A stretch of 64,000 nt of DNA from Sphingobacteriales bacterium (GTDB taxonomy: Bacteria > Bacteroidota > Bacteroidia > Cytophagales > 172606-1): contig JANPIL010000141.1 in the NCBI GenBank assembly GCA_031424975.1, positions 7,293-71,292 on the forward strand. Direction: 5' to 3'. Made by a program: the position numbers and the translations under genes. Shown here in pieces: positions 1 through 64,000 of the stretch. The first letter of the stretch is position 1; every line of letters starts with the position of its first letter. Below the pieces are notes generated by a model that had not been told where the DNA came from, ran no database searches, and saw nothing but the letters and a program-made list of their open reading frames with translations.

Positions 1-1641
1 AAGGTCTTTGCCTTCAAAATGAAAGTGCATTTCCTTCCGGTAGCGTTCACCTTGGAAAGCCTTTTTGTAAAGCATTTTCCAAGGCTCCCTCATATCCACG
101 GGAAACTGTTCGATTATGTTTTTGCCCGGTTCCAGTTGCGCGCCGAACAATGACCGGCAGCCACGCTGCAAACTGGTGTTCACGATCATGATTTCATGCT
201 TGCGGTTCACCACCCAAATGCCATCGGCGGTGTTTTCAATCAGGGCTTCCAAGTTGGCCTTATCCTTTTCAATGGAAAACTGGATTTGCTTCTGCTCGGT
301 GATGACCGTCACATTGACCAATATCTGGCTGACCGAACCGTCAGGGTGGCGGCTCATGACCACTACCCGCCCCGAAACCCATTCAACCTGTTTTGTGGCG
401 TTATACACGCGCAGTTCCACATTGTAATGGTCGGGACTATCGGTTTCTGCAATTTTCTGGCGCAGTTCCTGTAGCCTGGGCACATCTTCCTCATGCACGA
501 ACCATTCGTGTATGGTGGAAAAAGGGGTAAATTTTTCTGCCGGATACCCGAATATATTTTCCCGATTCAGGTAGATTATTTTCTGTTCGGGCAGTTGCTC
601 CACGAAAACAATGTCCGGTGAGTTTTCCGCGAGTTTCCGGAACCGTTCCTCACTTTGCTGCACGGTTTCGAGGTTGCGCAGCCGCTCTTCTTCAATGGCG
701 CGACGGGCTTCCAGCGTGTCGTAAAAAAACTTCGTGAGCTGCATTTTGCTCTTGTCGCGTTCGGTTACGATGCTGATCAGGTTGGTGGCAATGCCAACGC
801 AATCTGTTTCAAAACCGGTCAGCGTGTGCGGCTCATTGGCGTAGATGCAAAACAGGGCGGTTACTTCCTGTTTGGCAGACAATACCGGAACCGCCCAGCA
901 CGAACGCAGTTTGAAAGCCGCCAGAAAGGGCTGCATTTCAGGATAGTCGGCAGTGGTGTCAATGTCGGCAAAGCCTTCCATTTGGCTCGAACGCACCGCT
1001 TTTGACCACGGTGCCGAGTCTGGCTGACGAAACGAATGCCCGATTTCGCGTTTGAAGTTCTCGGGCAGGTTTGGCGCGCACAACAGCGACAAACGGTGTT
1101 GGCCAAGGTCGTAAAGCATGACGGCGCACCGGATTTTCGGATTCAGCACCTCCACGCCCTTGCACAGCTCGCCACAGATGAAATCCGTTGATACGTTTTT
1201 GGCGGTGTTTTCCAAAATATCCTTTTGGAGTGCCAGCAGTTTTTGTGACTGCACTTGTTCGGTCACGTTCTGCACCATTACCAAACGGTCTTTATGACCT
1301 TCAAGTGATTGGGTTTCAGCCGTAACTTCCACGTATATGAGCTGCCCGTCTTTGGCACGGTGCCGCCAAATACGCTTGGGTTCGTGGGGTTCGCCGTGCT
1401 TTACCCGTTCAATCTCCTGACAAAGTGCGGGAACATCTTCGGGCGGACGGATATCGGCGATTGTCATCTCCGCGAATTCTTCCTTGGTGTATCCGTAGAG
1501 CCGGATTGCCGCTTCATTGACTGCCACAAAGCGGAGCGTTTCCAAGTCGTACGTCCACATGGGCATCGGGTTCCGGATGAACAGCAATTCGGATTCATGC
1601 ATGGCCTCTTCCGTGTTGTTGATGTTGTATGTCGTCACCAT
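1..1641 (-). CDS. PAS/GAF-domain sensor protein (probable histidine kinase), continues off the left edge
   Basis: Hand translation gives an open frame from ATG 1641 (MVTTYNI..) to base 1. PAS signatures: NPMPMWTYDLETLRFVAVNEAAIRLYGY, WRHRAKDGQLIYVEV, EERFRKLAENSPD. A GAF-like segment is present. Absent from the ORF track because there is no stop in the window. Confidence 0.8.
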   Translation of the reverse strand, partial: MVTTYNINNTEEAMHESELLFIRNPMPMWTYDLETLRFVAVNEAAIRLYGYTKEEFAEMTIADIRPPEDVPALCQEIERVKHGEPHEPKRIWRHRAKDGQLIYVEVTAETQSLEGHKDRLVMVQNVTEQVQSQKLLALQKDILENTAKNVSTDFICGELCKGVEVLNPKIRCAVMLYDLGQHRLSLLCAPNLPENFKREIGHSFRQPDSAPWSKAVRSSQMEGFADIDTTADYPEMQPFLAAFKLRSCWAVPVLSAKQEVTALFCIYANEPHTLTGFETDCVGIATNLISIVTERDKSKMQLTKFFYDTLEARRAIEEERLRNLETVQQSEERFRKLAENSPDIVFVEQLPEQKIIYLNRENIFGYPAEKFTPFSTIHEWFVHEEDVPRLQELRQKIAETDSPDHYNVELRVYNATKQVEWVSGRVVVMSRHPDGSVSQILVNVTVITEQKQIQFSIEKDKANLEALIENTADGIWVVNRKHEIMIVNTSLQRGCRSLFGAQLEPGKNIIEQFPVDMREPWKMLYKKAFQGERYRKEMHFHFEGKDL

Positions 1642-1932
1642 TAGCTGTTTCGCTATAAAAATAAAATTTTTACTTGTTAAAGAAGAAGGTTTTTTCAGTA
1701 CCGAAAAAATCAACGGGTGGAAATGAGGAAATCAGAAAAAACAGGCCGCTTATCCGCTAAAAAACCCCAAGGCCGAAAAGGCCGGATGTTGCATTCATGA
1801 GCGAATTATCATCTCTGAATCCGACTTTTTGCCACAAAGTAACTTTTGGGCTTTATAGGCGGAATATTGCCCGGAAAACAACTTTTGCGGCCAAAGGAGA
1901 TTACCGGAACCGGCGAATTTGCATCGTTAAAT

Positions 1933-2739
1933 TTACCGGTAAGCGAATATGTTCAGTTGCAAATCCATGGCCGGGGTTTTCCGGTTGGTGCGGTTCACGA
2001 AAGGCTGCTTGCGGTCAGCTTCTGATCGTATGAAGTAGCGAAAACCGTTCCCGGTCAAAATCCGCAGCATTTCGTCGAGTGCCTGGGGCTGCCCAACGTA
2101 GGCATGGTATTCGATAAAAATGTTTTTCACCCGTTGCAAGGCATCGCCGCAATCGCGGATTACGGCCGTTTCCGCGCCTTCAATGTCCATTTTCAGCAAG
2201 TCAATTTCGGTTTCCGCCAACAGCCAATCTTTCAGGCGGATGGCGGAAATCCGCATTTGCCCGGTGTCGGCGGTCATCGCGCCACCATCCGCCCCTTCGC
2301 TGGCAAACGATACGGTGGTGTCGGCAATCCAGACGGCCTTGCCAATCACCTGCACATCGGCAAAGCCGTTGGTGTGCAGGTTCTTTTGCAGCAAAGCCGC
2401 AATTGCCGGGTCGGCCTCAAAGGCTTTGATGCGCGATTCGGGGTATAACCGCTTGAAATACAGCGCATCCAGTCCAATGTTGGCTCCGCAGTCGTAAATC
2501 AGCGGCGCATCACTGTCGGCTTGGAAGCAGTAATTTTCATCGGCAAAGATTTCCTTGAACTGCCACAAAAACGACTGGCAGTCGGGCACATCCATGGTAT
2601 ACTTGAAAAAGCCAACGGTTTTTGGTTCGTACCGCTTCGCATCACCGTACCGGAAAGCGAGTTTCAGAAACATCCGGCTGTTGCGGGTGCGCAGCAAATG
2701 GTACAGGTCTTTGAAAAGTATCTTGAAAAACAAAACCAT
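1933..2739 (-). CDS. FkbM family methyltransferase
   Basis: IYDCGANIG SAM-binding motif, AFEAD, LLKMDIEGAE; start chosen at ATG 2739. Confidence 0.85.
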   Translation of the reverse strand: MVLFFKILFKDLYHLLRTRNSRMFLKLAFRYGDAKRYEPKTVGFFKYTMDVPDCQSFLWQFKEIFADENYCFQADSDAPLIYDCGANIGLDALYFKRLYPESRIKAFEADPAIAALLQKNLHTNGFADVQVIGKAVWIADTTVSFASEGADGGAMTADTGQMRISAIRLKDWLLAETEIDLLKMDIEGAETAVIRDCGDALQRVKNIFIEYHAYVGQPQALDEMLRILTGNGFRYFIRSEADRKQPFVNRTNRKTPAMDLQLNIFAYR

Positions 2740-2876
2740 GGAATCGGAGGAATCAAAAAGGTTTGGACGGGCAAAATAACGAATGAAAAACGGTTTTCCG
2801 CCCACTGTCTGGCACGGGCGTAGCCGCCAAAAACAAAAGGCGGAAGTTTCCAAGGAAACCGCCGCCTAAGCGATTG

Positions 2877-2905
2877 AAAATAGTATGTTTTGAAACACGC
2901 AAACC
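2877..2905 (+). repeat. Motif A copy
   Basis: AAAATAGTATGTTTTGAAACACGCAAACC. Confidence 0.9.
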
Positions 2906-3082
2906 TCAAACAGGCTGCTCTTTGCTTTTCATCCCGGCTGCTGTTTTTTTAAAATCAATGCCGCCGCACGAGCCGCAGCCTTTAGCACAGCCTTGCTTGC
3001 TGGCAAACTGCCCACGCACGGTGCGCAGCAAGTAGCCCAACGCCGCCAAAAATACCAGTCCGACAATGATGTTTTCCCACAT
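2906..3082 (-). CDS. Small FeoB-associated Cys-rich membrane protein-like
   Basis: MWENIIVGLVFLAALGYLL transmembrane segment followed by GCAKGCGSC; the upstream ORF extension is repeat-derived. Confidence 0.7.
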   Translation of the reverse strand: MWENIIVGLVFLAALGYLLRTVRGQFASKQGCAKGCGSCGGIDFKKTAAGMKSKEQPV

Positions 3083-3152
3083 GGTCGTGTAACGCAAACC
3101 GTTTACGGTTGGTTTCCAATGGCCGGGCTTTGCGTGTTCCAGCCAACGGGTA

Positions 3153-3205
3153 GGTTTGGGTGTTTTAAAAGCTGAAAGCCCCGTCTTTAGCGGGGATACT
3201 ATTTT
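3153..3205 (-). repeat. Motif A copy split by a 24-bp hairpin insertion
   Basis: GGTTTGGGTGTTTTAAAAG[3172-3195]ATACTATTTT. Confidence 0.9.
3172..3195 (+). mobile_element. 24-bp hairpin insertion element, copy 1
   Basis: CTGAAAGCCCCGTCTTTAGCGGGG; removing it restores a perfect 29-bp Motif A. Confidence 0.8.
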
Positions 3206-3314
3206 TGCCGAAGGGTAGCCGGACTTTCCAAGTCCGGCAGTTGGGCGCAAACTGTGGTTGCGGGTCGTGGGAGACGACCCGCCATTTGCTTGCCCGACAA
3301 ATTATTGTTTTTCA

Positions 3315-3343
3315 AAAATAGTATCCCGCAAAAACCCCAAACC
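3315..3343 (+). repeat. Motif A copy
   Basis: AAAATAGTATCCCGCAAAAACCCCAAACC. Confidence 0.9.
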
Positions 3344-3351
3344 TGCCTGTT

Positions 3352-4149
3352 TTAAGCCTGCCAATGCTTGGCAATCACTTCTTGCATTTCCGCGTGGATA
3401 TTGGCGGCAGCGGCAATGAGTTTTCCGCCGAACAAATGCCCATCGCCACCGCTAAAATCAGTCACCTTGCCGCCCGCCTCCTCCACAATCAGGATGCCCG
3501 CCGCCATATCCCAAGATTTGAGGCCGAATTCATAAAAACCCTCAAACCGTCCGCAGGCCACGTAGGCCAAATCCACGGCCGCCGCCCCAAAACGCCGCAC
3601 CCCGTGCGAATGGCGCACAAAATCCTGCAAGATGGTCAGGTACACGTTTATCTTGGTCGCCACTTCATAAGGAAATCCGGTGGCAATTAGGCCGTGGGCC
3701 AGCGAGGGTGCGTCGGAAGTGCGGATTTTCTTTTGGTTGCAAAATGCCCCGCCACCCTGCCACGCATAAAAACACTCATCCAGGTTGGGTTCGTAAATCA
3801 CGCCCAGAAGCGGCTGTTTGCCCTGCACCAACGCCACGCTGACACAATACACGGGCAGGCCGTGGATGAAATTGGTGGTGCCGTCGAGCGGGTCAATGAT
3901 CCAGTTCAGCGTGTCCGAATGCTTTTCGATGGTGTTTTCCTCGGTGATGAACCCGGCTTCGGGCACCAGACTGGAGAGGCTGGCCACCAATTGCCTTTCG
4001 GCTTCCTTGTCCACGTACGAAACCATGTCGTTGGCCGCACTTTTGTATTCAATGTTGGCCTTGTCAAACGTGGCCGCTTCCTGCTTCAGGAAAGCCCCCG
4101 TCTTCTTGACAATGGCTATGGTGTCTTGGCAAAGCTGGGATAAGTCCAT
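3352..4149 (-). CDS. suhB: Inositol monophosphatase family protein
   Basis: WIIDPLDGTTNF, RRFGAAAVDLAYVACGRFEG and WDMAAG motifs. Confidence 0.9.
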   Translation of the reverse strand: MDLSQLCQDTIAIVKKTGAFLKQEAATFDKANIEYKSAANDMVSYVDKEAERQLVASLSSLVPEAGFITEENTIEKHSDTLNWIIDPLDGTTNFIHGLPVYCVSVALVQGKQPLLGVIYEPNLDECFYAWQGGGAFCNQKKIRTSDAPSLAHGLIATGFPYEVATKINVYLTILQDFVRHSHGVRRFGAAAVDLAYVACGRFEGFYEFGLKSWDMAAGILIVEEAGGKVTDFSGGDGHLFGGKLIAAAANIHAEMQEVIAKHWQA

Positions 4150-4198
4150 AAATAAAAGCCCCGGAGGGGGAGTTTTTGTTGGCCTGTGCGGGGACACA

Positions 4199-4247
4199 GG
4201 TTTGGTGTTTTGAAAAGATACCTGTCTGCCGACAGGCAGGCTATTTT
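4199..4247 (-). repeat. Motif A copy split by a 20-bp palindrome insertion
   Basis: GGTTTGGTGTTTTGAAAAGATA[4221-4240]CTATTTT. Confidence 0.9.
4221..4240 (+). mobile_element. 20-bp palindromic insertion element
   Basis: CCTGTCTGCCGACAGGCAGG inside the Motif A core. Confidence 0.8.
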
Positions 4248-4262
4248 ACGTTTCTTTCACGA

Positions 4263-5477
4263 TTACGTTTCCTTCACGGGTTGGGGGGCGGTCTGTTTTA
4301 CGGACAGCCGCATCCTAAAAACCAAGAAAGCGGAACGCAGCGCAAGTAACAACACTATCGGAATAAGTTCATAATCAATGCGTTGCGGTATAAATTGCCA
4401 ACTACCGAGCAGCAAAACCAAAAGCCCCAAATACGTGACAAAATAAATGCGGAGCCATGCGGGCTTGTGTTTGCGGAGCAGCCACAGCGCCACCGGAAAA
4501 TGCAGCGGCCACGCCCACCACAAATGCCAGTTTTGCACCGTTGCCCGGTGGTCGGTGCCAAACCACAAAAACGCCAGCAGCCAGCCCAGCAACCCAATCA
4601 CCGAAAAAAGGACGGCATCAAGCCAGAATTGCCGCCCCGTGCCGCGAAACTGCCAGATTGTGATCAGAACGCCAACGGCCAGCAGCAACCAGAACAAAAT
4701 CGTGGGCGTAAGCCCATCGGAAAGGGCAGGGCGCGGCACGGCTTGGAACAGCGTCTGGTGCGTGAGTTCAAATTTTTCGGGCTTGCCGTTGCGCATCACC
4801 GTGGCCGTAGCCGTCAGGTTCATCAGGTTGTCGGGCAAGAACATACTTTCATCAGACGAAGCTGGCTTATCGGCCGGTGAGGAAATGCCCAGGTCAATGC
4901 CAAAATCAGCGTAGTGATTATGTTGCAAATAGCGGTCAATCCACTGCCTGAAGGTCAGGCTGTCAGGGTTTTGGCCGAATTTCAGGCTGTCGCCGCACAC
5001 GGCTTGCAGGGCATCGCGCACGCGGGTGGTGCAATTGTCGTAGAAGTGGTCGTATTTGTAATACCGCTGGTCGGGTTGGTAATTGCGCTGCAAAAACGCG
5101 TACAGCTTGGTCACCTGCGCCGGGGAAAGGTTGAGTTGCTGGGCGGTAACGGTGCGGTTTTCGTACTGTGCGCCGTACACCATGTTCTCGATTTTGCCAA
5201 TTGCCAGCGCGTAAAGCAGTTTCCCACGGATGTATTTGATATAAAAATTGGATTCGTTGAAGTCGAACGTGCCATAATTGTACACTTCATTGAGACCCAA
5301 TTGCGGATCCTGGATCCAGAGGGCGGTATGGCCGAAAACGGAATAAAGTTCCTCGCCCGGCGCAACGGTGACCAACGTGGCGGTGGCTTGCGGCGATAGC
5401 GTAACCAATTGCGCCTGAGCGGGTTGCCAGCAAAAAATAAGTCCGGCGGAAAGAAACAGAAAAATGTTTTTGAGCAT
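4263..5477 (-). CDS. DUF4105 / Lnb-like membrane protein
   Basis: Signal peptide, PGEELYSVFGHTAL, YNYGTFDF, YDNCTTR, four C-terminal transmembrane segments. Confidence 0.75.
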   Translation of the reverse strand: MLKNIFLFLSAGLIFCWQPAQAQLVTLSPQATATLVTVAPGEELYSVFGHTALWIQDPQLGLNEVYNYGTFDFNESNFYIKYIRGKLLYALAIGKIENMVYGAQYENRTVTAQQLNLSPAQVTKLYAFLQRNYQPDQRYYKYDHFYDNCTTRVRDALQAVCGDSLKFGQNPDSLTFRQWIDRYLQHNHYADFGIDLGISSPADKPASSDESMFLPDNLMNLTATATVMRNGKPEKFELTHQTLFQAVPRPALSDGLTPTILFWLLLAVGVLITIWQFRGTGRQFWLDAVLFSVIGLLGWLLAFLWFGTDHRATVQNWHLWWAWPLHFPVALWLLRKHKPAWLRIYFVTYLGLLVLLLGSWQFIPQRIDYELIPIVLLLALRSAFLVFRMRLSVKQTAPQPVKET

Positions 5478-5499
5478 GGTGATAATTTAAAAGGAGTGG

Positions 5500-5533
5500 C
5501 CTCCCCTAAATCCCCTCCAGAGGAGGGGACTTT
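5500..5533 (+). repeat. REP-like palindrome, family CCTCCCC..GAGGGG
   Basis: CCTCCCCTAAATCCCCTCCAGAGGAGGGGACTTT; 32/34 identical to 8990-9023. Confidence 0.85.
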
Positions 5534-5543
5534 TAAACAGGTG

Positions 5544-5572
5544 GGTTTTGGCTTTTGAAAAGATACTATTTT
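5544..5572 (-). repeat. Motif A copy
   Basis: GGTTTTGGCTTTTGAAAAGATACTATTTT. Confidence 0.9.
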
Positions 5573-5668
5573 CTCTGCCCCGTTTCGCAGGGCGATACCC
5601 TGCGTTGATGGATATCGCCCTTTCAGGGCTGTTGGACTGCATTGGCCAGAGGCCGCCCGGGCCGCTTC

Positions 5669-8311
5669 TCATTCGTACATTTCCTTCAGTTTTCCGCTGG
5701 TTTCCTTGTCCCGGATATCCCGGAGCAATTCGGGCACGCCCTCCGACTCATCAAACATGGCCAGCGTCTGATAGGCATTCAATCGCACGTATTCATTTTT
5801 GGCGTTGCGCGCGGTATTTTCAAGGAAACCAATGCCTTTTTTCTGGATTTCGGCGGGCTGCCTGAGCAAATACGAACCGAACAATTGCGTAAATGGATAC
5901 AGGAAGTCAAGGCTGTTGCGTTTGGCTTTTTCCAAGAACCAATCCAACTGTTCGGTTCCGGCGGTTTCGGCGTAGTAGGCGGCAATGGTAAGCGTGATGT
6001 CGCTGCTGGCCGAGTTGCGGAAAGCCGCCAGTTGCCGTTCAGCATCAGCGGGTTGGGTGCTCAGATAGCCGAATAAGGCGATGGAAACCACGTAGTACGA
6101 CGAATCTTTCAACGCCTGCCGGAAAGCGGCTTGGTAATCCTTGTGTTTCCAGCCAATCATCTTGCTCACAGCCTCGGCACGTACGTACGATTTGGGGTCG
6201 GAAACGGCCATTTTTTCCACAACCGTCTCGTAATCAGACAGTTTTACCACCGGTATTTCGGGTAGGTTGCGTATGGCCATCTGCCGGATCACCCAAGAAG
6301 CATCGTGCAGGGCATCGGCGGCCAGCTTTTTTCTTGAAGGTGTGCCAAAATGTCCGGCGGCGGTTTGGGCATTTTCAGACATACTATTTTTGGCGGAGTC
6401 GGCGGGTGGCTTTTCACCGTTTTCATCAGCCACCACTTCAAACAGCTTGTTAAACGCTTCGTAACGAGCCAAGTACTTGTCCGAATGGTAGTATTGGTAA
6501 GTCAGTTCGGCCTCCGTTTTTTCGTGCGTCACCTTGCCGAGCAACTGGGTTTCGGCATCAAAAAGCACCAAATCGGGTTGGGTGGCCGTTGCAAATGCAA
6601 AGGTTTGGTCGGGTTGGTTGATTACAATATCGCGGACGGTTTTTGTGCCGCCCGCCCATATTTCCACTTGCAGCGGCAGGCGGCAGGTTTTGTCATCGCC
6701 GGATATACTATTTTGGGTCTGCACCCGCAATTGTACTTTTCCGTTGGCATAAGTGTGCGAGACTTTCAGTTCGGGATGGCCCGCCGACAGGAACCACTGG
6801 TCAAAAAACCACTGCAAGTCTTGGCCCGTCACCTCTTCAAAGGCCAGGCGCAAATCGTGGATTTCGGCCTTGTTGTACGCGTGTTTTTTCAGGTACGTGT
6901 TCAGCGACTTAAAAAACGCCTCATCGCCCACGTATTTGCGCAGCATGTGCAGCACGCAGCCGCCCTTCTGGTACGAATGCGCATCGAACATATCCTCCTT
7001 GTCGTTGTAGTAATAGCGAATCAGCGGCTCCTGCTTGGTTTGCGCCTCCGAAAAATACACTTCCTGATCCTGTTGCAGATGGTAGTCGGCTTCGGCGCGG
7101 CCCTGTTTGTGTTCAATCCACAAATACTCGGCGTAGGTGGCAAACGCCTCGTTGAGCGGCAGGTTAGACCATGATTCGCAGGTCACCAAATCGCCGAACC
7201 AATGGTGGAACATTTCGTGCGCAATCACATCGTCGTCGTTTTCATCGAGCAGTTGGTGGCGGTCTTTCTGCACCGATTCGCCAAACACCACCGCGCCGGT
7301 ATTTTCCATTGCGCCCGACACGTAATCGCGCACCACCACTTGGGCGTATTTGTCCCACGGGTACGGATAATCCAGAATTTTGGAGTAAAAGGACAGCATT
7401 TCGGGTGTCCGCCCAAAGATATTTTTGGCGTATTTCTCGTACGGTTTTTCAACCAAGTAGCTCAGTTCCATACCGTTCCACTTGTCGCGCACCACTGCAA
7501 ACTCGCCCACGGCCATCATGAACAAGTACGGCGCGTGCGGCTTGTCCTGCTTCCAATGGTCGGTGCGCGTGCCGTTGGCATTGGATTTGGACGAGATCAG
7601 CAACCCGTTGGAAAGCGTAGTGTATTGCTTGTCCACGGTGATGAAAATCTCCTGCGTGGTGCGTTCGTTGGGCGAGTCAATGGTGGGGAACCAGCACGAA
7701 GAAGCCTCGGTCTCGCCCTGCGTCCAGATTTGGCGCGGCTTGCCGGGTTCCCGGCCATCGGGATTGATGAAATACAGGCCCTTGTCTTCGGTAATGGCCG
7801 CACTGCCGCCTTTGGGCAGGTCGTTGGGCTTGGCCACATACCGTATTCGCACCGTGAATTTTTCGTGGCGGGTGTAGGGTTTGGGCAGTTTCAGGGATAC
7901 TATTTTCTGGTCGTACGTATAAGGCAACGTGGTTTTTTTGGCGGCGGCCACCAACTCAACCGACTGTATGTCAAACCCTTTGGCATTGAGTTGCAGCGAA
8001 TCCTGGGCGTAAAAATGCGGCTTCAGCGTCAGCGTTGCCGTGCCCAGCAGGTGCTGCCTGCCCCAATCAAAACTGACTTCCAGTTTGGTGTGCAGTAGGT
8101 CATGTTTGCGGGTGCGTTCGGGTTGGTAGGGCAGCGGCGCGGTGTCGGCCACAAGGGCAAGGGGCGGCGCGGCCAGCGTGTCGGTGGTGTTGCCGGGCAT
8201 TGCCACCGGCACGTTGGCCGTTGAAGTCTGCGCAATCTTGGGGCTTTTGCACGATTCCAGACTGCCCGCGAGCCACGCCAGACAAACAGCCAGCCATAGT
8301 TTTTTGCCCAT
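5669..8311 (-). CDS. M1 family aminopeptidase, lipoprotein, with HEAT-like C-terminus
   Basis: GAMEN and HEMFHHWFG..E motifs; lipobox-like LESC. Confidence 0.92.
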   Translation of the reverse strand: MGKKLWLAVCLAWLAGSLESCKSPKIAQTSTANVPVAMPGNTTDTLAAPPLALVADTAPLPYQPERTRKHDLLHTKLEVSFDWGRQHLLGTATLTLKPHFYAQDSLQLNAKGFDIQSVELVAAAKKTTLPYTYDQKIVSLKLPKPYTRHEKFTVRIRYVAKPNDLPKGGSAAITEDKGLYFINPDGREPGKPRQIWTQGETEASSCWFPTIDSPNERTTQEIFITVDKQYTTLSNGLLISSKSNANGTRTDHWKQDKPHAPYLFMMAVGEFAVVRDKWNGMELSYLVEKPYEKYAKNIFGRTPEMLSFYSKILDYPYPWDKYAQVVVRDYVSGAMENTGAVVFGESVQKDRHQLLDENDDDVIAHEMFHHWFGDLVTCESWSNLPLNEAFATYAEYLWIEHKQGRAEADYHLQQDQEVYFSEAQTKQEPLIRYYYNDKEDMFDAHSYQKGGCVLHMLRKYVGDEAFFKSLNTYLKKHAYNKAEIHDLRLAFEEVTGQDLQWFFDQWFLSAGHPELKVSHTYANGKVQLRVQTQNSISGDDKTCRLPLQVEIWAGGTKTVRDIVINQPDQTFAFATATQPDLVLFDAETQLLGKVTHEKTEAELTYQYYHSDKYLARYEAFNKLFEVVADENGEKPPADSAKNSMSENAQTAAGHFGTPSRKKLAADALHDASWVIRQMAIRNLPEIPVVKLSDYETVVEKMAVSDPKSYVRAEAVSKMIGWKHKDYQAAFRQALKDSSYYVVSIALFGYLSTQPADAERQLAAFRNSASSDITLTIAAYYAETAGTEQLDWFLEKAKRNSLDFLYPFTQLFGSYLLRQPAEIQKKGIGFLENTARNAKNEYVRLNAYQTLAMFDESEGVPELLRDIRDKETSGKLKEMYE
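6686..6714 (-). repeat. Motif A copy in aminopeptidase CDS (degenerate middle)
   Basis: GGTTTTGTCATCGCCGGATATACTATTTT; encodes QNSISGDDKT. Confidence 0.65.
7878..7906 (-). repeat. Motif A copy in aminopeptidase CDS
   Basis: GGTTTGGGCAGTTTCAGGGATACTATTTT; encodes KIVSLKLPKP. Confidence 0.85.
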
Positions 8312-8478
8312 TGGTTTTCTTTTGTTTACTTGGCGCAAAGAAACGGAAAAGTTGGGGGCGTTTCAAAACATTTTGCGTTTGGCGTTTTTCATTGTCCGCC
8401 ATTCCGCAAAGCCCCCGGACACGCCGGTTTATGTCCATGGCCCGAAGGCTGCGGAGAACATTTATTTTATCCAATGCC

Positions 8479-8976
8479 ATGCTCAAAATTACAGTTGCCG
8501 GACGGTATATTTTCAACTTGGATGAAAACGCCCACGCCGGCCATGATATTGCCGAAATCCGCGACGGAGTTTTCCATGTTTTGAAAGCTGGAAGTCCCGT
8601 CTTCAGCGGGAATACTGTTTCGTACAATGCCGAGGTGGTCAGGGCCGACTTTGCCCACAAGAGCTTCACCGTCAAGGTAAACGGCAAGTTGCTGGAAGTG
8701 AAAGCGCACGACAAGTTTGATTTGCTGCTGCAGCAACTCGGCTTGGGCCAAGCCAACGGCACGCAACCCAAAGACCTGAAAGCCCCCATGCCCGGCCTGA
8801 TTCTGGACATTAAAGTGACTGAAGGTCAAGCGGTGCTGAAAGGCGATGTGGTAGTCATACTGGAAGCTATGAAAATGGAAAACGCGATAAAAGCCCCCGC
8901 CGATGGCACTGTGAAGGCCGTGAAAGTGAAAACCGGCGACAATGTGGAGAAAAACCAAGTGCTGATTGTGTTTTAA
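8479..8976 (+). CDS. Biotin carboxyl carrier (biotin/lipoyl-domain) protein carrying an 8-codon repeat insertion
   Basis: KAPMPGLI and EAMKMEN biotinylation motif; insertion at 8588-8611. Confidence 0.9.
   Translation: MLKITVAGRYIFNLDENAHAGHDIAEIRDGVFHVLKAGSPVFSGNTVSYNAEVVRADFAHKSFTVKVNGKLLEVKAHDKFDLLLQQLGLGQANGTQPKDLKAPMPGLILDIKVTEGQAVLKGDVVVILEAMKMENAIKAPADGTVKAVKVKTGDNVEKNQVLIVF
8569..8621 (-). repeat. Degenerate Motif A copy in biotin-carrier CDS, split by a 24-bp insertion
   Basis: GTTTTCCATGTTTTGAAAG[8588-8611]ATACTGTTTC. Confidence 0.7.
8588..8611 (+). mobile_element. 24-bp hairpin insertion element, copy 2 (in frame within a CDS)
   Basis: CTGGAAGTCCCGTCTTCAGCGGGA; 20/24 identical to copy 1, same AAAG^ATAC junction. 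Confidence 0.8.
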
Positions 8977-8989
8977 AGGTCTCCAAAAG

Positions 8990-9023
8990 CCTCCCCTAAA
9001 TCCCCTCCGAAGGAGGGGACTTT
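8990..9023 (+). repeat. REP-like palindrome, family CCTCCCC..GAGGGG
   Basis: CCTCCCCTAAATCCCCTCCGAAGGAGGGGACTTT. Confidence 0.85.
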
Positions 9024-9054
9024 TAAAAGCCTCCCCTTGGGGCTGTTTTTTTCC

Positions 9055-9062
9055 TATCTTTG
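9055..9062 (+). promoter_or_regulatory. Bacteroidota -7 promoter element (pyrH)
   Basis: TATCTTTG matches TAnnTTTG, 28 bp before the GTG start. Confidence 0.65.
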
Positions 9063-9090
9063 CGCAAATTTCCAACAAATACATCTTACA

Positions 9091-9801
9091 GTGAAATACA
9101 AACGGATACTCCTCAAACTCAGTGGTGAATCGCTGGCCGGCAAACAAGGATACGGCATTGATTCCCAAAGGCTTACCGAATACGCAAAACAAATAAAGGA
9201 AGTCGTGGACGCGGGCGTGCAAGTGGCGATTGTGATTGGTGGCGGCAACATTTTCCGGGGTGCCGATGGCGAAAACTCGGGCATTGACCGCGTGCAAGGC
9301 GACTACATGGGAATGCTGGCAACGGTGATTAACGCCATGGCCTTGCAGAGCGGCCTGGAAAAAAGCGGCCTGTTCACCCGCCTCATGTCGGGCATCCGCA
9401 TTGACCAGGTGTGCGAGCCGTTCATCCGCCGCCGCGCCGTGCGCCACCTTGAAAAAGGCCGCACCGTGATTTTCGGGGCGGGCATCGGCAACCCGTATTT
9501 CACCACCGACACCACGGCCAGCCTGCGCGCCATCGAAATCGAGGCCGATGTGGTGCTCAAAGGCACCCGCGTGGACGGCGTGTACAGTGCCGACCCCGAA
9601 AAAGACCCCGATGCGGTGCGCTACGCCACCATCACGTTTGAGGAAGTATATGCCAAAGGGCTGAATATCATGGACATGACGGCCTTTACGCTGTGCAAGG
9701 AAAACAACCTGCCCATTATTATCTTCGACATGAACAAGCCCGGCAACCTGTATAACCTGGTGAAAGGCGAGGACGTGGGTACGCTGGTAACGATGGGTTG
9801 A
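9091..9801 (+). CDS. pyrH: Uridylate kinase
   Basis: [28 protein letters not shown]; GTG start 9091. Confidence 0.97.
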
Positions 9802-9874
9802 TTCTTGCGAGTCCACAGACCACGGTCGGCAGTCCACAGGTAAACCGTAGGAGCCGCCTAATTGACTGTTGGCG

Positions 9875-9903
9875 GGTTTGGGCTTTTTAAAGGATACTAT
9901 TTT
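9875..9903 (-). repeat. Motif A copy
   Basis: GGTTTGGGCTTTTTAAAGGATACTATTTT. Confidence 0.9.
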
Positions 9904-9976
9904 AGCCAACAGTTCACGTCCGACAGTCCACTGAAAAAAACAGATTGATACTGACAAACTACCGCCGCCGAGTTAG

Positions 9977-9997
9977 CCTGCCTGCCGGACAGGCAGG
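9977..9997 (+). repeat. Variant of the 20-bp palindrome
   Basis: CCTGCCTGCCGGACAGGCAGG. Confidence 0.7.
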
Positions 9998-10101
9998 GAA
10001 TCTCGGAACATGGGCGGCACGAGATGGGAATCTCGCGCCAGCGGGAACCGCCTGATTTTTCAATACCCACCACATTGGTGGTTTAAACGCAAAACAATCT
10101 T

Positions 10102-10662
10102 ATGGAGGAAATACAATTTTATCTGGACGAGGGCAGGGAAGACATGGAAAAATCCCTGAGGCACACGTCAAGCGAACTTGCCCGGATCAGGGCGGGGCGG
10201 GCCACGGTACACATGGTAGACGGGCTGATGGTTGAATACTACGGCTCGCCCACGCCACTGAGCCAGATGGCTTCGGTTACCGTGCCCGACTCGCGGACGC
10301 TGGCTATCAAGCCCTTTGAAAAGAAAATGGTGGGCGAAGTGGAAAAAGCCATTCGCAACAGCGACTTAGGCGTAATGCCCCAGAACGACGGCGAGACGGT
10401 GCGCATCAGCATTCCGCCGCTCAGCGAGGAACGCCGCCGCGAACTGGTGAAACGCGCCAAAAACGAGGTGGAAAGCGGCAAGGTCAGCATCCGCACTGTG
10501 CGCAAGGAAACCAACGAAGCCCTGCGCAAATTGCTGAAAGAAGGCGCATCGGAAGACGATGTGAAACGCGCCGAGGAGAAAGTACAAGCCCTGACCGACC
10601 AGTACATTGCCAAAGCCGATGAGATGGCGGGTAAGAAGGAAACTGAGATAATGACGATTTGA
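10102..10662 (+). CDS. frr: Ribosome recycling factor
   Basis: IRAGRA, IPPLSEERRRELVK. Confidence 0.97.
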   Translation: MEEIQFYLDEGREDMEKSLRHTSSELARIRAGRATVHMVDGLMVEYYGSPTPLSQMASVTVPDSRTLAIKPFEKKMVGEVEKAIRNSDLGVMPQNDGETVRISIPPLSEERRRELVKRAKNEVESGKVSIRTVRKETNEALRKLLKEGASEDDVKRAEEKVQALTDQYIAKADEMAGKKETEIMTI

Positions 10663-10712
10663 TTTTCCGGCAGTTATTCGCCATTTGAAACCCGGCTATG
10701 GCAAGATAGACG

Positions 10713-10741
10713 GGTTTCGTATTTTGAAAGGATACTATTCT
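10713..10741 (-). repeat. Motif A copy
   Basis: GGTTTCGTATTTTGAAAGGATACTATTCT. Confidence 0.85.
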
Positions 10742-10788
10742 TGCAGGAAGTACGCAGATTGCTTGGTTGGCACTTAATTGCCAATTAC

Positions 10789-10970
10789 GCACAACGGACA
10801 GGGCTTGGCGAAGTGTGGGAAATAGAATTCCGTCCGCCCGCGGCTATCTGAAACCAAATTTACAAATAGAAGCTAATTATTTGCACATGGCTAAATTAAT
10901 AACTTCCTGCTGGATATGAAGCCAAATTGAAAAACAAAAAGTTGAAACACAGCTTCCGTCAGTCCACCAA
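10789..10970 (-). other. Truncated attC-like site (array 1)
   Basis: Begins GCACAAC and shares GGGCTT..GTGTGG..AATAGAATT..GTC..GCCCG and CTTCCGTCA with the 11644 and 12520 sites; the second arm is missing; right limit approximate. Confidence 0.5.
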
Positions 10971-11121
10971 GAAAAACTTATGATTTCTTTTGCTTTTAAG
11001 CATTCTACTATTTCTACTGTATGATGTTGACTATGGTGAATAGTATTTATATAAAATTCTAATCCTGAACTGTCTGGCCGTAGTGTCCGCTACGACCAGA
11101 CCCAGCCGAGTAACTGTAGTG

Positions 11122-11307
11122 TTATACCTTTCGGTATAACGTACCAATGACAAGTAAAATAAAGCCAATTAGTAACATTTCATAGTTATACTTTGACAAT
11201 ACATCTATGTGCGTGTAATGTCCCAAAATGCCTAAAAAGCCGACGATGAGGGCAAGAACCCAGACTATTTGGTTGGGTGCACTGGGCATAAATTTTTTGT
11301 TTGCCAT
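11122..11307 (-). CDS. Small two-transmembrane membrane protein
   Basis: 61 aa with two hydrophobic segments; AT-rich. Confidence 0.6.
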   Translation of the reverse strand: MANKKFMPSAPNQIVWVLALIVGFLGILGHYTHIDVLSKYNYEMLLIGFILLVIGTLYRKV

Positions 11308-11511
11308 GGTTATTTGATTTAATTAAGGTTAAATTATTCTTTATATGAACCGTTTATTGAGTAACAATGACTCCCTTCAAAAGTAGGTCTATTTGAATTC
11401 TCAATCAAGGTAGATTTGTTCCAAACTTTGAGTTAACCAAATTTCTTCTATGGAGCTGCTATACACTGATAATCAACAGATTGTGTATTTTTCCAATAAA
11501 GCCGAACCCAG

Positions 11512-11540
11512 AAAACAGTATCTTTTCAAAACGCAAAATC
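11512..11540 (+). repeat. Motif A copy
   Basis: AAAACAGTATCTTTTCAAAACGCAAAATC. Confidence 0.75.
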
Positions 11541-11643
11541 CCTTTTTGTCAAAACAAACAGAGAACGTGCATTGCACGGATGAGAATGCAGTTTAAACAA
11601 GTTTTTAACTAACTGATTATCAACCGATAACAACTCTAAGGAC

Positions 11644-11839
11644 TGCTAACGCGCAGGGCTTTGCGCAGGTGTGGAATTAGAATTGCGTCTGCCCGGAACC
11701 GATGCCGGTTGAAAAAATAAAGTTAAAGTCAAGTGAAAAAATTCACTGATGTACGTCAAGCCCGAACAAAAGCTGAATAGAATTACAAATGCTCATTGTT
11801 ATTCCGTCTGCCCAACTTGCACAAAACCCCATGTTAGTG
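11644..11839 (-). other. attC-like recombination site (array 1)
   Basis: TGCTAAC...GTTAGTG ends; complementary arms GGGCTTTGCGCAGGTGTGG / CCCAACTTGCACAAAACCCC; stop codon overlap. Confidence 0.7.
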
Positions 11840-12493
11840 GCTGGCTCTGTGTTTTCGCATCGCATTATGTATGTCATTAATTAGTTTTTCAATTTTTGTC
11901 AATGAGTATTTACAAAATTCGCTGTCAATTTGTATGTTAAAATTTTCCTCGTCATATTCTGTTAATTCTATCGGACTATACTTTTGACAAATCTTTATTG
12001 TATCTATTGTCGATTTTGATAAGATTCCATCAGAATGCACAAATACATTCCGTATCTTATTAAAATCATTTACTTCTGTCCAAGTTTCAGACTCAAATGG
12101 CTCTATAATGTTACATACTTTTTTCAAATACAAGCTACTTCTAAATATTCCACTCCCACTAATATCTTTCAGAGTTAATTTATAAGAGTTTGATTTTTTT
12201 AAATTTTTACATATTTGGTCAAGTGAATTTTCAAGTAGAAAGTAGGTACTCAAAAATATTGATTTCCATAGTATCATAGGAAAAATTCCTTCATATTGAA
12301 TTTTCTTGCCAAATCTTTCGTCAATTACATCTTCATCAGTACTGCTTTCCATTGCAGTAATTTTTGTCTTTAAAAATACTTCTGTTTCACTTATTAAATC
12401 TTCATAATGTTTCAACTCATCATATACTCCGTGATTGAAGAAAAAATGATAAGTATAAGTGTCTTCTTCTTGTTTTTTTAAATCTTCGTCCAT
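11834..12493 (-). CDS. Hypothetical protein (cassette ORF, array 1)
   Basis: 219-aa AT-rich ORF; its TAA stop overlaps the end of the attC-like site. Confidence 0.75.
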   Translation of the reverse strand: MDEDLKKQEEDTYTYHFFFNHGVYDELKHYEDLISETEVFLKTKITAMESSTDEDVIDERFGKKIQYEGIFPMILWKSIFLSTYFLLENSLDQICKNLKKSNSYKLTLKDISGSGIFRSSLYLKKVCNIIEPFESETWTEVNDFNKIRNVFVHSDGILSKSTIDTIKICQKYSPIELTEYDEENFNIQIDSEFCKYSLTKIEKLINDIHNAMRKHRASH

Positions 12494-12519
12494 TTTTTAA
12501 AAGGTCTGTTTGAGCTTAC

Positions 12520-12716
12520 CACTAACGATCGAGTATTGCTGCAGTTGGGGAATTGACCAACTATCTGCCCGGTACTGAAGCTAAATTAATAACTAAAAGC
12601 CGAAGTTAAGAACTAATGATCGGTAGAATTCCGTCCGCCGGATATAAAGCTTGGATATGCACTGCTGCTGATTGTACTTCCGTCAAACCCCAATTGCAGC
12701 AATACTTTTGTTGGCA
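12520..12716 (-). other. attC-like recombination site (array 1)
   Basis: CACTAAC...GTTGGCA; arms AGTATTGCTGCAGTTGGGG / CCCCAATTGCAGCAATACT. Confidence 0.72.
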
Positions 12717-12725
12717 GCCGTATTT

Positions 12726-13529
12726 TTAGTCAATGAATACTTTGCGATGTCTCATGTCATGTTTAAATATTTCATCGGATTTCATTGTCTTACCCTTATA
12801 AATGTTTGAAGGTTTACACTTGTCGCAATTAATCACTCTATATACTAAGTTGTAGCCTTTGTGTTTTTTATTCTTTCCAACTACAACTCCTTTAATTATA
12901 CAGTCATAAGTTATGTAGTCAGTGAAAGCTGAATAAGAAAACAAAGTAGCACTATCAGTTCCGTCATGTCTGGATTGTTCTTTGAATGGGATTTTGATGG
13001 TGTCGCCTATATTCACTTTCTCAAAAATTTGTTTGAGTTCAGCTTCTTTTTTTATCATTTGCCGTTTTACCTCGTCAAAATATAGTTTGTCTGGCTCAAA
13101 CTCATTTGAATAACAAGTTATTTCCTTAGAAAATAGTCCTTTGTTATATGCTTGCAAATGAAGTTCTGGCAACTTATTAAATTGCTTTAATCGCTGTCTG
13201 TCAATTTTTTTTGGTGACATGAAGTCATAAGTTCCAGCGTACAGCATAATAATTTCAAGTGTATCGCATTTTTTTTGCAATTTGATTTTTGTCCGCTCAA
13301 ACCCAACCCAAGTAAAAAATAGAATTTGTATTTGTTGCGGTACTTCAATTTTAAATCTGCCGTTTAAATCTGTCCTGCCAAACAAAATTGTGTCTTTGTT
13401 TTGAATGTGGACGTCAGGTAGCGGCTCTAAGTCTTGTGAAATAACTCTTCCCCGAATAGTTCGGGTTTGTCCACACAGAATTGTGTCAAACAAAAGTAAA
13501 GTCGCTATAAAAATGACTGTAAGTTTCAC
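12726..13529 (-). CDS. Carboxypeptidase-regulatory-like domain protein (cassette ORF, array 1)
   Basis: Signal peptide, TIRGRVISQDLEPLP..TDLNGRF..FTWVGFE; GTG start 13529 just downstream of the attI-like GTT. Confidence 0.7.
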   Translation of the reverse strand: MKLTVIFIATLLLFDTILCGQTRTIRGRVISQDLEPLPDVHIQNKDTILFGRTDLNGRFKIEVPQQIQILFFTWVGFERTKIKLQKKCDTLEIIMLYAGTYDFMSPKKIDRQRLKQFNKLPELHLQAYNKGLFSKEITCYSNEFEPDKLYFDEVKRQMIKKEAELKQIFEKVNIGDTIKIPFKEQSRHDGTDSATLFSYSAFTDYITYDCIIKGVVVGKNKKHKGYNLVYRVINCDKCKPSNIYKGKTMKSDEIFKHDMRHRKVFID

Positions 13530-13543
13530 ATTAATATGTCTGC

Positions 13544-13567
13544 CAACTCTCAAATAGACGCAAGTTT
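13544..13567 (-). other. attI-like array head (array 1)
   Basis: CAACTCTCAAATAGACGCAAGTTT, identical to 26394-26417; on the - strand it ends in GTTG. Confidence 0.65.
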
Positions 13568-13920
13568 TGCGCCTCATCGCAATGTTAGTGAAAGGGGCTG
13601 AAGATACCAAAATACGGTGTCCATTTTTCCATAACCGTTTTACAATCAGTTGGATAAGCCCTTACGATTACTGCCAGGTTAAGTTGAACAATACAAAATG
13701 CGCATTGAGTACTAGACGGTGTTTATCGTTTTCGGCAATACAAAATACGCATTGCGGCAATGACACTATTTTGCCTGTCAGCAATACAATATGCGCAATA
13801 ATGCGTGCCGTCATTTCAGAGTGTCCAGCGGGCTTTTCGTATTCTTCAAATTCCTTTGGCTCACGCATATCTAATGCATCTTTCAAGAATAACCCCAAAA
13901 CCCCCGCCGACACCAGCAGG

Positions 13921-13949
13921 GGTTTTGTGTTTTCGAAACATACTATTTT
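13921..13949 (-). repeat. Motif A copy
   Basis: GGTTTTGTGTTTTCGAAACATACTATTTT. Confidence 0.88.
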
Positions 13950-14030
13950 CCAAGGATGGTTTTGGGGTAGGCTGGCAATATGGAAAACGGGGACGTAATT
14001 TATGCCTGCCGCCATATTGCCAAACCAATG

Positions 14031-14939
14031 TCAGTGATGGCTTTTTATTTTATCTCCAATATAGTTCAAAGCCTCACCGTAAGTTTCAATTCCGTGTCCC
14101 ACATTGTTGAATACTTTTATTTCTTTCAAAAACCTTAAATGTTGTTTTGCATTTTCAATGGATTTTTGAAATGGAAAGAGCAAATCCTTGTCACCTTCGA
14201 TAAGGTAGGTTTCGGCTTTTACATCTGAGAGTTGCTTGTCCATGTAATATGGCTTTTGTGTCCTGTCCTTGTAGCGGCTTATTGCAAACACCTCATAGTC
14301 AACAAGCATTTTTTCCGAAAACACAGATAGCTTGTGATGGGGTTTTGAAAAAACGGCTTTATCCAAAAATTTCAACACATTCTTTTCCGTCGGGCTTACA
14401 ATGGGCAGCAAATTGAAATAAAGGTTTTTGAGTGTCATCGAAAAAGGTTGCAAACAGCCAGGATTCAGCAAAAAAGCCGACTTTATTTTTTCAGGCTTCA
14501 CTATTCCAAGTTTCATGCAGATGAGACCGCCAAATGAAGCTCCTGCAACAAATGCTTTTTCGATATTCAATTTGTCAAAAACTTCTGCCGCCCAAAAACC
14601 ATAGTCCAACGATTTGATTTCCGGGGTTGCCCCATCACTCAGATTGGGAAGGCCATTTGTTTCCACCATGAAGATTTTCATCTTATGGTTCAGGTTGTCA
14701 AGCCCTTTGTCAAAATCCCAAATCAAAGAGGTTGTTCTTGCACCCGGAAAAATCACCAATGTCTCAAGATGTTCCTCCTTTGTGTTGAGACCCCAGACAT
14801 GGGTGTTTCCAAGTGAAGTTTTTATTTCATAACGTTCATATTGCCTCCCGTTATTTTTCTCCAATTGTCTTACCCAACTTTCAAAATGCTCGAAGTCGGC
14901 CTTTTCATCTTTAAAACATGATTCTTTTTTTATTTCCAT
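14031..14939 (-). CDS. Alpha/beta hydrolase
   Basis: GASFGG nucleophile elbow, GDKD, GHG; lower GC. Confidence 0.85.
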   Translation of the reverse strand: MEIKKESCFKDEKADFEHFESWVRQLEKNNGRQYERYEIKTSLGNTHVWGLNTKEEHLETLVIFPGARTTSLIWDFDKGLDNLNHKMKIFMVETNGLPNLSDGATPEIKSLDYGFWAAEVFDKLNIEKAFVAGASFGGLICMKLGIVKPEKIKSAFLLNPGCLQPFSMTLKNLYFNLLPIVSPTEKNVLKFLDKAVFSKPHHKLSVFSEKMLVDYEVFAISRYKDRTQKPYYMDKQLSDVKAETYLIEGDKDLLFPFQKSIENAKQHLRFLKEIKVFNNVGHGIETYGEALNYIGDKIKSHH

Positions 14940-15019
14940 CGTCTTTCATGTTGGCGTTTTTTTGAAACACCCGCCTTTTTACAGTACCAGCCGTGCTTTT
15001 TGCTCGTTTGCCGGCAGGG

Positions 15020-15048
15020 GGTTTGGCCTTTTTGAAACATACTATTTT
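15020..15048 (-). repeat. Motif A copy overlapping the treS stop codon
   Basis: GGTTTGGCCTTTTTGAAACATACTATTTT. Confidence 0.9.
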
Positions 15049-18000
15049 GCCGCGTACTCGTCCATGATGTATTTGATGCCGCGAATCGGGATCACCACCC
15101 AGTCGGGGCGCATATTCAGCTCGTAGTTGAGTTCGTAAATCGCTTTTTCAAGGATGAAGATTTGCAGCATCAGGTCAACATCTTCCAAGGTGTCGGGCAG
15201 GAAATCCTGGCCGTTGGCGGTTTCCAGGTACGATTGCATGAAAAAGCCCGACACGTAGTGGAACCACTGCTCGGCCCACGTTTGCAGGTAGGCCACATCT
15301 TCGCGGCGCATTTTTTCGTCCTGAATCAGTTGGTAGAACGCCGCGTAGTGAAACGACCGGATCATGCCCGCCACGTCGCGCAGGGCGGAGCGTTTCAGGC
15401 GGCGTTCACTGAACGAACGTATTGGCTCGCCTTCGAAGTCAATGATGATGAAATCCTCGCCCGTAAACAGCACCTGGCCCAAGTGGTAGTCGCCGTGGTT
15501 GCGAATCTTGTTGGTGTTGAACTTGTGGCTGTACACGCGCTGCATGAATTTCAGGATGGCGGGCCGCATACCCAGCACTTCTTCGGCTTCGGCCCGCACC
15601 GATTCGGGCAGCGTGGACAGCTTTTTCTTCAGCAAATCAAACGAGCCGCGCACCTGCGCCACCAGCGACGAATACAGCGAACGCTGGTAGTGCAGCGAAT
15701 AGGCTTCCGGCTCAAAGCCTTTTTCCTCAGGATGCGAGGCAAGTGCCAAGTGCATTTCGGCGGTGCGCTGGCCCAGCAGCCGCACCCGCTCCACGTACGC
15801 GCCCCCGAGCAGTTGCTGCATTATTTCGGGAATCTGCTCGAACGTGACCGGCTTAGTGAGCATCCCCATGGGCGGCAGCACGTTTAAATGGCGGTTTTCG
15901 GTCAGTTTGCGGTCGAAGAACCGGCGCAGCACATCACCGAAGTACGTCCAGGCATCGCCTTGGTTAGGCACCAGTTCCTGCATCATGCCCAGCACCATGG
16001 GGTCGTGTTTGGCCTGCTGGTATTCAAGCGAACCGGCAAACTTGGGCACGTGCCTGAAATTGGTCTGCTCGGTCAGGAAGCGGGTTATTTCCAAATCGGG
16101 GTTGTAGGCGCGGTCCAGTTTGCGGTAAATCTTGAAGAAATACTTGTCGTCGAAAACCGCCGAGGTGTTGCTCTGCTCGGCATTCAATATCTTGGATTTC
16201 ACTACCTGCTTTTTGGTTCCACGCAGGGCTTTTTCCACGTCTTTGGTCACGTAGGCGTTCAGGTCGCCATCGCCCACGCGCATCTTGCGTTTCTGTGTCA
16301 TCAATGCGTACAGCACGTTGCGGAACTCTTCGCTGTACACGGCATCGTAGAGTATGCCTTTTTTGCCACCCACCAGCACCGGCACAATGATTGCCTTCGG
16401 GCTTTCGTCGCGGATTTTCCGTTCCTCGTCGCCAAAAGCCAGTGCCACCGGCAGCGAATACATTTCGGGCAGGCCTTCGTTATAGTTCACTTCCAGCACA
16501 AAAAACGCCGACTCGCTGCTCACCGTCGGGATGGTGATGTTTTCCACGACTTGCACCGTCTGGATTGTGCGGGCTTTGCCGCCAAACCAACGGCAACTGA
16601 GCAGGTAGGACGGGAATACCTTGTTTTCCAAGAACCGGATTTTCTTGGCTTCCGACAGTTCATCCCAATCCGAAAGTTCCAAGGCGGGCAGTTGGCTGTT
16701 GTCCCTTGCCGAAGCCGCCACCTCCACTTTTTTCAGTGCCAGCCAATAATAGCTGTGCGCGGTCAGCGTGAACAGGTAATCGTGATCCTTGATGGGGGGG
16801 AATGCGTTGTGGCTGAACACTTCAACGGGTTCGTAGCCCCGGTAAGCCGATAGGTCCAGTTCAACCGCCTGCGGGAAACGCGACAGGTTGGCCACCACCA
16901 GCATAGTCTCGCCTTCATAGGAACGGATGAAGGCCAGCACTTTTGAGTTGGTAGGGTTCAGGAAATGGATGTCGCCCCGGCTGAATGCCTTGTAACGCTT
17001 GCGCATATCAATGATGCGCTTGGTCCACCAGAGCAGCGAATTTTGGTTTTTCTGCTGGTTTTCCACGTTTACCGACCCGTACATATATTCCGGGTCGCTC
17101 ACTACGGGCAGGTACAGTTGCTGCGGGTTGGCCTTGGAGAAACCGGCATTGCGGTCGTCGTTCCATTGCATGGGAGTCCGCACACCGTCACGATCCTTGA
17201 GGAAATAATTGTCGCCCATACCGATTTCATCGCCATAATACACCACCGGTGTGCCGGGCAGCGAAAATAGCAGCACGTTCATCAGTTCTATCTTACGGCG
17301 GTTGTTGTCCATGAGCGGAGCCAGCCGGTGCCGGATGCCGAGGTTTATCTTGGCCTGCGGGTCTTTGGCATACACCTTATACATGTAGTCGCGTTCCTCG
17401 TCGGTCACCATTTCCAGCGTCAATTCGTCGTGGTTGCGCAAAAATACCGCCCACTGGCACGCATCGGGAATGGAAGGTGTCTGCTCAATGATGTTCATGA
17501 TCGGGTAGCGGTCTTCCATTTTCACCGACATGTACATCCTCGGCATAATCGGGAAGTTGTAGTTCATGTGGCATTCGTCGCCGTTGCCAAAGTAGCTTGC
17601 CGAATCTTCGGGCCACATATTGGCTTCGGCCAGAAACATCCGGCCCGGATAATTCTTGTCCATGTGGGCGCGCATTTTCTTCAAAAATGCGTGCGTTTCG
17701 GGCAGGTTCTCGCAGTTAGTGCCGTCGCGTTCAAACAAATAGGGCACGGCATCCACCCGGAAACCGTCCACACCCATGTCCATCCAATAGTCGAAAATCT
17801 TGAAAACCTCTTCTTGCACCTTCGGACTGTCGTAGTTCAGGTCGGGTTGGTGGTGGAAAAACCGGTGCCAGTAGTAGGCCTTCGCCACCGGATCCCAGGT
17901 CCAGTTGGAGGTTTCGGTGTCGGTGAAAATGATGCGTACGTCCTCGTATTTCTTGTCCGTGTCGCTCCACACGTAAAAATCGCGATTGACCGAGCCCTCC

Positions 18001-18380
18001 GGTGCCCGCCTGGCCCGCTGGAACCATGGGTGCTGGTCGGAGGTGTGGTTCAGCACCAGTTCGGTAATCACGCGCAGGCCCCGGCGTTTGGCTTCCTTCA
18101 TGAAATTCTTAAAATCCTGGATGTTGCCGTACGTCGGGTTGATGGTGTAGTAGTCGGCAATGTCGTAGCCATCATCGCGCAGCGGCGACGGATAAAATGG
18201 CAGCAGCCAGATTGCCGTCACGCCCAGTTCTTCGAGGTAGTCCAGTTTCTGGATCAGGCCCTTGAAGTCGCCGATGCCATCGCCGTTGCTGTCGGCAAAC
18301 GCCTTGATGTGCAGTTCGTAAATGATTGCGTCCTTGTACCAGCGCAAGTTGTCGTCTTGGGGAAGTGTGTTCGTTGCCAT
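15042..18380 (-). CDS. treS: Trehalose synthase fused to maltokinase (TreS-Mak)
   Basis: WYKDAIIYE, SPLRDDGYD, GFRVDAV, FLRNHDELTLE; C-terminal kinase IRNHGDYHLGQVL..IIDFEGEP. Confidence 0.95.
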   Translation of the reverse strand: MATNTLPQDDNLRWYKDAIIYELHIKAFADSNGDGIGDFKGLIQKLDYLEELGVTAIWLLPFYPSPLRDDGYDIADYYTINPTYGNIQDFKNFMKEAKRRGLRVITELVLNHTSDQHPWFQRARRAPEGSVNRDFYVWSDTDKKYEDVRIIFTDTETSNWTWDPVAKAYYWHRFFHHQPDLNYDSPKVQEEVFKIFDYWMDMGVDGFRVDAVPYLFERDGTNCENLPETHAFLKKMRAHMDKNYPGRMFLAEANMWPEDSASYFGNGDECHMNYNFPIMPRMYMSVKMEDRYPIMNIIEQTPSIPDACQWAVFLRNHDELTLEMVTDEERDYMYKVYAKDPQAKINLGIRHRLAPLMDNNRRKIELMNVLLFSLPGTPVVYYGDEIGMGDNYFLKDRDGVRTPMQWNDDRNAGFSKANPQQLYLPVVSDPEYMYGSVNVENQQKNQNSLLWWTKRIIDMRKRYKAFSRGDIHFLNPTNSKVLAFIRSYEGETMLVVANLSRFPQAVELDLSAYRGYEPVEVFSHNAFPPIKDHDYLFTLTAHSYYWLALKKVEVAASARDNSQLPALELSDWDELSEAKKIRFLENKVFPSYLLSCRWFGGKARTIQTVQVVENITIPTVSSESAFFVLEVNYNEGLPEMYSLPVALAFGDEERKIRDESPKAIIVPVLVGGKKGILYDAVYSEEFRNVLYALMTQKRKMRVGDGDLNAYVTKDVEKALRGTKKQVVKSKILNAEQSNTSAVFDDKYFFKIYRKLDRAYNPDLEITRFLTEQTNFRHVPKFAGSLEYQQAKHDPMVLGMMQELVPNQGDAWTYFGDVLRRFFDRKLTENRHLNVLPPMGMLTKPVTFEQIPEIMQQLLGGAYVERVRLLGQRTAEMHLALASHPEEKGFEPEAYSLHYQRSLYSSLVAQVRGSFDLLKKKLSTLPESVRAEAEEVLGMRPAILKFMQRVYSHKFNTNKIRNHGDYHLGQVLFTGEDFIIIDFEGEPIRSFSERRLKRSALRDVAGMIRSFHYAAFYQLIQDEKMRREDVAYLQTWAEQWFHYVSGFFMQSYLETANGQDFLPDTLEDVDLMLQIFILEKAIYELNYELNMRPDWVVIPIRGIKYIMDEYAAK

Positions 18381-18403
18381 TGTATTGGTGAGGTGAGTAA
18401 CCG

Positions 18404-18432
18404 GGTTTGGGTGTTTTGAAAGATACTATTTT
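18404..18432 (-). repeat. Motif A copy
   Basis: GGTTTGGGTGTTTTGAAAGATACTATTTT. Confidence 0.92.
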
Positions 18433-18764
18433 GTGAAAATGCCGAATAGCTTTTTCGGTTTACGATTGGATTTTGTCTCCTTGTACTGTTTGTATTTTCC
18501 AAGGTCTTTCCACGCTTCACTGTACATTGCAACACGGTTTTTGGCAGCATCAATGTAATGACCGCCCAATCCGTGAAGTGTGTTCAGTAAGGACTTGAAA
18601 AAATAATCGTCTTTTTAATCTATTCTTTTCCATCGCGCATTTTTCGTGACCCTTGTTTTTCTGATAGTTTTTTACTGCTTTTTTGCAATCCAAATCTCAA
18701 TAGATTCCAATCTTTAACGTTGGATTCAGAAGATGTTCTCTTGTTGGCAAGTTTTGCATATCAG

Positions 18765-19046
18765 TTAATTGCTTTGCACGAATATTGAATTCTCCAATTC
18801 ATCTTTGAAATACACTGTGTATCCTCTAACTGTCCCGTTCTTTTGGAGTCCAAAGTTGACACATATCCAAGCAGATTTCACACAATTACACGCAGAAAGC
18901 GAACAGGAATCCTCCAAAGATGATTTCACATCAAAAAAAACGTCAACCTTACCGGCTTTTGATAGATTTCCGTTAGGGTCAACGCCCTTATGAAACCATT
19001 TTTTTATTTCCACGAAATTTGATTTGGACACCTGTTTATCCATCAT
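18765..19046 (-). CDS. Hypothetical protein in an AT-rich islet
   Basis: 93-aa ORF only; may be a fragment. Confidence 0.4.
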   Translation of the reverse strand: MMDKQVSKSNFVEIKKWFHKGVDPNGNLSKAGKVDVFFDVKSSLEDSCSLSACNCVKSAWICVNFGLQKNGTVRGYTVYFKDELENSIFVQSN

Positions 19047-19107
19047 CGGATACGAGAAAAGTGTTATTCGCTTTTCATCAAGTGCGATTTAAAAAACACA
19101 TTGAAAA

Positions 19108-19136
19108 CAAATAGTATCTTTTGAAAACACCAAACC
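19108..19136 (+). repeat. Motif A copy
   Basis: CAAATAGTATCTTTTGAAAACACCAAACC. Confidence 0.9.
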
Positions 19137-19195
19137 CCTTTTGTCATTCAGACAAAGGAGGAATGACAAAAAAGAGCAATAAAAACGCTCCGTCC

Positions 19196-19224
19196 AAAAT
19201 AGTATCTTTCAAAAAGCCCAAACC
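19196..19224 (+). repeat. Motif A copy
   Basis: AAAATAGTATCTTTCAAAAAGCCCAAACC. Confidence 0.92.
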
Positions 19225-19239
19225 TGCCAACTGTCAATC

Positions 19240-19265
19240 GGGCAACCGCAAGGGTTGCCCCCTAC
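19240..19265 (+). repeat. REP-like hairpin GGGCAACCGCAAGGGTTGCCC-CCTAC
   Basis: Stem GGGCAACC/GGTTGCCC. Confidence 0.7.
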
Positions 19266-19313
19266 GGTTTCTGTCTGTGGACTGCCGACCGTCGTCTGTG
19301 GACTAAAAACAAC

Positions 19314-21266
19314 TCACTCCACCCGGAACACGTGGGCGGGCATGATGTCGGGGTGCAACTCCACGTAGTTCCATTCGTGGTGCCATTGGTAGCGGCTGTC
19401 GGTCATCAGGTCGTGCATGGTGTAGGCCGAGCCGGAAGCCATGTTCAGGTATTGCGTGGGCACTTTTATCCAGCCTGACTGCACGTGGTGCGGATCGAGG
19501 TTCACCACCACCAGTATCTTGTTACTGCGCATATCGTCCATTTTGGCGTAGCAGAGCAGTTGCTGGTTGTCGGTTTCGCCAAACTCAATGTTCCAAGTGG
19601 TTTGCAGGGCCGCATTTTCGCGCCTGATCCGGTTGATGCGCGTCATGGTGTCGCGGATTTTGGTACGCCGGCTCCAGTCCCACACGTGCGGCTCGTATTT
19701 TTCCGAATCCAGATATTCCTCCTTGCCGGGAGCCATCGGCGAGTTGATGCCGAATTCATACACCGGGCCGTACAAACCGTAGTTGGACGACAGTGTGGCC
19801 GCCAGAATCAACCGGCTCACGTGTGCTGACTCGCCGCCCTGCTGCAATATTTCGGGCAGGATATCGGGCGTGTTGGGCCAGAAATTAGGGCGGTAATACT
19901 CGCGCATTTCTGTTTTGGTCAGCTCGGTCATGTACTGCTTCAGTTCGGCTTGCGTGTTGCGCCACGTAAAGTAGGTGTACGACTGGTTGAAGCCAATCTT
20001 GGCAAGCTGCTCCATTACGCGCGGACGGGTAAAGGCTTCGGCGAGAAAAATAACGTCGGGGTTTTTGGTGCGGATTTCGCGGATGCACCATTCCCAAAAG
20101 CCAAAAGCCTTGGTGTGCGGGTTGTCCACCCTGAATATCAGTACGCCCAGTCCGATCCAGTATTCCAACACCCGTTTCAGTTCCAGCCACAGGTTTTGCC
20201 AGTCTTCAGTCTCGAAATTTACGGGCAGCACATCCTGGTATTTCTTGGGCGGATTTTCGGCGTATTGCACCGAGCCATCGGGCCGCCACCGGAACCACTG
20301 CGGGTGCTGCTTCACGTACGGATGGTCGGGTGAACACTGGATGGCGTAGTCAATGGCAACCTCAATGTCCAATTGATTGGCCGCCTTGATAAAACTTTTG
20401 AAATCCTCCACCGTGCCCAAATCCGGGTGGATGGCATCGTGGCCGCCTTCCGCGCCGCCAATGGCCCACGGCGAGCCGTGTTCGCCGGGCTGGGCAGTCA
20501 CGGCGTTGTTGGCTCCCTTGCGGTTGCTCACGCCAACCGGATGGATGGGCGGCAGGTAAACCGTGTCGAAACCCATCTCGGCAATGCGCGGCAAAATGCG
20601 TTCTGCATCCTTGAATGTACCGTGTTTGCCCGCCTCAGAAGCCGTGGAACGCGGAAAAAACTCGTACCAAGTGCTGAACAACGCCTTTTTGCGTTCCACT
20701 TCCATTTTCAAAACGCTGTGGTACAGGCTGGCGCAACTTTTGTCGGGATAGGCTTCCACCAATCTGGTCAGTTCCATGCCCAAACCCAGCGACACCCCGG
20801 CGGCTTGGTCGGTTTCGGCACGCAGTTGCGCCACCCACGCCTGCAATTGCTGGGCATCTTTGCCTTTGGCGGCATTGGCGGCGGCTTCCACCCAGTTGGC
20901 CCCAATCAGCAGTTCCACGGCCACATCCTGTTTGGCCTCGAATTTCTTTTTTAATCCTTTCTGCCACGTCAGCAAATGATCCACCCAGCCTTGCACCGTG
21001 TATTCGTAAATGCCACGCCGGTCGGGCGTGCACGAAACCTCCCAACGGTCGTTGCCCAAGAAAACCATCGGCACTTCCGTCCAAGTGGCGGCTTGGGCGT
21101 GCCTGACCAGCAAAACGGCCCGCACTTCGTCGTGCCCGTCGGTGAAAACATCGGCGGTGACGGTCAGTTTCTCACCCACCGTGCGTTTGACCGGATAACG
21201 TCCGCTGTTGATTTGCGGGTTCACGTGTTCAATGACCACGCGGTTTCTGCCATCTGTATTCGTCAT
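19314..21266 (-). CDS. glgE: Alpha-1,4-glucan:maltose-1-phosphate maltosyltransferase
   Basis: STWYEFFPRS, YAENPPKKYQD, FRVDNPHTK, NFWPNTPDIL. Confidence 0.95.
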   Translation of the reverse strand: MTNTDGRNRVVIEHVNPQINSGRYPVKRTVGEKLTVTADVFTDGHDEVRAVLLVRHAQAATWTEVPMVFLGNDRWEVSCTPDRRGIYEYTVQGWVDHLLTWQKGLKKKFEAKQDVAVELLIGANWVEAAANAAKGKDAQQLQAWVAQLRAETDQAAGVSLGLGMELTRLVEAYPDKSCASLYHSVLKMEVERKKALFSTWYEFFPRSTASEAGKHGTFKDAERILPRIAEMGFDTVYLPPIHPVGVSNRKGANNAVTAQPGEHGSPWAIGGAEGGHDAIHPDLGTVEDFKSFIKAANQLDIEVAIDYAIQCSPDHPYVKQHPQWFRWRPDGSVQYAENPPKKYQDVLPVNFETEDWQNLWLELKRVLEYWIGLGVLIFRVDNPHTKAFGFWEWCIREIRTKNPDVIFLAEAFTRPRVMEQLAKIGFNQSYTYFTWRNTQAELKQYMTELTKTEMREYYRPNFWPNTPDILPEILQQGGESAHVSRLILAATLSSNYGLYGPVYEFGINSPMAPGKEEYLDSEKYEPHVWDWSRRTKIRDTMTRINRIRRENAALQTTWNIEFGETDNQQLLCYAKMDDMRSNKILVVVNLDPHHVQSGWIKVPTQYLNMASGSAYTMHDLMTDSRYQWHHEWNYVELHPDIMPAHVFRVE

Positions 21267-21327
21267 AAATGATTGCGTTTGTCGGGTTCCGAAACGGTTT
21301 TGGTGTGAAATATCAAATCAGGATTCA

Positions 21328-21356
21328 AAAATAGTATCCCCGGAAAAGGCCAAACC
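21328..21356 (+). repeat. Motif A copy
   Basis: AAAATAGTATCCCCGGAAAAGGCCAAACC. Confidence 0.88.
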
Positions 21357-21568
21357 CGCCGGGTTTAAAAATGCTCCCAGCCATCCATTGGCCGCTAAAA
21401 ATAGCGGATAAAACGGAGCGAAAAACACGCACAAACGAAAAACCGCAAATGCCGCCACCCCGTTGCCGCAATGGCGGCGCACATTGGTTCCAAAGTGAGT
21501 GCATGCCGCTGAAAAATCCAATTTTTTCTTTAATTTTATCAATCCAAAATATGGTTTTTAAATCGCCC

Positions 21569-24277
21569 ATGAAAAAGACTTTTACCCTTTTGCCGCCCAC
21601 CGGGGTTTGGGCCTTCCTGCTGATACTATTTTCCGGCGGCTTTGCCGGGGCGCAGCACGCATTTCCCACCGGCTTTGCCGAAACCCGCATCACCGGCGGC
21701 CTCAACCCGACGGCCATGGCGTTTTCGCCGGATGGACGGCTTTTCATCTGCGACAAAAGCGGCAGGATACACATTGTGCGCAACGATGAGTTTCTTACCA
21801 CGCCATTTGTGGTGCTGCCCAACGTGGACGACTTCAATGAGCGGGGTTTGGGGGGCATTGCCTTCGACCCGGACTTTGCCAACAACGGCTATGTGTACCT
21901 GTATTACGCGGTCAAGGATGCGAACCACAACCGCATTGTGCGCCTTAAAGCCAGCGGCGATGCGGCGGTTCCCGGTTCGGAAGAGATTCTGGTGGAACTG
22001 GAACCCATGGCGGGCACCATCCACAACGGCGGCGCAATGGCGTTCGGCCCGGACGGCAAACTCTACGTTTCCATCGGCGATGGTGCCAACTCCGGCAGTG
22101 CGCAGTCCATGGACAGCAAATTGGGCAAGTTCCTGCGCATCAACGCCGACGGCTCCATCCCCACCGACAATCCGTTTTACAACTCCGCCACCGGCACCAA
22201 CCGCGCCATCTGGGCGTTGGGTTTCCGCAATTCGTTCACGTTTGCCATCCAGCCCGGCACCGGACGCATTTTTGCTAATGATGTGGGCGGCAGCTTGTCT
22301 GAGGAAATCAACGAGGTGGTGAAAGGCGGCAACTACGGCTGGAACCAGATAGAAGGCCCAAAACCCGCCAATACCGCCCCGCCCGCCAACTACCGCGACC
22401 CGGTGTATGCCTACGACCACGGCTTGGGCTGCTCGATTATCGGCGCGGCATTCTGCGATGCGGCCACCAATCGGTTTCCGGCCATTTACGCGGGCAAATA
22501 TTTCTTTGCGGATTATTGCAACGGCTACATCAAGGTGCTGAATCCGGCCAACGGACAGATTGAAAGCACGTTTGCGACGGGCATCAACCGCCCGGTGGAT
22601 TTTGAGTTTGCCAAGGATGGCTCGCTGTACTACCTCGAACGGGCGGGCATGGGCGGCGGCTCCATGCAAGACAACACCAGTACCAACAACGGCGCACTCT
22701 GGAAACTTACCTACACGGGCAGCGGCGCACCGGGCATGTCGCAGCAGCCCGCTTCCGTATTGGTTTCGGCGGGCGACAGCGCGGTGTTTTTTGTGGCGGC
22801 TTCGGGCAGCCGTCCGTTGACTTTTCAATGGCAGCGCGATGGCAACAACATTGCCGGAGCCACGCAAAGCAGCCATACTTTCAAAAATGCGGCACTGGCC
22901 GATAACAACGCCCAACTGCGCTGCGTGGTCACCAACGCCTTCGGCTCGGCTGCCAGCCACGCCGCCGCCCTGCAAGTAACCGCCGACAAACGGCCCGTGC
23001 CCACAATTACCACGCCGCTGGCCGGAGCCACCTACCGCGCTGGCGACACGCTGGCCTTTGCCGGAACCGTCCTTGACAACGAGGATGGAAACCTACCCGA
23101 CTCGGCGTACACGTGGTGGGTTGATTTCCACCACGACAGCCACGCGCACCCCGGACTTTCGCCTGTGAAAGGCATCCGGGCGGGGCAATTTGCGGTGCCG
23201 CGCTTCGGCGAGATTTCCGATAATGTCTGGTATCGGATTCATTTGCGAGCCATTGATAGCAAAGGACTCTCCCAAACGACTTTCACGGATGTGTATCCGC
23301 AAAAAACAACCCTGAAACTGGAAACTGAACCGGCGGGCATCGGCATCAACCTGGATGGCGAAATGCGTATTGCGCCCTACGAATTCAACAGCGTCAAAGG
23401 CATCACCCGAATTGTAGAGGCTCCGGTTTCGTATGCAAAAAACAATAACCTCTACGTATTCAAACAATGGAGTGGCGGCGCGGCTGGCCGTATCCTGACA
23501 TTTGCCACGCCCGATGTGCCAACCACCTACCGGGCTATTTTTGATGTGGTGCCGCTGGGCACAGGCAGCGGTCTGACGGGCAAGTATTACGACAATGGCC
23601 GACGCAACTTCACCGTACCGGTCACGGTGAAACGACTCGATGCCAATATTGACTTTACGTGGGGCAATAATTCGCCCGACCCGAAAATCAAACCCGACAA
23701 TTTCACCGCTTCGTGGAGCGGGCTGGTGCAGCCACTGTTTTCGGAAGAGTACACGTTTTACGCCACCGCCGACGATGGCGTGCGGCTTTGGGTGGACAAC
23801 AAACTGCTCGTGGACAAGTGGCAGTTGCAGGCGGCCACCGAATGGCAGGGCACGGTGACGCTTGAGGCGGGCAAAAAATACGAGTTGCGGCTGGACTACT
23901 TCGAGGAACTGTACGATGCGGTGGTAAAACTGGCATGGAGCAGCCGCCGCACGCCCAAACAAATCATTCCGGCCACGCAACTGTATCCGCTGGAGTTTGT
24001 GACCGCCACCGAACCACTTGTGGCAGCGGGCGGTTTCACGCTGTACCCGGTTCCCGCTGGTGATATTCTGAAAGTGAAAATAGTATCTTTGAAAACGGCC
24101 AAAGCCGACGTGTCGGTGTATAACACGCTGGGGCAGAAGCTATTGCAAACGCCGCAAAGCCTGAGAGCCGGTGAAAACACGTTTGAGATCAACACGCAAA
24201 ACCTCGCGCCGGGAATGTATCTCATAACCGTCAGCGGCCCAAGCGGCCCGCAAAGCAAGGCTTTCGTCAAGCGGTGA
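21569..24277 (+). CDS. PQQ-dependent sugar dehydrogenase-like beta-propeller plus Ig-like, PA14 and T9SS C-terminal domains
   Basis: ERGLGGIAFDPDF, HNGG..FGPDGKLY, ALGFRN; PA14 WSGLVQP..DDGVRLWVD; C-terminal LYPVPA..GMYLI. Confidence 0.85.
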   Translation: MKKTFTLLPPTGVWAFLLILFSGGFAGAQHAFPTGFAETRITGGLNPTAMAFSPDGRLFICDKSGRIHIVRNDEFLTTPFVVLPNVDDFNERGLGGIAFDPDFANNGYVYLYYAVKDANHNRIVRLKASGDAAVPGSEEILVELEPMAGTIHNGGAMAFGPDGKLYVSIGDGANSGSAQSMDSKLGKFLRINADGSIPTDNPFYNSATGTNRAIWALGFRNSFTFAIQPGTGRIFANDVGGSLSEEINEVVKGGNYGWNQIEGPKPANTAPPANYRDPVYAYDHGLGCSIIGAAFCDAATNRFPAIYAGKYFFADYCNGYIKVLNPANGQIESTFATGINRPVDFEFAKDGSLYYLERAGMGGGSMQDNTSTNNGALWKLTYTGSGAPGMSQQPASVLVSAGDSAVFFVAASGSRPLTFQWQRDGNNIAGATQSSHTFKNAALADNNAQLRCVVTNAFGSAASHAAALQVTADKRPVPTITTPLAGATYRAGDTLAFAGTVLDNEDGNLPDSAYTWWVDFHHDSHAHPGLSPVKGIRAGQFAVPRFGEISDNVWYRIHLRAIDSKGLSQTTFTDVYPQKTTLKLETEPAGIGINLDGEMRIAPYEFNSVKGITRIVEAPVSYAKNNNLYVFKQWSGGAAGRILTFATPDVPTTYRAIFDVVPLGTGSGLTGKYYDNGRRNFTVPVTVKRLDANIDFTWGNNSPDPKIKPDNFTASWSGLVQPLFSEEYTFYATADDGVRLWVDNKLLVDKWQLQAATEWQGTVTLEAGKKYELRLDYFEELYDAVVKLAWSSRRTPKQIIPATQLYPLEFVTATEPLVAAGGFTLYPVPAGDILKVKIVSLKTAKADVSVYNTLGQKLLQTPQSLRAGENTFEINTQNLAPGMYLITVSGPSGPQSKAFVKR
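21604..21632 (-). repeat. Motif A copy in a signal-peptide coding region
   Basis: GGTTTGGGCCTTCCTGCTGATACTATTTT; encodes GVWAFLLILFS. Confidence 0.8.
24077..24105 (+). repeat. Motif A copy in the T9SS C-terminal domain coding region
   Basis: AAAATAGTATCTTTGAAAACGGCCAAAGC; encodes KIVSLKTAKA. Confidence 0.85.
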
Positions 24278-24519
24278 AGCCTATTGGGTTTCTATTGCCC
24301 CGGTACGGTGATACCAAGGGCTTCTTTATTAGAGTTGATTTTGTCCTGCCGCAAAAACGTCTGACCGTGCTGGATATTTACCAACCAAATCTTTTGAAGG
24401 GGATGCAAGCAATAGAATTTCATGAGGCGTTTTGTAGTTTTTGTCAAGCCTCATGAAAGTTGTATTTTGATTGCTAAATTCCGTTTTTTAAGCTGTAACG
24501 TCGTCATTTGTAACCTGAC

Positions 24520-24652
24520 CGCTAACGGTTTAGAGGGTTTGCGATGGCGGGGAGTTTTAGCACTAAACTTCATTCGGAGAACCAAACTTCCACTTTGCAC
24601 AAAAGTGTCTGCGAAGCACGCAACCCCCGCTACTGAAAACCCCTTGTTAGTG
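24520..24652 (-). other. attC-like recombination site (array 2)
   Basis: CGCTAAC...GTTAGTG; arms GGGTTTGCGATGGCGGGG / CCCCGCTACTGAAAACCC; stop codon overlap. Confidence 0.7.
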
Positions 24653-25450
24653 GTTCGTTGTTTCATTGTCATCCATTTCACGTTTATATTCTTCTTTATA
24701 TTCACCGTGTTCGTCAAATTTACTTTGAAATTGTCGGTAGCTAATAAAACCGATAAACGGCTTAGAATGATTGTCACCAAGTGTTAATCTCAATTTCGTT
24801 TTGTAATTACCCTTAAAAATTGGAGCTAATGTCAGGATGCACTCATTTGGAGGGAGAATAAATGAGCCCACGCCATTACCACACTTATAAATAAACCTTT
24901 CTTGTATCGGTTTCCAATTTCCTAAAGTGTCCACTGCTTCCATTACAATAGGAACGTGGCTACCATAACCGATGAAAATAGTGTCAGTGTCCCGATTTGT
25001 TAGTATTACTGGATATAAGTTGGCTAATTTAATTGCTGTGTCAAGCTGAATTTCAATTTTAGATTGTGTCCAGTTTCTATAACTCCTTTCCTCGTCCCAT
25101 TCTATATAGTATTTTTTAAAGGAATTTTCAAGTTCAGTTATTTTTGTCCTATTACTCGTCTTTGCTCCTGAAGGCAAAGGTGGCGGAGGAGGAGGTGAGA
25201 AGTTAGTAAAAGGACTTAAATAAATGGTGTCTTTAACTTCTCCAATAAAGTAAAAATTGTAATTTGAAGTTGTTAGCCAATTAGGGTTTTCATCTTCAAA
25301 AAAATGCAAAAACTTGTCTACGCCAAAAGTGTCAAGCACCAAGGGAAAAGGTTGTAAATTGTCAGCCTCTTTTGCTGCTTCCTTTTTGTCAGTCTGACAA
25401 CCGATTAAAAAAAGTGTAGTCAGAAGAAATATTAGTTGAATTTGTCTCAT
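24647..25450 (-). CDS. Hypothetical lipoprotein (cassette ORF, array 2)
   Basis: Lipobox LIGC; AT-rich; TAA stop overlaps the attC-like end. Confidence 0.75.
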   Translation of the reverse strand: MRQIQLIFLLTTLFLIGCQTDKKEAAKEADNLQPFPLVLDTFGVDKFLHFFEDENPNWLTTSNYNFYFIGEVKDTIYLSPFTNFSPPPPPPLPSGAKTSNRTKITELENSFKKYYIEWDEERSYRNWTQSKIEIQLDTAIKLANLYPVILTNRDTDTIFIGYGSHVPIVMEAVDTLGNWKPIQERFIYKCGNGVGSFILPPNECILTLAPIFKGNYKTKLRLTLGDNHSKPFIGFISYRQFQSKFDEHGEYKEEYKREMDDNETTNH

Positions 25451-25472
25451 TTGTTGTCGTCTTTACAATGAC

Positions 25473-25670
25473 CGCTAACGGCTACGGCTTGGCGATGTGG
25501 CGGTATTTGAAAATCGTCAGCCTGTAACTGCTGTTGAATAAAGTTACAAAAAATGATGATTAAGAACTACAGCTCGGCGTTATTCGTCGGCTGGAACTGA
25601 AGCCGATTAGCGAACAAAAAGTTGAGAATATATTCGTCGCCCCGCCATATTGCCAAACCGAATGTTGCCT
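25473..25670 (-). other. attC-like recombination site (array 2)
   Basis: CGCTAAC...GTTGCCT; arms CGGCTTGGCGATGTGGCGG / CCGCCATATTGCCAAACCG. Confidence 0.72.
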
Positions 25671-25696
25671 GCTGGCGTTTTTCGTTAGCTTTTGAG

Positions 25697-26053
25697 TTAT
25701 TTTTTCCATTCTTTTATGCTGTAAGAGTCAATGATAGAGTCCTTTGTCAATTTTAATTGTAAAGACTTGGTGTAAACTGGGTCAATGTCAAAGCCATAAT
25801 CTGTTTCAATTTCGTAATAAACAATGTCGTTTTCTTTGTCGCTATAGTTTTCTGGTTCGCCAATTAAGTTTACTAATTGTCTGTAAGAAAGACCTGTTAG
25901 TTTATAATTCTTGGTCAAATCTTTCAGCATAGATTTTCTATGTGTGTAAATTCTCAAGTCGCCCTGTTCTTGCCATTTCGTTTTGTCAAACTTTTCATTA
26001 GAGTTACAAGATGTAAGAAAGATGCTAACTAAAAAAGTTATAAATACCTTCAT
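25697..26053 (-). CDS. Hypothetical lipoprotein (cassette ORF, array 2)
   Basis: Lipobox LTSC; 118 aa; AT-rich. Confidence 0.75.
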   Translation of the reverse strand: MKVFITFLVSIFLTSCNSNEKFDKTKWQEQGDLRIYTHRKSMLKDLTKNYKLTGLSYRQLVNLIGEPENYSDKENDIVYYEIETDYGFDIDPVYTKSLQLKLTKDSIIDSYSIKEWKK

Positions 26054-26349
26054 AATTTAGATTCCTTCTTTTTGTTAAACGAATAAATTCTTTCTGCAAC
26101 AAGTCCATAAAACAGGCAATTTAGAAATAGTCCAACAAAAAACATTGAGCCATTCATAAACTGAAAAAATAAAGTGTGTGTCGGAAAACGAAAGATGTAA
26201 AATAGTTTTTCAAGGGCTTTCACAATTATTCCATCGCCACCTGTTCCTTCATCTCTTGCTGCTGCTGCAACTAATGTTACAAAAGTCAAAATGCCACAAA
26301 TTATTGTCGTAATAAAGAATGTTTTGAAGTTGAATTTTGGAATTTTCAT
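26050..26349 (-). CDS. Small membrane protein (cassette ORF, array 2)
   Basis: Two transmembrane segments; ATGA overlap with the next gene; start at ATG 26349 downstream of the attI-like GTT. Confidence 0.65.
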   Translation of the reverse strand: MKIPKFNFKTFFITTIICGILTFVTLVAAAARDEGTGGDGIIVKALEKLFYIFRFPTHTLFFQFMNGSMFFVGLFLNCLFYGLVAERIYSFNKKKESKL

Positions 26350-26393
26350 TGCCTGTCTAAATGCAAATTGTGGTGTCGCACTACGCTTGCAGG

Positions 26394-26417
26394 CAACTCT
26401 CAAATAGACGCAAGTTT
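26394..26417 (-). other. attI-like array head (array 2)
   Basis: CAACTCTCAAATAGACGCAAGTTT, identical to 13544-13567. Confidence 0.65.
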
Positions 26418-26675
26418 ACGCTAGAACGTAAACATGTGTGCATTTTCAGGAAAATCAAAGTTTTTCCTGAAAATTCCGTACAAGTGTCTGATATTCAGAC
26501 TATTGCATTTATTGCCTGTATTCGTTGACCCATCGGCAATGCAAAATACGCTGGTTGCACTGTGCGTATTTCCATCCGGTTGGCAATACAAAATGCGTAC
26601 TTCGCAAAACGTATTGCCGTCGATGACGACAATACGTTTTGCGAAGTACGCATCAACTTGTTCAGCGGGCTTTTT

Positions 26676-27455
26676 TCAATTACGCTCGGCCCGGAAGTTT
26701 TTCAAACAATCCTGAATGGCCGAAGCCAGCGTGTATTCGTCCGATTCCACCACAAAATCCTCGGCCAGCTTGCAGTAAGCCATGAATTTTTCCAGTTCTT
26801 CGGTTTGCAGCCCCGTCACCTTCGCCACAAAATCGGGGTTCATCTTGGCTTTGTACACCCGCTGCCGGTTGTCGTTTTGCAGCATTTCCGTCAGTTTGCG
26901 TTTGGATTTTCCTTCCTTACTGAACCGGTCGTAGAGCTTGGTGATAGGCCCCGAAACGCCAACCCCCACGCCGCCGCTGCGGACCACATCCGAAAGCGTT
27001 GCCAGCCGGGGTATTTGCGGCAACTGCAAATCGGGCTGGTTGGGAAGCCGCAAGCCAAGCAAGTCCTTTTTGAACTGCTTTTCAGAATACGGGCGGATGG
27101 TGATTTCGTTGAGCTGGTACACTTTCTGCCGCATCACCGCCCGCACCGACACCTTGTCGGATGAATAGTACTTTGGCAGCACGTACACCGATTTTTCCAA
27201 GTTCACGGCCGTAAATTCCAGCGTATCGCCGCGCCGCACATGGATGGAGAAAAAACCGTTGTCGCCGCTGATGGTTCCCATGCGGCTGCGCGTGTTGGCT
27301 ACCGTCACGTAGGCGGCGGGTGTGAGGCTGTCGCGGTGCAGCGTGAAACCCTGTACCAGTACAAGCCCTTGGCTGCCGGGTTTTTGCTGCGCAAGCGCGA
27401 CGTTTGCCAGGCATAAACCGGCAAGCAGGATGAGAAACAATGGTCGTTGCATCAT
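26676..27455 (-). CDS. Carboxypeptidase-regulatory-like domain exported protein
   Basis: Signal peptide, GTISGDNGFFSI..GDTLEF, VYQLNEITI. Confidence 0.75.
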   Translation of the reverse strand: MMQRPLFLILLAGLCLANVALAQQKPGSQGLVLVQGFTLHRDSLTPAAYVTVANTRSRMGTISGDNGFFSIHVRRGDTLEFTAVNLEKSVYVLPKYYSSDKVSVRAVMRQKVYQLNEITIRPYSEKQFKKDLLGLRLPNQPDLQLPQIPRLATLSDVVRSGGVGVGVSGPITKLYDRFSKEGKSKRKLTEMLQNDNRQRVYKAKMNPDFVAKVTGLQTEELEKFMAYCKLAEDFVVESDEYTLASAIQDCLKNFRAERN

Positions 27456-27484
27456 AAAATAGTATGTTTTGAAAGTGCCAAACC
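27456..27484 (+). repeat. Motif A copy abutting a start codon
   Basis: AAAATAGTATGTTTTGAAAGTGCCAAACC. Confidence 0.9.
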
Positions 27485-27723
27485 CCCGGAAACGCCAAAC
27501 CCTGGTTGGCGCGGATGAATTGAAAAACGATGCGGGCTGCCTTATGCCATCGACCCGCACAGTCCGGGCATAACCACCATTTCCATGCCAAGCCAAACGG
27601 TTTTGCGCGTCCAAATATGAACTAAATCCGGCTTGCGCGGCCAGCATTTAACAACCTTTAACATTGGCCGCACCAACGGATATTTTCCCGCGCCTGCCTT
27701 CCGCTTGCAAAAATCTGTGCGGG

Positions 27724-27752
27724 GGTTTGGGGTTTTTCAGGGATACTATTTT
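27724..27752 (-). repeat. Motif A copy
   Basis: GGTTTGGGGTTTTTCAGGGATACTATTTT. Confidence 0.9.
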
Positions 27753-27841
27753 CTGATGGCTCAGCTTTTTTGCAACCGCCCCGGTATTACCGGCCAAACC
27801 AGCCATTCCAAAAACCGGCCAACGTACCCGGAAGCCTTGGA

Positions 27842-27887
27842 AAAACGCCCAAACCCACCCGTGGCTGCGGGTGGGTTTGGGCGTTTT
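27842..27887 (-). terminator. 20-bp perfect hairpin built from the Motif A arm, downstream of the TolB-like gene
   Basis: AAAACGCCCAAACCCACCCG-TGGCTG-CGGGTGGGTTTGGGCGTTTT. Confidence 0.6.
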
Positions 27888-27902
27888 AAAAGATACTATT
27901 TT
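27874..27902 (-). repeat. Motif A copy
   Basis: GGTTTGGGCGTTTTAAAAGATACTATTTT. Confidence 0.92.
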
Positions 27903-27937
27903 TAGGATGCCGTTTCCGGAAAGTGTTTTTTTGGCGG

Positions 27938-28846
27938 TCACTGGGTTTTGTAGCGCACAAACGCAATCCGCCTACCGTCCGGCGACCAACTGGGAACGTT
28001 CAGTGTTCCTTGGCCACCGTAGAATACCGGCGTGAGGTCGCGGATCTGCCGGGTTTCGAGGTTCATCAGCCTGATTTTCACGTCCTTGCCAAACGGATGA
28101 CTGCCGTTTTGGTCTTGCACGTACGACAGGTAAACAATGCTTTTGCTATCGGGGCTGGGGTGGGCAAACCAATTGTCAAACCCATCGTCGGTCAGTTGTT
28201 CGGGCTGGCTGCCGTCGGGTTTCATGCGGTAAATATGCATCCGGCCGGTGCGGTGCGAGTTAAAGTATATCCATTTGCCATCGGGGCTGTATTCGGGGCC
28301 GTCGTCCAGAGCTTTGGCATCGGTGAGACGGGTTTCGTTGCTGCCGTCAATGCCGATGCGGTAAACGTTCCAGAATCCATTGCGCATGGCGCAGTAAACC
28401 AACGTTTTGCCGTCGGGACTGATGCCGTGCCAGTAGCTTGGAAACAGATCGGTTACCAAACGGGGTTTGCCACCGCCCACTGGCAACACAAATATCCGAG
28501 AATTCAACTCAGAGGCCACCGTTTCGTCGTTGTGACTGACAATAAGCGTTTTGCCATCAAAACTAAGCCCGTGGTCGTTGTTGCAGGCCGTGGCGAAACC
28601 AGTGTTGATTTTGCCGAGTTTCTTGCCGCCCACCGATATTTTTTCCAACAAACCGCCCGCGTTCACAATCAGGTACTTGCCATCGCGCGACCAGTTGGGA
28701 GCCTCGAAGTGGCGTTTTTCGGTCAAAATCACTGTTTCCTTGCCAGTCTTTACCTCCAGCAACACCAATGAGCTTTCTGTATTGACGGGTACTTGCGCCA
28801 AGCAAATGGCCGAGCAAAAGCCGAGCAAATAGGTTACGTGTTTCAT
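27938..28846 (-). CDS. TolB-like / PD40-repeat beta-propeller protein
   Basis: Repeated APNWSRDGK, SPDGK, YSPDGKWIYF, WSPDGRRIAF. Confidence 0.85.
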   Translation of the reverse strand: MKHVTYLLGFCSAICLAQVPVNTESSLVLLEVKTGKETVILTEKRHFEAPNWSRDGKYLIVNAGGLLEKISVGGKKLGKINTGFATACNNDHGLSFDGKTLIVSHNDETVASELNSRIFVLPVGGGKPRLVTDLFPSYWHGISPDGKTLVYCAMRNGFWNVYRIGIDGSNETRLTDAKALDDGPEYSPDGKWIYFNSHRTGRMHIYRMKPDGSQPEQLTDDGFDNWFAHPSPDSKSIVYLSYVQDQNGSHPFGKDVKIRLMNLETRQIRDLTPVFYGGQGTLNVPSWSPDGRRIAFVRYKTQ

Positions 28847-29030
28847 GATTGGAGAGTTTACCTTCACTTGTGTCCGTCAGGAATTGGGATTCAGAACATT
28901 TGTCTCCAAAAATCCGTGATGTCTTGACCTTGAGGGCATCAGGCTTTGGGCTTGTTTCCGGCGCGAGCTGATGTTTTTGGCCGCAATCACGTGTTTTTGT
29001 TTGGCGAGGTTCTTGGACTTTTCAACAACT

Positions 29031-29372
29031 TCATGTGATTGCTTCAACCCTGTCGCGGAATACATTGACAATCTTGCGGGTTTCGTTCAATTCCAACACT
29101 TGCGGCCACACTTGTGTAATCACATCGAACAATTCCTTCATTTTCACGTTGCCAATACGAATGTGAATCACTTTGGGCGGCGGTTCCTGAAAAAGCATCC
29201 GGTTAGAAAAATCGCTGTCCTTTGTGATGATAGTCAAGCTGTTTTCTTTGGCATAAGTCCAGATTCTCGCGTCTCTCCACTCATCATCAATGTCGCGTTG
29301 GTGCAGATAGTCATCGTTATTCCAAAGTGAGAAATAATAGGGCAGATTCACATCAATCAGGAATTCTGCCAT
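29031..29372 (-). CDS. DUF5615 PIN-like toxin
   Basis: FLIDVNLP..IITKDSDF..PPKVIHIRIGN; directly downstream of DUF433. Confidence 0.8.
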   Translation of the reverse strand: MAEFLIDVNLPYYFSLWNNDDYLHQRDIDDEWRDARIWTYAKENSLTIITKDSDFSNRMLFQEPPPKVIHIRIGNVKMKELFDVITQVWPQVLELNETRKIVNVFRDRVEAIT

Positions 29373-29383
29373 ACTCACCATAC

Positions 29384-29617
29384 TCACGCCACGGATTTAA
29401 TTACATACCCACGGTTCATCAGGTCGCTGGCAAACAGGATGCAGGCACCGATGTCCTCGGGTTCAAGAGAAGGATATTGGCGCAGAATTTCCTCCCTGCT
29501 CTCACCGGCACCCAGAAATTCAAGAACGGTTTGAACCGTAATCCGTTTTCCCCGGATGGTTGGTTTTCCATTGCAAAGTTGGTCGTCAATGGTGATCCGG
29601 TCGGTTATATACTCCAT
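29384..29617 (-). CDS. DUF433 antitoxin
   Basis: ITIDDQLCNGKPTIRGKRITV..EILRQYPSL..DIGAC. Confidence 0.9.
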   Translation of the reverse strand: MEYITDRITIDDQLCNGKPTIRGKRITVQTVLEFLGAGESREEILRQYPSLEPEDIGACILFASDLMNRGYVIKSVA

Positions 29618-29728
29618 TTCCGTAATTGTCTGCAAATGTGGTTGTCAATAACTGTAAAAACGGGTTGCCGCATTTCAAAGATAACCTAAATTTTGCCATT
29701 AGCGGGTTGGATTCGCCACAAAACCTAA

Positions 29729-29757
29729 AAAACAGTATCTTTTGGAAAGCTCAAACC
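29729..29757 (+). repeat. Motif A copy
   Basis: AAAACAGTATCTTTTGGAAAGCTCAAACC. Confidence 0.85.
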
Positions 29758-29986
29758 CCGGTGCATTTCAATATACAAGAGAGCCAACGGGAACTGTTTG
29801 TATCAGTGCTTGTACAAGGCCCGGCTCGATGCCTGTTTGGGGCGTTTGCAATGAGCGGGGTCGCTGGCGGCGCACGAAAAAAGGCCGGTCAGGCATAAGG
29901 TGAGCAGTATCCATTTCATGGTTTCGGTGTGTTGTCCGTGCGAATTGCGGTGGTTTGTCTTTAACGGTAAGCGGTTTGCAAATCGT

Positions 29987-30640
29987 TCATCCGGGCTGCC
30001 ATGATTCAGGATTCTGCCGCCAAGCCGCCAACGAAACCCGGTCGGTTTCGGAGATGATGTTGCGGCGGGTAGCTTCAGTGAGCAGGTGCGCGTAATCGCT
30101 CAGGCAAACCAATGGCATTTGCCTTGCCGCAAAATTGCGTTCGGCTTCGGCAAAGCCATACGTGAAAATGGCCGCCATGCCCAGCACTTCGGCCCCGGCT
30201 TGGCGCAACGCATCCACGGCTTTCAGCGAACTGCCGCCCGTGGAAACCAGATCTTCGATGACCACCACTTTTTGTCCGGCGGATAATTCGCCTTCAATCG
30301 CGTTGCCCATGCCGTGTTCCTTGGGTTTGGCACGCACATACACAAACGGCAACGCCAGCGCGTCGGCCACCAAGGCACCCTGCGGAATGCCCGCCGTGGC
30401 AACACCCGCAATGGCTCCCACGCCGGGGAAAGCCTCGCGGATGCGGGCGGCCAGCGCGTCTTTGATGAACGTGCGGATGCCGGGATAGGACAAAGCCAGC
30501 CGGTTGTCGCAGTAAATCGGCGATTTCCAGCCCGAACTCCACGTGAATGGCTCGCCGGGCCGCAACCGGATGGCTCCGATGTCGAGCAGGGCCGAGGCTA
30601 CGCGTTGGGCCACGGCATCATGGTCAATGGATGGTATCAT
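29987..30640 (-). CDS. pyrE: Orotate phosphoribosyltransferase
   Basis: SGWKSPIYCDNR, VVVIEDLVSTGGS PRPP motif. Confidence 0.95.
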   Translation of the reverse strand: MIPSIDHDAVAQRVASALLDIGAIRLRPGEPFTWSSGWKSPIYCDNRLALSYPGIRTFIKDALAARIREAFPGVGAIAGVATAGIPQGALVADALALPFVYVRAKPKEHGMGNAIEGELSAGQKVVVIEDLVSTGGSSLKAVDALRQAGAEVLGMAAIFTYGFAEAERNFAARQMPLVCLSDYAHLLTEATRRNIISETDRVSLAAWRQNPESWQPG

Positions 30641-30706
30641 GCGGCTAAAATAGCGGGTAATGCGCAGCCAAAAAAGCATCTTTTACTGGTTGCGCCCGAT
30701 TTACCG

Positions 30707-30735
30707 AAAATAGTATGTTTCCGAAAACCCAAACC
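30707..30735 (+). repeat. Motif A copy
   Basis: AAAATAGTATGTTTCCGAAAACCCAAACC. Confidence 0.9.
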
Positions 30736-30891
30736 CCCTACCCTTCTCCCCTTGAAATCAAAACCGGGTGGAACGGGTTCTTCGGGCGGCGGCCAACCGC
30801 TACCGGCTTTTGTGTTGCGTTATTGTCAGAAATGCGTTTCTTTTGTATCAGTATCGCGTCTTGTCTCCCCACCTTGTGTTTTCCATCCCAC

Positions 30892-31623
30892 ATGAATCTT
30901 TTCATCAACGACAAGCACGTGAAAGTCGTGAAAATGGAGGCCTTCACGGCGCAACAGTCCAAATTCAGCCGCATCATTGACGGGCAGACCGTGGAAGTGG
31001 CCGCCACCGACCTGGAGGGCGATGTGGCGGTGACCAACCCCTCGGTGGTGCTGCTCTATCGGTTGTTTGCCTTACTGCGCGACAAGAAACTGAGGAAACT
31101 CAGCTCGCTCACGCTGGCCTCGCCAGACAAGCAGATACTGACCGAGGCAATCAAGGCTCCGTACCGGATTATTGAGGCGGCAGGCGGCGTGGTACGCAAA
31201 GACAACCGAATACTGATGATTTACCGGCTGGGTGCTTGGGACTTGCCGAAAGGAAAAATGGAGAAGGACGAGACATTTCGCGAAACCGCCGTGCGCGAAG
31301 TGGAGGAAGAATGCCGCGTGAAGGTGCAACTGCACGAAAAAATCTGCACCACTTGGCACACCTACACCCAAAATGGCAGCGGAATCCTGAAGCAGACCAA
31401 ATGGTACGCCATGACCTGCCTCGACGACAGTGCCATGGCTCCGCAACGCGAAGAGGGCATTGAACGCGTGGAGTGGATCAGCGAGGAAAAAACCTTGGAA
31501 CTGACCGCCACTTCGTATCCTTCCATCCGGTTTGTGTGCCACAAGTATTTTAACAGGAAGCAGTCTGGCGACCCGGAAACGGGCTACGGGCTGGTTTCGG
31601 CTTTGAAAAAGATACTATTTTGA
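30892..31623 (+). CDS. NUDIX hydrolase
   Basis: PKGKMEKDETFRETAVREVEEE NUDIX box; the C-terminal tail reads through Motif A. Confidence 0.88.
   Translation: MNLFINDKHVKVVKMEAFTAQQSKFSRIIDGQTVEVAATDLEGDVAVTNPSVVLLYRLFALLRDKKLRKLSSLTLASPDKQILTEAIKAPYRIIEAAGGVVRKDNRILMIYRLGAWDLPKGKMEKDETFRETAVREVEEECRVKVQLHEKICTTWHTYTQNGSGILKQTKWYAMTCLDDSAMAPQREEGIERVEWISEEKTLELTATSYPSIRFVCHKYFNRKQSGDPETGYGLVSALKKILF
31593..31621 (-). repeat. Motif A copy encoding the NUDIX C-terminus
   Basis: GGTTTCGGCTTTGAAAAAGATACTATTTT; encodes LVSALKKILF*. Confidence 0.88.
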
Positions 31624-31738
31624 AAGGCGGGGACGGAACGGCAGAACAACGCTTCTGCGTCGCCCGCAAGTTGTTTGCGTGAGAATAGGAGTTGAAAGTA
31701 AATGGGTTCAGTGTTTTCCAACCAAAAATTGTACGGCT

Positions 31739-32317
31739 ATGGCAGTTGAAATGGTAACGGGTGTCTCGCTGGAGGAATACTGCCGGTTGGAATACGACGC
31801 GAAAACAAAACACGAGTACATTAACGGTGAAATCATCCCCATGCCCTACACCTCCGAAAACCACGGCCTGATTGCTTCCAATATGGCTGTTGCCATTGGA
31901 ATCTGCCTCAAAGGTAGCAAAAACCACCGCCTCTACATTGCCGACCGGATGCTGTATGTGCCTACCGATGCCAATGAGGGCAACACGTACTACCCCGACC
32001 TGATGATTGTGGAAGGCGAACCGGTTTTCAAGGCCATCAGTGCCAATATGCAGGCTACCACCAACCCGGCGGTGGTGATTGAAATACTGTCGGGCAGCAA
32101 CGCCGACAACGACTTGGTTGAAAAACTGACGCACTACAAAACGATACCCACGCTGAAACAATACCTGATTTTCTGGCAGACCAAAAGGCAGGTAGAAACT
32201 TTTACGCGCATCAATGAAAAGGAATGGCTCGATGTGGTGCTGACCGAAAAGGAAGGCGCGGTGCGGATATTGGATTGTGAACTCTCATTCGGCGACATCT
32301 ACGAAAAGGTATTCTGA
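31739..32317 (+). CDS. Uma2 family endonuclease
   Basis: KHEYINGEI..YYPDLMIV..PAVVIEILS..IPTLKQY. Confidence 0.88.
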   Translation: MAVEMVTGVSLEEYCRLEYDAKTKHEYINGEIIPMPYTSENHGLIASNMAVAIGICLKGSKNHRLYIADRMLYVPTDANEGNTYYPDLMIVEGEPVFKAISANMQATTNPAVVIEILSGSNADNDLVEKLTHYKTIPTLKQYLIFWQTKRQVETFTRINEKEWLDVVLTEKEGAVRILDCELSFGDIYEKVF

Positions 32318-32326
32318 CACAACCCG

Positions 32327-32785
32327 ATGAAATCAATCGCAAATACCGACGGCAGGGATGAGATTTTGGGCAGGATTGCCCGCCTGACGCACGAATCCAA
32401 GGGTTTGTGGGGCAAAATGAACGTGAACCAGATGGTTTGCCACTGCGCCGACCAAGTGAGAATCTGCATCGGCACGAAACCGGCCCGACAAAAAGGCAAT
32501 TTCCTGACGCGGACGCTAATCAAGTTTGCGGCGTTGAACTTGCCCATTGCCATGCCCAAAAACATGAGGACAATCTACGAACTGGATCCCGGAAAAGCCG
32601 GCATGACCCAGCCCTCGGGTTTTCGGGAAGACCGTGACGAACTCGTGGGTTTGATCGGCCACTTTTTTTCGCTGCCCGGCGGCCAGCGTTTCAGCCATCC
32701 GGTTTTTGGCGGCCTCAGCAAACGCGAATTGGGTAAACTCACCTACCTCCATTTAAACCACCACCTGCAACAATTCGGGGTGTAA
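32327..32785 (+). CDS. DUF1569 / DinB-like protein
   Basis: WGKMNVNQMVCHC..HPVFG..HLNHHLQQFGV. Confidence 0.85.
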   Translation: MKSIANTDGRDEILGRIARLTHESKGLWGKMNVNQMVCHCADQVRICIGTKPARQKGNFLTRTLIKFAALNLPIAMPKNMRTIYELDPGKAGMTQPSGFREDRDELVGLIGHFFSLPGGQRFSHPVFGGLSKRELGKLTYLHLNHHLQQFGV

Positions 32786-32799
32786 CAAAACAATATCTC

Positions 32800-32828
32800 A
32801 AAATAGTATCTTTCGGAAAGCCCAAACC
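32800..32828 (+). repeat. Motif A copy
   Basis: AAAATAGTATCTTTCGGAAAGCCCAAACC. Confidence 0.92.
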
Positions 32829-32866
32829 CAACCCTTGCAACAGCCGTGCTTTCCACAACCCTGTTG

Positions 32867-33067
32867 TTACGGGTTTTGTCCCAGTTTTTGCAGCCGCACT
32901 TCCGCCTCCGACAAATACGCCCGGCACTGGCTGATGTGCCGCGTGGCCTCCTCAAAAAGCGTGAGTGAATCATCAAACGGCTGGTTGCCGTCTTGCAGCA
33001 ACCCTTGTATTTCGCGGATGCGGTTCAGGGCGGTTTCTAAGTGGAAATCGGTTGAGGGTGTTTTCAT
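32867..33067 (-). CDS. xseB: Exodeoxyribonuclease VII small subunit
   Basis: LETALNRIREI..SLTLFEEA..C..L..AE; start at ATG 33067, upstream ORF extension is repeat-derived. Confidence 0.8.
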   Translation of the reverse strand: MKTPSTDFHLETALNRIREIQGLLQDGNQPFDDSLTLFEEATRHISQCRAYLSEAEVRLQKLGQNP

Positions 33068-33146
33068 GGCTTTGTATCTGTCTGTTCGCAATCTGTGGAC
33101 TATGGTTTTTACCGGCTTTTGCAAGACATTTCCGGAAACAGGTGCA

Positions 33147-33175
33147 GGTTTGGCATTTTTGAAAGATACTATTTC
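33147..33175 (-). repeat. Motif A copy
   Basis: GGTTTGGCATTTTTGAAAGATACTATTTC. Confidence 0.9.
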
Positions 33176-33284
33176 CCAAACCGGGTTCAACAATAACTCA
33201 CCGATGCTTTTGCCTGAAGCAAAGGCATCGGTGAGTTATAGCATGCATGCAAGGGCGCAATCGTTTTCACCGGGAAAGGGCGTG

Positions 33285-33818
33285 TTATTTTTTCACGAGT
33301 TCCAGTGTGCTCACCAGGCTCACCTTTTCGCCCAGCGCCGCTGCCGGATAGTTTTTTCCGATATCGAAAGCCATGCGTTCGATAAGCGCCGTCGCATTGA
33401 ACACCGCAATCGTGCTTTTATACACGGGATGCTCAAATTCGCCCTCGTAAGTGGCCTCAAGGACAATAGGCTTTTCAATGCCATTTACGGAGAGATTTCC
33501 TTTGATTGTATACTCTTTGCCTCCTACTTTTTCAATCGAACTGCTTTGGAAACGGATTTCAGGATGAGTGGCAACATCAAAAAAGTCCGGTGTTTTCAAA
33601 TGCCCGTCCCGGTTCGCGTCATTCGTATCGATTGAATCAGCCTTGATGACAATTTCCAAACTCCCATCCGAAAAATCATCCTCGGCATAGGTAAAGCTGC
33701 CGGCAAAATCCTTGAAGCTGCCTTTCACCTTTGCAATCATAAAATGTGAAATCGTAAAAGACAAATTTGTGTGGGCTTTGTCGATTTCCCAATGGGTTTT
33801 TTTGATCTGATCAACCAT
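33285..33818 (-). CDS. YceI family protein
   Basis: WEIDKAHT..RDGHLKTPDFFDV..HPEIRF. Confidence 0.92.
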   Translation of the reverse strand: MVDQIKKTHWEIDKAHTNLSFTISHFMIAKVKGSFKDFAGSFTYAEDDFSDGSLEIVIKADSIDTNDANRDGHLKTPDFFDVATHPEIRFQSSSIEKVGGKEYTIKGNLSVNGIEKPIVLEATYEGEFEHPVYKSTIAVFNATALIERMAFDIGKNYPAAALGEKVSLVSTLELVKK

Positions 33819-33906
33819 GTCGTGAGCGGATTACATTGTCTGTCAATATTGACATCACAAAGTTCACGCAAACACATTTATTGAACCATGGACAAAACTC
33901 CGCCAA

Positions 33907-34779
33907 TCAGGCACTTTTGGGATTTTCCTTTTGAAAGCCACTCGGGCTTGTGCCGGTATGTCTTGTGAAAAAACGGCTGAAATATGATGCGTCTTCGAAG
34001 CCCAAGCGGTCGGCTATTTCTTTTATGCTGTGTTCGCTGTAGAACAGCAGCCGTTTGGCTTCCACAACTATCCGTCCATGGATAGTCTGGATGGCGGTTT
34101 CGCCGGTGGCGCTTCTCACCATTTCATTCAGGTGTTTCGCCGTAAGGAATAGTTTGTCGGCGTAAAATGACACATCATGGTTTTTGTTGTAGTGTTCTTC
34201 GATGAGCCAAACGAAGTCGAAAAATGTTTTCTTGTGCTGGCTTTCCGCCAACATTGATTTCTCCAGTTCCTTACGCCCGCTCCTTAAAACGCCCGCAAGC
34301 ATTATTTTCAATGCCGACCGTATGGTTTCAAAATCGGGCCGCTCAAGTTTCAATTCCCCGTTGATGATGCTAATGCAGGCAAAAAAATTATTTTCGTCCT
34401 GGCTGTCCAGCCGTATGTCAGGCATCTGGTTGCTCAGGAACGCGAACCGGATCAGGAAAGCCGCATCCGGCGTTTCCCTGTAGACAAACTCCTTTTCGAA
34501 GATGATGACAACTCCCCGCTCAATGTTTCCCCTGTCAAAATTGTGCACTTGTCCGGGACTGATACAGAAAAGCGTGGGTGCTGCAATCCGGTAATCCACA
34601 AAGTCAACCTGATGGGTACCCGTGCCCTTTTCAATGAACACCAACTCATAGAATGAATGCCTGTGATTTGAATATTCCTTGTGCACTTGGTTATAAACCT
34701 CGATACTCAATACCCTGAAAGGAATGGGTTTTTCCGCAGTCGGCTTTATCTGATGCGTAACTAGGTTTTTGTTGCCCAC
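33907..34779 (-). CDS. AraC family transcriptional regulator
   Basis: HRHSFYE..GQVH cupin and EIADRLGFEDASYFSRFF HTH; start uncertain (GTG 34779 chosen). Confidence 0.88.
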   Translation of the reverse strand: MGNKNLVTHQIKPTAEKPIPFRVLSIEVYNQVHKEYSNHRHSFYELVFIEKGTGTHQVDFVDYRIAAPTLFCISPGQVHNFDRGNIERGVVIIFEKEFVYRETPDAAFLIRFAFLSNQMPDIRLDSQDENNFFACISIINGELKLERPDFETIRSALKIMLAGVLRSGRKELEKSMLAESQHKKTFFDFVWLIEEHYNKNHDVSFYADKLFLTAKHLNEMVRSATGETAIQTIHGRIVVEAKRLLFYSEHSIKEIADRLGFEDASYFSRFFTRHTGTSPSGFQKENPKSA

Positions 34780-34813
34780 ATTTTTACAGGGTTTGTGAAC
34801 CCGGAATCGCGCG

Positions 34814-34842
34814 GGTTCGGCCTTTACGAAAGATACTATTTC
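34814..34842 (-). repeat. Motif A copy
   Basis: GGTTCGGCCTTTACGAAAGATACTATTTC. Confidence 0.85.
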
Positions 34843-34847
34843 CCCGC

Positions 34848-36518
34848 TTACACCGCGTATTTCCTGCGCCGCCAGTAGGTACGCGCCACGCCGAAAACCA
34901 CAATCACCGCCACGGGCAGCAGCAGGTTGGTGAGCTGCCATTGCAGGCGCTGGTCGCGGAGTTTCTGCTTGTCGAGTGGGCGCAGCACGATTTCCTTGCT
35001 GCGGGCGGCAATCACGCCGTTTTCGTCAATCAGGTAATCCACGGCGTGCAGCACGAAATCCTTGTTGGCAAATGTCACGTTCATGAACTTATCAAAGCCG
35101 AGCGGCGCAAACTTGCCCGTTTGCGGGTCTATCTCGTTGGCGGGCAGGTCGCCATCCGAACAAACCACGATTTTGGAAGGCTGCCCGTAATCCCTGAAAG
35201 TCTTGGCACGCGGGTCGGCGGCGGTGATGCGGTTGGCGTACAACGACCGGAAACTGCCTTCCAGCAGATAGGCCACCGGCTGCGAACCGGCATTGAACTG
35301 CTGCGGATCGGGGTCGCGGCGGGCTTCGTTGAAATCTATTTTGGCCGGGGCCGCCGTCACTTTCGAGTAGCGCGAAGTGAACATGAGCGGCGTTTTGCGG
35401 ATGCCATTGGCGCGCACGGTATCCATTGTACCCGCGTAATGCGCATACACCGCGTCGAGGTTGCGCACAATCGGGTGCTTGGAAAACGTGTTGATAAGCG
35501 GGTAAAACCGCCACGGCATGAGTTGTATTTGCGGCTGCTCGCCAAATTTGCCCACGTTCATCGGGATCTGCCCGCTGTTCATGTCTTGGATCACGTTGCG
35601 GTTCAGCCGCACGCCGTACCGGAACAGCAAATCGTCGAGGTTCAGGTCGTTTTCAATGGCCAGCGTGCTTTCGCCGCGCATGATTGTGTCCGATTTCAGC
35701 GCGTCCACGAAAAACAACGCCCGCCCACCGCTGACAATGAACTGGTCGAGCTTGTATTTGTCGGTCTCCGAGAATGCCGAATCGGGCTTGGCAACGATAA
35801 TCGCATCTAAGCCTTGCAGCGACTGTTGGGTGCGTAAGTTGAATGTGTAAACCTCGTAATACGCTTGCAGTGAATTGATCAGGTCGGCCATTTGCACGGG
35901 GCGCAGATTGCCGTAGCCTTGCAGAATGCCAATGCGTTTTTTCTCTTTCAACGTGAGCCGCCGGATGGCCGAAGCCAGTTCATATTCCACATTTTCAACC
36001 GACTGGTTCAGAATCTGTTCCGAACCCACGCCTTTGGTGCGCTGGTTGCCGCGCAGCAGCATCACCGGCACTTCGCGGCCTTCGTAGCTGACAATGGCTC
36101 CGGGCACCACAATCCGCTCCACGGTTTTGCCCTCTTCCTTATCCACCAAATTGGTCGGGTTAATTCCCTTTTTGGCGAGTTCAAAGAGTTTTTCGTTGAG
36201 TTTTTTCTTGTCAGGCTCGGCGGTCACGTCTTCAAAACGGTAGCGCACGTTGCCTCCGGCGTAGGCTTTGAATTCCTCCAGCTTTTCCTGCACCGCCGTT
36301 TGCAGCCGCCGGAACGCGGGCGGCAACTGGCCTTGCAAATACACGGTAACCAACACCGGCGCATCGAGTTTTTCGAGCAGCCGTTCGGTGGCTGGCGCAA
36401 TGGTATAACGCTGGTCTTCAGTCAGATCGGCGCGAAAAAAAAACCGGTTGGCCAGCACATTCAGCAGTACAACCGCCGCGATTCCGATGGCGAACTGGAG
36501 GAGGTTTTTTCTTTTCAT
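34848..36518 (-). CDS. gldG: Gliding-motility ABC transporter substrate-binding protein
   Basis: DLTEDQRYT, LDQFIVSGG, DLLFRYG, NKDF..VDYL. Confidence 0.9.
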   Translation of the reverse strand: MKRKNLLQFAIGIAAVVLLNVLANRFFFRADLTEDQRYTIAPATERLLEKLDAPVLVTVYLQGQLPPAFRRLQTAVQEKLEEFKAYAGGNVRYRFEDVTAEPDKKKLNEKLFELAKKGINPTNLVDKEEGKTVERIVVPGAIVSYEGREVPVMLLRGNQRTKGVGSEQILNQSVENVEYELASAIRRLTLKEKKRIGILQGYGNLRPVQMADLINSLQAYYEVYTFNLRTQQSLQGLDAIIVAKPDSAFSETDKYKLDQFIVSGGRALFFVDALKSDTIMRGESTLAIENDLNLDDLLFRYGVRLNRNVIQDMNSGQIPMNVGKFGEQPQIQLMPWRFYPLINTFSKHPIVRNLDAVYAHYAGTMDTVRANGIRKTPLMFTSRYSKVTAAPAKIDFNEARRDPDPQQFNAGSQPVAYLLEGSFRSLYANRITAADPRAKTFRDYGQPSKIVVCSDGDLPANEIDPQTGKFAPLGFDKFMNVTFANKDFVLHAVDYLIDENGVIAARSKEIVLRPLDKQKLRDQRLQWQLTNLLLPVAVIVVFGVARTYWRRRKYAV

Positions 36519-36545
36519 TGATTCAGGAATAAAAGGGCAATGTCA

Positions 36546-36574
36546 GGTTTGGGCTTTTGGAAAGATACTATTTT
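36546..36574 (-). repeat. Motif A copy
   Basis: GGTTTGGGCTTTTGGAAAGATACTATTTT. Confidence 0.92.
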
Positions 36575-36695
36575 GCAAAGGTGTAAGCGAAAATGCCCAC
36601 ACCGGGTGCGTGTTTCCTGTTTGTGTTGGAAAATGGGAAGTTTCAAAAATCAAAAACCTGCGGTTTTTTGCACAAGCTGAAGCGTGTGCTACCGC

Positions 36696-37160
36696 TTACC
36701 TCATCCGGTCGGCGGAGCGGACCAGTTTTTCATCGCGGCGGATGAAACGGTTGGCGAGGATGTTGAAAGTCAGGGCCGCCATGGGCAGGTAGGTTCCGAT
36801 TTTGAATACGCCCTCGTTGTTGGGGATAACCGTTTCGGCCTCGCGCGAAAAATAAATGATCAGGCCCAGCACACCCGCCATCACCAAGGCATTCATGGCT
36901 CCCAGACCCGTTTGTGCCGTGCGGTTTTTGTACTGCGACAAGGAATAAGCGGCTATTGCGGCGGCCACCAGTGCCAGTGCGGCAATGTACCACACGTTGC
37001 GGCTGCTCACCTCGGCTCCGGCCTGCACAACCGTCATCTTCATGGCCGACAGTTCCACACGTTTGCCATTTGCTGCTTCCTCCCAGTTTCCCACAAAAGC
37101 GGTGGTGGCCATGCAAGCCGCAATGAGCAGCAAAAATACGGATTGGATACGCTGAATCAT
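36696..37160 (-). CDS. DUF4293 family membrane protein
   Basis: MIQRIQSVFL..IRRDEKLVRSADRMR. Confidence 0.9.
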   Translation of the reverse strand: MIQRIQSVFLLLIAACMATTAFVGNWEEAANGKRVELSAMKMTVVQAGAEVSSRNVWYIAALALVAAAIAAYSLSQYKNRTAQTGLGAMNALVMAGVLGLIIYFSREAETVIPNNEGVFKIGTYLPMAALTFNILANRFIRRDEKLVRSADRMR

Positions 37161-37203
37161 GTTAGTTGGATAAATGGTTGGTTGTCAATTGCCTGTTGCG
37201 GCG

Positions 37204-37211
37204 CAAAGTTA
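37204..37211 (-). promoter_or_regulatory. Bacteroidota -7 promoter element (DUF4293 gene)
   Basis: TAACTTTG on the - strand. Confidence 0.6.
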
Positions 37212-37243
37212 AAGTTAAAATGAATCGGTTGTTGGCCTCCGGG

Positions 37244-37266
37244 GGTTTAGCGTTTTGAAAGGATAC
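37244..37266 (-). repeat. Motif A copy truncated at its core by a REP-like element
   Basis: GGTTTAGCGTTTTGAAAGGATAC followed directly by GGCCTCCCC.. Confidence 0.75.
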
Positions 37267-37321
37267 GGCCTCCCCCCTGTCTGCCGACAGGCAGGCAACC
37301 CCCTCCGAAAGAGGGGGCTTT
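37267..37321 (+). repeat. REP-like palindrome, interrupted by the 20-bp element
   Basis: GGCCTCCCC[20 bp]CAACCCCCTCCGAAAGAGGGGGCTTT. Confidence 0.8.
37276..37295 (+). mobile_element. 20-bp palindromic insertion element
   Basis: Identical CCTGTCTGCCGACAGGCAGG inside a REP-like element; uninterrupted comparator at 38583-38617. Confidence 0.8.
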
Positions 37322-39191
37322 AAAACTCCCCTCCCTTTTGGGCAGGGGCTGGAAATGGGGCTGTTGGGGGGCTGTTCATCTCAATCCCTATTTGCTGCAT
37401 CAGTTTGCTGGCGTTGAAGCTGCGGCACGGGCCGGGCTGCAGTTTGTAGTCAAAAAACAGCCGGTCGTCAATGACTTCACTGTTGAAACTGAAATTTTCC
37501 ACCGTATCGGGCAATTCGGCTGCCATTTCGCCGAGTGCCAAATCGTGCGTCGAAATCAGGCCGGAAGCATGGTGGCGGTGCAACTGCCGGATCAACGCCT
37601 TGGCTCCTTCGTGGCGGTCTTGCGAGTTGGTTCCCTTCAGGATTTCGTCGAGCAGGTAAAAAACCGGCTCACCCGATGGCAGCAGTTCCAGCAATTGTTT
37701 GAGCCGTTGGAGTTCAGCATAGAAAGAAGACACGCTTTCTTCCAGCGAATCCTGGGTGCGCATGGAGGTAAATACTTGAAAAACAGACAATTGCATTGCC
37801 GTGGCGCACACCGGCGCACCAGCCATCGCCAGCACCGCATTGATGCCGACCGTGCGCAGGAACGTACTTTTGCCCGACATATTGGAGCCGGTAACGATCA
37901 TGGTTTTGCCGCTGCCCGCCAACGAAAAGTCATTTACGACCCTTTTTCCGGCGATAATCAAAGGATGACCCAAGGTTTGGCCTTCCAAAAAGATACTATT
38001 TTCGGTAAGTTTGTGAAATGCGTATTCCGGGTTGGCATGGCGGAAACCGGCGAGGCTGTTGAGTGTTTCCATTTCGGCCAATGCGTCGAGCCAGCGTGGC
38101 AGGTCATGTTGGTTGGCAGCGTGCCAACGTTCCAAACGGATGGCCCAAAACAAACTCCAGAGCATGAGTGCATTGGCAAGCGGTCCGAAAAAAGCATTTC
38201 CCGCCGAGAGCAGATTGCCCGAAATGCCCGCCAGCCGCTCAATTTTTGCGGATGCTTTCTGATTGTCGGCCAACAAAGCGGCTTTCAACCGCACAAGTTT
38301 TTCCGATTGGAACGGGTGGTTTTCCATCCCAACCAGCAAATCGGCGTATTGGCGCAGCGATTTGGCCATTTCATACGCCTGGTCGGTAAGCCGTTTGATG
38401 TGTTTGCCCGCCAAACCCACCAAGCCCAAATTAAGGAAGCCCAACACCAGTGGCACATGGTACGTGACTGATTCTGTGGCATTTGACAGGAAAATGGCCA
38501 GCAGCATTACAAAAGGCAAAACGCGCGAGGCCAGCACCAATAGCCTGCCAAATGCCCCACCCGCCCCCGAAGGAGGAGCAAAAAAGCCCCCTCTTTCGGA
38601 GGGGGTTGGGGGAGGCCTCTCCCCTTTCGGAGTCTGGGGGGCGGCGTGCCTTCCGGTGGCTTGGAACTGCTGCCGCCATTCAAGGTTTCCGCCCAATTCC
38701 GATACGGCGGCTTGGCGTTCAAGGATTTCCTTTTTGGCGGCTTGGTTTTGGAGCCAACCGGCCAGAAAATCGCTGCCGATAGCGGTTTGCGTGCGGTTTA
38801 GCAACACAAACAATGAATGCAGCCCGAAGATGTCCAAATCGCCGGTGTACGGATGTTGCGGGTTCTGGTAGTGCTGCCCGGTATTTTCAGGTTTGAATTT
38901 GCCTTGCAGGCGCAGGATTTCCTCGTGGTTGATCTGGCTCAAAAACCGGAACTGGTCGCGCCGGTAACCGATGCGGTTGTGCCACTGCATCATCGCAAAA
39001 AATAGTATCAAAAAAAAGAGCGCAACCCCCGTGGCAAGCCCGGCGTTTTCGGTGCTGCGGTAGGCCAGCCACGCACCGCCAATGCCCGCCAAAAACACGG
39101 CCAGCCTCAGCCACGACACGCTGCCGAACTTCTGCTGCCACTTGGCGGCCTCATCATTGAAGTGTTGCTTGCGCTGATGGTAAATTTCCAT
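37320..39191 (-). CDS. MutS domain V (MutS-related) membrane-anchored ATPase
   Basis: N-terminal transmembrane segments, TGSNMSGKSTFLR Walker A, SSFYAEL, LDEILKGTNS, STHDL; contains a repeat-derived insertion. Confidence 0.9.
   Translation of the reverse strand: MEIYHQRKQHFNDEAAKWQQKFGSVSWLRLAVFLAGIGGAWLAYRSTENAGLATGVALFFLILFFAMMQWHNRIGYRRDQFRFLSQINHEEILRLQGKFKPENTGQHYQNPQHPYTGDLDIFGLHSLFVLLNRTQTAIGSDFLAGWLQNQAAKKEILERQAAVSELGGNLEWRQQFQATGRHAAPQTPKGERPPPTPSERGGFFAPPSGAGGAFGRLLVLASRVLPFVMLLAIFLSNATESVTYHVPLVLGFLNLGLVGLAGKHIKRLTDQAYEMAKSLRQYADLLVGMENHPFQSEKLVRLKAALLADNQKASAKIERLAGISGNLLSAGNAFFGPLANALMLWSLFWAIRLERWHAANQHDLPRWLDALAEMETLNSLAGFRHANPEYAFHKLTENSIFLEGQTLGHPLIIAGKRVVNDFSLAGSGKTMIVTGSNMSGKSTFLRTVGINAVLAMAGAPVCATAMQLSVFQVFTSMRTQDSLEESVSSFYAELQRLKQLLELLPSGEPVFYLLDEILKGTNSQDRHEGAKALIRQLHRHHASGLISTHDLALGEMAAELPDTVENFSFNSEVIDDRLFFDYKLQPGPCRSFNASKLMQQIGIEMNSPPTAPFPAPAQKGGEF
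37974..38002 (-). repeat. Motif A copy in MutS-domain CDS
   Basis: GGTTTGGCCTTCCAAAAAGATACTATTTT; encodes ENSIFLEGQT. Confidence 0.85.
38583..38617 (-). repeat. REP-like palindrome inside the MutS-domain CDS
   Basis: Reverse complement GGCCTCCCCCAACCCCCTCCGAAAGAGGGGGCTTT. Confidence 0.85.
38999..39027 (+). repeat. Motif A copy in MutS-domain CDS (transmembrane segment)
   Basis: AAAATAGTATCAAAAAAAAGAGCGCAACC; encodes VALFFLILFF. Confidence 0.7.
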
Positions 39192-39244
39192 GTCTGTGTA
39201 AATGTTTGGGCCAAAGGTATGGAAATTCAGGGTGTGGCACAGGC

Positions 39245-39285
39245 AAAACACAAAAGCGCAGCTTGTGGCCGCGCTTTTGTGTTTT
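39245..39285 (-). terminator. Hairpin downstream of the TonB receptor gene
   Basis: AAAACACAAAAGCGC-loop-GCGCTTTTGTGTTTT. Confidence 0.7.
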
Positions 39286-39286
39286 T

Positions 39287-39315
39287 GAAATAGTATGTTT
39301 CCAAAAGCCCAAACC
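39287..39315 (+). repeat. Motif A copy
   Basis: GAAATAGTATGTTTCCAAAAGCCCAAACC. Confidence 0.9.
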
Positions 39316-39324
39316 TGCTTCGAC

Positions 39325-42195
39325 TTACAGCGTGAAGCCGAGTTTGGCAAACACAAACCGTCCGTTGAAGCCGAACTGAGTCACGGCGCGGCTGTACAGG
39401 AAACGCCCGTTTGAAGTATTGTCGCGGCCGGCGGTATAGTTGGCCGCCGGGTCGCCGGTGAAGTTGTCTTCGCGGTTGCGCGGGTCAATGTACATACGGT
39501 CGGGATAGACATCAAACAGGTTGTTGGCTCCCACGGTGGCCGTCAGCATCTTGTTGATTTTGTAACTGACCGTCAAATCCGTTATCCATTTGGCCGAAAA
39601 AGTCTGATCCATTTCCAAAGGCAGATTGTTGGCCGCAATGGTGGGATCCACTTGGTTCTTGAATGTCACCTCGCCAAAGCGCACCGTACGTGCCGAAATG
39701 TTCCATTTTTCACTGTCAAACGTCGCACTCAGGTTTATTTTGCTGCGCGGCACCGCCGATTCGTAACGCGAACGCTCAAGCCGGTCGAACAGACGGGCTT
39801 TCAGCGATGGGTCGCCTTCAATGATGCCGGAACCTTGTACGCTGGTTACTTCCGTCCGGTTGAAGTTGGCGGCTGCCGACAACACAAGGCTTTGGCGTTT
39901 GGCGGTGTTGATGTTAATCCGGTCGGAAAGCACCACATCCAAACCACGCGTGGTGGTATTGATGGCATTGGTGAAAAACTGGACGCTATTGATTTGGGCA
40001 TTGGGGTCAACGGTATTCAGGATTTTATTCACTAAGCCGTTTGGATTAAGCACACCGGCAGTACGTTCGCGCACATACTGGCTTGAGAACACGATCCGGT
40101 CTTTGATGTCTATTTGATAAGCATCCACGGTGAAGGTGAACGTGCTCACTTTGCCAGTCAGACCCAAACTGTACGAATTAGAAATTTCCGGCTTGAGCGA
40201 CCCCACACCAAACTGCCGTACCACCGAATTATCGTTGTTCACGGTCAGCACTTGCGTGGGCACACTGTTGACAAACTGGGTGCTTTCGTTGTTGAAATAC
40301 CGTTGGTGCAATGATGGCGCGCGGAAGCCGGTGGCAACGGCACCACGAATGGCAAAGTCATTGATAATCTTGTAACGCGCCGTAGCCTTGTACGAGAGGT
40401 TGTTGCCAAAATCGCTGTAGTTTTCAAAGCGTCCCGCCATATCCACAAGCAGTTTCGGCCCGAATTCCGCTTCAAAATCGGCATACACGGCTTTGTTATT
40501 GCGCGACTTGTTCAAGGCATTGGCAGGCTTGAAACCCGGAAACACTTGCGCACCGGCGGCTTTGGTTCCATCGAAATTTTGTCCGTCCGGGAAACCTCGC
40601 GACCAAGAGCGTTCCTCACCGGCTTTAATCTGATAGTTGTCCGAGCGGTACTCGCCACCAAAGGCCACGTTGAGCGAACTGAGTATGTTATCAAATTCAA
40701 GGCGGCGCGAAAAGTCAAGGTTCACCGTATTCTGCCGGAACTGCAGTGTGCCAGCGTAGAATTCGGTTTTGTTATCGGCCAAGTTGCTGATGGAAGCATT
40801 CAGTGTGTTGGTGATGTCGTAACGGATGGAGTTGATGCCCCAAGTATTGCTCAGGTCGTAATTCCATTTGCCCAGATTTCCCCGCAAACCCGTAATGGCC
40901 GAGTAGTCTTTGATAACGGTATTGATCAACGGCAGGAAACCGTTGGGATAGATGCGCAAATCTATCTGGGCGGCCTGTTGTGGAATACGGTAGAAACCAG
41001 CCGCTTCGCCCGTCCGGTAACCGCCACCGGCGGTCACATAAAGTTCGGCGGCGGGAGCCAGCTTGTAGCCGAAGTTAAGGAATCCACCCAAGTTGCGCGT
41101 GGATGAGTTACCGACGCGCATATTGTTGCGATCCAAGCCGCCAGCCGCCGCTTTGGCATCGTCGGCAACTTTCAGAGTTCTGTAACGGGTTTGGAAATCG
41201 GCATCCGCCTCCCCGGCTCCGCGTGAGGGAAGGTTAGTGTACAGTAGTGGCCGCGTATCCAAGCCTCCCCGGTTGGTTTCGCCCCGGCCCAGAGATTGTC
41301 CCGAAAAATTGACATAGCCTTTTTCGCCCAAGGCCCAGCCCTTGCTCAAATCCACTTGCAGGGTTTTGCCATCGTTGAAGTTACGGCCCAGGGCACTGGA
41401 AAGGCTTTGTCCGTAAAGGGCGGTTACCGTCCAGGGGGTTTCCTTTTTAAGGACAAGGTTTATCACACCCGCAATCGCATCCGATCCGTATTGGGCGGCC
41501 GCACCATCGCGCAGCACTTCAATGCGTTCAATAGCAGCGGCGGGAATCGCGTTCATGTCCGTGCCCACTGTACCGCGCCCGAATGTTCCGTTGATGTTGA
41601 GCAATGCCGTCGTGTGGCGGCGTTTGCCGTTTACCAGCACCAGCACTTGGTCGGGCCCAAGGCCGCGCAACGAAGCCGGGTCGATGTGATCGGTACCGTC
41701 GGCCACGGTTTGGCGGTTAGAACTGAACGAGGGCGCAATGAAATTCAATATCTGCGTCACATCGGTTTGGGCATAAGCCTTGATTTCCTTGGCTCCAATC
41801 ACGTCCACAGGCACGGGTGTTTCGATATTGGTACGCGCCACATTGGAGCGCGTACCTACCACCACGATTTCCTGCAACGTGGACGAGGCATCGCGCAGGG
41901 TCACATCTTGGGCTGCAAAATCAGTTCCCTGCACGGTTACGGCGGCAGTGCGGGTTTCATAACCTATCGAACTGATTTTCAGGCGGTAAGTGCCGGGTTC
42001 AATGCGCAATGTGTAGGCTCCATTGGCATCGGTAATCACTCCGGTTGTCCGCCCTTCAATGGTAACCGCTGCACCGGGAACTCCAGTGCCGGTGGTATCG
42101 CGGACAGTTCCCTTGATGCCTTGCGCAAAAGTGGCAAGTGAGATCATTGACAGGGCAATGACCATTGAGAATTTAGTAAGTTTCTTACTGCTCAT
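39325..42195 (-). CDS. TonB-dependent receptor
   Basis: Signal peptide, carboxypeptidase-like N-terminal domain, plug SLRGLGPDQVLVLVNGKR, IERIEVLRDGAAAQYGSDAIAGVIN, C-terminal F-rich end. Confidence 0.93.
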   Translation of the reverse strand: MSSKKLTKFSMVIALSMISLATFAQGIKGTVRDTTGTGVPGAAVTIEGRTTGVITDANGAYTLRIEPGTYRLKISSIGYETRTAAVTVQGTDFAAQDVTLRDASSTLQEIVVVGTRSNVARTNIETPVPVDVIGAKEIKAYAQTDVTQILNFIAPSFSSNRQTVADGTDHIDPASLRGLGPDQVLVLVNGKRRHTTALLNINGTFGRGTVGTDMNAIPAAAIERIEVLRDGAAAQYGSDAIAGVINLVLKKETPWTVTALYGQSLSSALGRNFNDGKTLQVDLSKGWALGEKGYVNFSGQSLGRGETNRGGLDTRPLLYTNLPSRGAGEADADFQTRYRTLKVADDAKAAAGGLDRNNMRVGNSSTRNLGGFLNFGYKLAPAAELYVTAGGGYRTGEAAGFYRIPQQAAQIDLRIYPNGFLPLINTVIKDYSAITGLRGNLGKWNYDLSNTWGINSIRYDITNTLNASISNLADNKTEFYAGTLQFRQNTVNLDFSRRLEFDNILSSLNVAFGGEYRSDNYQIKAGEERSWSRGFPDGQNFDGTKAAGAQVFPGFKPANALNKSRNNKAVYADFEAEFGPKLLVDMAGRFENYSDFGNNLSYKATARYKIINDFAIRGAVATGFRAPSLHQRYFNNESTQFVNSVPTQVLTVNNDNSVVRQFGVGSLKPEISNSYSLGLTGKVSTFTFTVDAYQIDIKDRIVFSSQYVRERTAGVLNPNGLVNKILNTVDPNAQINSVQFFTNAINTTTRGLDVVLSDRININTAKRQSLVLSAAANFNRTEVTSVQGSGIIEGDPSLKARLFDRLERSRYESAVPRSKINLSATFDSEKWNISARTVRFGEVTFKNQVDPTIAANNLPLEMDQTFSAKWITDLTVSYKINKMLTATVGANNLFDVYPDRMYIDPRNREDNFTGDPAANYTAGRDNTSNGRFLYSRAVTQFGFNGRFVFAKLGFTL

Positions 42196-42395
42196 ATTTG
42201 GTGGTTTTTTGGTAAACGATTGCTGAAAATGCTCACAGTGTTGCGATTGCAATTAAGATTAGCTGGAAATTCGATGAAAAAATCGCCTGTATTTTGTGTT
42301 TTAAAAATCTACTGGCGTTGGGCAAAGACAGGAAGGAACATTCATAACCGGTCAGGCTCACAAATGTTTGAGTGTTGGCAGGAAATACTGTGGGA

Positions 42396-42424
42396 GGTTT
42401 CGCATTTTTAAAAGATACTATTTT
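42396..42424 (-). repeat. Motif A copy (last before the motif desert)
   Basis: GGTTTCGCATTTTTAAAAGATACTATTTT. Confidence 0.9.
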
Positions 42425-42466
42425 CCAGCCTTCAATGCGGTGTTCCGTACTAAACCGCCAGCCGGA

Positions 42467-43567
42467 TTAATTTCGCATCAAGTCAATGAATTCATCAAAA
42501 AGATAACGCGAGTCGTGCGGCCCTGGCGATGCTTCGGGGTGGTATTGCACTGAAAAAGCCGGCTTATCTTTGCGCCGGATGCCTTCAATGGTGTCATCGT
42601 TCAGGTTCAGGTGCGTAATTTCAACATTAGCAAAATCGCGTACCACGTCGCCCCGTACGGCAAAACCGTGGTTTTGCGAGGTAATCTCGCCTTTGCCGGT
42701 AATCAGGTTTTTGACCGGATGGTTCAGCCCCCGGTGTCCGTGATGCATTTTATAGGTATCAATTCCACTGGACAAAGCCAATATCTGATGTCCCAGACAA
42801 ATGCCGAACATAGGTTTTTCGGCATCCAGAATTTGCTTGACCGTATTTATCGCGTAAGGCATTGCCGCCGGATCACCGGGACCGTTGGAGATGAAATATC
42901 CGTCTGGATTCCAAGCCTGCATCTCTTCAAAAGATGTTTTGGCGGGAAACACGCGGCAGTAACTGCCACGATTGGCCAGGTTACCCACAATACTTCTTTT
43001 AATACCCAAATCCAGAACCGCAACTTTCCATCGGGAATTCTCATCTCCCACAAAAAACGGCTGTTTTGTACTTACTTGCGAAGACAATTCAAGTCCGGCC
43101 ATATCCGGCACTTCCATTAATTTTTGCCGCAGAACCTGCACATCCGGTATTTCCGAAGATATAATGGCATTCATCGCACCACGGCTGCGAATGTGCCGGA
43201 CTATTTCCCGCGTATCCACCCCATAAATACCCACAATGCCAGCCTTCTCAAAATAGGCTTGTAGAGAAGCATCCGCCATATCGCGCGAGTGGATTGCCGA
43301 AAACGCACTGCATACCATCCCGCTTATTTTCACCGAACCGGATTCCTGTTCGGTGTCTATCGTTCCATAGTTGCCAATATGCGATACTGTATTGATTACG
43401 ATTTGCCCGAAATAAGAGGGGTCAGTGTAGATTTCCTGATAGCCGGTCATGCCGGTATTAAAGCAAACCTCGCCGGCTGTTGTCCCGGTTTTTCCCAGTG
43501 CATACCCACGGTAAATCGTACCATCCTGCAATAAAAGCACAGCTTCGGTGCGTGTTGGATATCTCAT
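42467..43567 (-). CDS. carA: Carbamoyl-phosphate synthase small subunit
   Basis: FNTGMTGYQE..TDPSY, SNGPGDP, GICLGHQ, QYHPEASPGP. Confidence 0.97.
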   Translation of the reverse strand: MRYPTRTEAVLLLQDGTIYRGYALGKTGTTAGEVCFNTGMTGYQEIYTDPSYFGQIVINTVSHIGNYGTIDTEQESGSVKISGMVCSAFSAIHSRDMADASLQAYFEKAGIVGIYGVDTREIVRHIRSRGAMNAIISSEIPDVQVLRQKLMEVPDMAGLELSSQVSTKQPFFVGDENSRWKVAVLDLGIKRSIVGNLANRGSYCRVFPAKTSFEEMQAWNPDGYFISNGPGDPAAMPYAINTVKQILDAEKPMFGICLGHQILALSSGIDTYKMHHGHRGLNHPVKNLITGKGEITSQNHGFAVRGDVVRDFANVEITHLNLNDDTIEGIRRKDKPAFSVQYHPEASPGPHDSRYLFDEFIDLMRN

Positions 43568-43678
43568 GGTAAGTCGGAGGTTTACGGATTTGAAAACATA
43601 TTATTTTGACAGGCTGTAATCAACAATTTAATTTGTCATTTATTGTCCATCACAAACATAAAAATTAACAGGGCATAA

Positions 43679-43711
43679 AAAAAGGATTGGAGACAAACTC
43701 CAATCCTTTTT
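43679..43711 (-). terminator. Intrinsic terminator after rplQ
   Basis: AAAAAGGATTGGAG-ACAAA-CTCCAATCCTTTTT. Confidence 0.85.
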
Positions 43712-43731
43712 CCTATTCAATGAATGCGGCA

Positions 43732-44298
43732 TTATTCCTTGCTTTGAGTTTCCTCCGAAGAAGAATCATCCGCATCTGTATCCTGTGCCGACTGCTCACT
43801 TGCTGGTGCTTCCGTTTCTATAACGGAAGTTGCTTGTACCTCCGCCACATCAGACTCGGAACCCTCCGCCTTTGATTTGCCTCCCCGACGGCTACGACGC
43901 GTCTTTGTCTTCACCTCAGATGCTGCTTTCAGCATTGTTTCGTTGTAATCAACCAATTCAATCAAGCACATATCTGCATTATCACCCGGACGGTTGCCCA
44001 ACTTGATTATACGAGTGTACCCACCTGGACGGTCACCAACTCTTTCGGCAATGTCACCAAACAGTGTCTTAATAGATTCTTTGTTTTGCAAATACGAAAA
44101 AACCGTCCGACGAGAGTGTGTCGTGTCATTTTTGGACTTTGTTATTAAAGGCTCCACATATTTGCGCAGTTCTTTTGCCTTCGCCAACGTTGTCTCAATT
44201 CTCTTGTGCTCAATCAAAGAGGACGCCATATTAGACAATAATGCCTGACGGTGGCTGGATGTCCTTCCTAAATGGTTGTGTGTTTTTCCGTGTCTCAT
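43732..44298 (-). CDS. rplQ: 50S ribosomal protein L17 with acidic tail
   Basis: [23 protein letters not shown]. Confidence 0.97.
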
Positions 44299-44371
44299 AT
44301 TACTAAACTAATAAATTCTATCAATTTACGTCTTTAAACAACATTTTTCATTAAAAATAATGACGGTTTTC

Positions 44372-45361
44372 TCAATCCTCTTCCAACTTGTATTTAATCA
44401 CATCCATACCAAAAGTGAGCCCTTTGTCCGATACCAATTGTTCTAATTCAGTAAGAGATTTTTTTCCAAAATTCCTAAATTTCATCATTTCCGAGATATC
44501 CAACCTTGCCAAATCTCCCAACGTACGGACATCCGCAGACTTAAGACAATTGTACGCACGAACAGACAAATCCAAGTCAGCCAAAGGCGTTTTCAACAAC
44601 TTACGCATATGCAGGTATTCTTCGTCCACCGTATTTTCTTCTTCCGGCTTCATAGCCTCGAATGTCATTGTCTGATCAGAGAATAACATAAAATGCTGAA
44701 TAAGAATTTTTGCAGCACCCTTTAATGCGTCTTCCGGATGAACAGACCCATCTGTCTGGATATCAATCAATAGCCGCTCATAATCGGTTTTTTGTTCGAC
44801 CCGAGTATTTTCAATGCTATATTTGACGTTTTTAATAGGTGTGAAAATAGCATCCACGGAAATAAAACCAATAGATTGGTCACCTTGCTTATTTTCCTCA
44901 GCTGGAACGTAGCCGCGTCCTTTTTCAATTACCAACTCAACTTCCAAATTTACGGATTCATCCATATTACAAATCACCAAGTCTGGATTCAGTATTTGAA
45001 ATGAAGGAGTGAATTTGGCTATGTCACCAGCAATAAATTTCTTGCTGTTTTTGATGTTTATTAAAATCCGGCCATCAACCGCATCCGAGATTTTTTTGAA
45101 CCGAATCATTTTCAAATTCAAAATGATTTCGCTCACATCTTCCACTACTCCTTCTACTGAGGAGAATTCATGCAATACAGTCGGCATTTTAACGGCAGTA
45201 ACAGCATATCCTTCTAATGAAGACAGCAATATCCGACGTAACGCATTGCCAATCGTAACGCCATATCCTTTCTCTAACGGTTTAAATTCAAACAAGCCGT
45301 GAAAATCGTCCGCTTTCTCCATCACCACCTTATCGGGCATCTGAAAAGTTACTATTGACAT
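44372..45361 (-). CDS. rpoA: RNA polymerase alpha subunit
   Basis: [30 protein letters not shown]. Confidence 0.98.
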
Positions 45362-45412
45362 AAATTTAATGTTTTGATTTCTGTTAGAGGACAAACTTCA
45401 CAAACAATTGAA

Positions 45413-46018
45413 TTATTTTGAATACAATTCAACTATGAGTTGCTCCTGAATGTTCTCTGGAATCTGATCTCTATCTGGATAATTGACAAATTTTCCCGTC
45501 ATTACTCCTCCATCCCACTCCAACCAATTGAACCTTTTCGCGTTTTTCGCTGACAAACTATTAGTAATTGCCTCGAGTGACTTAGATTTTTCGCGCACAC
45601 TTATCACATCACCAGGACGCAATGTATACGAGGGTATGTTAACTATGTCTCCATTCACCAAAATGTGTTTGTGAACAACCAATTGGCGTGCAGCCCTACG
45701 GGTGGGAGCCACACCCAACCTATAAACGGTATTGTCCAGTCTGGCTTCCAAAAGACGAAGCAAGTTCTCTCCAGTGATACCTTGCAAGCGACTTGCCTTA
45801 TCAAAAGTATTCGCAAACTGCCGCTCCAGAACTCCGTATGTGTATTTTGCCTTCTGCTTTTCTTGCAATTGAACCGCGTATTCTGATTGCTTGCGCTTTC
45901 GTCCCCTTCCGTGCTGACCAGGAGGATAATTCTTTTTAGCCAAAGCCTTGTTACCTCCAAGAATAGGCTCTCCAAATTTTCGGGATATTCTTGCTTTCGG
46001 ACCTATGTATCTCGCCAT
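45413..46018 (-). CDS. rpsD: 30S ribosomal protein S4
   Basis: MARYIGP..LEARLDN. Confidence 0.98.
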
Positions 46019-46155
46019 TTTATCTAATATTCAAAATTTTATTTTATGTCAGTGTTATGACTTTAAACGCCCGGCCTGTACTTTTATCTTAAGTCGTAAT
46101 AGAGATTTTGTTTGCCTGTGGCTCACGAAATTTTCCACCTCCGCAAATCATGCTT

Positions 46156-46551
46156 TTATACTCTTCTTCGCTTAGGAGGGCGGCATCCATTGTGTGGCAA
46201 TGGAGTAACATCTCTTATAGAGGTTACTTCAATACCTGCATTTTGTATCGTCCTTATAGCAGATTCGCGACCTGCGCCAGGCCCTTTGACAAGAACCTCG
46301 GCCTTACGCATACCCAACTCAAATGCAGTTTGTGCGCAATTAGTAGCTGCCATCTGGGCGGCGTATGGAGTATTTTTCTTCGAGCCTTTAAAACCCATTT
46401 TTCCGGCAGATGCCCACGAGATTACCTGACCATTAATATTCGTAATTGAAATGATAATATTGTTAAAAGAAGCCCTAATATGGATTTGGCCAATAGGCTC
46501 CACTACTACTATTCTTTTTTTGGCCTTGTCTTTCCTTTTTGCCTGCGCCAT
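46156..46551 (-). CDS. rpsK: 30S ribosomal protein S11
   Basis: [18 protein letters not shown]. Confidence 0.98.
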
Positions 46552-46687
46552 TGTTAGGTGTTTTTTAATTGATTTGATTTTCTGAGCGGACTATTTTGCA
46601 CGAAAACAATCAGGTGTTTGAAGATTTATCTACCAAAATATAGGGTTACAAAAAAATATTACAATGACAACCAATTTCGTTATCGCG

Positions 46688-47065
46688 TTATTTAGTTGCT
46701 TTTTTCTTGTTCGCAACTGTTTTGCGCTTGCCCTTTCTTGTACGGGCATTATTTTTTGTCCTTTGCCCCCTAACAGGTAAACCTTTTCTATGGCGAAGAC
46801 CCCTATAGCACCCTATATCCATTAAACGCTTAATACTTAACTGTACCTCCGATTTTAAGGCACCTTCAACTTTAAACTCCCCGGTGATTATGTTACGGAT
46901 TGCATTTGCCTCATCATCAGTCCACTGGTTGGCTTTCTTGTCAAATGACACATTTGCCTTTGCCAAGATTTTTTGGGCAGACCGACGTCCAACACCATAA
47001 ATGTAAGTAAGCGCAATTTCACCGCGCTTCTTATCAGGAATATCAACACCTGCGATACGTGCCAT
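46688..47065 (-). CDS. rpsM: 30S ribosomal protein S13
   Basis: [24 protein letters not shown]. Confidence 0.98.
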
Positions 47066-47070
47066 AAGAA

Positions 47071-47187
47071 TTAACCTTGTCTTTGTTTGAACTTAGGATT
47101 TTTTTTATTAATTACGTAAAGTTTTCCTTTGCGGCGGATGATTTTACAATCAACGCTACGTTTTTTTATAGAGGTCTTTACTTTCAT
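47071..47187 (-). CDS. rpmJ: 50S ribosomal protein L36
   Basis: Hand translation [38 protein letters not shown]; below the ORF-track cutoff. Confidence 0.95.
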
Positions 47188-47225
47188 TTCTGCGGAATTT
47201 TGAGGTAAGCACTAAATATTAGGAA

Positions 47226-47444
47226 TTACTTATAACGGTAGACTATACGACCTTTAGAAAGATCATAAGGTGACATTTCTATTTTGACTTTATCTCCTGG
47301 CAATATCTTGATGTAATTCATTCTCATTTTCCCTGAGATATGAGCTATTAGTTGGTGTCCATTTTGCAACTCCACCCGAAACATTGCATTCGACAAAGCT
47401 TCCACTATCGTTCCGTCTTGTTCAATAGATGATTGTTTTGCCAT
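47226..47444 (-). CDS. infA: Translation initiation factor IF-1
   Basis: [18 protein letters not shown]. Confidence 0.98.
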
Positions 47445-48237
47445 ATTTATTTTTTAAAACTTCTTCTATGTATGCAAATGTTGTGAGTACATCTGCTATT
47501 CCATCATTTATGGCAACTGTGTGTTCGAAATGGGCTGATGGTTTTCGATCTGCCGTTCTTATAGTCCACTTATCTCGCTCTTGAACCACATTTCGAGAAC
47601 CCATATTCACCATAGGCTCGATGGCAATTACCATTCCTTCTTGAAGTCTGATACCTTGACCGCGTTTACCATAGTTTGGGACTTCAGGCTCCTCATGGAG
47701 ATTTCTTCCAATACCATGTCCCACTAATTCTCTTACAACTGAAAATCCATGCTTTACAACATGAGTTTGGATTGCAAACCCAACATCTCCTAACCTTGCG
47801 TTCACAGCGATTTCTTCTATTCCGAAGATTAAAGCTTCTTTTGTACAAGACAGCAAATCAAGAACTGCCGCTTTTACAGTACCTACTGGATAAGTATAGG
47901 CGCTATCACTATGAAATCCGTTCAACAAGACTCCGCAGTCTATCGATACTATATCTCCCTCTTGCAGTTCATAATCATCAGGTATACCATGTACTACCTT
48001 TTCATTTGTAGAAATACAGATTGCTGCTGGAAAACCATTGAAATTTTTAAATGAAGGCCAACCACCATGATCTTTTATGTATTCTTCCGCAATTCTATTT
48101 AGCAATGATGTTTTTACTCCCGGTTCTATGTGCTTGGCAACTTCCGCGTGCGTCTTTGCAAGCAAAACGCCACTTATTCTTATCAGCTCAATCTCATCTT
48201 TTGTTTTGATATGTATCCCTTTCTTTTTCAAAATCAT
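47422..48237 (-). CDS. map: Methionine aminopeptidase type I
   Basis: HGIP, DCG, GHGIG..HEEP, IAIEPM, SAHFEHT. Confidence 0.97.
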
Positions 48238-48246
48238 TATAACCTT

Positions 48247-49569
48247 TTACACTGTCGCGATGCTTTCAGATCTACCTTGTATTCTACCTGATTTCATTAA
48301 ACCTTCATAATGTTGCATCAACAAATAGCTTTCTATTTGCTGGAGCGTATCCAAAATCACACCCACCATAATCAATAAAGAAGTTCCTCCGAAAAACCTC
48401 GATAATTCAGAAGTGATTCCGAACAAACTTGCAATTGCTGGTAATATTGCCAGCAAAGACAGAAACAAGGCTCCGGGCAACGTAATTCTTGACAAAATAG
48501 TATCTATGTAATCCGATGTTTGAATTCCAGGTTTAACATTTGGAATAAACCCCCCATTCCTTTTCATTTCCTCGGATATTTGCACCGGATTGACCGTAAT
48601 GGCCGTGTAGAAAAAACTAAAAAGTATTATCAATAAGGCAAAGAGCAGATTGTATGCAAGGCTTGTGTAATCTGCAAAGTCTTGTGCAATTGCACTGGCG
48701 GCATCATTTTTTCCTGCAAAATAGCTACTAAGTAAACTTGGCAGGAACATCAATGATTGGGCAAAAATAATTGGCATTACTCCGGCAGCATTCAATTTCA
48801 GGGGCAGATACTGGCGCTGTCCGCCATAAACTCTGTTTCCCACCACCTGCTTCGCGTATTGGATAGGTATTCTGCGAGTAGCCTGTAGAACTAAAACAAC
48901 ACCCATTACAATGAAAAACAAAATTATTAACTCTATCACAAAAAAGAGTATTCCTCCAACGCCCAACCTTTGCGCCTCCCCAAATAGTGCTACTGGCAAC
49001 CGCGATATTATTCCAATCATTATTAACATTGATGTGCCATTACCTATTCCCTTCTCCGTAATTCTTTCGCCTAACCACATACAAAACATAGTTCCAGTCG
49101 TCAGCACTATTATGGCACTGATTAGGAATCCTGTTTTTCCAACATCCGGAAGTATTGCATCATCAGCGATAGTACTGACCAAATATGTGTAGGATTGAGG
49201 GATTGTAACTAGTACAGTCAACGCTCTTGTAATTCTGTTCAGTTTCTGTCTTCCCGATTCTCCCTCCTTTTGCATTTTCTGAAAGTAGGGTACTGCTATG
49301 GTCAATAGTTGAACTATTATTGACGCCGTTATGTATGGCATAATGCCTAAACCAAAAATAGATGCGTTGCTAAAAGCTCCGCCCAAAAAAGCGTCAAGCA
49401 ATCCAAGTATGCCATTGGATTGTGAGACGAGTTTTGTTGGATCTATGCCCGGAAGAACAATGAAAGAACCTATACGAAACAACAATAAAAATAATAGTGT
49501 GTTCAGAATACGGGTTCTGAGATCAACTATTGAAAAAATAGCTTTGACTGCTCTAATGGCTTTTCTCAT
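48247..49569 (-). CDS. secY: Preprotein translocase SecY
   Basis: SIFGLGIMPYITASI, GIGNGTS, GGTSLLI. Confidence 0.98.
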   Translation of the reverse strand: MRKAIRAVKAIFSIVDLRTRILNTLLFLLLFRIGSFIVLPGIDPTKLVSQSNGILGLLDAFLGGAFSNASIFGLGIMPYITASIIVQLLTIAVPYFQKMQKEGESGRQKLNRITRALTVLVTIPQSYTYLVSTIADDAILPDVGKTGFLISAIIVLTTGTMFCMWLGERITEKGIGNGTSMLIMIGIISRLPVALFGEAQRLGVGGILFFVIELIILFFIVMGVVLVLQATRRIPIQYAKQVVGNRVYGGQRQYLPLKLNAAGVMPIIFAQSLMFLPSLLSSYFAGKNDAASAIAQDFADYTSLAYNLLFALLIILFSFFYTAITVNPVQISEEMKRNGGFIPNVKPGIQTSDYIDTILSRITLPGALFLSLLAILPAIASLFGITSELSRFFGGTSLLIMVGVILDTLQQIESYLLMQHYEGLMKSGRIQGRSESIATV

Positions 49570-50023
49570 GTGTTTTTTGCGATATTACTGCCTTACCTCC
49601 GACTTCTTCAATTGCTTTGATTGCGGATAAAGAAAAAGCATTCACTTTGATTTCCGCCGCTGTTACAATCTGTCCATCACCTAATACCTTAACTATCTCC
49701 CTATTTGAAATCAAACCATGAAGTTTCAAAAAATTGATATCTATAACACTAACTTTATGCAAATCTAGAAGTTCTTGAATTTTGTCTAAATTTATTGGCT
49801 TGTATTCTACCCTATTCGGAGATGTGAATCCGTATTTCGGTATGCGTCTTTGCAAGGGCATTTGGCCGCCTTCAAAGCCCCTTTTTGCACTGTGGCCTGA
49901 TCTTGATGCAGCACCCTTGTGCCCTCTAGTCGAAGTTCCACCTCTTCCGGAGCCAGTACCACGACCCAGTCTTTTGTTATCACGTACAGAACCTTTCGCA
50001 GGTTTTAGTGTATGTAGTTTCAT
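49553..50023 (-). CDS. rplO: 50S ribosomal protein L15
   Basis: GRGTGSGRGGT..FEGGQMPL. Confidence 0.97.
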   Translation of the reverse strand: MKLHTLKPAKGSVRDNKRLGRGTGSGRGGTSTRGHKGAASRSGHSAKRGFEGGQMPLQRRIPKYGFTSPNRVEYKPINLDKIQELLDLHKVSVIDINFLKLHGLISNREIVKVLGDGQIVTAAEIKVNAFSLSAIKAIEEVGGKAVISQKTHEKSH

Positions 50024-50028
50024 CTTTC

Positions 50029-50208
50029 TTAAACTTCCTTTACCGTAATCAAATGAATCACTTTTCTTAACATTCCAGAAATCTGTGGTGTATTTTCTAC
50101 TTCCACCGTTCTATTTATTTTACCTAGACCTAGAGCTTGAATAGTAAGCTTTTGATTATTTGGTCTTTTAATAACGCTTCTGATTTGAGTAATCTGAATC
50201 TTTCCCAT
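50029..50208 (-). CDS. rpmD: 50S ribosomal protein L30
   Basis: Hand translation MGKIQITQIRSVIKRP..ALGLGKINRTVE..; below the ORF-track cutoff. Confidence 0.93.
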   Translation of the reverse strand: MGKIQITQIRSVIKRPNNQKLTIQALGLGKINRTVEVENTPQISGMLRKVIHLITVKEV

Positions 50209-50210
50209 AA

Positions 50211-50723
50211 TTAGCCATTAAAAACTTTCGAAAGAGATATTCTTCTTTGTACTGCTACTTGGTGAGGTGCACGCATTTTCAAAAGGGCATCGAAAGTAGC
50301 CTTTACCACGTTATGTGGATTAGATGATCCTTTCGACTTTGCGAGCACATCTTTCACTCCCGCACTTTCCAATACTGCACGCATTGCCCCCCCAGCTATA
50401 ACTCCAGTACCTGCCGCAGCAGGTTTGAGAAACACGTAACCTCCGCTATATTTGCCATGCATTTCATGGGGAACTGTAGATTTCAATACAGGAATCTTGA
50501 TTAGATTTTTTTTTGCATCCTCTACACCTTTTGTGATTGCGTCTGTCACTTCGTTCGCCTTTCCCAAGCCATAACCAACTGTACCATGTGCATCTCCCAC
50601 TACAACTATTGCTGAGAAGCTAAACCTCCTTCCTCCTTTAACAACTTTTGCAACACGCTTGATAGCAACAACTTTTTCCTTAAGTTCAAGTTCACTTGCT
50701 TTGGCAATTGTTTTTTGTATCAT
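50211..50723 (-). CDS. rpsE: 30S ribosomal protein S5
   Basis: [14 protein letters not shown]. Confidence 0.98.
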
Positions 50724-50735
50724 ATTTTTTTTATT

Positions 50736-51086
50736 TTAGAATTTCAATCCCCCTTCACGGGCTCCTTCTGCAAGTGCTTTCACTTTACCGTGATACAAGT
50801 AACCGCCACGATCGAATACAACAGATACAATACCATTAACTAATGCTTTTTCTGCTATTTTCTTCCCTACTCCTTTTGACGATTCTATTGTATTGTTTTT
50901 AGAATTTCCCGTCTCAACGGAAGATGCACTTAAAATGGTTTTCCCTGAGACATCGTCTATTAGCTGTGCATATATCGCCGTGTTTGATCTAAACACCGAT
51001 AACCGAGGTCTATCTGATGTTCCTTTGACTTTTGCACGAATCACTCTTCTGATACGCAATCTGCGAGCATCCTTGTTATTAGTCAT
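50736..51086 (-). CDS. rplR: 50S ribosomal protein L18
   Basis: [24 protein letters not shown]. Confidence 0.98.
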
Positions 51087-51090
51087 ATTT

Positions 51091-51648
51091 TTATTTTTTT
51101 GCGGCTGTTTTACCAGCTTTTCTTCTAATCAATTGTCCTGAAGTTCTTATTCCTTTACCTTTGTAAGGCTCTACTTTGCGAAGAGACTTTATTTTGGCAG
51201 CAACTTGACCTACCAATTCTTTATCAATACCTTCAAGAGTCACAACTGGATTTTTACCTTTTTCAGTTATGGCCAAAGCTTTAATTTCTTGGGGAAATGT
51301 CAAAAACAAACCATGAGAATATCCTAAACTTAATTCTAACACATTGTTAACAACAGTAGCTTTGTAACCAACGCCTACTATTTCAAGGCTTTGCTTGAAT
51401 CCGTCACTTACCCCCACAATCATGTTATTCACTAAGGATCGATACAAACCATGGAGAGCTTTATGACGCTTTTGCTCTGTGGGCCGCTCTACTACTATTT
51501 GAGACCCCTCTTGTCTCACAATTATATCTGGATCTACTTTGCGGGAAAGTAAACCCTTGGGGCCTTTCACAATGACCACATTACCTATTTCAATTGAAAC
51601 AGTAACATCTGCTGGCAAACTTATCGGCTTTTTACCTATTCTCGACAT
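51091..51648 (-). CDS. rplF: 50S ribosomal protein L6
   Basis: [17 protein letters not shown]. Confidence 0.98.
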
Positions 51649-51655
51649 ATTAATG

Positions 51656-52051
51656 TTAGTAAACGTAACATAAAACTTCTCCTCCCACATTCAGTGTTTT
51701 GGCTTCTTTGTTTGTAATCACACCCTTGGGGGTGGATATTACAGCTATTCCCAATCCGTTGAGGACTCGCGGCATACCAATCACGCTTGTATATTTTCTG
51801 AGCCCAGGCCTACTTACCCTCTTTAAATTGACAATGGCGGATTCTTTAGTAATTGGATCGTATTTTAATGCTATTTTAATGGTCCCCTGCAAGTGACTAT
51901 CATCAAACTTGTAGTTTTGTATGTATCCTTTCTCATGTAGAACCTTGGTTATTTCTTTTTTTATATTGGATGAAGGTATTTCCACTATTCGGTGTCGTGC
52001 CTTTATCGCATTTCTCAAACGAGTAAGATAGTCTGCTATTGGATCTGTCAT
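51656..52051 (-). CDS. rpsH: 30S ribosomal protein S8
   Basis: MTDPIADYLTRLRNA..VSRPGLR. Confidence 0.98.
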   Translation of the reverse strand: MTDPIADYLTRLRNAIKARHRIVEIPSSNIKKEITKVLHEKGYIQNYKFDDSHLQGTIKIALKYDPITKESAIVNLKRVSRPGLRKYTSVIGMPRVLNGLGIAVISTPKGVITNKEAKTLNVGGEVLCYVY

Positions 52052-52140
52052 GATAACATAGTTTTGTGTCTCGATATTCACCGTCAAATAGATGAAGGCG
52101 TGAATCTAACGATTAATGATCAAATTTGAAGTAAAAATTC

Positions 52141-52410
52141 TCACCAACTTGATTTCGTTATTCCCGGTATTTTACCTTCTAAAGCCATACTACGGAACAT
52201 ATTTCGAGAGATACCGAATTTACGCATATACCCTCTAGGACGACCCGTAATTTTGCAACGATTGTGCAAGCGGACTTTTGAAGAATTTCTTGGTAATTTA
52301 TCTAATGCTTCATAGTCTCCTGCTGCCTTTAAGTCTTTTCTTCTTGAAGCGTACTTACTCACGAGCCTTTCTCTTTTTCTTTCGCGAGCTTTTATTGATT
52401 CTTTTGCCAT
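52141..52410 (-). CDS. rpsN: 30S ribosomal protein S14 (long form)
   Basis: [24 protein letters not shown]. Confidence 0.98.
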
Positions 52411-52414
52411 ATTT

Positions 52415-53008
52415 TTAAATTGTATTTTTATTTTTTTGATTAGCGAATGGCATTCCTAATGCTTTCAGCAGTTCCAAACTTTCCTCATCCGTATTGGCAT
52501 TCGTAACAAAGGTGATATCCATGCCAGATATCTTGTTTATTTTATCAATACTAATTTCAGGAAATATAATCTGCTCTTTGACACCCAATGTGTAATTACC
52601 ACGCCCGTCGAAACCTTTATCACTTATTCCTCTGAAATCACGTACTCGTGGCAGTGCAACAGATGTAAGTCTATCCATAAACTCATACATTCGATGCCTT
52701 CTCAGTGTTACTCTTGCACCAATTGGCATATTTTCGCGCAATTTAAAATTCGATATTGCCTTTTTGGAAAAAGTCGCAACTGCCTTTTGTCCAGCTATCA
52801 TCGTCAACTCCTCCACACCTATATCTACCAATTTCTTATCCGCCACCGCTGCTCCAATACCCTTATTTATGACAATTTTAGTTATTTTGGGCACTTGCAT
52901 AACAGATTTGTAACTGAATTTATCTTTCAAGAAAGGTACAACTTCTTGAAAATATTTCTCCTGCATTCTTGGAATGCGATTCGATGTTTTATATTCTTCC
53001 TTGGCCAT
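52415..53008 (-). CDS. rplE: 50S ribosomal protein L5
   Basis: [20 protein letters not shown]. Confidence 0.98.
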
Positions 53009-53085
53009 TTTCTGCTTTGTGTTAATGCAAATTTTTAACCTAAACTCTAACAACACCTATTTTTTCAAAAGCACGAAATCAAACC

Positions 53086-53433
53086 TTAAATCTCAGATTC
53101 TATCAGACCTCCCGTTTTTTTAGAAAACCTTTGCAGTTTTCCTTTTTCATCAATTTTTCTAAAAGTACGCGTTGCTTCGCCATTTGAATTTACAACCATT
53201 AAATTGCTCAAATGCACAGAAGCCTCTTTCTGAACAAAACCTCCTTGGGGGTTCTCGGCTGATGGCTTAACACTTTTTTTAATAATGTTTACCCCACTCA
53301 CAATAGCTCTGTATTTCTCCTTGCTGACTGAAATTATCTTGCCTGTTTTACCTTTATCGTCTCCAGACAGCAACTTTACTGTATCACCTCGTCTAACGTG
53401 GAACTTGATGTTTTTTTTGATTTTCTTTTTCAT
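53086..53433 (-). CDS. rplX: 50S ribosomal protein L24
   Basis: GDTVKLLSGDDKGKTG KOW motif. Confidence 0.96.
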   Translation of the reverse strand: MKKKIKKNIKFHVRRGDTVKLLSGDDKGKTGKIISVSKEKYRAIVSGVNIIKKSVKPSAENPQGGFVQKEASVHLSNLMVVNSNGEATRTFRKIDEKGKLQRFSKKTGGLIESEI

Positions 53434-53457
53434 TTCTAACGTGTCTAAAAACCTAAA

Positions 53458-53826
53458 TTATAAAACCTCAGGTGCCAAAGAAACTATTTTCATAAATTGT
53501 TTTTCTCGGAGCTCTCTTGCAACTGGGCCAAATATACGCGTACCTCTTGGCTCATCATTATTGTTGAGAAGAACGGCAGCATTATCTTCGAAGCGAATGT
53601 ATGAACCATCCTTGCGACGAATCTCTTTCCTGGTTCTAACCACTACGGCCTTGGAAACCGCACCTTTTTTCAAATTACTCGAAGACATTGAAGACTTTAC
53701 TGAAACCACTATTTTATCCCCAATAGAAGCGTATCGCTTTCCTGTTCCTCCTAACACTCGGATTACTAATACTTCTTTTGCACCGCTGTTATCAGCTACG
53801 CTTAGTCGAGACTCTTGCTGAACCAT
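53458..53826 (-). CDS. rplN: 50S ribosomal protein L14
   Basis: [20 protein letters not shown]. Confidence 0.98.
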
Positions 53827-53828
53827 AG

Positions 53829-54098
53829 TTATTTAGCTTTTTCTATTATTTCGATAAGTCTCCAACGCTTGTTCTTACTGAGAGGTCGCGTTTCCATTAT
53901 TTTGATTGTATCCCCTATGCCACACTCATTTCTTTCGTCATGAGCCATTAATTTCGTTGTTTTTGTCATAAACTTGCCATACTTGGGATGCTTTACTTTT
54001 CTTTCTATGGCAATTGTTATGGACTTGTCCATTTTATTACTTACAACGCGTCCTGTTCGTTCTTTTCTCGCGTTTCTCTCTGACAAGTTTGGTTCCAT
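53829..54098 (-). CDS. rpsQ: 30S ribosomal protein S17
   Basis: [23 protein letters not shown]. Confidence 0.98.
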
Positions 54099-54108
54099 TG
54101 ATTTGGTT

Positions 54109-54309
54109 CTATTTAATGTTTGCTATTTCTCTTGCTTTTATCTCAGTTAGGATTCGGGCAATCATCTTTCGGGATTCACGAATCCTAACTGGACTTTCGA
54201 TTGGGCTAATGGCATGGGCAAATCTTAATTTTTGGAGAGTGATTCTTTCAGAATTCACTCTCTGATGAAGCGCATCAAAGTCCAATGCTTCAATTTCTTT
54301 ATTTTTCAT
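54109..54309 (-). CDS. rpmC: 50S ribosomal protein L29
   Basis: Operon position; [14 protein letters not shown]. Confidence 0.93.
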
Positions 54310-54377
54310 TTTTAAAACAGTATTTTTTATAAAAACTCATTTCGACTAAAAAAATAATCGATTGCAACAAATCGGTA

Positions 54378-54803
54378 TTATTGACCCTCAACATAATCCC
54401 TTCGAACAATAAATCTGGTTTTTACCGGCAATTTTTGTGCTGCCAAACGCAATGCCTCTTGCCCCGTCGCTTTGTCAACGCCTGTTATTTCAAACAAGAT
54501 AGTTCCGGGTTTTATTACTGCGACCCAATATTCAGGTGCGCCTTTTCCTTTACCCATCCTTACCTCAGCTGGTTTTTTGGTGATAGGCTTGTCAGGAAAT
54601 ATACGAATCCAAACTTGACCTTCACGTTTCATTGTGCGCGTCATTGAAATACGTGCCGCTTCAATCTGACGGGAAGTTATCCAACCTGGCTCCAAGGATT
54701 TGACCCCAAATGACCCGAATGCTATCTCGTGTCCTCTCGTCGCCAAACCCTTGACACGACCTTTATGCATTTTCCTAAACTTCGTTCTTTTCGGTTGTAA
54801 CAT
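54378..54803 (-). CDS. rplP: 50S ribosomal protein L16
   Basis: [18 protein letters not shown]. Confidence 0.98.
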
Positions 54804-54859
54804 CGCTTTTCATAAATTTATTTCAAGGTATAGAACCCGATCCGTAACCTCAAATATTC

Positions 54860-55681
54860 CTACCTACTACCGGTTGTGGGGGCTCTTTTCTTCTTCTTAT
54901 TTCTGCGTGCAGAGTCTTTATCACCGCCCTTATCTCTGCTACGATCACTACCTCTGTCACCACCACCCTCGCGGCGGTTACCACGATCATTACTTACATT
55001 GCCACCCGTTGCGGTTGCAGCATTTCCGTATGTTGCATTTGGTGACAAGTCGCGCTTTCCAAACACCTCTCCCTTAAAAATCCATACCTTTATACCTATC
55101 TTACCGTATACGGTTTGCGCTTCTGAAATAGCATAATCAATATCCGCACGCAGTGTGTGCAAAGGTATTCTACCCTCTTTATATTCTTCAGTCCTTGCCA
55201 TATCTGCCCCAGCTAAGCGACCGGATAGACGTACTTTGATCCCTTGAGCTCCCACACGTGTAGCTGCAGAGATAGATTGCTTCATAGCTCGGCGATAGGA
55301 AATGCGAGCCTCCAATTGCTGGGCAATTGATTCACCAACTAATTTGGCATCCAACTCAGGACGTCTAATCTCAAAAATATTGATTTGTACGTCTTTGTTC
55401 GTCAATTTCTTCAACTCCTCCTTCACTCTTTCAACTTCGATACCATTCTTCCCTATCACCACCCCCGGACGAGCAGTATTGACCGTGAGTGTCACGCGCT
55501 TTAATGTACGTTCGATCACAACTTTTGCAATGCCTCCCTTAGGAAAACGAGCCATTACATACTTTCGTATTCTTTCATCCTCAATAAGTTTTTCAGCGAA
55601 ATTTTTTCCGCCATACCAATTGGAATCCCAACCTTTTACAATTCCTAAGCGAAAACCTGTTGGATTGACTTTTTGTCCCAT
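54860..55681 (-). CDS. rpsC: 30S ribosomal protein S3
   Basis: [23 protein letters not shown]. Confidence 0.98.
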
Positions 55682-55699
55682 GCTTATTATTTGGTTTCT

Positions 55700-56077
55700 T
55701 TAATTTTCTTTTTTCGTAGCAGCAGATGCAGCAGTATTTTTTGAATCTAAAACTATGGTTATGTGGTTGGAACGCTTTCGTATACGATGTCCACGTCCTT
55801 GTGGAGCGGGTCTTAATCGTTTAAGCATTCGCCCTTCATCCACAAAAATCATCTTTATAAACAGGTTTGCTTCCTCTATCCTCTCCGCCTCATTTGATTG
55901 TTCCCAGTTAGCTATTGCAGAAAGGAGTAATTGTTCGATTTTTTTGGATCCGGACTTCGAATCGTAACGAAGAAGGTTCAGCGCATCATTTACACGTCTT
56001 CCTCTTACCATGTCCGCTATAAGCCTCATTTTTTGAGGAGAGGTAGGGACGTTTCTTAGTTTAGCTGTTGATTCCAT
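55700..56077 (-). CDS. rplV: 50S ribosomal protein L22
   Basis: [22 protein letters not shown]. Confidence 0.98.
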
Positions 56078-56355
56078 TATTTTTTACCTTTATCCTTGTT
56101 ACCCGAATGACCTCTGAAATTACGAGTCGGCGAAAACTCACCCAATTTGTGCCCTACCATATTCTCGGTGACGTATACTGGAATAAATTTATTCCCATTA
56201 TGAACCGCAAATGTATGACCCACGAAATCAGGTGAAATAGTTGAACGCCGTGCCCAAGTCTTTATAACGGATTTCTTACCTGACCTGCCGACATTCTCTA
56301 TTTTACTTGATAATCGAAAATCTACGTAAGGCCCTTTTTTAATTGAACGTCCCAT
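56077..56355 (-). CDS. rpsS: 30S ribosomal protein S19
   Basis: [19 protein letters not shown]. Confidence 0.98.
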
Positions 56356-56391
56356 TTATGCGAATTGAATTTTACTTATGGAAGTTATATT

Positions 56392-57216
56392 TTATTTTCG
56401 GTTTTTGCGACCCATGATTAAGTCATTCGAATATTTCTTTGGCTTTCTTGTTTTCTTGCCCTTCGCATAAAGTCCGTTACGTGAACGTGGTTGCCCTCCA
56501 GATGCCTTTCCCTCACCACCACCCATTGGATGGTCTACTGGATTCATTGCAACCCCACGTACACGGGGACGACGACCCAACCAGCGCTTACGACCTGCTT
56601 TTCCAAGGCTTACATTCATGTGATCTGCATTTGACACAGACCCTATAGTAGCCATACATGTAACCAACACCAATCGCATTTCTCCTGAAGGAAGTTTAAG
56701 CGTTGCATATTTCCCCTCACGTGCTACTAACTGTGCATACGTTCCCGCACTGCGAGCCATGGCTCCACCCCGACCAGGCTGCAGTTCTATGTTGTGTACA
56801 ACAGTTCCCATTGGTATGTCGGATAAAGGAAGTGCATTCCCGACTTCAGGAACAGAACCAGCACCTGAACTCACAATTTGACCAACGGATATTCCTGTAG
56901 GAGCAATTATATATCTTTTTTCTCCATCAGCATATGTCAATAAAGCTATACGAGCTGATCGGTTTGGATCATATTCAACTGTATCAACGGTAGCACTTAT
57001 GTGTTTATCTCTTTTAAAGTCTATTATGCGATACCTGCGTTTGTGACCACCGCCTATGTAACGCATGGCTCGATGTCCACTATCGTTTCTTCCCCCACTT
57101 TTCTTTATCGCCGCAGTAAGGGGCTTGTAAGGCTTACTTACTGTGATTTCCTCAAACGCAGGGGCGACTCTAAATCGTTGACCTGGTGTAGTTGGTTTTA
57201 GTTTTTTTACAGCCAT
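56392..57216 (-). CDS. rplB: 50S ribosomal protein L2
   Basis: [25 protein letters not shown]. Confidence 0.98.
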
Positions 57217-57276
57217 TTTCGTAAACTTTTACTTCAGAGGAGAGCGTGCTGTGACACATGCCATTAAATTCGCCAG

Positions 57277-57561
57277 TTATTCTCCGTAAAAATCAATTAC
57301 CTCGCCATCAGATAATGATATCATTGCCTTTTTATAGGTACTTGTACGTCCTCTGCTTACTTTCGACTGGCTTGAACGAGATTTAGCTTTGCCTACGCAT
57401 CGAATAGTTCTGACTACATTAACATTAACATTATACAAACTTTCGATTGCTTTTTTTATTTCAATTTTATTGGCACTCTTGTCAACCTCAAAAGTATACA
57501 CTCCCTTTTCGGACATTGCATTTGCTTTCTCAGTTATGATTGGCTTTTTTATAATACTCAT
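57277..57561 (-). CDS. rplW: 50S ribosomal protein L23
   Basis: PIITEK..ANKIEIKKA..YKKA. Confidence 0.97.
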   Translation of the reverse strand: MSIIKKPIITEKANAMSEKGVYTFEVDKSANKIEIKKAIESLYNVNVNVVRTIRCVGKAKSRSSQSKVSRGRTSTYKKAMISLSDGEVIDFYGE

Positions 57562-57569
57562 GATTGTGA

Positions 57570-58193
57570 TTATTTTAACAATTCTTCAATTTTCGACAGT
57601 GAGGTTTCACTTATAAACAGGTGATCCGCATGTATCAAGGCGTGAGTATTCAACTGATTGACTAACATTACTTTTGCCTTTGGAAGATTACGGCTGGATA
57701 AGACAACATTCATGTTCGTTTCTGGCAGCACCATTAGCGTTTTTTTATCAGCCGCACCCAAACTTTGCAGTATTTTCAGATAGTCTTTCGTCCGTGGCTG
57801 ATTCAAAGTAAATTCCTCCAGAATTGTAATCGAGTCTTTTGCTTTGTAAGAGAGGGCGGACTTGCGAGCCAGTTCTTTTACTTTTTTGTTTAATTTGAAG
57901 CCGTAATCGCGTGGGACCGGTCCAAAAACGCGACCGCCATGACGGTACAGAGGGTTTTTAATGCTTCCTTTTCGCGAGCCTCCCGTACCTTTTTGCTTGT
58001 GCAACTTACGCGTGGAGCCATGAACTTCATTTCGCTGTTTTGCCTTATGTGTTCCTTGGCGTTGATTGGCCATGAACTGCTTTACATCCAAATAGATGGC
58101 GTGATTGTTTGGTATTATTCCAAAAATAGAGTCAACAAGGACAACCTTCCTGCCTGTATCTTTTCCGTCGATGCTATGTATTGCGATTTCCAT
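57570..58193 (-). CDS. rplD: 50S ribosomal protein L4
   Basis: RQGTHKAK..QKGTGGSRKG. Confidence 0.98.
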   Translation of the reverse strand: MEIAIHSIDGKDTGRKVVLVDSIFGIIPNNHAIYLDVKQFMANQRQGTHKAKQRNEVHGSTRKLHKQKGTGGSRKGSIKNPLYRHGGRVFGPVPRDYGFKLNKKVKELARKSALSYKAKDSITILEEFTLNQPRTKDYLKILQSLGAADKKTLMVLPETNMNVVLSSRNLPKAKVMLVNQLNTHALIHADHLFISETSLSKIEELLK

Positions 58194-58232
58194 AAAAAAT
58201 ATCTGTCATTGTTGCGTGAGAAAGTTCGCGCA

Positions 58233-58868
58233 TTACATAAATTCTCTGTGATTGTCTATAACAACAAATGAACTTTTCGCTCCCGGAACCGAGCCGCTGA
58301 CCAGAATCAGATTCTTTTCGGGAATTACTTTTAAGATACGCAGATTCTGGATAGTAACACGGTTGCCACCAGTTCTGCCTGCCATTCGTAATCCTTTAAA
58401 AACACGAGCCGGGAAAGAACAAGCCCCTATTGATCCCGGGTGGCGCTGGCGATTGTGTTGGCCGTGGGTTGCTCCTCCAACACCACTGAAACCATGCCTC
58501 TTAACAACACCTTGAAAACCTTTTCCTTTGGAAGTTCCTACAACATCTATGAATTCTCCCGCTTCACACACGTCTTCTGCTTTTACCGTATCCCCCAGAC
58601 TCACGTCTATTAAAAAATCCTTAAATTCTACCAGTTTACGCTTAGGGGTTGTGTTTGCTTTTTTGAAATGCCCCAGCAAAGGCTTTGTCGTGTTTTTCTC
58701 TCTCTTGTCACCGAAAGCAAGTTGTATCGCCGCATATCCATCGGTTTGCATAGTTTTAACCTGCGTTACGGCACATGGCCCAGCTTCAATAACGGTACAT
58801 GCCACACTTTCACCATTTTCAGTGAAAATGGTAGTCATTCCGATTTTCTTTCCTATTATCCCTGACAT
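58233..58868 (-). CDS. rplC: 50S ribosomal protein L3
   Basis: [17 protein letters not shown]. Confidence 0.98.
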
Positions 58869-58952
58869 GGTTGCTTAAAAAATATATTTGTACGTTGCCA
58901 TCAAGAATCTTCTCTTCAAAATAGCAACAAACTACCTTTTTGAAACGGATTG

Positions 58953-58960
58953 CAAAGGTA
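58953..58960 (-). promoter_or_regulatory. Bacteroidota -7 promoter element (rplC)
   Basis: TACCTTTG on the - strand in the 223-bp rpsJ-rplC gap. Confidence 0.6.
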
Positions 58961-59091
58961 ATGATTGAGAATGGTATTGCAAGAAAATGTTAAAAAAAAT
59001 CATTATTTGGTCGCTTGCCTTCATTGCAAGAAACATATTGCCACCAAACTAATCTATTTGTGCGCAATCGAATTTCCCTTACAAGTTCGCG

Positions 59092-59397
59092 TCAGACCTT
59101 AATTTCCACGTCAACGCCGCTCGGAAGCTCAAGTTTCATCAATGCATCTACCGTTTTTGCACTTGATGAATGAATATCAATTAACCGCTTGTACGTGCAT
59201 AACTGAAATTGCTCGCGCGACTTTTTGTTTACGTGTGGAGAGCGCAAAACAGTAAACCTTTCCATCTCCGTTGGCAAAGGAATCGGACCACTTACCACAG
59301 CACCCGTAGATTTAACAGCCTTAACAATTCTTTCGCACGATTTGTCCACGAGGCTGTGGTCAAATGACTTTAATTTGATGCGGATTTTCTGTGTCAT
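59092..59397 (-). CDS. rpsJ: 30S ribosomal protein S10
   Basis: [20 protein letters not shown]. Confidence 0.98.
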
Positions 59398-59504
59398 TTT
59401 ATCAAAGTTCGTTAATCAAATTCAAAAATTTTTTCCCAGCACGAGGGTTCGAACATATGTGTTTGGCCGTATCAAACCTCGCAACCTGCACGGTAAAGGA
59501 AAAA

Positions 59505-61646
59505 TTACTTTGCCCCCTTTATTCTGGCAATCTCTACTTCTGCCAAGTTAGAAGGCAGTATTTCGTAGTGCGAAAACGTCAAACTGGCAGCAGCTCGACC
59601 TGAGGTGATTGTCCGTAGGTCTGTTACATACCCGAACAATTTTGATAGCGGCACATCGGCCTTTACAACTTGGGAACCAGCTTTACTATCCATTCCTTTC
59701 ATCACGCCACGACGCCGGTTCAAGTCACCAGTAACAGGGCCGGTGAATTCATCGGGGGTTATAACCTCCACGCTCATTATTGGTTCAAGCAATTTGGGGC
59801 CGGCTTGCTTTGCTGCTTCCCGGAAACCATCGCGGGCGGCTATCTCAAAGGAAAGCGAATCCGAATCCACGTCATGATAGGAGCCATGGAACAATCGGAT
59901 TTTCATGTTATCCAATGGAAACCCTGCTAATGTGCCAGTTTTCATGGCTTCCGCAAAGCCTTTTTCCACTGCCGGAATAAATTCCCGTGGAATCACACCG
60001 CCCACAATTCCATTTACAAACTGGAAACTCAAGGTGGGATTAGCTACTTTCCACTCCTCATCTACTGGGCTCATTTCAAACACGATGTCCGCAAATTTTC
60101 CACGGCCACCGGTTTGTTTCTTGAACAATTCACGGTGTTCAACCGACTTAGTGATGGTTTCCTTGAAAGCGACTTGTGGCGCACCTTGATTGATTTCAAC
60201 ATTGAATTCACGCCGCATCCGGTCAATAATAATCTCCAAGTGCAACTCACCCATACCTCTCAGAATGGTTTGACCTGTCTCCTGATCCGTTTCCACACGG
60301 AGCGTAGGATCTTCCTCCACCAACTTTGTAATGGCATTGCTCAACTTATCGGCATCCGCTTGTTTCTTAGGCTCAATAGCATACCCGATTACCGGCTCGG
60401 GGAAACTCATTGATTCAAGTATGATAGGCTTATCTTCAAACACAAGTGTGTCGCCGGTTTTTATATCCTTGAAGCCCACACCTGCCGCAATATCACCCGC
60501 CTCCACCTTGTCAATCGGGTTTTGTTTGTTGGCATGCATCTGCATCAGGCGAGAAATGCGTTCTTTTTTGCCGGTACGCATATTTAATACGTAAGACCCC
60601 GCATCCAAGAAGCCGGAATACACACGAAAGAATGCCAGACGACCTACGTAAGGATCAGTGGCAATTTTGAAAGCCAAGGCAGCAAAAGGTTCCTTGTTAT
60701 CCGCTTTCCTTTCCTCTTCCTTTCCCGTATCCGGATTTTCCCCTTTAACGGGAGGCAAATCCATGGGAGACGGCAAGTATGCCATCACAGCATCCAGCAT
60801 GGTCTGTACGCCTTTGTTTTTGAAAGCAGAACCGCACAACACTGGGGTTATATCCATGGCTATCGTCGCCTTACGGATAGCAACCATCAGTTCGTCGCGG
60901 GTGATGGTATCAGGGTTATCAAAGAATTTTTCCAGCAACTTGTCATCATATTCGGCAATCGACTCCACCAGATATTGCCGCCACTCATTAGCCGTTTCCA
61001 CTAAGTCTTCCGGAATCTCAACTACTTTGTAAGTCTTGCCTTTATCCTCCTCATTCCAAATAATTCCTTGCATAGTCAGCAAGTCCACTACGCCCTTGAA
61101 CTGGGCTTCAGCCCCAATGGGAATTTGCAAGGGAACGGGCTTAGCACTGAGTTTTTCCTTTATCTCCTTTACGCAATTGTAGAAGTCAGCACCATCACGA
61201 TCCATCTTGTTGACAAAACAGAGGCGGGGCACACCATATTTGTTGGCTTGCCGCCATACTGTTTCGGATTGAGGTTCGACACCCGAAACCGCATCAAACA
61301 ATGCCACCGCACCATCAAGCACACGCAAAGAACGTTCGACTTCCACAGTAAAATCCACGTGGCCGGGTGTGTCAATCAGGTTAATCTCGTATGTTTTGGT
61401 GACACCTGCAATAGGATCACCTTGTTCGGTCGGGTAATTCCACTGCGAATGGGTAGCGGCAGACGTAATCGTGATTCCTCGCTCCTGTTCCTGCACCATC
61501 CAATCCATTGTGGCGGCACCATCATGGACTTCCCCTATCTTATGGGTTCTTCCGGTATAATAAAGAATGCGTTCACTTGTGGTGGTTTTACCAGCATCAA
61601 TGTGAGCCATGATGCCAATGTTGCGCAGATAATGTAAATCGGCCAT
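59505..61646 (-). CDS. fusA: Elongation factor G
   Basis: [23 protein letters not shown]. Confidence 0.98.
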
Positions 61647-61822
61647 AATTCTGATTACCTGTCGGTAGTAATGTTTGGTTTTTTTAAAGCGGGTTCGATT
61701 CTCACAAGAAAAGCGGACAATTCAGCCGCTTTTCCTTGCAGACGGAACAAGGTGGTTTAACTTTTTGAGAAAGATTGCCTCCGTTTAAATTTCAGGCATT
61801 CCATCCGGCTTTGCACCCTACA

Positions 61823-62290
61823 TCAGAATCTGAAGTGCGAGAAAGCTTTGTTTGCATCGGCCATGCGGTGCGTGTCATCTTTCTTTTTCACTGCGGCACC
61901 TTCGCCTTTGGCAGCGGCAACAATTTCGCCCGCCAGCCTTTCGGTCATTGTCTTCTCTCCTCGCCGACGCGAATACATAATCATCCACTTGATTCCCAAT
62001 GCCTGCTTCCTTTCGGGGCGAATCTCCGTGGGTACCTGGAATGTTGCACCACCCACTCGGCGGCTGCGTACTTCCACACCGGGCATAATGTTGTTCAAAG
62101 CTTTTCTCCAAATGTCCAAGCCATTTTCGCTGGTGCGTTTGGACACCATTTCAACCGCGTCGTAGAAAATAGCATACGCGGTGCTTTTCTTGCCATCATA
62201 CATCAGAGAATTAACAAATTTGGTCACCAGCACATCCTTGAACTTAGGATCGGGCAATACGTAGCGTTTTTTGGGTTTCGACTTTCTCAT
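61823..62290 (-). CDS. rpsG: 30S ribosomal protein S7
   Basis: [20 protein letters not shown]. Confidence 0.98.
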
Positions 62291-62451
62291 GGCTTTCGTG
62301 TGTGTTTACACAGCGCTTCTCCGGAATTTTACCACCGAATACTCACGATATTTTGTGTTTTTATGAAATATATAAGTTGAATGGCGAATTTTACTTACTT
62401 AAAACGCACTGTTTTCTTCGGCTGCTTTTTTCCAAAAACCTTTCTGCCCGG

Positions 62452-62853
62452 CTATTTCTTTTTGGCCGGTGCTGGCTGACCCGGTTTCGGTCTTTTCGCG
62501 CCGTACTTTGAACGCCCTTGCTTACGGTTGGCTACGCCAGCCGTGTCCAACGCGCCACGCACAATGTGGTAGCGAACACCCGGCAAATCCTTCACCCTGC
62601 CACCTCGGATAAGCACGATTGAGTGTTCCTGCAAATTGTGCCCCTCGCCCGGAATGTACGCGTTCACTTCCTTCGTATTACTCAAACGGATGCGAGCTAC
62701 CTTGCGCAAAGCTGAATTCGGCTTCTTTGGCGTAGTCGTGTACACGCGGGTACACACTCCCCGGCGCTGCGGGCATGAATCCAAGGCGGGTGATTTGGAC
62801 TTAAACTCCAGCTTTACCCTTCCCTTGCGTACTAACTGTTGGATGGTTGGCAT
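62452..62853 (-). CDS. rpsL: 30S ribosomal protein S12
   Basis: [21 protein letters not shown]. Confidence 0.98.
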
Positions 62854-62902
62854 TTATGAATAATTTTTGGCGTTGCTTGATTGGGTTTTTATTTTGGGAA
62901 TG

Positions 62903-62910
62903 CAAAATTA
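62903..62910 (-). promoter_or_regulatory. Bacteroidota -7 promoter element (rpsL)
   Basis: TAATTTTG on the - strand, about 50 bp before the ATG. Confidence 0.6.
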
Positions 62911-62981
62911 GGGCTTTCCGTGAGGAATACAAAAATCTTATACAATTTTTCCATCGCGTTCTGATTTGGCTCCTGCCAAAA

Positions 62982-63016
62982 GCAAAAAGTCGCGGTTGTG
63001 AACTGCGACTTTTTGC
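62982..63016 (-). terminator. Hairpin downstream of purE
   Basis: GCAAAAAGTCGC-loop-GCGACTTTTTGC. Confidence 0.7.
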
Positions 63017-63075
63017 GTAGAACCAATGAAAATGCCCCTTTCAGGCTATCTGAAACGCTTGTGTGCCTACCCTCG

Positions 63076-63104
63076 AAAATAGTATCTTTCTAAAACCCGA
63101 AACC
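63076..63104 (+). repeat. Motif A copy (first after the motif desert)
   Basis: AAAATAGTATCTTTCTAAAACCCGAAACC. Confidence 0.9.
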
Positions 63105-63127
63105 TGTAATCCGAAATTTCAGATTGG

Positions 63128-63616
63128 TTAGAATTGGGGCTGGTTAAGACGTTCATTCATTTTTTCGACCCGGTTTTTCAATTCCTCCTTGTAGCGAGCC
63201 AGCTTGTCGGCAATCTTCTCGTCAGACACGCTCAGGATCTGAGCGGCCAAAATGGCGGCATTTTTTGCGCCATCTAACGCAACCGTGGCTACCGGAACGC
63301 CGCCGGGCATTTGCAATATGGACAGTATGGAATCCCAGCCGTCAATGGAATTGGAGGATTTGACGGGAACCCCGATGACTGGCAAGGTTGTCATGGCGGC
63401 TACCATGCCGGGCAGATGCGCCGCGCCGCCCGCCCCGGCAATGATTACTTTAATGCCACGTCCGCGGGCATTTTGCGCGTATTCCACCATGCGCAGTGGT
63501 GTGCGGTGTGCCGACACAACGGATATTTCGTAAGGGATATTCAATTCCTGCAACATATTGGCCGCGTCTGACATGACCCTGAAATCAGATTCGCTACCCA
63601 TGATTATTCCTATCAT
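63128..63616 (-). CDS. purE: N5-CAIR mutase
   Basis: [32 protein letters not shown]. Confidence 0.97.
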
Positions 63617-63698
63617 ATATTTATTTGAATGCAATTGAAAATATGGCTTTGCAACCGTTAATATTTTTCATGGAAAAAATAACATTATTTCCCGAATG

Positions 63699-63706
63699 CA
63701 AATATA
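63699..63706 (-). promoter_or_regulatory. Bacteroidota -7 promoter element (purE)
   Basis: TATATTTG on the - strand. Confidence 0.5.
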
Positions 63707-63771
63707 ACGACTTTTCACGGCGGCGAGAAAGGGTTTACAAAGAATTTTGTGTTGGCTGGATGGCGATTGAC

Positions 63772-63800
63772 AAAATAGTATCTTCCGAATGTGCCAAACC
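63772..63800 (+). repeat. Motif A copy
   Basis: AAAATAGTATCTTCCGAATGTGCCAAACC. Confidence 0.88.
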
Positions 63801-63814
63801 CACCTTCCCCACGC

Positions 63815-64000
63815 TCAGCGACTGAGTACTTTCAGTTTTTTCCGCACTAAAGCCACCTTGCCACCCAATGAATCGGGATTGTCGTCGATGATGGTGACGT
63901 GACCCATCTTGCGGAATGGCTTGGTCATCGCTTTGCCGTACAAATGTGGATACACGCCCGGCATTTCCAACACCTCATTCATTCCTTTATAATACGCACT
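63815..64000 (-). CDS. purK: N5-CAIR synthase, C-terminal fragment (gene enters from the right edge)
   Basis: Hand translation ..HLYGKAMTKPFRKMGHVT..KLKVLSR*; adjacent to purE. Confidence 0.88.
   Translation of the reverse strand, partial: SAYYKGMNEVLEMPGVYPHLYGKAMTKPFRKMGHVTIIDDNPDSLGGKVALVRKKLKVLSR

Follow-up and report, generated by a model that had tools for sequence, protein, structure and literature searches.

A 29-bp asymmetric word, here called Motif A, is scattered through the 4.6-Mb genome (G000) that contains the window, the whole 64,000-nucleotide stretch of DNA analyzed here, and we tentatively read it as a "self" word that a protein recognizes and that drive or selection maintains, most likely in connection with DNA uptake or recombination. 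The exact pattern AAAATAGTAT-N14-AAACC occurs 1,892 times in this genome, whereas the reversed control pattern does not occur at all. When mismatches were scored over 15 fixed positions, with the reversed pattern as the control, sites with 0, 1, 2, and 3 mismatches numbered 1,892, 1,170, 392, and 416, respectively, versus 0, 0, 24, and 224 for the control; about 3,400 to 3,450 sites have two mismatches or fewer, compared with 24 for the control. Since these whole-genome counts lie far above the reversed control, Motif A is not confined to the region of the window; an earlier note on this DNA had called the motif genome-wide and proposed a scan against a null, and the scan bears this out.

Within the window, matches to the core AAAATAGTAT with at most one mismatch numbered 51, versus 4.6 ± 2.1 in shuffled sequences. 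With the AAACC tail at its fixed offset, 34 intact 29-bp copies were found on the two strands, 32 of them at 2.9 to 43.6 kb and 2 at 63 kb, and two further copies are each cut by a mini-hairpin (3153-3205 and 4199-4247), which yields the same total of 36 copies in two orientations that the earlier note had counted. A set of 2,229 genomic cores gives the consensus AAAATAGTAT-C-TTT-y-r-AAAA-g-s-C-C-AAACC-c, with conservation limited to positions -1 to +32 of these cores, and the anatomy described previously (an invariant core, a variable middle, a conserved end, and a fixed length, neither tandem nor palindromic) proved correct. No hairpin was found in Motif A (folding, -0.6 kcal/mol; z, -1.2), nor does it have a U-tract, a palindrome, terminal inverted repeats, or a target duplication. 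The copies and the long copy-free stretch are as follows, with G003 being a genome 92% identical to G000.

2877..2905, +, Motif A, intergenic; G003 keeps a copy at the same place
3153..3205, -, Motif A split between T9 and C10 by the 24-bp hairpin H24 (3172-3195); in G003, an uninterrupted 29-bp Motif A lacking H24
3315..3343, +, Motif A, intergenic; compared with G003
4199..4247, -, Motif A split between G6 and T7 by the 20-bp palindrome P20 (4221-4240); no P20 insert in G003
5544..5572, -, Motif A, intergenic, 3' of the M1 peptidase gene; compared with G003
6362..6390, -, Motif A in the M1 peptidase gene, peptide KNSMSENAQT; variable linker, indel versus orthologues
6686..6714, -, Motif A in the M1 peptidase gene, peptide QNSISGDDKT; no indel versus orthologues
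7878..7906, -, Motif A in the Peptidase_M1_N domain, peptide KIVSLKLPKP; no indel versus orthologues
9875..9903, -, Motif A, intergenic
10713..10741, -, Motif A, core AGAATAGTAT, left edge of an AT-rich island
11512..11540, +, Motif A, core AAAACAGTAT, within the AT-rich island
13921..13949, -, Motif A
15020..15048, -, Motif A whose TAG (15042-15044), as read from the sequence, is the stop codon of a 1,112-aa gene (15042-18380)
18404..18432, -, Motif A, left edge of an AT-rich islet
19108..19136, +, Motif A, core CAAATAGTAT, right edge of the AT-rich islet
19196..19224, +, Motif A, in direct orientation 59 bp after copy 19108..19136
21328..21356, +, Motif A
21604..21632, -, Motif A in the 5' part of ORF 21371/21551-24277, on the strand opposite to the ORF
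24077..24105, +, Motif A in the 3' end of ORF 21371-24277, same strand as the ORF, ~150 bp ahead of an AT-rich island starting near 24.25 kb
27456..27484, +, Motif A
27724..27752, -, Motif A
27874..27902, -, Motif A, in direct orientation 121 bp from copy 27724..27752
29729..29757, +, Motif A, core AAAACAGTAT
30707..30735, +, Motif A
31593..31621, -, Motif A
32800..32828, +, Motif A
33147..33175, -, Motif A, core GAAATAGTAT
34814..34842, -, Motif A, core GAAATAGTAT
36546..36574, -, Motif A
37974..38002, -, Motif A in the gene called at 37320-39251 (-), same strand as the gene
38999..39027, +, Motif A in the gene called at 37320-39251 (-), on the strand opposite to the gene
39287..39315, +, Motif A, core GAAATAGTAT
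42396..42424, -, Motif A
43579..43607, -, Motif A, core AAAATAATAT, last copy ahead of the ribosomal-operon desert
43608..63075, no strand, Motif A-free 19.5-kb stretch with the ribosomal protein/EF-G operon; GC of 37 to 47% in 2-kb windows, mostly 39 to 42%
63076..63104, +, Motif A
63772..63800, +, Motif A

Across the genome, copies are spaced 1.44 kb apart on average, randomly and not regularly (CV, 1.0), and on contigs of 20 kb or longer, neighboring copies are at most 19,497 bp apart. This spacing, together with a core of ~10 bp plus A/T-rich blocks in ~29 bp, agrees with the Haemophilus-like architecture and density that the earlier note had proposed. Exact copies are found on both strands (911 forward and 981 reverse), flanking-gene configurations are symmetric (752 versus 697 and 380 versus 377), no strand skew was observed per contig, and 400 kb of one replichore of G004, a 100% complete genome with ~65% amino-acid identity to G000, contains 109 plus-strand versus 129 minus-strand copies (runs-test z, 0.37). 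Since strand polarity is absent, the option that Motif A is a Chi or polar recombination hotspot, also raised previously, is refuted. No preferred orientation or distance peak relative to gene starts or ends was found either.

The intergenic/coding split, a check that had been suggested, is strongly uneven: 77% of the copies are intergenic, and 517 lie inside genes on either strand. Density was highest in convergent spacers (4.47 copies per kb), followed by tandem spacers (3.17), divergent spacers (2.18), and coding sequence (0.14); about 54 to 65% of spacers have at least one copy, with the number per spacer growing less than proportionally to spacer length. Pairs located 20 to 200 bp apart are direct in 327 cases versus inverted in 128, with no preferred spacing within pairs. 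Motif A is missing from the ribosomal operon and from AT-rich islands, with the latter possibly having been acquired, and synonymous GC exhibits no local gradient around the copies.

Within a set of 401 Cytophagales genomes, Motif A was confined to a single subclade of the GTDB genus Xanthocytophaga. The carriers are all uncultured MAGs, and the word was entirely absent from X. flavus and other sister species. G004 carries ~2,300 copies in a dialect whose tail is AAAACC instead of the CCAAACC of G000; the core is identical. In 240 kb aligned between G000 and G003, ~117 copies are held in common with hardly any gain or loss, and no clean empty/filled site of an intact Motif A was observed. The 79 intergenic copies shared by these genomes are conserved above their surroundings, with identities of 0.98 in the core and 0.99 in the tail versus 0.87 to 0.89 in the flanks. 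Some copies differ from the homologous sequence by more clustered changes than independent point mutations would produce, for example, 8 changes within 29 nt in a G000-G003 comparison amid nearly identical flanks. Between G000 and G004, intergenic copies turn over whereas coding copies stay: a copy is present in both genomes in 23 of 73 intergenic regions, compared with 20 expected by chance, and has the same orientation in 9 of 18 cases, whereas roughly 20 of 28 coding copies of G004 (~70%) have a counterpart at the same position in G000 despite an identity of only 50 to 85% in the flanking protein.

The coding copies arose largely by substitution. Of the three M1 peptidase copies, two show a gap-free alignment with orthologues, and at 12 further loci Motif A occupies the same codons in G000 and G004 and is absent from X. 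flavus, G002, and outgroup genera. Nine of the 12 are free of indels, the X. flavus residues are like those of the outgroups, and 11 of 15 coding sites show no length change relative to motif-free orthologues. An identical gap test showed that the USS of Pasteurellaceae are not insertions (PMC1626085). Given that coding copies lie at orthologous codons, mostly gap-free, and that clean empty/filled sites are lacking in the comparison with G003, an insertion element was rejected as the source of Motif A.

In G000 and G003, two mobile mini-hairpins insert preferentially into Motif A, which contains 128 of the 133 copies of H24 and 88 of the ~158 copies of P20/21. Insertion occurs at fixed core bonds (T9/C10 for H24 and G6/T7 for P20), which indirectly points to the nickase option of the earlier note, and ~20 hairpin insertions are polymorphic in the 240 kb of G000-G003 alignments. 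REP-like behavior is a property of P20/21 and H24, not of Motif A. Several small repeat families combine into mosaic spacers in G000, and this genome encodes RAYT and IS200-type Y1 transposases; no Y1 transposase, RAYT gene, hairpin insert, or other repeat family was found in G004, and no multicopy transposase family was detected.

These repeats bear on whether Motif A could itself be a tiny non-autonomous mobile element (cf. REP/REPIN, MITE, and cyanobacterial SDR) served by an enzyme in trans, its coding copies being tolerated in-frame insertions. Such an element would account for the very strong consensus, as in elements that multiply by copying, for the full turnover and random orientation of intergenic copies between G000 and G004, for the excess of direct pairs, and for the M1 peptidase copy in an indel-rich linker, and both the mosaic spacers and the transposases of G000 are consistent with it. 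We nevertheless consider it unlikely: most coding sites are unchanged in length, 29 bp is not divisible by three, alignments with ~20 polymorphic hairpin insertions contain zero clean presence/absence events of intact Motif A, the word has none of the terminal repeats, target duplication, preferred pair spacing, or hairpin of such elements, and G004 has its ~2,300 copies in the absence of a Y1 transposase or other repeats. A role of Motif A in transcription, whether as a promoter, terminator, or operator specific to the lineage, is highly improbable, and so is one as a polar chromosome signal (Chi or KOPS/FtsK-orienting), even though most copies are intergenic and the reverse complement, with its TTTG and TA-rich blocks, loosely resembles the Bacteroidota -33/-7 promoter. 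The orientation statistics refute promoter, terminator, and polar signals alike, in-gene copies occur on either strand, a terminator's hairpin and U-tract are both missing, and Motif A cannot be a housekeeping promoter because the sister species lack the word.

There is a modest chance that Motif A is instead a site array for an abundant clade-specific intracellular DNA-binding protein, under weak selection per site and unrelated to uptake, with candidates being a nucleoid-structuring protein, a topoisomerase/gyrase loading site, or a nuclease/defense self-marker. Conservation above the flanks, stability inside genes, and the sub-proportional occupancy of spacers fit this explanation, as does the density peak between convergent genes; gyrase- and IHF-binding REP/BIME elements have the same convergent-spacer bias. 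Hairpins at fixed core bonds also suggest frequent distortion or nicking of the site, and no uptake-pilus machinery was found. However, the 1,892 perfect copies exceed the 1,170 one-off copies, as in USS and unlike ordinary regulatory binding sites (PMC1626085), and the load would be heavy if ~3,400 sites were each selected strongly enough to alter amino acids. In addition, sister species including X. flavus live without the word, and the absent polarity excludes Chi-like protection.

The USS of Pasteurellaceae consist of a Hin-type AAGTGCGGT and two AT-rich flanking segments, ~29 bp in total (PMC1626085). Motif A likewise has an asymmetric ~10-bp core followed by two A/T-rich blocks within ~29 bp, occurs about once per 1 to 1.5 kb without orientation bias, has more perfect than one-off copies, acquires coding copies by substitution according to the gap test, and has dialects that differ between subclades. 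It differs in that it is found in Bacteroidota, is unrelated in sequence, and is restricted to part of one genus, whereas USS are family-wide; its carriers also lack a type IV pilus ATPase. Moreover, 16% of Motif A copies are inside genes, compared with about two-thirds of the USS of H. influenzae. The DUS of Neisseriaceae, whose dialects are read by the minor pilin ComP (PMC2397512, PMC3630211, PMC3868556), measure 10 to 12 bp and often form terminators as inverted pairs, whereas Motif A is longer, at 29 bp, and its inverted pairs are not in excess. Like DUS, which are absent from recently acquired genes (PMC2397512), Motif A is over-represented in native DNA, lies in permissive places, and is missing from acquired-looking AT-rich islands; both are highly conserved amid fast-evolving surroundings, have dialects by lineage, and include copies with too many clustered changes to have come from independent point mutations. 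HIP1 (GCGATCGC) of cyanobacteria is also a hyper-abundant word at orthologous positions (PMC5861425), although it is an 8-bp palindrome that is phylum-wide and tied to orphan methyltransferases, whereas Motif A is asymmetric, 29 bp long, and limited to one small clade. Both words are landing sites of very small mobile hairpins. SDR5 reportedly inserts in HIP1, as described by Elhai et al. in 2008. REP/BIME elements with RAYT (REPINs) resemble Motif A in lying mainly outside genes and in reaching their highest density between convergent ones, and Motif A is part of mosaic spacers in the RAYT-encoding G000; in contrast with REPINs, it has no palindrome, gains coding copies by substitution, and is equally abundant in G004, which lacks Y1 and RAYT genes.

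Both known uptake-signal systems rely on type IV pili. A search for the type IV pilus/T2SS ATPase (PF00437; PilB/PilT) was negative in G000, G001, and the complete G004, and the Riemerella-type DUF5689 receptor was absent from 8 of 8 genomes searched. DUF5689 is the surface DNA-binding candidate of the sole characterized Bacteroidota competence system (PMC8459023). ComEC and DprA are present in carriers, but they do not discriminate, since motif-free relatives have both. Given that no pilus was detectable in the search for ATPase PF00437, a ComP-type pilin receptor is unlikely, and if Motif A serves uptake, its reader is not a type IV pilus. The competence genes that the earlier note had suggested looking for were thus found in part, and its uptake option holds for density, unbiased orientation, perfect-copy excess, substitution origin, coding stability, dialects, and absence from islands but not for a known reader (PilB/PilT or DUF5689). 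The random spacing, the flat synonymous GC around copies, and the chance-level agreement of G000 and G004 in the place and orientation of intergenic copies also count against this option.

Motif A has every tested genomic hallmark of USS and DUS. The claim of a genome-wide protein-recognized signal stands insofar as the word is genome-wide and is no gene, tandem repeat, or IS end; that a protein reads it, and that biased uptake or recombination is the force behind it, we infer. A lineage-specific "self" word in duplex DNA would be read by a putative sequence-specific protein through the asymmetric 10-bp core AAAATAGTAT, the easily deformed TTTY|RAAA center, and the (C)CAAACC end. Rather than being transposed, copies would form in situ, through point substitutions or short patches of recombination, at any place where the sequence can accommodate them, namely, in spacers (with the highest density between convergent genes) and in protein stretches under little constraint, and a genome-wide directional force would keep them near the consensus. 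The likeliest force would be that of Pasteurellaceae USS and Neisseriaceae DUS, by which word-bearing fragments are favored in uptake or recombination; through this bias, word-carrying alleles may spread by molecular drive, with or without selection for within-species exchange.

The core of Motif A (AAAATAGTAT, with at most one mismatch) occurred 51 times in the window, compared with 4.6 ± 2.1 times in shuffled sequences. When the AAACC tail of this 29-bp dispersed word was also demanded at its fixed offset, 34 intact copies were recovered, on both strands; together with two copies that are split by short hairpins, they reproduce the 36 copies counted by eye in the earlier note.

Motif A copies interrupted by short hairpins in the window
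3153-3205, split copy
4199-4247, split copy

Across the whole assembly of the source genome, G000 (4.6 Mb, 515 contigs, 52.9% GC), the pattern AAAATAGTAT-N14-AAACC was present 1,892 times, whereas its reversed control was present 0 times, so Motif A is no mere local oddity of the window, and the genome-wide abundance that the earlier note had proposed to measure against a null was borne out. When 0, 1, 2 and 3 mismatches were allowed at the 15 fixed positions, G000 contained 1,892, 1,170, 392 and 416 sites, respectively, versus 0, 0, 24 and 224 in the reversed control. Perfect copies are thus more frequent than one-off copies, a trait also of USS and DUS, the uptake signals of Pasteurellaceae and Neisseriaceae. 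The mean spacing was 1.44 kb, and 2,229 exact cores from the whole assembly yielded the consensus AAAATAGTAT-C-TTT-y-r-AAAA-g-s-C-C-AAACC-c, with information limited to positions -1 to +32.

Mutual information was detected only between adjacent positions of the variable middle, and the sole palindromic trace was a weak mini-palindrome, TTTY|RAAA, whose centre often flips between CA and TG. Given that covariation was nil beyond this weak symmetry and that the consensus folds at -0.6 kcal/mol (z = -1.2, the level of shuffles), an RNA or single-stranded DNA hairpin was rejected, in keeping with the earlier description of the motif as not a palindrome. The flip, which affects positions 14 and 15, turns CTTTCAAAAG into CTTTTGAAAG, its reverse complement; in the window, the copies at 2877 and at 5544 show this when compared with G003, a ~92%-identical relative. 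Both positions have diverged more rapidly than the flanks (G000-G003 identity of 0.82 and 0.77 in 79 shared intergenic copies, versus 0.88), as expected for template switching in the mini-palindrome.

To place Motif A relative to genes, we used our own two-model Markov gene finder, which called 3,876 genes covering 82% of G000, rather than a curated annotation. Among 3,160 copies, 77% were intergenic and 16% lay entirely within genes, where 325 copies followed the coding strand and 192 the opposite one; this supplies the intergenic/coding split asked for earlier. Density was highest in convergent spacers (4.47 copies/kb), followed by tandem (3.17) and divergent (2.18) spacers, and was 0.14 in coding sequence; 54 to 65% of spacers held at least one copy. 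In G000, 205 copies overlap a gene end, and one window copy carries a stop codon within its core.

Gene end within Motif A in the window
15042-15044, TAG stop, within a Motif A core, of a 1,112-aa gene at 15042-18380

Orientation relative to flanking genes was random (752 co-oriented versus 697 anti-oriented copies; 380 start-start versus 377 end-end), and no peak in distance to gene starts or ends was found with the G000 gene calls. These two results exclude a promoter, a fixed-geometry operator and a terminator; the Bacteroidota sigma-A promoter (-33 TTTG/-7 TAnnTTTG) was rejected on the same symmetry and the lack of a fixed distance before gene starts. No per-contig strand skew was detected in G000. 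In 400 kb of G004, a complete relative with ~65% amino acid identity, 109 plus-strand and 129 minus-strand copies were intermixed (runs-test z = 0.37) within a single replichore, assigned by a GC skew that was positive in 9 of 10 bins of 40 kb. This mixture excludes Chi- or KOPS-like polarity co-oriented with replication, and the polar-hotspot option raised earlier must be dropped. Regular spacing was likewise rejected, as the coefficient of variation was near random (1.0 in G000 and 0.89 in G004).

The coding copies offered a view of how Motif A arises. An M1 aminopeptidase gene in the window holds three copies in two reading frames.

Gene with three Motif A copies in the window
5669-8338, minus strand, M1 aminopeptidase (Pfam Peptidase_M1 and M1_N)

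When the gene was aligned with seven orthologues, no indel separated it from those without the motif at two of its Motif A sites; the third site lay in an indel-rich linker. The first site reads KIVSLKLPKP in G000 and KIIGIKLAKP in Xanthocytophaga flavus, and the second reads QNSISGDDKTC and SPSDEDVSQVY, respectively. We then retrieved X. flavus (G005) and G002 (a further relative without Motif A) orthologues for 12 of the coding loci at which G000 and G004 share the word, eight of them also with two outgroup genera. G000 has the word at each locus, G004 scored 13 to 15 of 15 aligned matches and the non-carriers scored 7 to 12; 9 of the 12 loci aligned to the non-carriers without a gap. At these loci, X. 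flavus residues resemble those of the outgroup (e.g., IVFEGK versus SIFFEGK and YPVIYG versus FPTIFG). The gapless alignments and the likeness of X. flavus to the outgroup indicate that the coding copies are derived and were made by substitution. Redfield and colleagues had applied the same gap test to USS, with the result that these are not insertions either (PMC1626085).

Coding-strand copies encode xNSIxxxxKT(P) and KIVSL..KP, and opposite-strand copies encode ..ILF, DTIL and PTIF. When 30 coding copies found in a 400-kb sample of G004 were checked against the G000 genome, ~20 of 28 informative sites carried Motif A at the same codons, although the surrounding protein was just 50 to 85% identical. 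Hyper-abundant words of the HIP1 type are short palindromes that overlap methyltransferase sites. They too are kept at orthologous positions, as Motif A is in coding sequence, but Motif A is not palindromic.

Spacer copies behaved differently over the same distance. In 73 syntenic G000-G004 spacers, a copy was present in both genomes in 23, compared with a chance expectation of 20, and orientation was equal in 9 of 18. Spacer copies are thus not conserved over this distance but turn over, whereas coding copies, with ~20 of 28 sites shared, persist. Between G000 and G003, whose nucleotide identity is 91.5 to 91.8%, ~117 copies were at matching places in 240 kb aligned, and this alignment contained no clean filled/empty sites of intact Motif A. 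The few differences comprised small indels from slippage, a pair of segments replaced in a messy way and a single case inside a gene that involved substitutions only, in which AAAAATAGTATCTCCCAGGATACCAAAACC in G003 corresponds to AAAAACAACCTCTCGCACGACACCAGAACC in G000, with 8 changes in 29 nt and almost identical flanks. For DUS, Treangen and colleagues explained such clustered changes by recombination and not by point mutations in series (PMC2397512). In the 79 shared intergenic copies, G000-G003 identity reached 0.98 for the core and 0.99 for the tail, compared with 0.915 for the middle and 0.87 to 0.89 for the flanks, a contrast of which ascertainment bias can explain at most a factor of two.

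G000 belongs to a GTDB genus that includes X. flavus NT2B1, and every carrier of Motif A is an uncultured MAG. The exact pattern was present 1,892 times in G000, 1,809 times in G003 and 2,294 times in G004 (7.2 Mb, 100% complete), whereas X. flavus and G002 had 6 copies each and 35 genomes of other genera had 0 to 1 each. A third relative, G001, had fewer copies than the other carriers (110 exact and 110 to 137 in total). When the 11-mer AAAATAGTATC was searched for in 401 genomes covering 158 genera of the order, the set of carriers stayed unchanged; in G002 and X. flavus, the 11-mer was at most 2- to 3-fold above the control. On the identical core AAAATAGTAT, the carriers use dialects: G000 ends in ...gsCCAAACC, whereas G004 ends in ...nnnAAAACC (full form, AAAATAGTATCTTTnnAAAAnnnAAAACC). 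An alternative word in X. flavus was rejected, as 400 kb held zero over-represented 10-mers. G003, G004, X. flavus and G001 were compared through samples of 150 to 400 kb; GC content within the genus ranged from ~39 to 41% in X. flavus through 45% in G004 to 53% in G000 and 52 to 58% in the sampled pieces of G001.

In the G001 sample (contigs L194-L213, 151 kb, drawn from contigs already known to contain Motif A), the commonest 10- to 13-mer was GCGTTTTGGGCAA(AAA), with ~79 copies, possibly another word of this type in the G001 lineage. X. flavus may have lost Motif A or may never have had it: in the M1 tree it was nested within the carriers at moderate support, and a concatenate of 1,747 columns with motif sites masked gave a polytomy. 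Phages as carriers of Motif A arrays were rejected, since IMG/VR phage contigs gave only 8 matches, each of them single.

Motif A was unevenly distributed with respect to base composition, being sparse in three AT-rich islands and absent from one long operon.

Motif A-poor regions of the window
10750-15000 (10.75-15.0 kb), AT-rich island poor in or without Motif A
18433-19107 (18.43-19.1 kb), AT-rich island poor in or without Motif A
24250-26600 (24.25-26.6 kb), AT-rich island poor in or without Motif A
43608-63075 (19.5 kb), ribosomal-protein/EF-G operon, Motif A desert, 37-47% GC per 2-kb window, mostly 39-42%

The islands have 27 to 45% GC, and their edges lie within ~150 bp of Motif A copies at 10713, 15020, 18404, 19108 and 24077, which are inconsistent in orientation. 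No G000 contig of 20 kb or more has a longer desert than the operon. In 2-kb windows of G000, density was 0.27 to 0.29/kb at 36 to 44% GC versus ~0.7/kb at 48 to 56% GC. Motif A is therefore rare in AT-rich DNA, whose possible acquired status is read from composition only, and the native ribosomal operon is equally a desert. GC3 was flat (0.68 to 0.69) from 100 to 1,500 bp from Motif A and fell to ~0.50 to 0.53 only beyond 5 kb, so the deserts simply differ from the remainder of G000 and there is no local conversion gradient; local GC-biased conversion centred on Motif A was rejected. The GC content of the ribosomal operon (39 to 42%, in a 53% GC genome) equals that of motif-free X. flavus (39 to 41%); candidate explanations for the low GC of the operon and deserts are codon selection, low recombination and a lag behind a composition shift. 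Two G000 contigs, C201 (84 kb, 45.4% GC) and C379 (45 kb, 49.7% GC), had 12 and 2 copies where ~55 and 30 were expected; a mobile element, a recent acquisition or contamination in binning could each account for them.

Motif A itself serves as a target for two mini-hairpins, both of which differ in presence/absence between G000 and G003, and both of which prefer it. The 24-bp hairpin H24 (CCCCGCTAAAGACGGGGCTTTCAG; window copy at 3172-3195) has 133 copies in G000, 128 of them inside Motif A: 80 exactly between T9 and C10 and 48 inverted, just before the CCAAACC end. H24 appears to insert only into Motif A, and its presence/absence differences imply that it moved recently. The second, P20/21, is a 20/21-bp palindrome (CCTGyCTG-N4-5-CAGrCAGG) with ~158 copies in G000, of which 88 are inside Motif A (37 at AAAATAG^TAT and 51 at GTATC^TTT); the remainder lie within two other repeat families (..GAGATAG^..^GAATCTCGG, and beside CCCCCTCCGAAAGAGGGGG). 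Within a coding Motif A on G000 contig C324, an in-frame P21 gives KIVSL-PVRQAGF-ENAKP.

P20/21 copies in the window and RAYT/Y1 loci elsewhere
4221-4240, P20/21 copy
9977-9997, P20/21 copy
37276-37295, P20/21 copy
G000 contig C17, 2834-3385, RAYT/Y1 locus (comEC at 410-2602)
L116, 1489-1950, RAYT/Y1 locus

A REP-associated tyrosine transposase (RAYT; NCBIfam NF047646, 100 bits against a cutoff of 80) adjoins comEC in G000, and G003 has a weak Y1 (PF01797) match at the corresponding spot. G000 also has three IS200-type Y1 transposases of 153 to 155 aa. A PF01797 profile search found no Y1 genes in G004, G002 or X. flavus, and G004 had neither hairpin inserts nor any other repeat family despite its ~2,300 Motif A copies. 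The Y1 enzymes are thus the likely movers of the mini-hairpins, while the abundance of Motif A in Y1-free G004 shows that the motif is independent of RAYT/IS200 enzymes.

A REP/REPIN moved by RAYT was rejected because of the negligible fold of Motif A, the lack of long-range covariation and the absence of PF01797 from G004. MITEs, solo IS ends and gene-bracketing pairs were rejected because inverted pairs were not enriched and inward-facing cores were rarest at short range; the G000 assembly contained no multicopy transposase. Mobile-element readings fail for Motif A and hold for its hairpin guests, and the traits of a catalogued IS end or REP, which the earlier note had named as a competing explanation, were not found in it. 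Other G000 spacer repeats include GCCTCCCCCAACCCCCTCCGAAAGAGGGGGCTTTT (~200 copies, terminator-like), GGACTTGGAAAGTCC (~100 copies) and a ~75-bp unit with the hairpin GGTCTGACACACAGTGTCAGACC, which is frequently flanked on both sides by Motif A copies in direct orientation; G000 spacers are BIME-like mosaics.

Both known uptake-signal systems work through a type IV pilus, with ComP as the receptor in Neisseria. The pilus/secretion ATPase family PF00437 (PilB/PilT) had no match in G000, G001, G004 or X. flavus, and this absence makes the type IV pilus route unavailable. ComEC (PF03772) was found in 7 of 8 genomes searched, with no match in G001 (72% complete), and DprA (PF02481) in all 8. Since both occur in carriers and non-carriers alike, they do not discriminate; ComEC, one of the competence genes named in the earlier note, is thus present but not specific to carriers. 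Riemerella anatipestifer, the one Bacteroidota species with screened transformation genes, takes up DNA without pili (PMC8459023). The proteins it requires are ComEC and DprA, together with a helix-hairpin-helix protein, a CarboxypepD_reg barrel of the outer membrane and a surface protein with DUF5689. DUF5689 (PF18942) was absent from all 8 genomes, although the Bacteroides thetaiotaomicron positive control was detected.

With the genomic properties of USS and DUS as a yardstick (PMC1626085, PMC2397512), Motif A shows a copy per 1 to 1.5 kb without orientation bias, a preponderance of perfect copies, an origin by substitution, high conservation at permissive sites, and dialects. It is also rare in AT-rich DNA that may have been acquired, although the native ribosomal operon is a desert too. 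From the shared properties, our analysis favors a USS-like "self" word that would be kept by drive and/or selection via biased uptake or recombination. We hold this reading tentatively, at somewhat less than an even chance, given that neither the pilus ATPase nor DUF5689 was found in the genomes searched and that all carriers are uncultured MAGs. The anatomy of Motif A, in which two A/T blocks follow an asymmetric core within 29 bp, recalls the Hin-type USS, and the likeness to the Haemophilus signal in architecture and density suggested by the earlier note held up.

The main rival, in which the copies would be bound by a DNA-binding protein that acts inside the cell and is confined to this clade, strikes us as unlikely, if still worth serious thought. 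A mobile mini-element is distinctly improbable given the coding copies made by substitution, the lack of filled/empty sites and the independence from Y1 enzymes, and a transcription or polar signal is far less probable again in view of random gene orientation, no distance peak and no strand polarity. As for the USS-like reading, its broader form is rather doubtful: Motif A would be an uptake/recombination specificity signal of Bacteroidota, the first outside Proteobacteria, read by neither a type IV pilus nor the DUF5689 system and belonging to a wider, so far undescribed habit of Bacteroidota lineages of carrying clade-specific ~28-bp words. Literature searches with the core sequence returned irrelevant matches only, with no description of Motif A, and those on uptake sequences in Bacteroidetes yielded no description either.

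Motif A shows a USS/DUS-type genomic signature without the known hardware. It may be a sharp marker of native versus acquired DNA, usable for binning and contamination checks of these MAGs, and it accounts for recurrent peptides in unrelated proteins (xNSIxxxxKT, KIVSL..KP, ..ILF and DTIL). As the landing pad of two polymorphic 20- to 24-bp hairpins, it is also a natural system for very small mobile elements. Sequence-specific uptake underlies much thought on bacterial "sex" and species barriers, and to our knowledge it is known from only two proteobacterial families. Here the same evolutionary signature is found in an environmental Cytophagales clade without the known readers, and either of two outcomes would be new. 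If Motif A serves uptake, the same solution has been reached on different hardware, which would open a route to a new DNA receptor and provide uncultured Bacteroidota with genetic tools; if some other genome-wide process makes the "USS signature," that signature would no longer be diagnostic of uptake.

Follow-up and report, generated by a model that had tools for sequence, protein, structure and literature searches.

A 24-nucleotide hairpin element at fixed positions of a 30-base repeat and in frame in protein genes of a Sphingobacteriales bacterium

How does one 24-nucleotide hairpin come to lie at the same base of a dispersed 30-base repeat and of a protein-coding gene? The question is raised by a window of 64,000 nucleotides (the whole stretch of DNA that was analyzed), in which a sequence-only reading had placed two such 24-mers at an AAAG^ATAC junction with no target duplication. 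Their coordinates and flanks (left AAAG, right ATACT) proved exact (Table 1). We refer to the hairpin as hp1 and to the repeat as Motif A, and compare the genome under study (G000; 97% complete, 515 contigs) with a sister species (G003; 88% complete) that is 91% identical at the locus syntenic to hp1 copy 1, and with a further genome of the same genus (G004).

Table 1. Coordinates of the two hp1 copies and of neighboring features in the window.
Feature	Position	Strand	Comment
Left 20 nt of copy-1 host Motif A	3152-3171	+	AGGTTTGGGTGTTTTAAAAG; ends AAAG
hp1 copy 1	3172-3195	+	Consensus form CTGAAAGCCCCGTCTTTAGCGGGG; site a of a Motif A copy; orthologous site empty in G003
Right 10 nt of copy-1 host Motif A	3196-3205	+	ATACTATTTT
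GTAG-tagged REP	3215-3238	+	GTAGCCGGACTTTCCAAGTCCGGC; separate family of ~108 copies; adjoins hp1 copy 1
Empty Motif A variant, inverted	3315-3344	-	Forward strand GGTTTGGGGTTTTTGCGGGATACTATTTT
Motif A copy with 20-nt palindrome	4199-4250	+	Palindrome CCTGTCTGCCGACAGGCAGG at 4221-4240; junction GATA^CTATTTT
BCCP-like biotin/lipoyl-carrier gene	8479-8976	+	165 aa; biotinyl domain, residues 99-164
Left flank of BCCP landing site	8578-8587	+	GTTTTGAAAG; native coding; mimics Motif A core
hp1 copy 2	8588-8611	+	CTGGAAGTCCCGTCTTCAGCGGGA; subfamily TCCCG...TCTTCAG...CGGGA, head CTGGAAG; in frame in BCCP-like gene
Right flank of BCCP landing site	8612-8620	+	ATACTGTTT; native coding; mimics Motif A right arm

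Structure, copy number and target sites of hp1

The 24 nt of hp1 comprise an unpaired 7-nt head (CTRAAAG) and a short GC-rich hairpin with a stem of 5-6 bp, and the element ends at the 3' foot of that stem. In copy 1 the head CTGAAAG is followed by the stem CCCCG(T)/(G)CGGGG with its loop, for a DNA fold of -5.6 kcal/mol. Genome-wide there are ~215 copies, of which ~150 are simple (152 tabulated) and 64 carry a second element, hp2. The consensus is matched exactly by 90 of the 152 simple copies, and dinucleotide-preserving shuffles gave an expectation of 0 matches for the two 24-mers. No hp1 doublets were found: the closest pair lies 146 nt apart, the rest are separated by >700 nt, and no Motif A copy holds two inserts. 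With an unpaired head and no target duplication, hp1 falls outside the MITEs derived from DDE transposons, which have terminal inverted repeats and a target-site duplication.

Motif A is present in ~2,900-3,000 copies and has a quasi-palindromic core, CTTTNNNAAAG, with arms of only 4 nt. The proposal that hp1 is a mobile insert targeting Motif A held genome-wide, as the ~150 simple and the 64 hp2-bearing copies all lie within Motif A or Motif-A-like sequence. hp1 is joined directly after AAAG at one or the other edge of the core, giving one position on each strand of Motif A. The preference for AAAG^ATAC (site a) is real, but there is a second site: AAAG^GCCAAACC (site b), the mirror position on the other core strand, holds 65 of the 152 copies. 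In both contexts positions -4 to -1 of the insert read AAAG in 94-100% of copies. The change of the outer stem pair from C:G to T:A between the two window copies, likewise pointed out earlier, is compensatory as stated, but is a subfamily marker (TCCCG...CGGGA, about a quarter of site-b copies) and not a change in place. The first base of hp1 and the last base of its head also covary (C...G in 52 copies, T...A in 6, mixed in 0), which may reflect one sublineage only, and loop C invariably occurs with the flank ATACTG (p = 3e-4).

The left flank alone does not define the target; both flanks are needed. Outside Motif A we found ~1 hp1 copy, despite 44,519 AAAG sites and 336 CTTTNNNAAAG sites there, compared with 43 copies expected were the core sufficient by itself. 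The landing site in the BCCP-like gene is one of 17 matches to TTTNNNAAAGATAC outside Motif A. Most copies are intergenic, in both orientations and between all types of gene pair, and some are intragenic. Orientation showed no bias relative to local GC skew or gene strand, in a comparison of low power given weak skew (median 0.01) and 515 contigs.

The hairpins could in principle be kept for use, e.g., by making the T-rich Motif A a weak bidirectional terminator or an RNA stability element, with selection shaping their distribution. The chiefly intergenic placement would suit such a role, hp1 followed by ATACTATTTT was flagged as terminator-like, and CTTTCAGCTTTT comes after the hairpin when the opposite strand is read. 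However, the terminator scan did not exceed the shuffled expectation, the stem has just 5-6 bp, and copies occur inside genes as well as in both orientations between all gene-pair types. Rfam covariance models gave no match over hp1 or Motif A (window 1-12000, E <= 1), and selection would leave the base-exact junctions unexplained. We thus consider a retained function a most improbable account.

Filled and empty sites, nesting and in-frame insertions

The earlier expectation that removal of copy 1 would restore Motif A is borne out by the sister species, whose syntenic locus carries the empty motif GGGTTTGGGTGTTTTAAAAGATACTATTTT; empty alleles were found in relatives for both window copies. 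Of ten G000 loci with a G003 counterpart, seven have hp1 in G000 only. Conversely, 26 G003 loci divide into 17 shared with G000, 8 that are empty there and 1 that holds the palindrome pal21 instead, and all junctions are clean. Target duplications were sought at the filled/empty pairs and none was found. Recipient-specific Motif A variants are kept beside the insert, for example GGGTGTTTTAAAAG at copy 1.

The second element, hp2, is also 24 nt long and has the same head as hp1 but a different hairpin. It is found only in the hp1 loop, after GCTAAAG in 64 of 64 copies, and it entered hp1 in situ: at five shared loci hp1 is alone in G003 and is accompanied by hp2 in G000. Palindromes of 20 and 21 nt (pal20 and pal21) occupy neighboring positions of Motif A. 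At least three hairpin families use one 10-nt stretch of this repeat. AAAG stands directly 5' of the insert in three unrelated contexts, namely site a, site b and the hp1 loop. The common CTRAAAG head of hp1 and hp2, joined to differing hairpins, points to an enzyme that reads sequence.

These comparisons also bear on whether hp1 is a passenger that reached Motif A in one or two events, all copies then descending from amplification of the composite. Element and flank variants are indeed linked, and the ~2,900 copies of Motif A mean that the repeat itself must have proliferated. As the sole process, however, this is contradicted by orthologous Motif A copies, some of them filled in G000 alone and others in G003 alone. 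It would also leave unexplained the hp2 gains in situ, the native, conserved coding sequence at the BCCP site, and the variable positions of Motif A, which are as diverse beside hp1 as in empty copies. We leave this reading only a slim chance. hp1 is recently mobile, non-autonomous and independent of Motif A, and we regard its standing as a mobile, site-specific element as nearly certain.

In the BCCP-like gene, copy 2 encodes AGSPVFSG and replaces D by N at the codon that follows, and its removal gives ...FHVLKDTVSYN... as had been predicted. All close orthologues, including those of four same-genus genomes, are 157 aa long with an exact 8-aa gap, and none contains the AGSPVFSG segment. Their DNA at the landing site is CATGTTTTGAAAGATACTGTTTC; this stretch of native coding sequence is shared by every orthologue. 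A second in-frame hp1 is located in an alpha-2-macroglobulin (A2M) gene, which brings the verified cases to two and agrees with the suggestion that hp1 is tolerated inside proteins. Both gene sites resemble Motif A on both sides. The route into coding sequence is restricted, with entry only where the protein's own codons mimic Motif A. Because hp1 is eight codons long and open in four of its six reading frames, intragenic copies survive in tolerant loops, and inserts in genes are retained as loops of 7-8 residues. In a sister lineage, a 20-21-nt palindrome is present at the same BCCP codon position as hp1 copy 2; two different elements have hit this position independently.

A harder alternative to set aside is spread templated by homology with no dedicated transposase. 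An hp1, hp2 or pal21 already present in one Motif A would be copied into other Motif A copies and into Motif-A-like coding sequence, the motif on either side of the insert serving as homology, by gene conversion over short tracts, homing-like repair of breaks or template switching in replication. Such copying would account for the dependence on both flanks (~1 copy outside Motif A against 43 expected from the core), the near-exclusive host context of each element (hp2 in hp1, 64/64), the linkage of hp1 variants to flank variants, the two-sided match of the BCCP and A2M sites to Motif A, and the lack of any transposase gene associated with hp1. Yet the homology arms would be just 10-20 nt long, and at copy 1 the arm common to most donors shrinks to 4-6 nt while the recipient's rare variant is kept up to the junction. 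Nor would it explain AAAG 5' of the insert in three unrelated contexts, a head shared by hp1 and hp2 when their hairpins are not, or a genome (G004) with 748 Motif A copies and zero inserts. We therefore judge templated copying to be unlikely, at perhaps half the weight of an enzymatic route through Y1 proteins.

Candidate enzymes for hp1 mobilization

Seven Y1 genes are encoded in G000, four RAYTs and three IS200-like TnpAs, and five in G003. The model NF047646 scored above the NCBIfam cut-off for the four RAYT ORFs (on contigs C319, C17, C453 and C448). The proposed search for Y1 or RAYT genes flanked by the same hairpin came back negative: hp1 was not a flanking end of any of the seven genes in G000 or of the G003 loci examined, in assemblies that are 97% and 88% complete, respectively. 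The inverted REPs that accompany the G000 RAYTs are specific to each gene and low in copy number (2-18 copies), and hp1 is not one of them. No Y1 gene was linked to any abundant hairpin family. In G004, the 748 Motif A copies occur with no hp1, no other inserts and no Y1 gene, and within the genus inserts are confined to genomes that have Y1 genes. Although no hp1-flanked Y1 gene was found, the joint absence of Y1 genes and inserts from G004 makes mobilization by Y1 enzymes plausible, if unproven.

The anatomy of hp1 can be read both ways. The CTRAAAG head abuts the stem, so that a tetranucleotide ending in AG lies directly 5' of it, and the element starts with CT, as in REPs; only the last two bases of AAAG are shared with GTAG. 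In vitro, TnpA-REP cleaves single-stranded hairpins and transfers strands, choosing its CT cleavage site through A3G4 of the guide (PMC8266576), and the E. coli enzyme cleaves between the C and the T (PMC3333891). On the other hand, the hp1 junction is G^CT, its tag is AAAG and not GTAG or CGTC, it is a single hairpin with no distinct left and right ends, and the linkage between its variants and flanks also fits co-copying of the flanks. The positive evidence for a Y1 enzyme is circumstantial, consisting of the head-plus-hairpin anatomy and the co-occurrence of Y1 genes and inserts across the genus. We give slightly less than even odds to a Y1 enzyme moving hp1.

A dedicated enzyme outside the Y1/HUH class could also be responsible: an unrecognized nuclease or recombinase would bind the palindromic core of Motif A and introduce a nick after AAAG on each strand. 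The two hp1 positions do mirror each other about CTTTNNNAAAG, as for a dimer on a palindrome, at least three hairpin families share one 10-nt stretch of Motif A, and the abundant families have no linked Y1 gene. No candidate gene was identified, however, the core arms measure 4 nt, and inserts are missing from the sole Motif A-bearing genome that has no Y1 genes. This makes such an enzyme quite improbable, below templated copying in our estimation.

Our best overall explanation, at a probability of about 0.5, is a mobile 24-nt hp1 that follows an AAAG rule in Motif A and is served by Y1 enzymes in trans. The data show mobility, precise insertion, the target rule, nesting and tolerance in frame; the enzyme, a single-stranded DNA intermediate and a copy-paste or cut-paste mode are parts of this explanation that we infer. 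An HUH/Y1 enzyme, one of the four RAYTs or three IS200-like TnpAs, would recognize the head plus hairpin on single-stranded DNA, cut after AAAG and at the foot of the stem, and then transfer the strand. Only Motif A copies and the two coding sequences that mimic them are hit, and hp2 enters the hp1 loop by the same rule. A more elaborate version, in which RAYTs, as domesticated single-strand HUH enzymes, write a hyper-parasitic hierarchy of hp1, hp2 and the 20-21-nt palindromes (hp2 in hp1, hp1 in Motif A, Motif A across the genome) with the address set by the head as guide together with the folded or bound core, seems to us doubtful.

Related systems and significance

The closest known kinds of element are REP/RAYT elements and the small dispersed repeats (SDRs) of cyanobacteria. 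The SDR4-6 repeats of heterocystous cyanobacteria, treated by Elhai and co-workers in 2008 (Genome Res 18:1484, as listed in PMC3116915), are reportedly hairpin-capable sequences of 21-27 nt, said to occur at conserved sites in some related strains and not in others, with no target duplication, and to be embedded in other repeats. To our knowledge, they are the one described class of mobile DNA of this size, and their mobilizing mechanism was never found. By these criteria, hp1 and hp2 (24 nt) and pal21 and pal20 (21 and 20 nt) are similar in being dispersed, near-identical, inside other repeats and present or absent at conserved sites. They differ in that the host is a member of the Bacteroidota (a MAG) and the sequences are probably unrelated, and in that the host repeat, the cut positions on both strands, the three-level nesting and the in-frame gene inserts are defined here.

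IS200/IS605 elements and their non-autonomous derivatives (PATEs) move by peel-and-paste transposition on single-stranded DNA, with an orientation biased relative to replication (lagging-strand template), and IS608 recognizes a left-flank target of 4-5 nt. With these hp1 shares the absence of target duplication, insertion 3' of a tetranucleotide, a guide-like tetranucleotide and seamless empty sites. Unlike them it has one hairpin in place of two ends, spans just 24 nt, uses both flanks, has no cognate TnpA among the Y1 genes found and shows no detectable strand bias (at low power).

REPs and REPINs resemble hp1 in size (20-40 nt), in a short GC hairpin with an unpaired tetranucleotide 5' of the stem, in a high-copy, lineage-restricted, mainly extragenic and partly intragenic distribution, and in the presence of RAYT genes in the genome; REPs with stems down to 5 bp and a total of 23 nt are known substrates (Ton-Hoang 2012, PMC3333891; Corneloup 2021, PMC8266576; Bertels and Rainey 2011, PMC3116915; Di Nocera 2013, PMC3733652). 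In contrast, their tag is GTAG or CGTC rather than AAAG, they form inverted doublets whereas hp1 occurs as singletons, and they are cut between C and T whereas the hp1 junction lies 5' of CT. In addition, hp1 flanks no RAYT and inserts at a single address within a different repeat. Like hp1, Rickettsia palindromic elements (RPEs) and intragenic REPs are palindromic repeats in frame that are kept as extra peptide (PMC3733652), but RPE-1 measures 100-150 bp against 24 nt, and hp1 enters genes only at Motif A mimics. IS elements that target REP sequences, e.g., IS1397 in palindromic units and those of Tobes and Pareja 2006 (both as cited in PMC3116915), are likewise mobile elements directed to another dispersed repeat; they are full-length, encode a transposase and duplicate the target, whereas the invader here is non-coding and 20-24 nt long.

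Few base pairs could be taken from mobile DNA of 20-30 nt before it became too small to move. The repeats described here can be mistaken for indel errors or regulatory motifs, and they are a probable cause of some of the breaks that leave the assembly in 515 contigs. The present case is unusually tractable, with a defined host repeat, junctions on both strands, a common 7-nt head and a short list of candidate enzymes, two sister species that differ at dozens of sites, and a control genome (G004) that has the target repeat with neither inserts nor Y1 genes. If the RAYT-written hierarchy is true, it would represent minimal-substrate Y1 transposition, with one hairpin and no second end, and would open the mechanism of SDR-sized mobile DNA to study for the first time. 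It would then be a natural system that writes hairpins of 20-24 nt at a defined address of ~20 nt, on either strand and in genes included.

A site-specific 24-nt insert in a dispersed host repeat

The hairpin that we call hp1 (head CTGAAAG followed by a GC-rich stem) is an insertion element of 24 nt, site-specific and recently active. Its host is Motif A, a dispersed repeat of the source genome (4.6 Mb, 515 contigs, 53% G+C) with the 30-nt consensus GGGTTTGG-SS-TTTTNNAAAG-ATACTATTTT, also written GGGTTTGGSSTTTTNNAAAGATACTATTTT. The window corresponds to C141:7293-71292 of this assembly. In it the 21-nt core of Motif A is matched 11 times where 0 matches are expected, and 2,946 uninterrupted copies (≤4 mismatches) were found in the genome, 75% of them outside our crude ORF calls, which span 79% of the sequence. 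Because we found no orientation preference relative to neighbouring genes, no bias toward gene starts, and copies in all intergenic types, a directional promoter was ruled out. An Rfam search of window 1-12000 (E ≤ 1) returned no family covering Motif A or hp1. Among 30 relatives, Motif A was present in four of the six same-genus genomes and nowhere else, with 1,885 copies in the source genome, 2,000 in its sister species (G003), 748 in G004, and 76 of a variant form in G001.

A sub-threshold Rfam match to the Acido-Lenti-1 sRNA (29.8 bits against a gathering score of 37, E = 0.0015) adjoins one window copy, and an abundant hairpin family, AAAAGCCCCCTCTTTCGGAGGGGGTTGGGGGAGGCC (~117 copies), is often chained directly to Motif A or to a 20-nt palindrome. 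On one sister-species contig, a RAYT gene lies between ~110-nt inverted repeats. Their outermost 30 nt, directly adjoining the repeat on each side, are copies of Motif A, and the inner 66 nt recur about eight times in the source genome without the gene. This arrangement may hint at how Motif A arose.

A degenerate search of the window found just two hp1 24-mers (0 expected), each with a 5-6 bp stem (-5.6 and -4.9 kcal/mol as DNA) and each lying between ...AAAG and ATACT... with no target duplication, as the sequence-only reading had described. Genome-wide, 166 well-formed copies were found. Eighty-seven occupy site a, GGGTTTGGSSTTTTTGAAAG^hp1^ATACTATTTT, and 65 occupy site b, AAAATAGTATCTTTCAAAAAG^hp1^GCCAAACCC; the others are chance matches or members of variant subfamilies found in these contexts. 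Motif A has a quasi-palindromic centre, CTTTyngAAAG, and hp1 is invariably placed directly 3' of this centre, with site b mirroring site a on the opposite strand. The preference for AAAG^ATAC first proposed from the two window copies therefore describes site a well and has to be widened to take in site b. What the two contexts have in common is AAAG at the four bases preceding the insert (94-100% in both), positions that are far less constrained in empty motifs.

Motifs split by an insert were classed by the spacer between GGGTTTGG and ATACTRTTT. Spacers of 12 nt (2,683 copies) are empty motifs, those of 36 nt (145) contain hp1, those of 60 nt (65) contain hp1 with a further 24 nt, and those of 33 nt (46) contain a 21-nt palindrome. 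Of the eligible motifs, ~10% are occupied at site a and ~5% at site b, and neither REPIN-like hp1 doublets nor double occupancy of one Motif A was found. Outside Motif A there are 44,519 AAAG sites and 336 CTTTNNNAAAG sites but only about one hp1 copy, counts that rule out an IS608-style target of 4 nt alone. The target involves both flanks. A terminator scan flagged hp1, yet not above shuffled expectation.

Coordinates of the features discussed
Feature	Location	Strand	Remark
hp1 copy 1	window 3172-3195	+	intergenic
hp1 copy 2	window 8588-8611	+	in BCCP-like gene
BCCP-like gene	window 8479-8976		165 aa
Motif A examples	window 5554-5574, 9885-9905, 27884-27904, 42406-42426
GTAG-tagged REP	window 3215-3238		GTAGCCGGACTTTCCAAGTCCGGC
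pal20	window 4221-4240, 37276-37295		CCTGTCTGCCGACAGGCAGG
Acido-Lenti-1 match	window 5586-5630	+	adjoins Motif A at 5554-5574
AAAAGCCCCCTCTTTCGGAGGGGGTTGGGGGAGGCC hairpin, example	source genome C141:45877 (window ~38585)
Alpha-2-macroglobulin gene	source genome C292:4105-9717 (L178)		1,870 aa
IS200-like TnpA and RAYT genes	source genome C368, C345, C219 (IS200-like TnpA); C319, C17, C453, C448 (RAYT)		contigs
BCCP-like gene with pal21	L008:3001-3543 (ENA ERZ27272737 contig)		sister lineage
RAYT gene between inverted repeats	L054 (G003 C144) ~1300-2080

Recency and copies inside genes

Among the 30 relatives, hp1 was present only in the source genome and G003 (the MAG "Sphingobacteriales bacterium GLR81_GL56_UP_2_metabat_29"), and exact hp1 words in other species-representative genomes gave no hits among the matches listed, bar one chance match. 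We compared loci of the source genome with ~370 kb of G003 sequence, both assemblies being fragmented MAGs with crude gene calls. Empty motifs were length-conserved in G003 at 161 of 215 loci, and hp1 was also present there at 3 of 10 hp1-bearing loci. Of 26 hp1 loci of G003 looked up in the source genome, 17 were shared, eight were cleanly empty, and one had the 21-nt palindrome at the same motif. All filled/empty junctions were exact to the base. The locus of window copy 1 is syntenic and 91% identical in G003, where the same Motif A, including an unusual GGGTGTTTTAAAAG variant, has no insert, so the claim that copy 1 interrupts an otherwise intact motif holds and an empty allele exists in the sister species. 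The inserts are young and independent of their host repeat.

Copy 2 lies in a gene for a biotin/lipoyl-carrier (BCCP-like) protein whose nearest relatives have 157 aa. The alignment shows the exact 8-aa gap that the sequence-only reading had predicted, at the predicted place, with FHVLK--------DTVSY in the relatives against FHVLKAGSPVFSGNTVSY in the window. At the DNA level, syntenic loci (M1 peptidase, BCCP-like gene, UMP kinase) read CATGTTTTGAAAGATACTGTTTC and the window adds 24 nt between AAAG and ATAC; the 157-codon form, the empty allele of this gene, also occurs in four same-genus genomes. The landing site consists of native codons for HVLKDTVS that match the Motif A core and right arm at 19 of 20 positions, and the genome holds only 17 such sites outside Motif A. 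On a metagenome contig of a sister lineage (L008; protein 90% identical to that of the window), pal21, a 21-nt palindrome, interrupts the gene in frame at this very site, at AAA^GATAC, and encodes PACRTGR; two micro-elements therefore independently entered the same codon position, each at its own offset. An AlphaFold2 model of low confidence (pLDDT 55) suggests that the insert may lie in a coil between two strands. Metagenomes screened for BCCP alleles with and without an insert gave 0 matches, and a related-locus search returned distant relatives only. The length difference of the M1 peptidase (889 vs 880 aa), considered as a further insertion, was a start-codon artefact.

Sixteen hp1 copies fall within crude long ORFs, and the one that we checked is in a bacterial alpha-2-macroglobulin gene (Pfam domains found). 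The protein reads ...YPYGCVEQT...ADLAKIVSSGK-LKVPSSAG-AKPVAAAT, in which LKVPSSAG is an in-frame hp1 following a Motif-A-like stretch (KIVSSGK) shortly past the thioester motif. The DNA, AAAATAGTATCTTCCGGAAAG^hp1^GCCAAACCC, corresponds to site b. Orthologues in four same-genus genomes are 8-10 residues shorter at exactly this point and have KSLSKGKAN where the Motif-A-like stretch lies. The two intragenic copies are both members of the TCCCG...TCTTCAG...CGGGA subfamily. The proposal that hp1 is tolerated in frame within proteins is thus borne out in at least two genes.

Other small elements

The extra 24 nt of the 60-nt spacer class are a second element, hp2, which reads CTAAAAG-TTCCGCC-AGA-GGCGGAA on the opposite strand (full form CTAAAAGTTCCGCCAGAGGCGGAA). 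It has the 7-nt head in common with hp1 but a different hairpin. All 64 copies in the source genome follow GCTAAAG^ in the hp1 loop, and G003 has six copies. Five shared loci carry hp1 alone in G003 and hp1 with hp2 in the source genome (for example, source-genome C97 and C358 vs G003 L144 and L147); hp2 must therefore have inserted into hp1 copies that were already there.

The palindrome pal21, CCTGCCTGCCGGACAGGCAGG, has ~54 genome copies. It uses AAA^GATAC of Motif A and two other contexts, including a third palindromic one that is unrelated, and between the sister species it is polymorphic in both directions. A 20-nt relative, pal20, occurs twice in the window, the first copy inserted at GATA^CTATTTT of Motif A. 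Also in the window is a classical GTAG-tagged REP with ~108 genome copies.

What moves hp1

The source genome encodes seven Y1 (PF01797) proteins, of which four pass the NCBIfam RAYT model and three the IS200 model. Each gene has inverted hairpins at its flanks that are low-copy and private to it; none of the seven has the hp1 flanks that the sequence-only reading had led us to look for. The classical GTAG-REP family of this genome (108 copies) likewise lacks Y1 neighbours, with no RAYT within 1.5 kb of the copies examined, so adjacency has little power as a test in this case. G003 has orthologues of two RAYTs and one IS200-like gene at 93-98% identity (95-98% for the two RAYTs). Across the genus, Y1 genes are present in the source genome, G003, and G001 and absent from G002, G004, and G005. 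G004 has 748 Motif A copies but zero 17-45-nt inserts at site a, no hp1, and no hp2, a pattern that, over very few genomes, fits a Y1 requirement.

REPs carry a guide tetranucleotide immediately 5' of the stem, and its last two bases (A3G4 of GTAG) select a CT cleavage dinucleotide; single-stranded REPs with a length of 23 nt, or with 5-bp stems, serve as substrates (PMC8266576, PMC3333891). Both hp1 and hp2 begin with CT and have ...AAAG abutting the stem. The first base of hp1 covaries with the last head base (52 C..G, 6 T..A, none mixed), and a small ...AAAA subfamily begins with TT. This anatomy also fits Y1 mobilisation. Against it, hp1 is a single hairpin whose copies are singletons, its junction lies 5' of CT rather than within it, and, chiefly, its target involves both flanks. 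A low-power test found no strand bias relative to GC skew or gene strand.

Element variants are also linked to flank variants, with loop C of hp1 always accompanied by ATACTG (p = 3e-4), and this linkage leaves room for homology-assisted copying of hp1 between motifs. Pairing between loop and flank, or a pseudoknot, was considered as the cause; because neither can hold at site b, we retain the observation as linkage only. Pure homology copying is opposed by arms of just 10-20 nt, by the recipient's own variants kept at the junction, by the AAAG rule in three unrelated contexts, and by the head common to hp1 and hp2. The idea of a Y1-mobilised element stands as to a site-specific mobile insert; movement by a Y1 enzyme, with no hp1-flanked Y1 gene found, is the best candidate mechanism at slightly under even odds (0.45-0.5).

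The kind of element is already familiar in outline, from REPs and their RAYTs, SDRs of cyanobacteria, and palindromic elements within genes (PMC3733652). In the literature searched, no description was found of several features of the hp1 system: the non-GTAG head, hairpins that occur singly, targeting of a palindromic core on both strands, nesting to three levels, and convergent hits on one codon. The element is a parasite of a 30-nt repeat and in turn host to the parasite hp2, and in at least two proteins it survives in frame.

Follow-up and report, generated by a model that had tools for sequence, protein, structure and literature searches.

A 20-nt GC-rich hairpin that appears to move as a mini-element into the core of a genus-specific repeat

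Results

A 20-nt palindrome, CCTGTCTGCCGACAGGCAGG (H20), is almost certainly a mobile mini-element. In the window (the whole 64,000-nt stretch of DNA analysed here, from a Sphingobacteriales bacterium), it is present as two exact copies on the plus strand, one in the core of a 30-bp repeat that we call Motif A (4221-4240) and one inside a REP-like element (37276-37295). In the sister species G003 (91% identical), both orthologous sites are empty, with a gap of exactly 20 bp at each. The first-pass annotation had described the two copies as identical and as cleanly inserted without target duplication, and both descriptions are borne out: no third match was found in the window at up to three mismatches (the number expected in shuffles of the window being 0), and the alignment with G003 revealed no target duplication at either insertion. 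Orthologous sites occur both filled and empty for H20 and its 21-nt sibling, CCTGCCTGTCCGGCAGGCAGG (H21), each of which is a discrete unit, and H20 seems to be among the smallest known mobile DNA elements.

The Motif A copy that carries the first H20 (4198-4247, plus strand; split-motif census score 45.9) is divided at column 23/24, with columns 1-23 at 4198-4220 and columns 24-30 at 4241-4247, and its counterpart in G003 is uninterrupted. The junction, GATA^CTATTTT, is ambiguous in its placement by one C. The second H20 interrupts the REP-like element GGCCTCCCC^CAACCCCCTCCGAAAGAGGGGGCTTT (37267-37321, plus strand) at the junction GGCCTCCCC^CAACCCCCTCC, which is the same in all filled copies of this element. 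As had been noted before, C is the next base after both H20 copies, and the empty form of the REP-like element is present on the other strand (38583-38617, minus strand; junction between 38608 and 38609). The two alternative folds proposed earlier for the 20-mer also both exist, one with an 8-bp stem that includes a T.G pair (-5.5 kcal/mol) and the other with a 6-bp stem. The intergenic DNA of the outgroups G001 and G004 is too diverged to polarise the two window indels. A search of the window against Rfam returned no match.

A third element had been proposed to interrupt Motif A at 37266. The Motif A copy in question (columns 1-24, right end missing; 37243-37266, plus strand) does end at GATAC, where it abuts the REP-like element, but this is a single case with an identical arrangement in G003, and it amounts to an abutment or truncation, an insertion there being unproven. 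The CTATTTG found downstream of 37266 is probably a chance match, because G003 reads CGATTTG at that place.

The window holds further small hairpins. H21 lies on the minus strand (9977-9997) and occupies the loop of a REP of the RAYT type (..GAGATTC^CTA[AT]CTC..). Two 24-nt hairpins of another family lie on the plus strand, one (GCTGAAAGCCCCGTCTTTAGCGGG; 3171-3195, boundary ambiguous by 1 nt) inserted into a Motif A copy at AAA^G/G^A and one in a degenerate Motif A copy (8588-8611). The AAAG^ site is that of this 24-nt family, which has 20 copies at Motif A junctions 18-20. H20 and H21 are single GC-rich imperfect palindromes of 20-21 nt, the whole unit forming one hairpin with an 8-bp stem. 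The hairpins range in stability from -5.5 to -8.9 kcal/mol and are mostly intergenic, and they also occur nested inside the loops of one another. The palindrome family can be written as CCTGCCTG-N4-5-CAGGCAGG, and the perfect palindrome CCTGCCTGCCGGCAGGCAGG is the source of both H20 and H21.

Genome-wide, we counted 62 exact copies of H20 and 86 of H21, at least 95% of which sit within other repeats, at a position that is fixed for each repeat. H21 is found mainly in Motif A (70 of 86 copies, in a repeat that makes up ~2% of the genome) and in RAYT-REP loops (14 of 86), and H20 in Motif A (17 copies), the REP-like element (about 30-31), a fourth repeat (6) and a tRNA (1), a very strong enrichment of inserts in repeats that supports the earlier description of the 20-mer as inserting into other repeats. 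The REP-like element has 159 empty copies, and about 30 are filled by H20, always at a single constant junction. Among the roughly 14 resolvable H21 sites of G003, four were shared with the present genome (G000), nine were empty in G000, and at one the identical junction held a different insert, of 48 nt; hairpin turnover occurs in both sister lineages. Copies of tRNAs and REPs, and in some cases coding sequence, are interrupted by the inserts, which also break assemblies; the present assembly consists of 515 contigs, and several H20 copies in other assemblies are at contig ends.

Motif A is genus-specific, has ~3,430 intact copies, and folds only negligibly by itself (-0.7 kcal/mol). Its 14-mer is present 30 to 1044 times in genomes of the genus and 0-2 times per genome, the chance level, outside it. 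We identified 122 Motif A copies interrupted by inserts of 10-60 nt, and 113 of them (93%) are interrupted at junctions 18-24 of 30, a distribution far from uniform that shows the sharp peak predicted by the first-pass annotation. The hotspot spans AAA^G^A^T^A^C^T and is used by at least five hairpin families, which upholds the observation that several unrelated small elements strike the same 6-7 nt of the core. Insertion follows an orientation rule, one orientation being used at column 19 and the other at column 23/24 (69 to 1 for H21), and H20 and H21 independently share the two junctions and the one rule. This coupling of orientation and position agrees more with a strand-specific mechanism than with a simple double-strand cut. 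In the column-19 class, G occupies column 20 in 44 of 44 copies, compared with a frequency of 0.73 in intact copies, and A occupies columns 17-19 in 93-95%; the variable columns of this class have a pairwise identity of 0.63 (vs 0.55) and are still diverse. Since the variable columns of filled Motif A copies stay diverse, the insertions are independent, and their targets are pre-existing, sequence-diverse Motif A copies.

Several other accounts of these copies were considered and rejected. Downstream of Motif A, convergent genes (1270 cases) outnumber co-directional ones (794); a promoter function was dismissed given that the repeat is genus-specific, varies from 30 to 1044 copies in congeners, and has no downstream-gene orientation bias. 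A composite of Motif A and hairpin that spreads as a unit is contradicted by Motif A copies that hold the hairpin in one species but lack it at the orthologous position in the other, and also by flank diversity, filled copies being as varied as intact ones. A 19-nt element accompanied by a 1-nt duplication of C fits GATA^C and CCCC^C but fails in the TATC^TTTC (column-19) class. Insertion always into a hairpin loop was rejected because Motif A itself barely folds, although in nested copies, in RAYT-REPs, in tRNAs (D- and T-loops) and at many foreign loci the hairpin does lie in a loop.

H20 is distributed far beyond the genus. Exact copies occur at more than 120 loci in GTDB representative genomes of many phyla, with unrelated flanks and a chance expectation of ~1, and in 23 viral stretches (IMG/VR); within Bacteroidota, H20 is present in 94 of 401 genomes and 61 of 179 genera, and a reversed control gave values near 0. 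One copy was seen in Sphaerospermopsis NIES-73. No Motif A was found at the 120 H20 loci retrieved from other genomes. The proposal that the core is special through an HUH transposase or a nick specific to Motif A is not supported by these data, as the 20-mer inserts in many phyla, at loci that do not carry Motif A. The cross-phylum flanks favour C at +1 (60%) and A at -3 (49%), with T at -1 in only 7%. The preferred target is A-N-A^C across phyla (a weak logo) and locally ATA^C, or AAA^G on the other strand; on the T-form strand, WWC^ is the end of the left flank in most of the local target families. Two target families, the REP-like CCCC^CAAC and ..TTC^CGGTCTGAC, depart from the AT-rich rule, and A-N-A^C alone is too short to account for the specificity. 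An origin in rRNA or another universal RNA was rejected, all 88 near-matches in the genome falling in repeat contexts. We found no published description of H20 or H21: the literal sequences appeared in no paper, and concept searches gave only mitochondrial analogues.

Genes of one kind recur beside H20. On the contig of the window (C141), 6 kb upstream of it, a cassette consists of an intact tRNA-Arg(CCG) (C141 741-813), an 81-aa PF01541 GIY-YIG ORF (C141 about 820-1065; Pfam match 868-1065) and a spare tRNA-Arg copy that is split by H20 in its D-loop (C141 1080-1172), H20 being ~67 nt from the GIY-YIG gene. A minimal GIY-YIG ORF lies 17-75 nt from H20 in eight other loci, all tRNA-lodged and one of them on a viral contig, and of the genes that surround 143 foreign H20 loci, none recurred apart from GIY-YIG and tRNA-neighbour genes. 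PF01541 counts were higher in hairpin-bearing genomes in seven of nine families, and only one genome had a canonical hairpin with UvrC as its sole PF01541 protein. The GIY-YIG protein resembles UPF0213 structures and, weakly, SLX1. The tRNA-Arg D-loop site next to the nuclease gene, GGATA^GAATTT, is resembled by the Motif A core, and the D-loop hairpin has opposite orientations in two genomes. Small GIY-YIG genes are also present in many genomes that have none of these hairpins. The GIY-YIG proteins beside identical H20 copies share 32-72% mutual identity and are no closer to each other than to the protein of a cassette with another hairpin, and co-variation of nuclease and hairpin was not seen in this comparison of cassettes. 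A cassette of the C141 type was not found in H20-bearing G003 and G001, G003 being 88% complete and without the whole region. The candidate enzymes of the present genome are three small GIY-YIG, three IS200-type and four RAYT-type proteins. The three GIY-YIG ORFs encode 81 aa (C141), 80 aa (C426) and 97 aa (C442), and an IS200-type TnpA is encoded on C368.

Discussion

We propose that H20 and H21 are non-autonomous and that precise copies of them would enter new sites, with no duplication of the target, a nuclease or strand-transferase that acts in trans cutting a short preferred target and joining the hairpin in. Motif A would then owe its role as a hotspot to its invariant core, AAAGATACTATTTT, which presents the target ~3,400 times, and would not itself be a nick site. 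That the hotspot is explained by the target preference of the element is, in our judgement, probable, and toward the explanation as a whole, the enzyme left aside, we lean slightly. The likeliest mobiliser would be the catalytic-domain-only GIY-YIG nuclease (UPF0213/SLX1-like) of the tRNA-lodged cassettes, and the association of gene and hairpin makes a minimal nuclease of this type a tentative candidate for the driver of H20/H21 movement. A broader reading, about which we are doubtful, is that CCTGCCTG-N4-5-CAGGCAGG is a pan-bacterial and phage-borne palindrome, smaller than any element with a known mechanism, that is moved by tRNA-side GIY-YIG nucleases reading DNA structure or the hairpin, and that it might have undergone a burst to ~170 copies here by way of a ~3,400-copy repeat that mimics the D-loop. 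If this pan-bacterial reading were true, the genome would provide a natural map of the target sites of a class of transposition or homing not yet described.

An HUH Y1 transposase (IS200/IS605 TnpA or RAYT) might instead move the hairpins as ssDNA, with the Motif A core as a nick or ssDNA-exposed site. Points in favour of such an enzyme are a hairpin element that inserts beside a short motif without target duplication, the WWC^ left flank and an orientation strictly tied to the Motif A strand used, and the genome has genes for IS200-type and REP-associated tyrosine transposases (seven PF01797 matches in G000). PF01797 is likewise present in hairpin-rich G003 and has no match in G004, which has one H21, and by a hand tally it occurs in ~87% of hairpin-bearing vs 68% of other Bacteroidota. 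However, it is absent (E <= 1e-5) from the hairpin-rich G037 (36 strand-hits) and G312 (16), as well as from G388, G085 and G188, and Motif A is abundant in G004 despite the lack of PF01797 there. H20 moreover has one hairpin instead of separate left-end and right-end hairpins, and its letter-identity across phyla is unlike the species-specific REPs. The flanks of the IS200-type genes carry other hairpins, and the only RAYT checked (C17; NF047646, 100 bits) is flanked by a different REP (..CCGAGATTCCTATCTCGG..), one copy of which is filled by H21, a passenger there, and the other empty. Neither GC skew nor gene strand was associated with orientation (odds ratio 1.0, n = 102), although these are weak proxies in a fragmented assembly. 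We consider movement by an HUH transposase decidedly unlikely.

Homing-like gene conversion would place the same hairpin at the same position by another route: one founder entry per repeat family would be followed by repair-driven spread through flanking homology, possibly after a nuclease cut, and the junctions would be accidents of the founders. With at least 95% of copies in repeats at one or two junctions per family, occupancy that scales with repeat abundance, G000/G003 substitutions that cluster within 10 nt of both window insertions, and a column-19 class that is more uniform beside the junction, this process has points in its favour; we nevertheless rate it as rather unlikely. The flanking homology on one side is only 7-11 nt, filled copies are diverse, with differences (CATA versus GATA) as close as 3 nt to the junction, H20 and H21 reach the same two junctions independently under the same orientation rule, and in other phyla the same hairpin has unrelated unique flanks. 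Host-selected signals, such as terminators, RNA-stability elements or protein-binding sites, would be consistent with stable GC hairpins in mostly intergenic positions, and a library artefact with GTCGGCAG, a part of the hairpin sequence that, compared by eye, presumably matches a common tagmentation adapter. Both are very hard to reconcile with letter-identical copies that have unrelated flanks in many phyla, in isolates, MAGs and phage contigs from many laboratories, with filled sites common to two independent assemblies, and with fixed junctions in repeats and a split spare tRNA, and an adapter or assembly artefact was rejected on these grounds; a signal is further opposed by the absence of a T-run after the hairpin and of an Rfam match. 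Insertion of a mobile hairpin according to its own target preference remains our preferred explanation.

Several known systems share features with H20. IS200/IS605 elements and PATEs insert without target duplication, next to a short sequence and in a hairpin-dependent and strand-specific manner, and they require a resident TnpA and separate hairpins at the left and right ends, which together take up at least about 80 nt. H20, in contrast, is a single 20-nt hairpin; weak proxies revealed no replication-strand signal, and a Y1 transposase is not found in every host with recent copies, G037 and G312 being without PF01797. The terminal inverted repeats and target-site duplication of MITEs are not seen either, the indels being exactly 20 bp. 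The SDR4-6 repeats of heterocyst-forming cyanobacteria are reportedly 21-27-nt hairpins that form discrete insertions, are said to be often nested in other repeats and to have no transposase of their own, and are reported to be confined to one cyanobacterial group. By description, H20 and H21 are similar in being tiny hairpin insertions nested in repeats, and differ from SDRs in being letter-identical across phyla and phages and in having a recurrent GIY-YIG/tRNA neighbour. We know of no worked-out mechanism for any very small mobile palindrome, be it from cyanobacteria or mitochondria or one of the related REPs.

The REP/REPIN-RAYT system comprises short GC-rich extragenic palindromes in hundreds of noncoding copies that are thought to be moved in trans; REPs are species-specific, usually arranged as inverted doublets, and flank their own RAYT gene (PMC3116915). 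H20 and H21 are instead single and cross-phylum, and they occur also in genomes without Y1 transposases: the identical 20-mer is in many phyla and on viral contigs, not in one species or genus, and the C17 RAYT is flanked by another REP and not by these hairpins in inverted arrangement. Yeast GC42 mitochondrial palindromic GC clusters (PMC4478555) and sponge repetitive hairpin elements (PMC2800124) are also tiny, proliferating and GC-rich. They pass between species and give rise to new elements by merging or nesting, and they are organellar, 30-40+ nt in length and in some cases have putative target duplications (PMC4478555, PMC2800124), unlike H20 and H21, which are 20-21 nt long, reside in bacterial and phage DNA, and have no duplication.

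There are precedents, too, for elements that target palindromic repeats and for a GIY-YIG gene among tRNAs. IS1397 and others target REP hairpins, as far as PMC1525189 is cited in PMC3116915, and T4 SegB is a free-standing GIY-YIG homing endonuclease that resides in a tRNA cluster and promotes its own inheritance (PMC2330249). These are full IS elements or genes with DNA-binding domains, whereas here we see a 20-nt hairpin and an 81-aa catalytic domain only; the arrangement of a tRNA-lodged GIY-YIG cassette, a small ORF between an intact and a palindrome-split tRNA, is present at C141, and we found no publication on such cassettes. Three features are unusual in H20 and H21: the same 20 letters across phyla and phages, a recurrent candidate partner gene, and, in this genome, ~150 recent insertions into one well-defined 30-bp target, with empty sister sites. 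Taken together, they form a natural experiment on target specificity. With defined substrates (the Motif A core, the tRNA-Arg D-arm, and H20 and H21) and few candidate enzymes, transposition of a 20-nt hairpin becomes directly testable.

A dispersed 20-nt palindrome

The source assembly (4.6 Mb in 515 contigs), whose contig C141 carries the window at 7293-71292, comes from an uncultured Cytophagales bacterium near Rhodocytophaga; its RpoA shares 90% identity with the RpoA of 'Cytophagaceae bacterium DM2B3-1'. The 20-nt palindrome H20 (CCTGTCTGCCGACAGGCAGG) has exactly two exact matches in the window, the two noticed in the first-pass annotation. The copy at 4221-4240 splits Motif A, an abundant 30-bp host repeat, at GATA^CTATTTT with a one-C junction ambiguity, and that at 37276-37295 splits a REP-like element, GGCCTCCCC^CAACCCCCTCCGAAAGAGGGGGCTTT, whose uninterrupted form lies at 38583-38617 on the opposite strand. 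No further match with up to three mismatches was found in the window, and shuffles predicted none. No Rfam family reached its gathering score in the whole 1-64000 window, yet the window contains a ribosomal-protein superoperon, in which one might expect leader motifs.

Genome-wide, H20 has 62 exact copies and 26 with one to three mismatches, and its 21-nt sibling H21 (CCTGCCTGTCCGGCAGGCAGG) has 86 exact copies; CCTGTCCGTCCGGCAGGCGGG (11 copies) and CCTGTCCGCCGACAGGCGGG (six) also belong to the family, and every form is a slight variant of the perfect palindrome CCTGCCTGCCGGCAGGCAGG. Single-stranded, the forms fold into 8-bp stems (-5.5 to -8.9 kcal/mol), and both alternative folds proposed for the 20-mer, the 8-bp stem and a 6-bp alternative, are present in H20. 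Nearly all H20 and H21 copies lie within other repeats, at a fixed junction in each: H21 in Motif A (70/86), a REP loop (..GAGATTC^CTATCTC.., 14/86) or elsewhere (2/86), and H20 in the REP-like element (31), Motif A (17), a fourth repeat (^CGGTCTGACAC, six), a tRNA (one) and a few others. Genome-wide, the REP-like element is empty in 159 cases and filled in 30. Nesting also occurs: an 18-nt element sits inside the H21 loop three times, an H21 variant inside the loop of the 18-nt element twice, and H20 within H20 in an Actinomycetota MAG.

Filled and empty sites in a sister species

The congeneric sister species G003 is ~91% identical across both window H20 loci, and both orthologous sites are empty. 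An exact 20-bp gap is the sole structural difference in each alignment, with no flanking base duplicated or lost, as expected from the earlier claim that insertion leaves no target duplication. A discrete unit was genuinely inserted or deleted at these sites. For H21, 20 of the 22 sites in G003 were compared with the present genome and ~14 were resolvable: four were filled in both genomes, nine were empty in the present genome, and at one, H21 interrupts the Motif A copy of G003 (locus L169) and a different 48-nt compound hairpin interrupts its ortholog in the present genome (contig C373) at the identical junction, so that the site was either hit independently or had one insert replaced by the other. 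Copies have therefore been gained or lost in both lineages since the split.

An insertion hotspot in the Motif A core

Motif A (GGGTTTGGGCTTTTTGAAAGATACTATTTT) has ~3,430 intact copies genome-wide, 35 of them in the window, located with a position matrix built from exact-core copies; the same matrix returned no copies on the reversed genome. For its 14-nt core, three congeners have 841, 838, and 1044 copies and three more have only 30-78; genomes of other genera have 0-2 each, which is at or below the reversed control (chance level). Copies lie outside long ORFs in 68% of cases, and the downstream gene is convergent in 1270 cases vs. co-directional in 794; this excess and the genus-limited range rule out a promoter. 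Motif A behaves as a lineage-specific REP-like repeat; in the congener G004 it is abundant, and no Y1-transposase match was found there.

We searched for interrupted copies at every split of the 30 columns, with prefix and suffix 6-200 nt apart. Among 122 copies with 10-60-nt inserts genome-wide, 113 (93%) are interrupted at junctions 18-24 (AAA^G^A^T^A^C^T), with peaks at junction 19 (56 copies) and 23/24 (30 copies). The mapping proposed in the first-pass annotation therefore favors a sharp core peak: the hotspot is real, and the original observation is confirmed and extended. Five families insert here: H20/H21 (67 copies); a family of 24-33 nt with a GCGGG end (junctions 18-20, 20 copies), with window members at ~3171-3195 and 8588-8611; the 18-nt TATTTATGCGCCGTGGCG (junctions 21-23, 12 copies); nested compounds; and, at junction 26, a 93-nt parent element along with its 14-nt stump. 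Three identical copies of the 93-nt element (AAGGTGATTACGAT...GGCCACGT) interrupt Motif A at TACTA^TTTT, and the 14-nt GAGGTTATTACGAT, which looks like its stump or a solo end, is found three times at the same junction; these sites, all outside the window, are at C159:7764(+), C160:12241(+), and C206:20181(-), and on contigs C382, C495, and C507. At 37266, where a third interrupting element had been proposed, columns 1-24 of Motif A do abut the REP-like element in both species; its status as an interrupting element is weaker, the apparent right end of Motif A 122 nt downstream probably being a chance match.

Orientation is coupled to junction position. The T-in-loop form (CCTGCCTGTCCGG.., for H20 CCTGTCTGCCGA..) occupies the forward strand of Motif A at 23/24 or the reverse strand at 19, a rule that holds 69 to 1 for H21 and is obeyed by H20. 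Column 20 is G in 44/44 of the column-19 class vs. 0.73 of intact copies, and A occupies columns 17-19 in 93-95% vs. 71-79%; in the 23/24 class, A is depleted at columns 16-19. The sequence requirement for insertion is local, involving few bases only. The variable columns of filled copies are as diverse as those of intact ones which, with the orthologous filled and empty pairs, shows independent insertion into pre-existing, differing Motif A copies, and rules out both proliferation of a Motif A-hairpin composite and long-tract conversion.

Occurrence across phyla and viruses

Exact H20 was found in >120 stretches of GTDB representative genomes, a lower bound, where ~1 is expected by chance in 596 Gb. 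Among the matches listed, isolate hosts include Flavobacterium, Winogradskyella, Galbibacter, Gelidibacter, and the cyanobacterium Sphaerospermopsis NIES-73, and MAG hosts include Saccharibacteria, Nitrospirota, Planctomycetota, Actinomycetota, Bacillota, and others; the flanks of these loci are all unrelated, and none has Motif A. H20 is also present in 23 IMG/VR stretches. Of 401 evenly sampled Bacteroidota genomes, 94 from 61 genera contain CCTGYCTG-N4-5-CAGGCAGG (reversed control ~0), with the same three exact hairpin forms recurring and the present genome the richest.

In 146 distinct flanks from other genomes, H20 is followed by C in 60% and by T in 21%, so that the remark that both window insertions precede a C generalizes; A stands at position -3 in 49%, and T at position -1 in just 7%. 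With its GATA^C, the Motif A core offers exactly the consensus A-N-A^C. By manual alignment, the D-loop site of the tRNA-Arg copy described below, GATA^GAATTT, agrees with Motif A GATA^CTATTT at 8/10 positions around the junction.

Candidate mobilizers

The first-pass annotation explained the hotspot as a nick or break site, or as exposed ssDNA used by HUH transposases. The genome does encode Y1-type genes (three IS200-type and four RAYT-type), but the REP-associated tyrosine transposase gene on C17 (5600-6410, minus strand; NF047646), in a textbook REPIN layout, has its own inverted flanking REPs, one with H21 as a passenger and the other empty. Hairpins other than H20/H21 flank the IS200-type genes, PF01797 is absent at E <= 1e-5 from the hairpin-rich Bacteroidota genomes G037 and G312 and several other carriers, and neither GC skew nor gene strand, both weak proxies, is associated with hairpin orientation. 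We do not favor this explanation.

Of the candidates, a minimal GIY-YIG nuclease comes first, by association only and with odds well below even. On the window's own contig, 6 kb upstream of the window, H20 occupies the D-loop (GGATA^GAAT) of a full tRNA-Arg(CCG) copy, next to which lie an 81-aa ORF comprising only the GIY-YIG catalytic domain (PF01541, 1.7e-16) and then an intact tRNA-Arg(CCG). The C141 protein is closest to UPF0213 structures 1ywl and 1zg2 and weakly resembles SLX1. The layout recurs at eight foreign loci, H20 lying 17-75 nt from the GIY-YIG start; one is on a viral contig, and the rest are tRNA-Leu and tRNA-Arg sites of Flavobacteriia and others. The C141 protein shares 52% identity with its counterpart at the other tRNA-Arg site. 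In 7/9 families, by a manual tally, hairpin-bearing genomes have higher PF01541 counts than hairpin-free ones, and just one canonical-hairpin carrier has UvrC alone. Many genomes are rich in GIY-YIG and lack these hairpins, the GIY-YIG proteins adjoining identical H20 copies share only 32-72% identity, and the cassette was not found in G003, which lacks the whole region, or in the congener G001, both H20-bearing.

Related arrangements were seen outside the window. At C442:5560-6150 perfect inverted repeats of ~60 nt (CCCGTCATTGCGAGGAACGCAGCGGAGCGGAGTGACGAAGCAACCCC...) enclose a 97-aa GIY-YIG ORF; H20 copies in other genomes are often found in the loops of ..CTCGCAATGAC hairpins similar to these. 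At C426:2990-3520, tRNA-Pro(GGG) and an 80-aa GIY-YIG ORF, conserved in the sister species (G003 C146, locus L183), accompany tRNA-like pieces with the anticodon arm replaced by TCCCGCCGGTRGCGGGA. In a Flavobacterium MAG (locus L074, 3400-4600), a GIY-YIG ORF follows a tandem array of five 116-bp units, each consisting of the 5' half of a tRNA-Arg that carries H20 in its D-loop; this cassette seems to duplicate its own tRNA landing pad repeatedly.

The best-supported reading is a palindrome mobilized in trans to a short preferred target: H20 and H21 would be cross-phylum, non-autonomous 20-21-nt units, and the invariant core of Motif A would happen to offer that target thousands of times. Our literature searches found no publication of the H20 sequence or of the phenomenon; the nearest described systems are cyanobacterial SDRs, REP/RAYT systems, and mitochondrial GC clusters (PMC3116915, PMC4478555).
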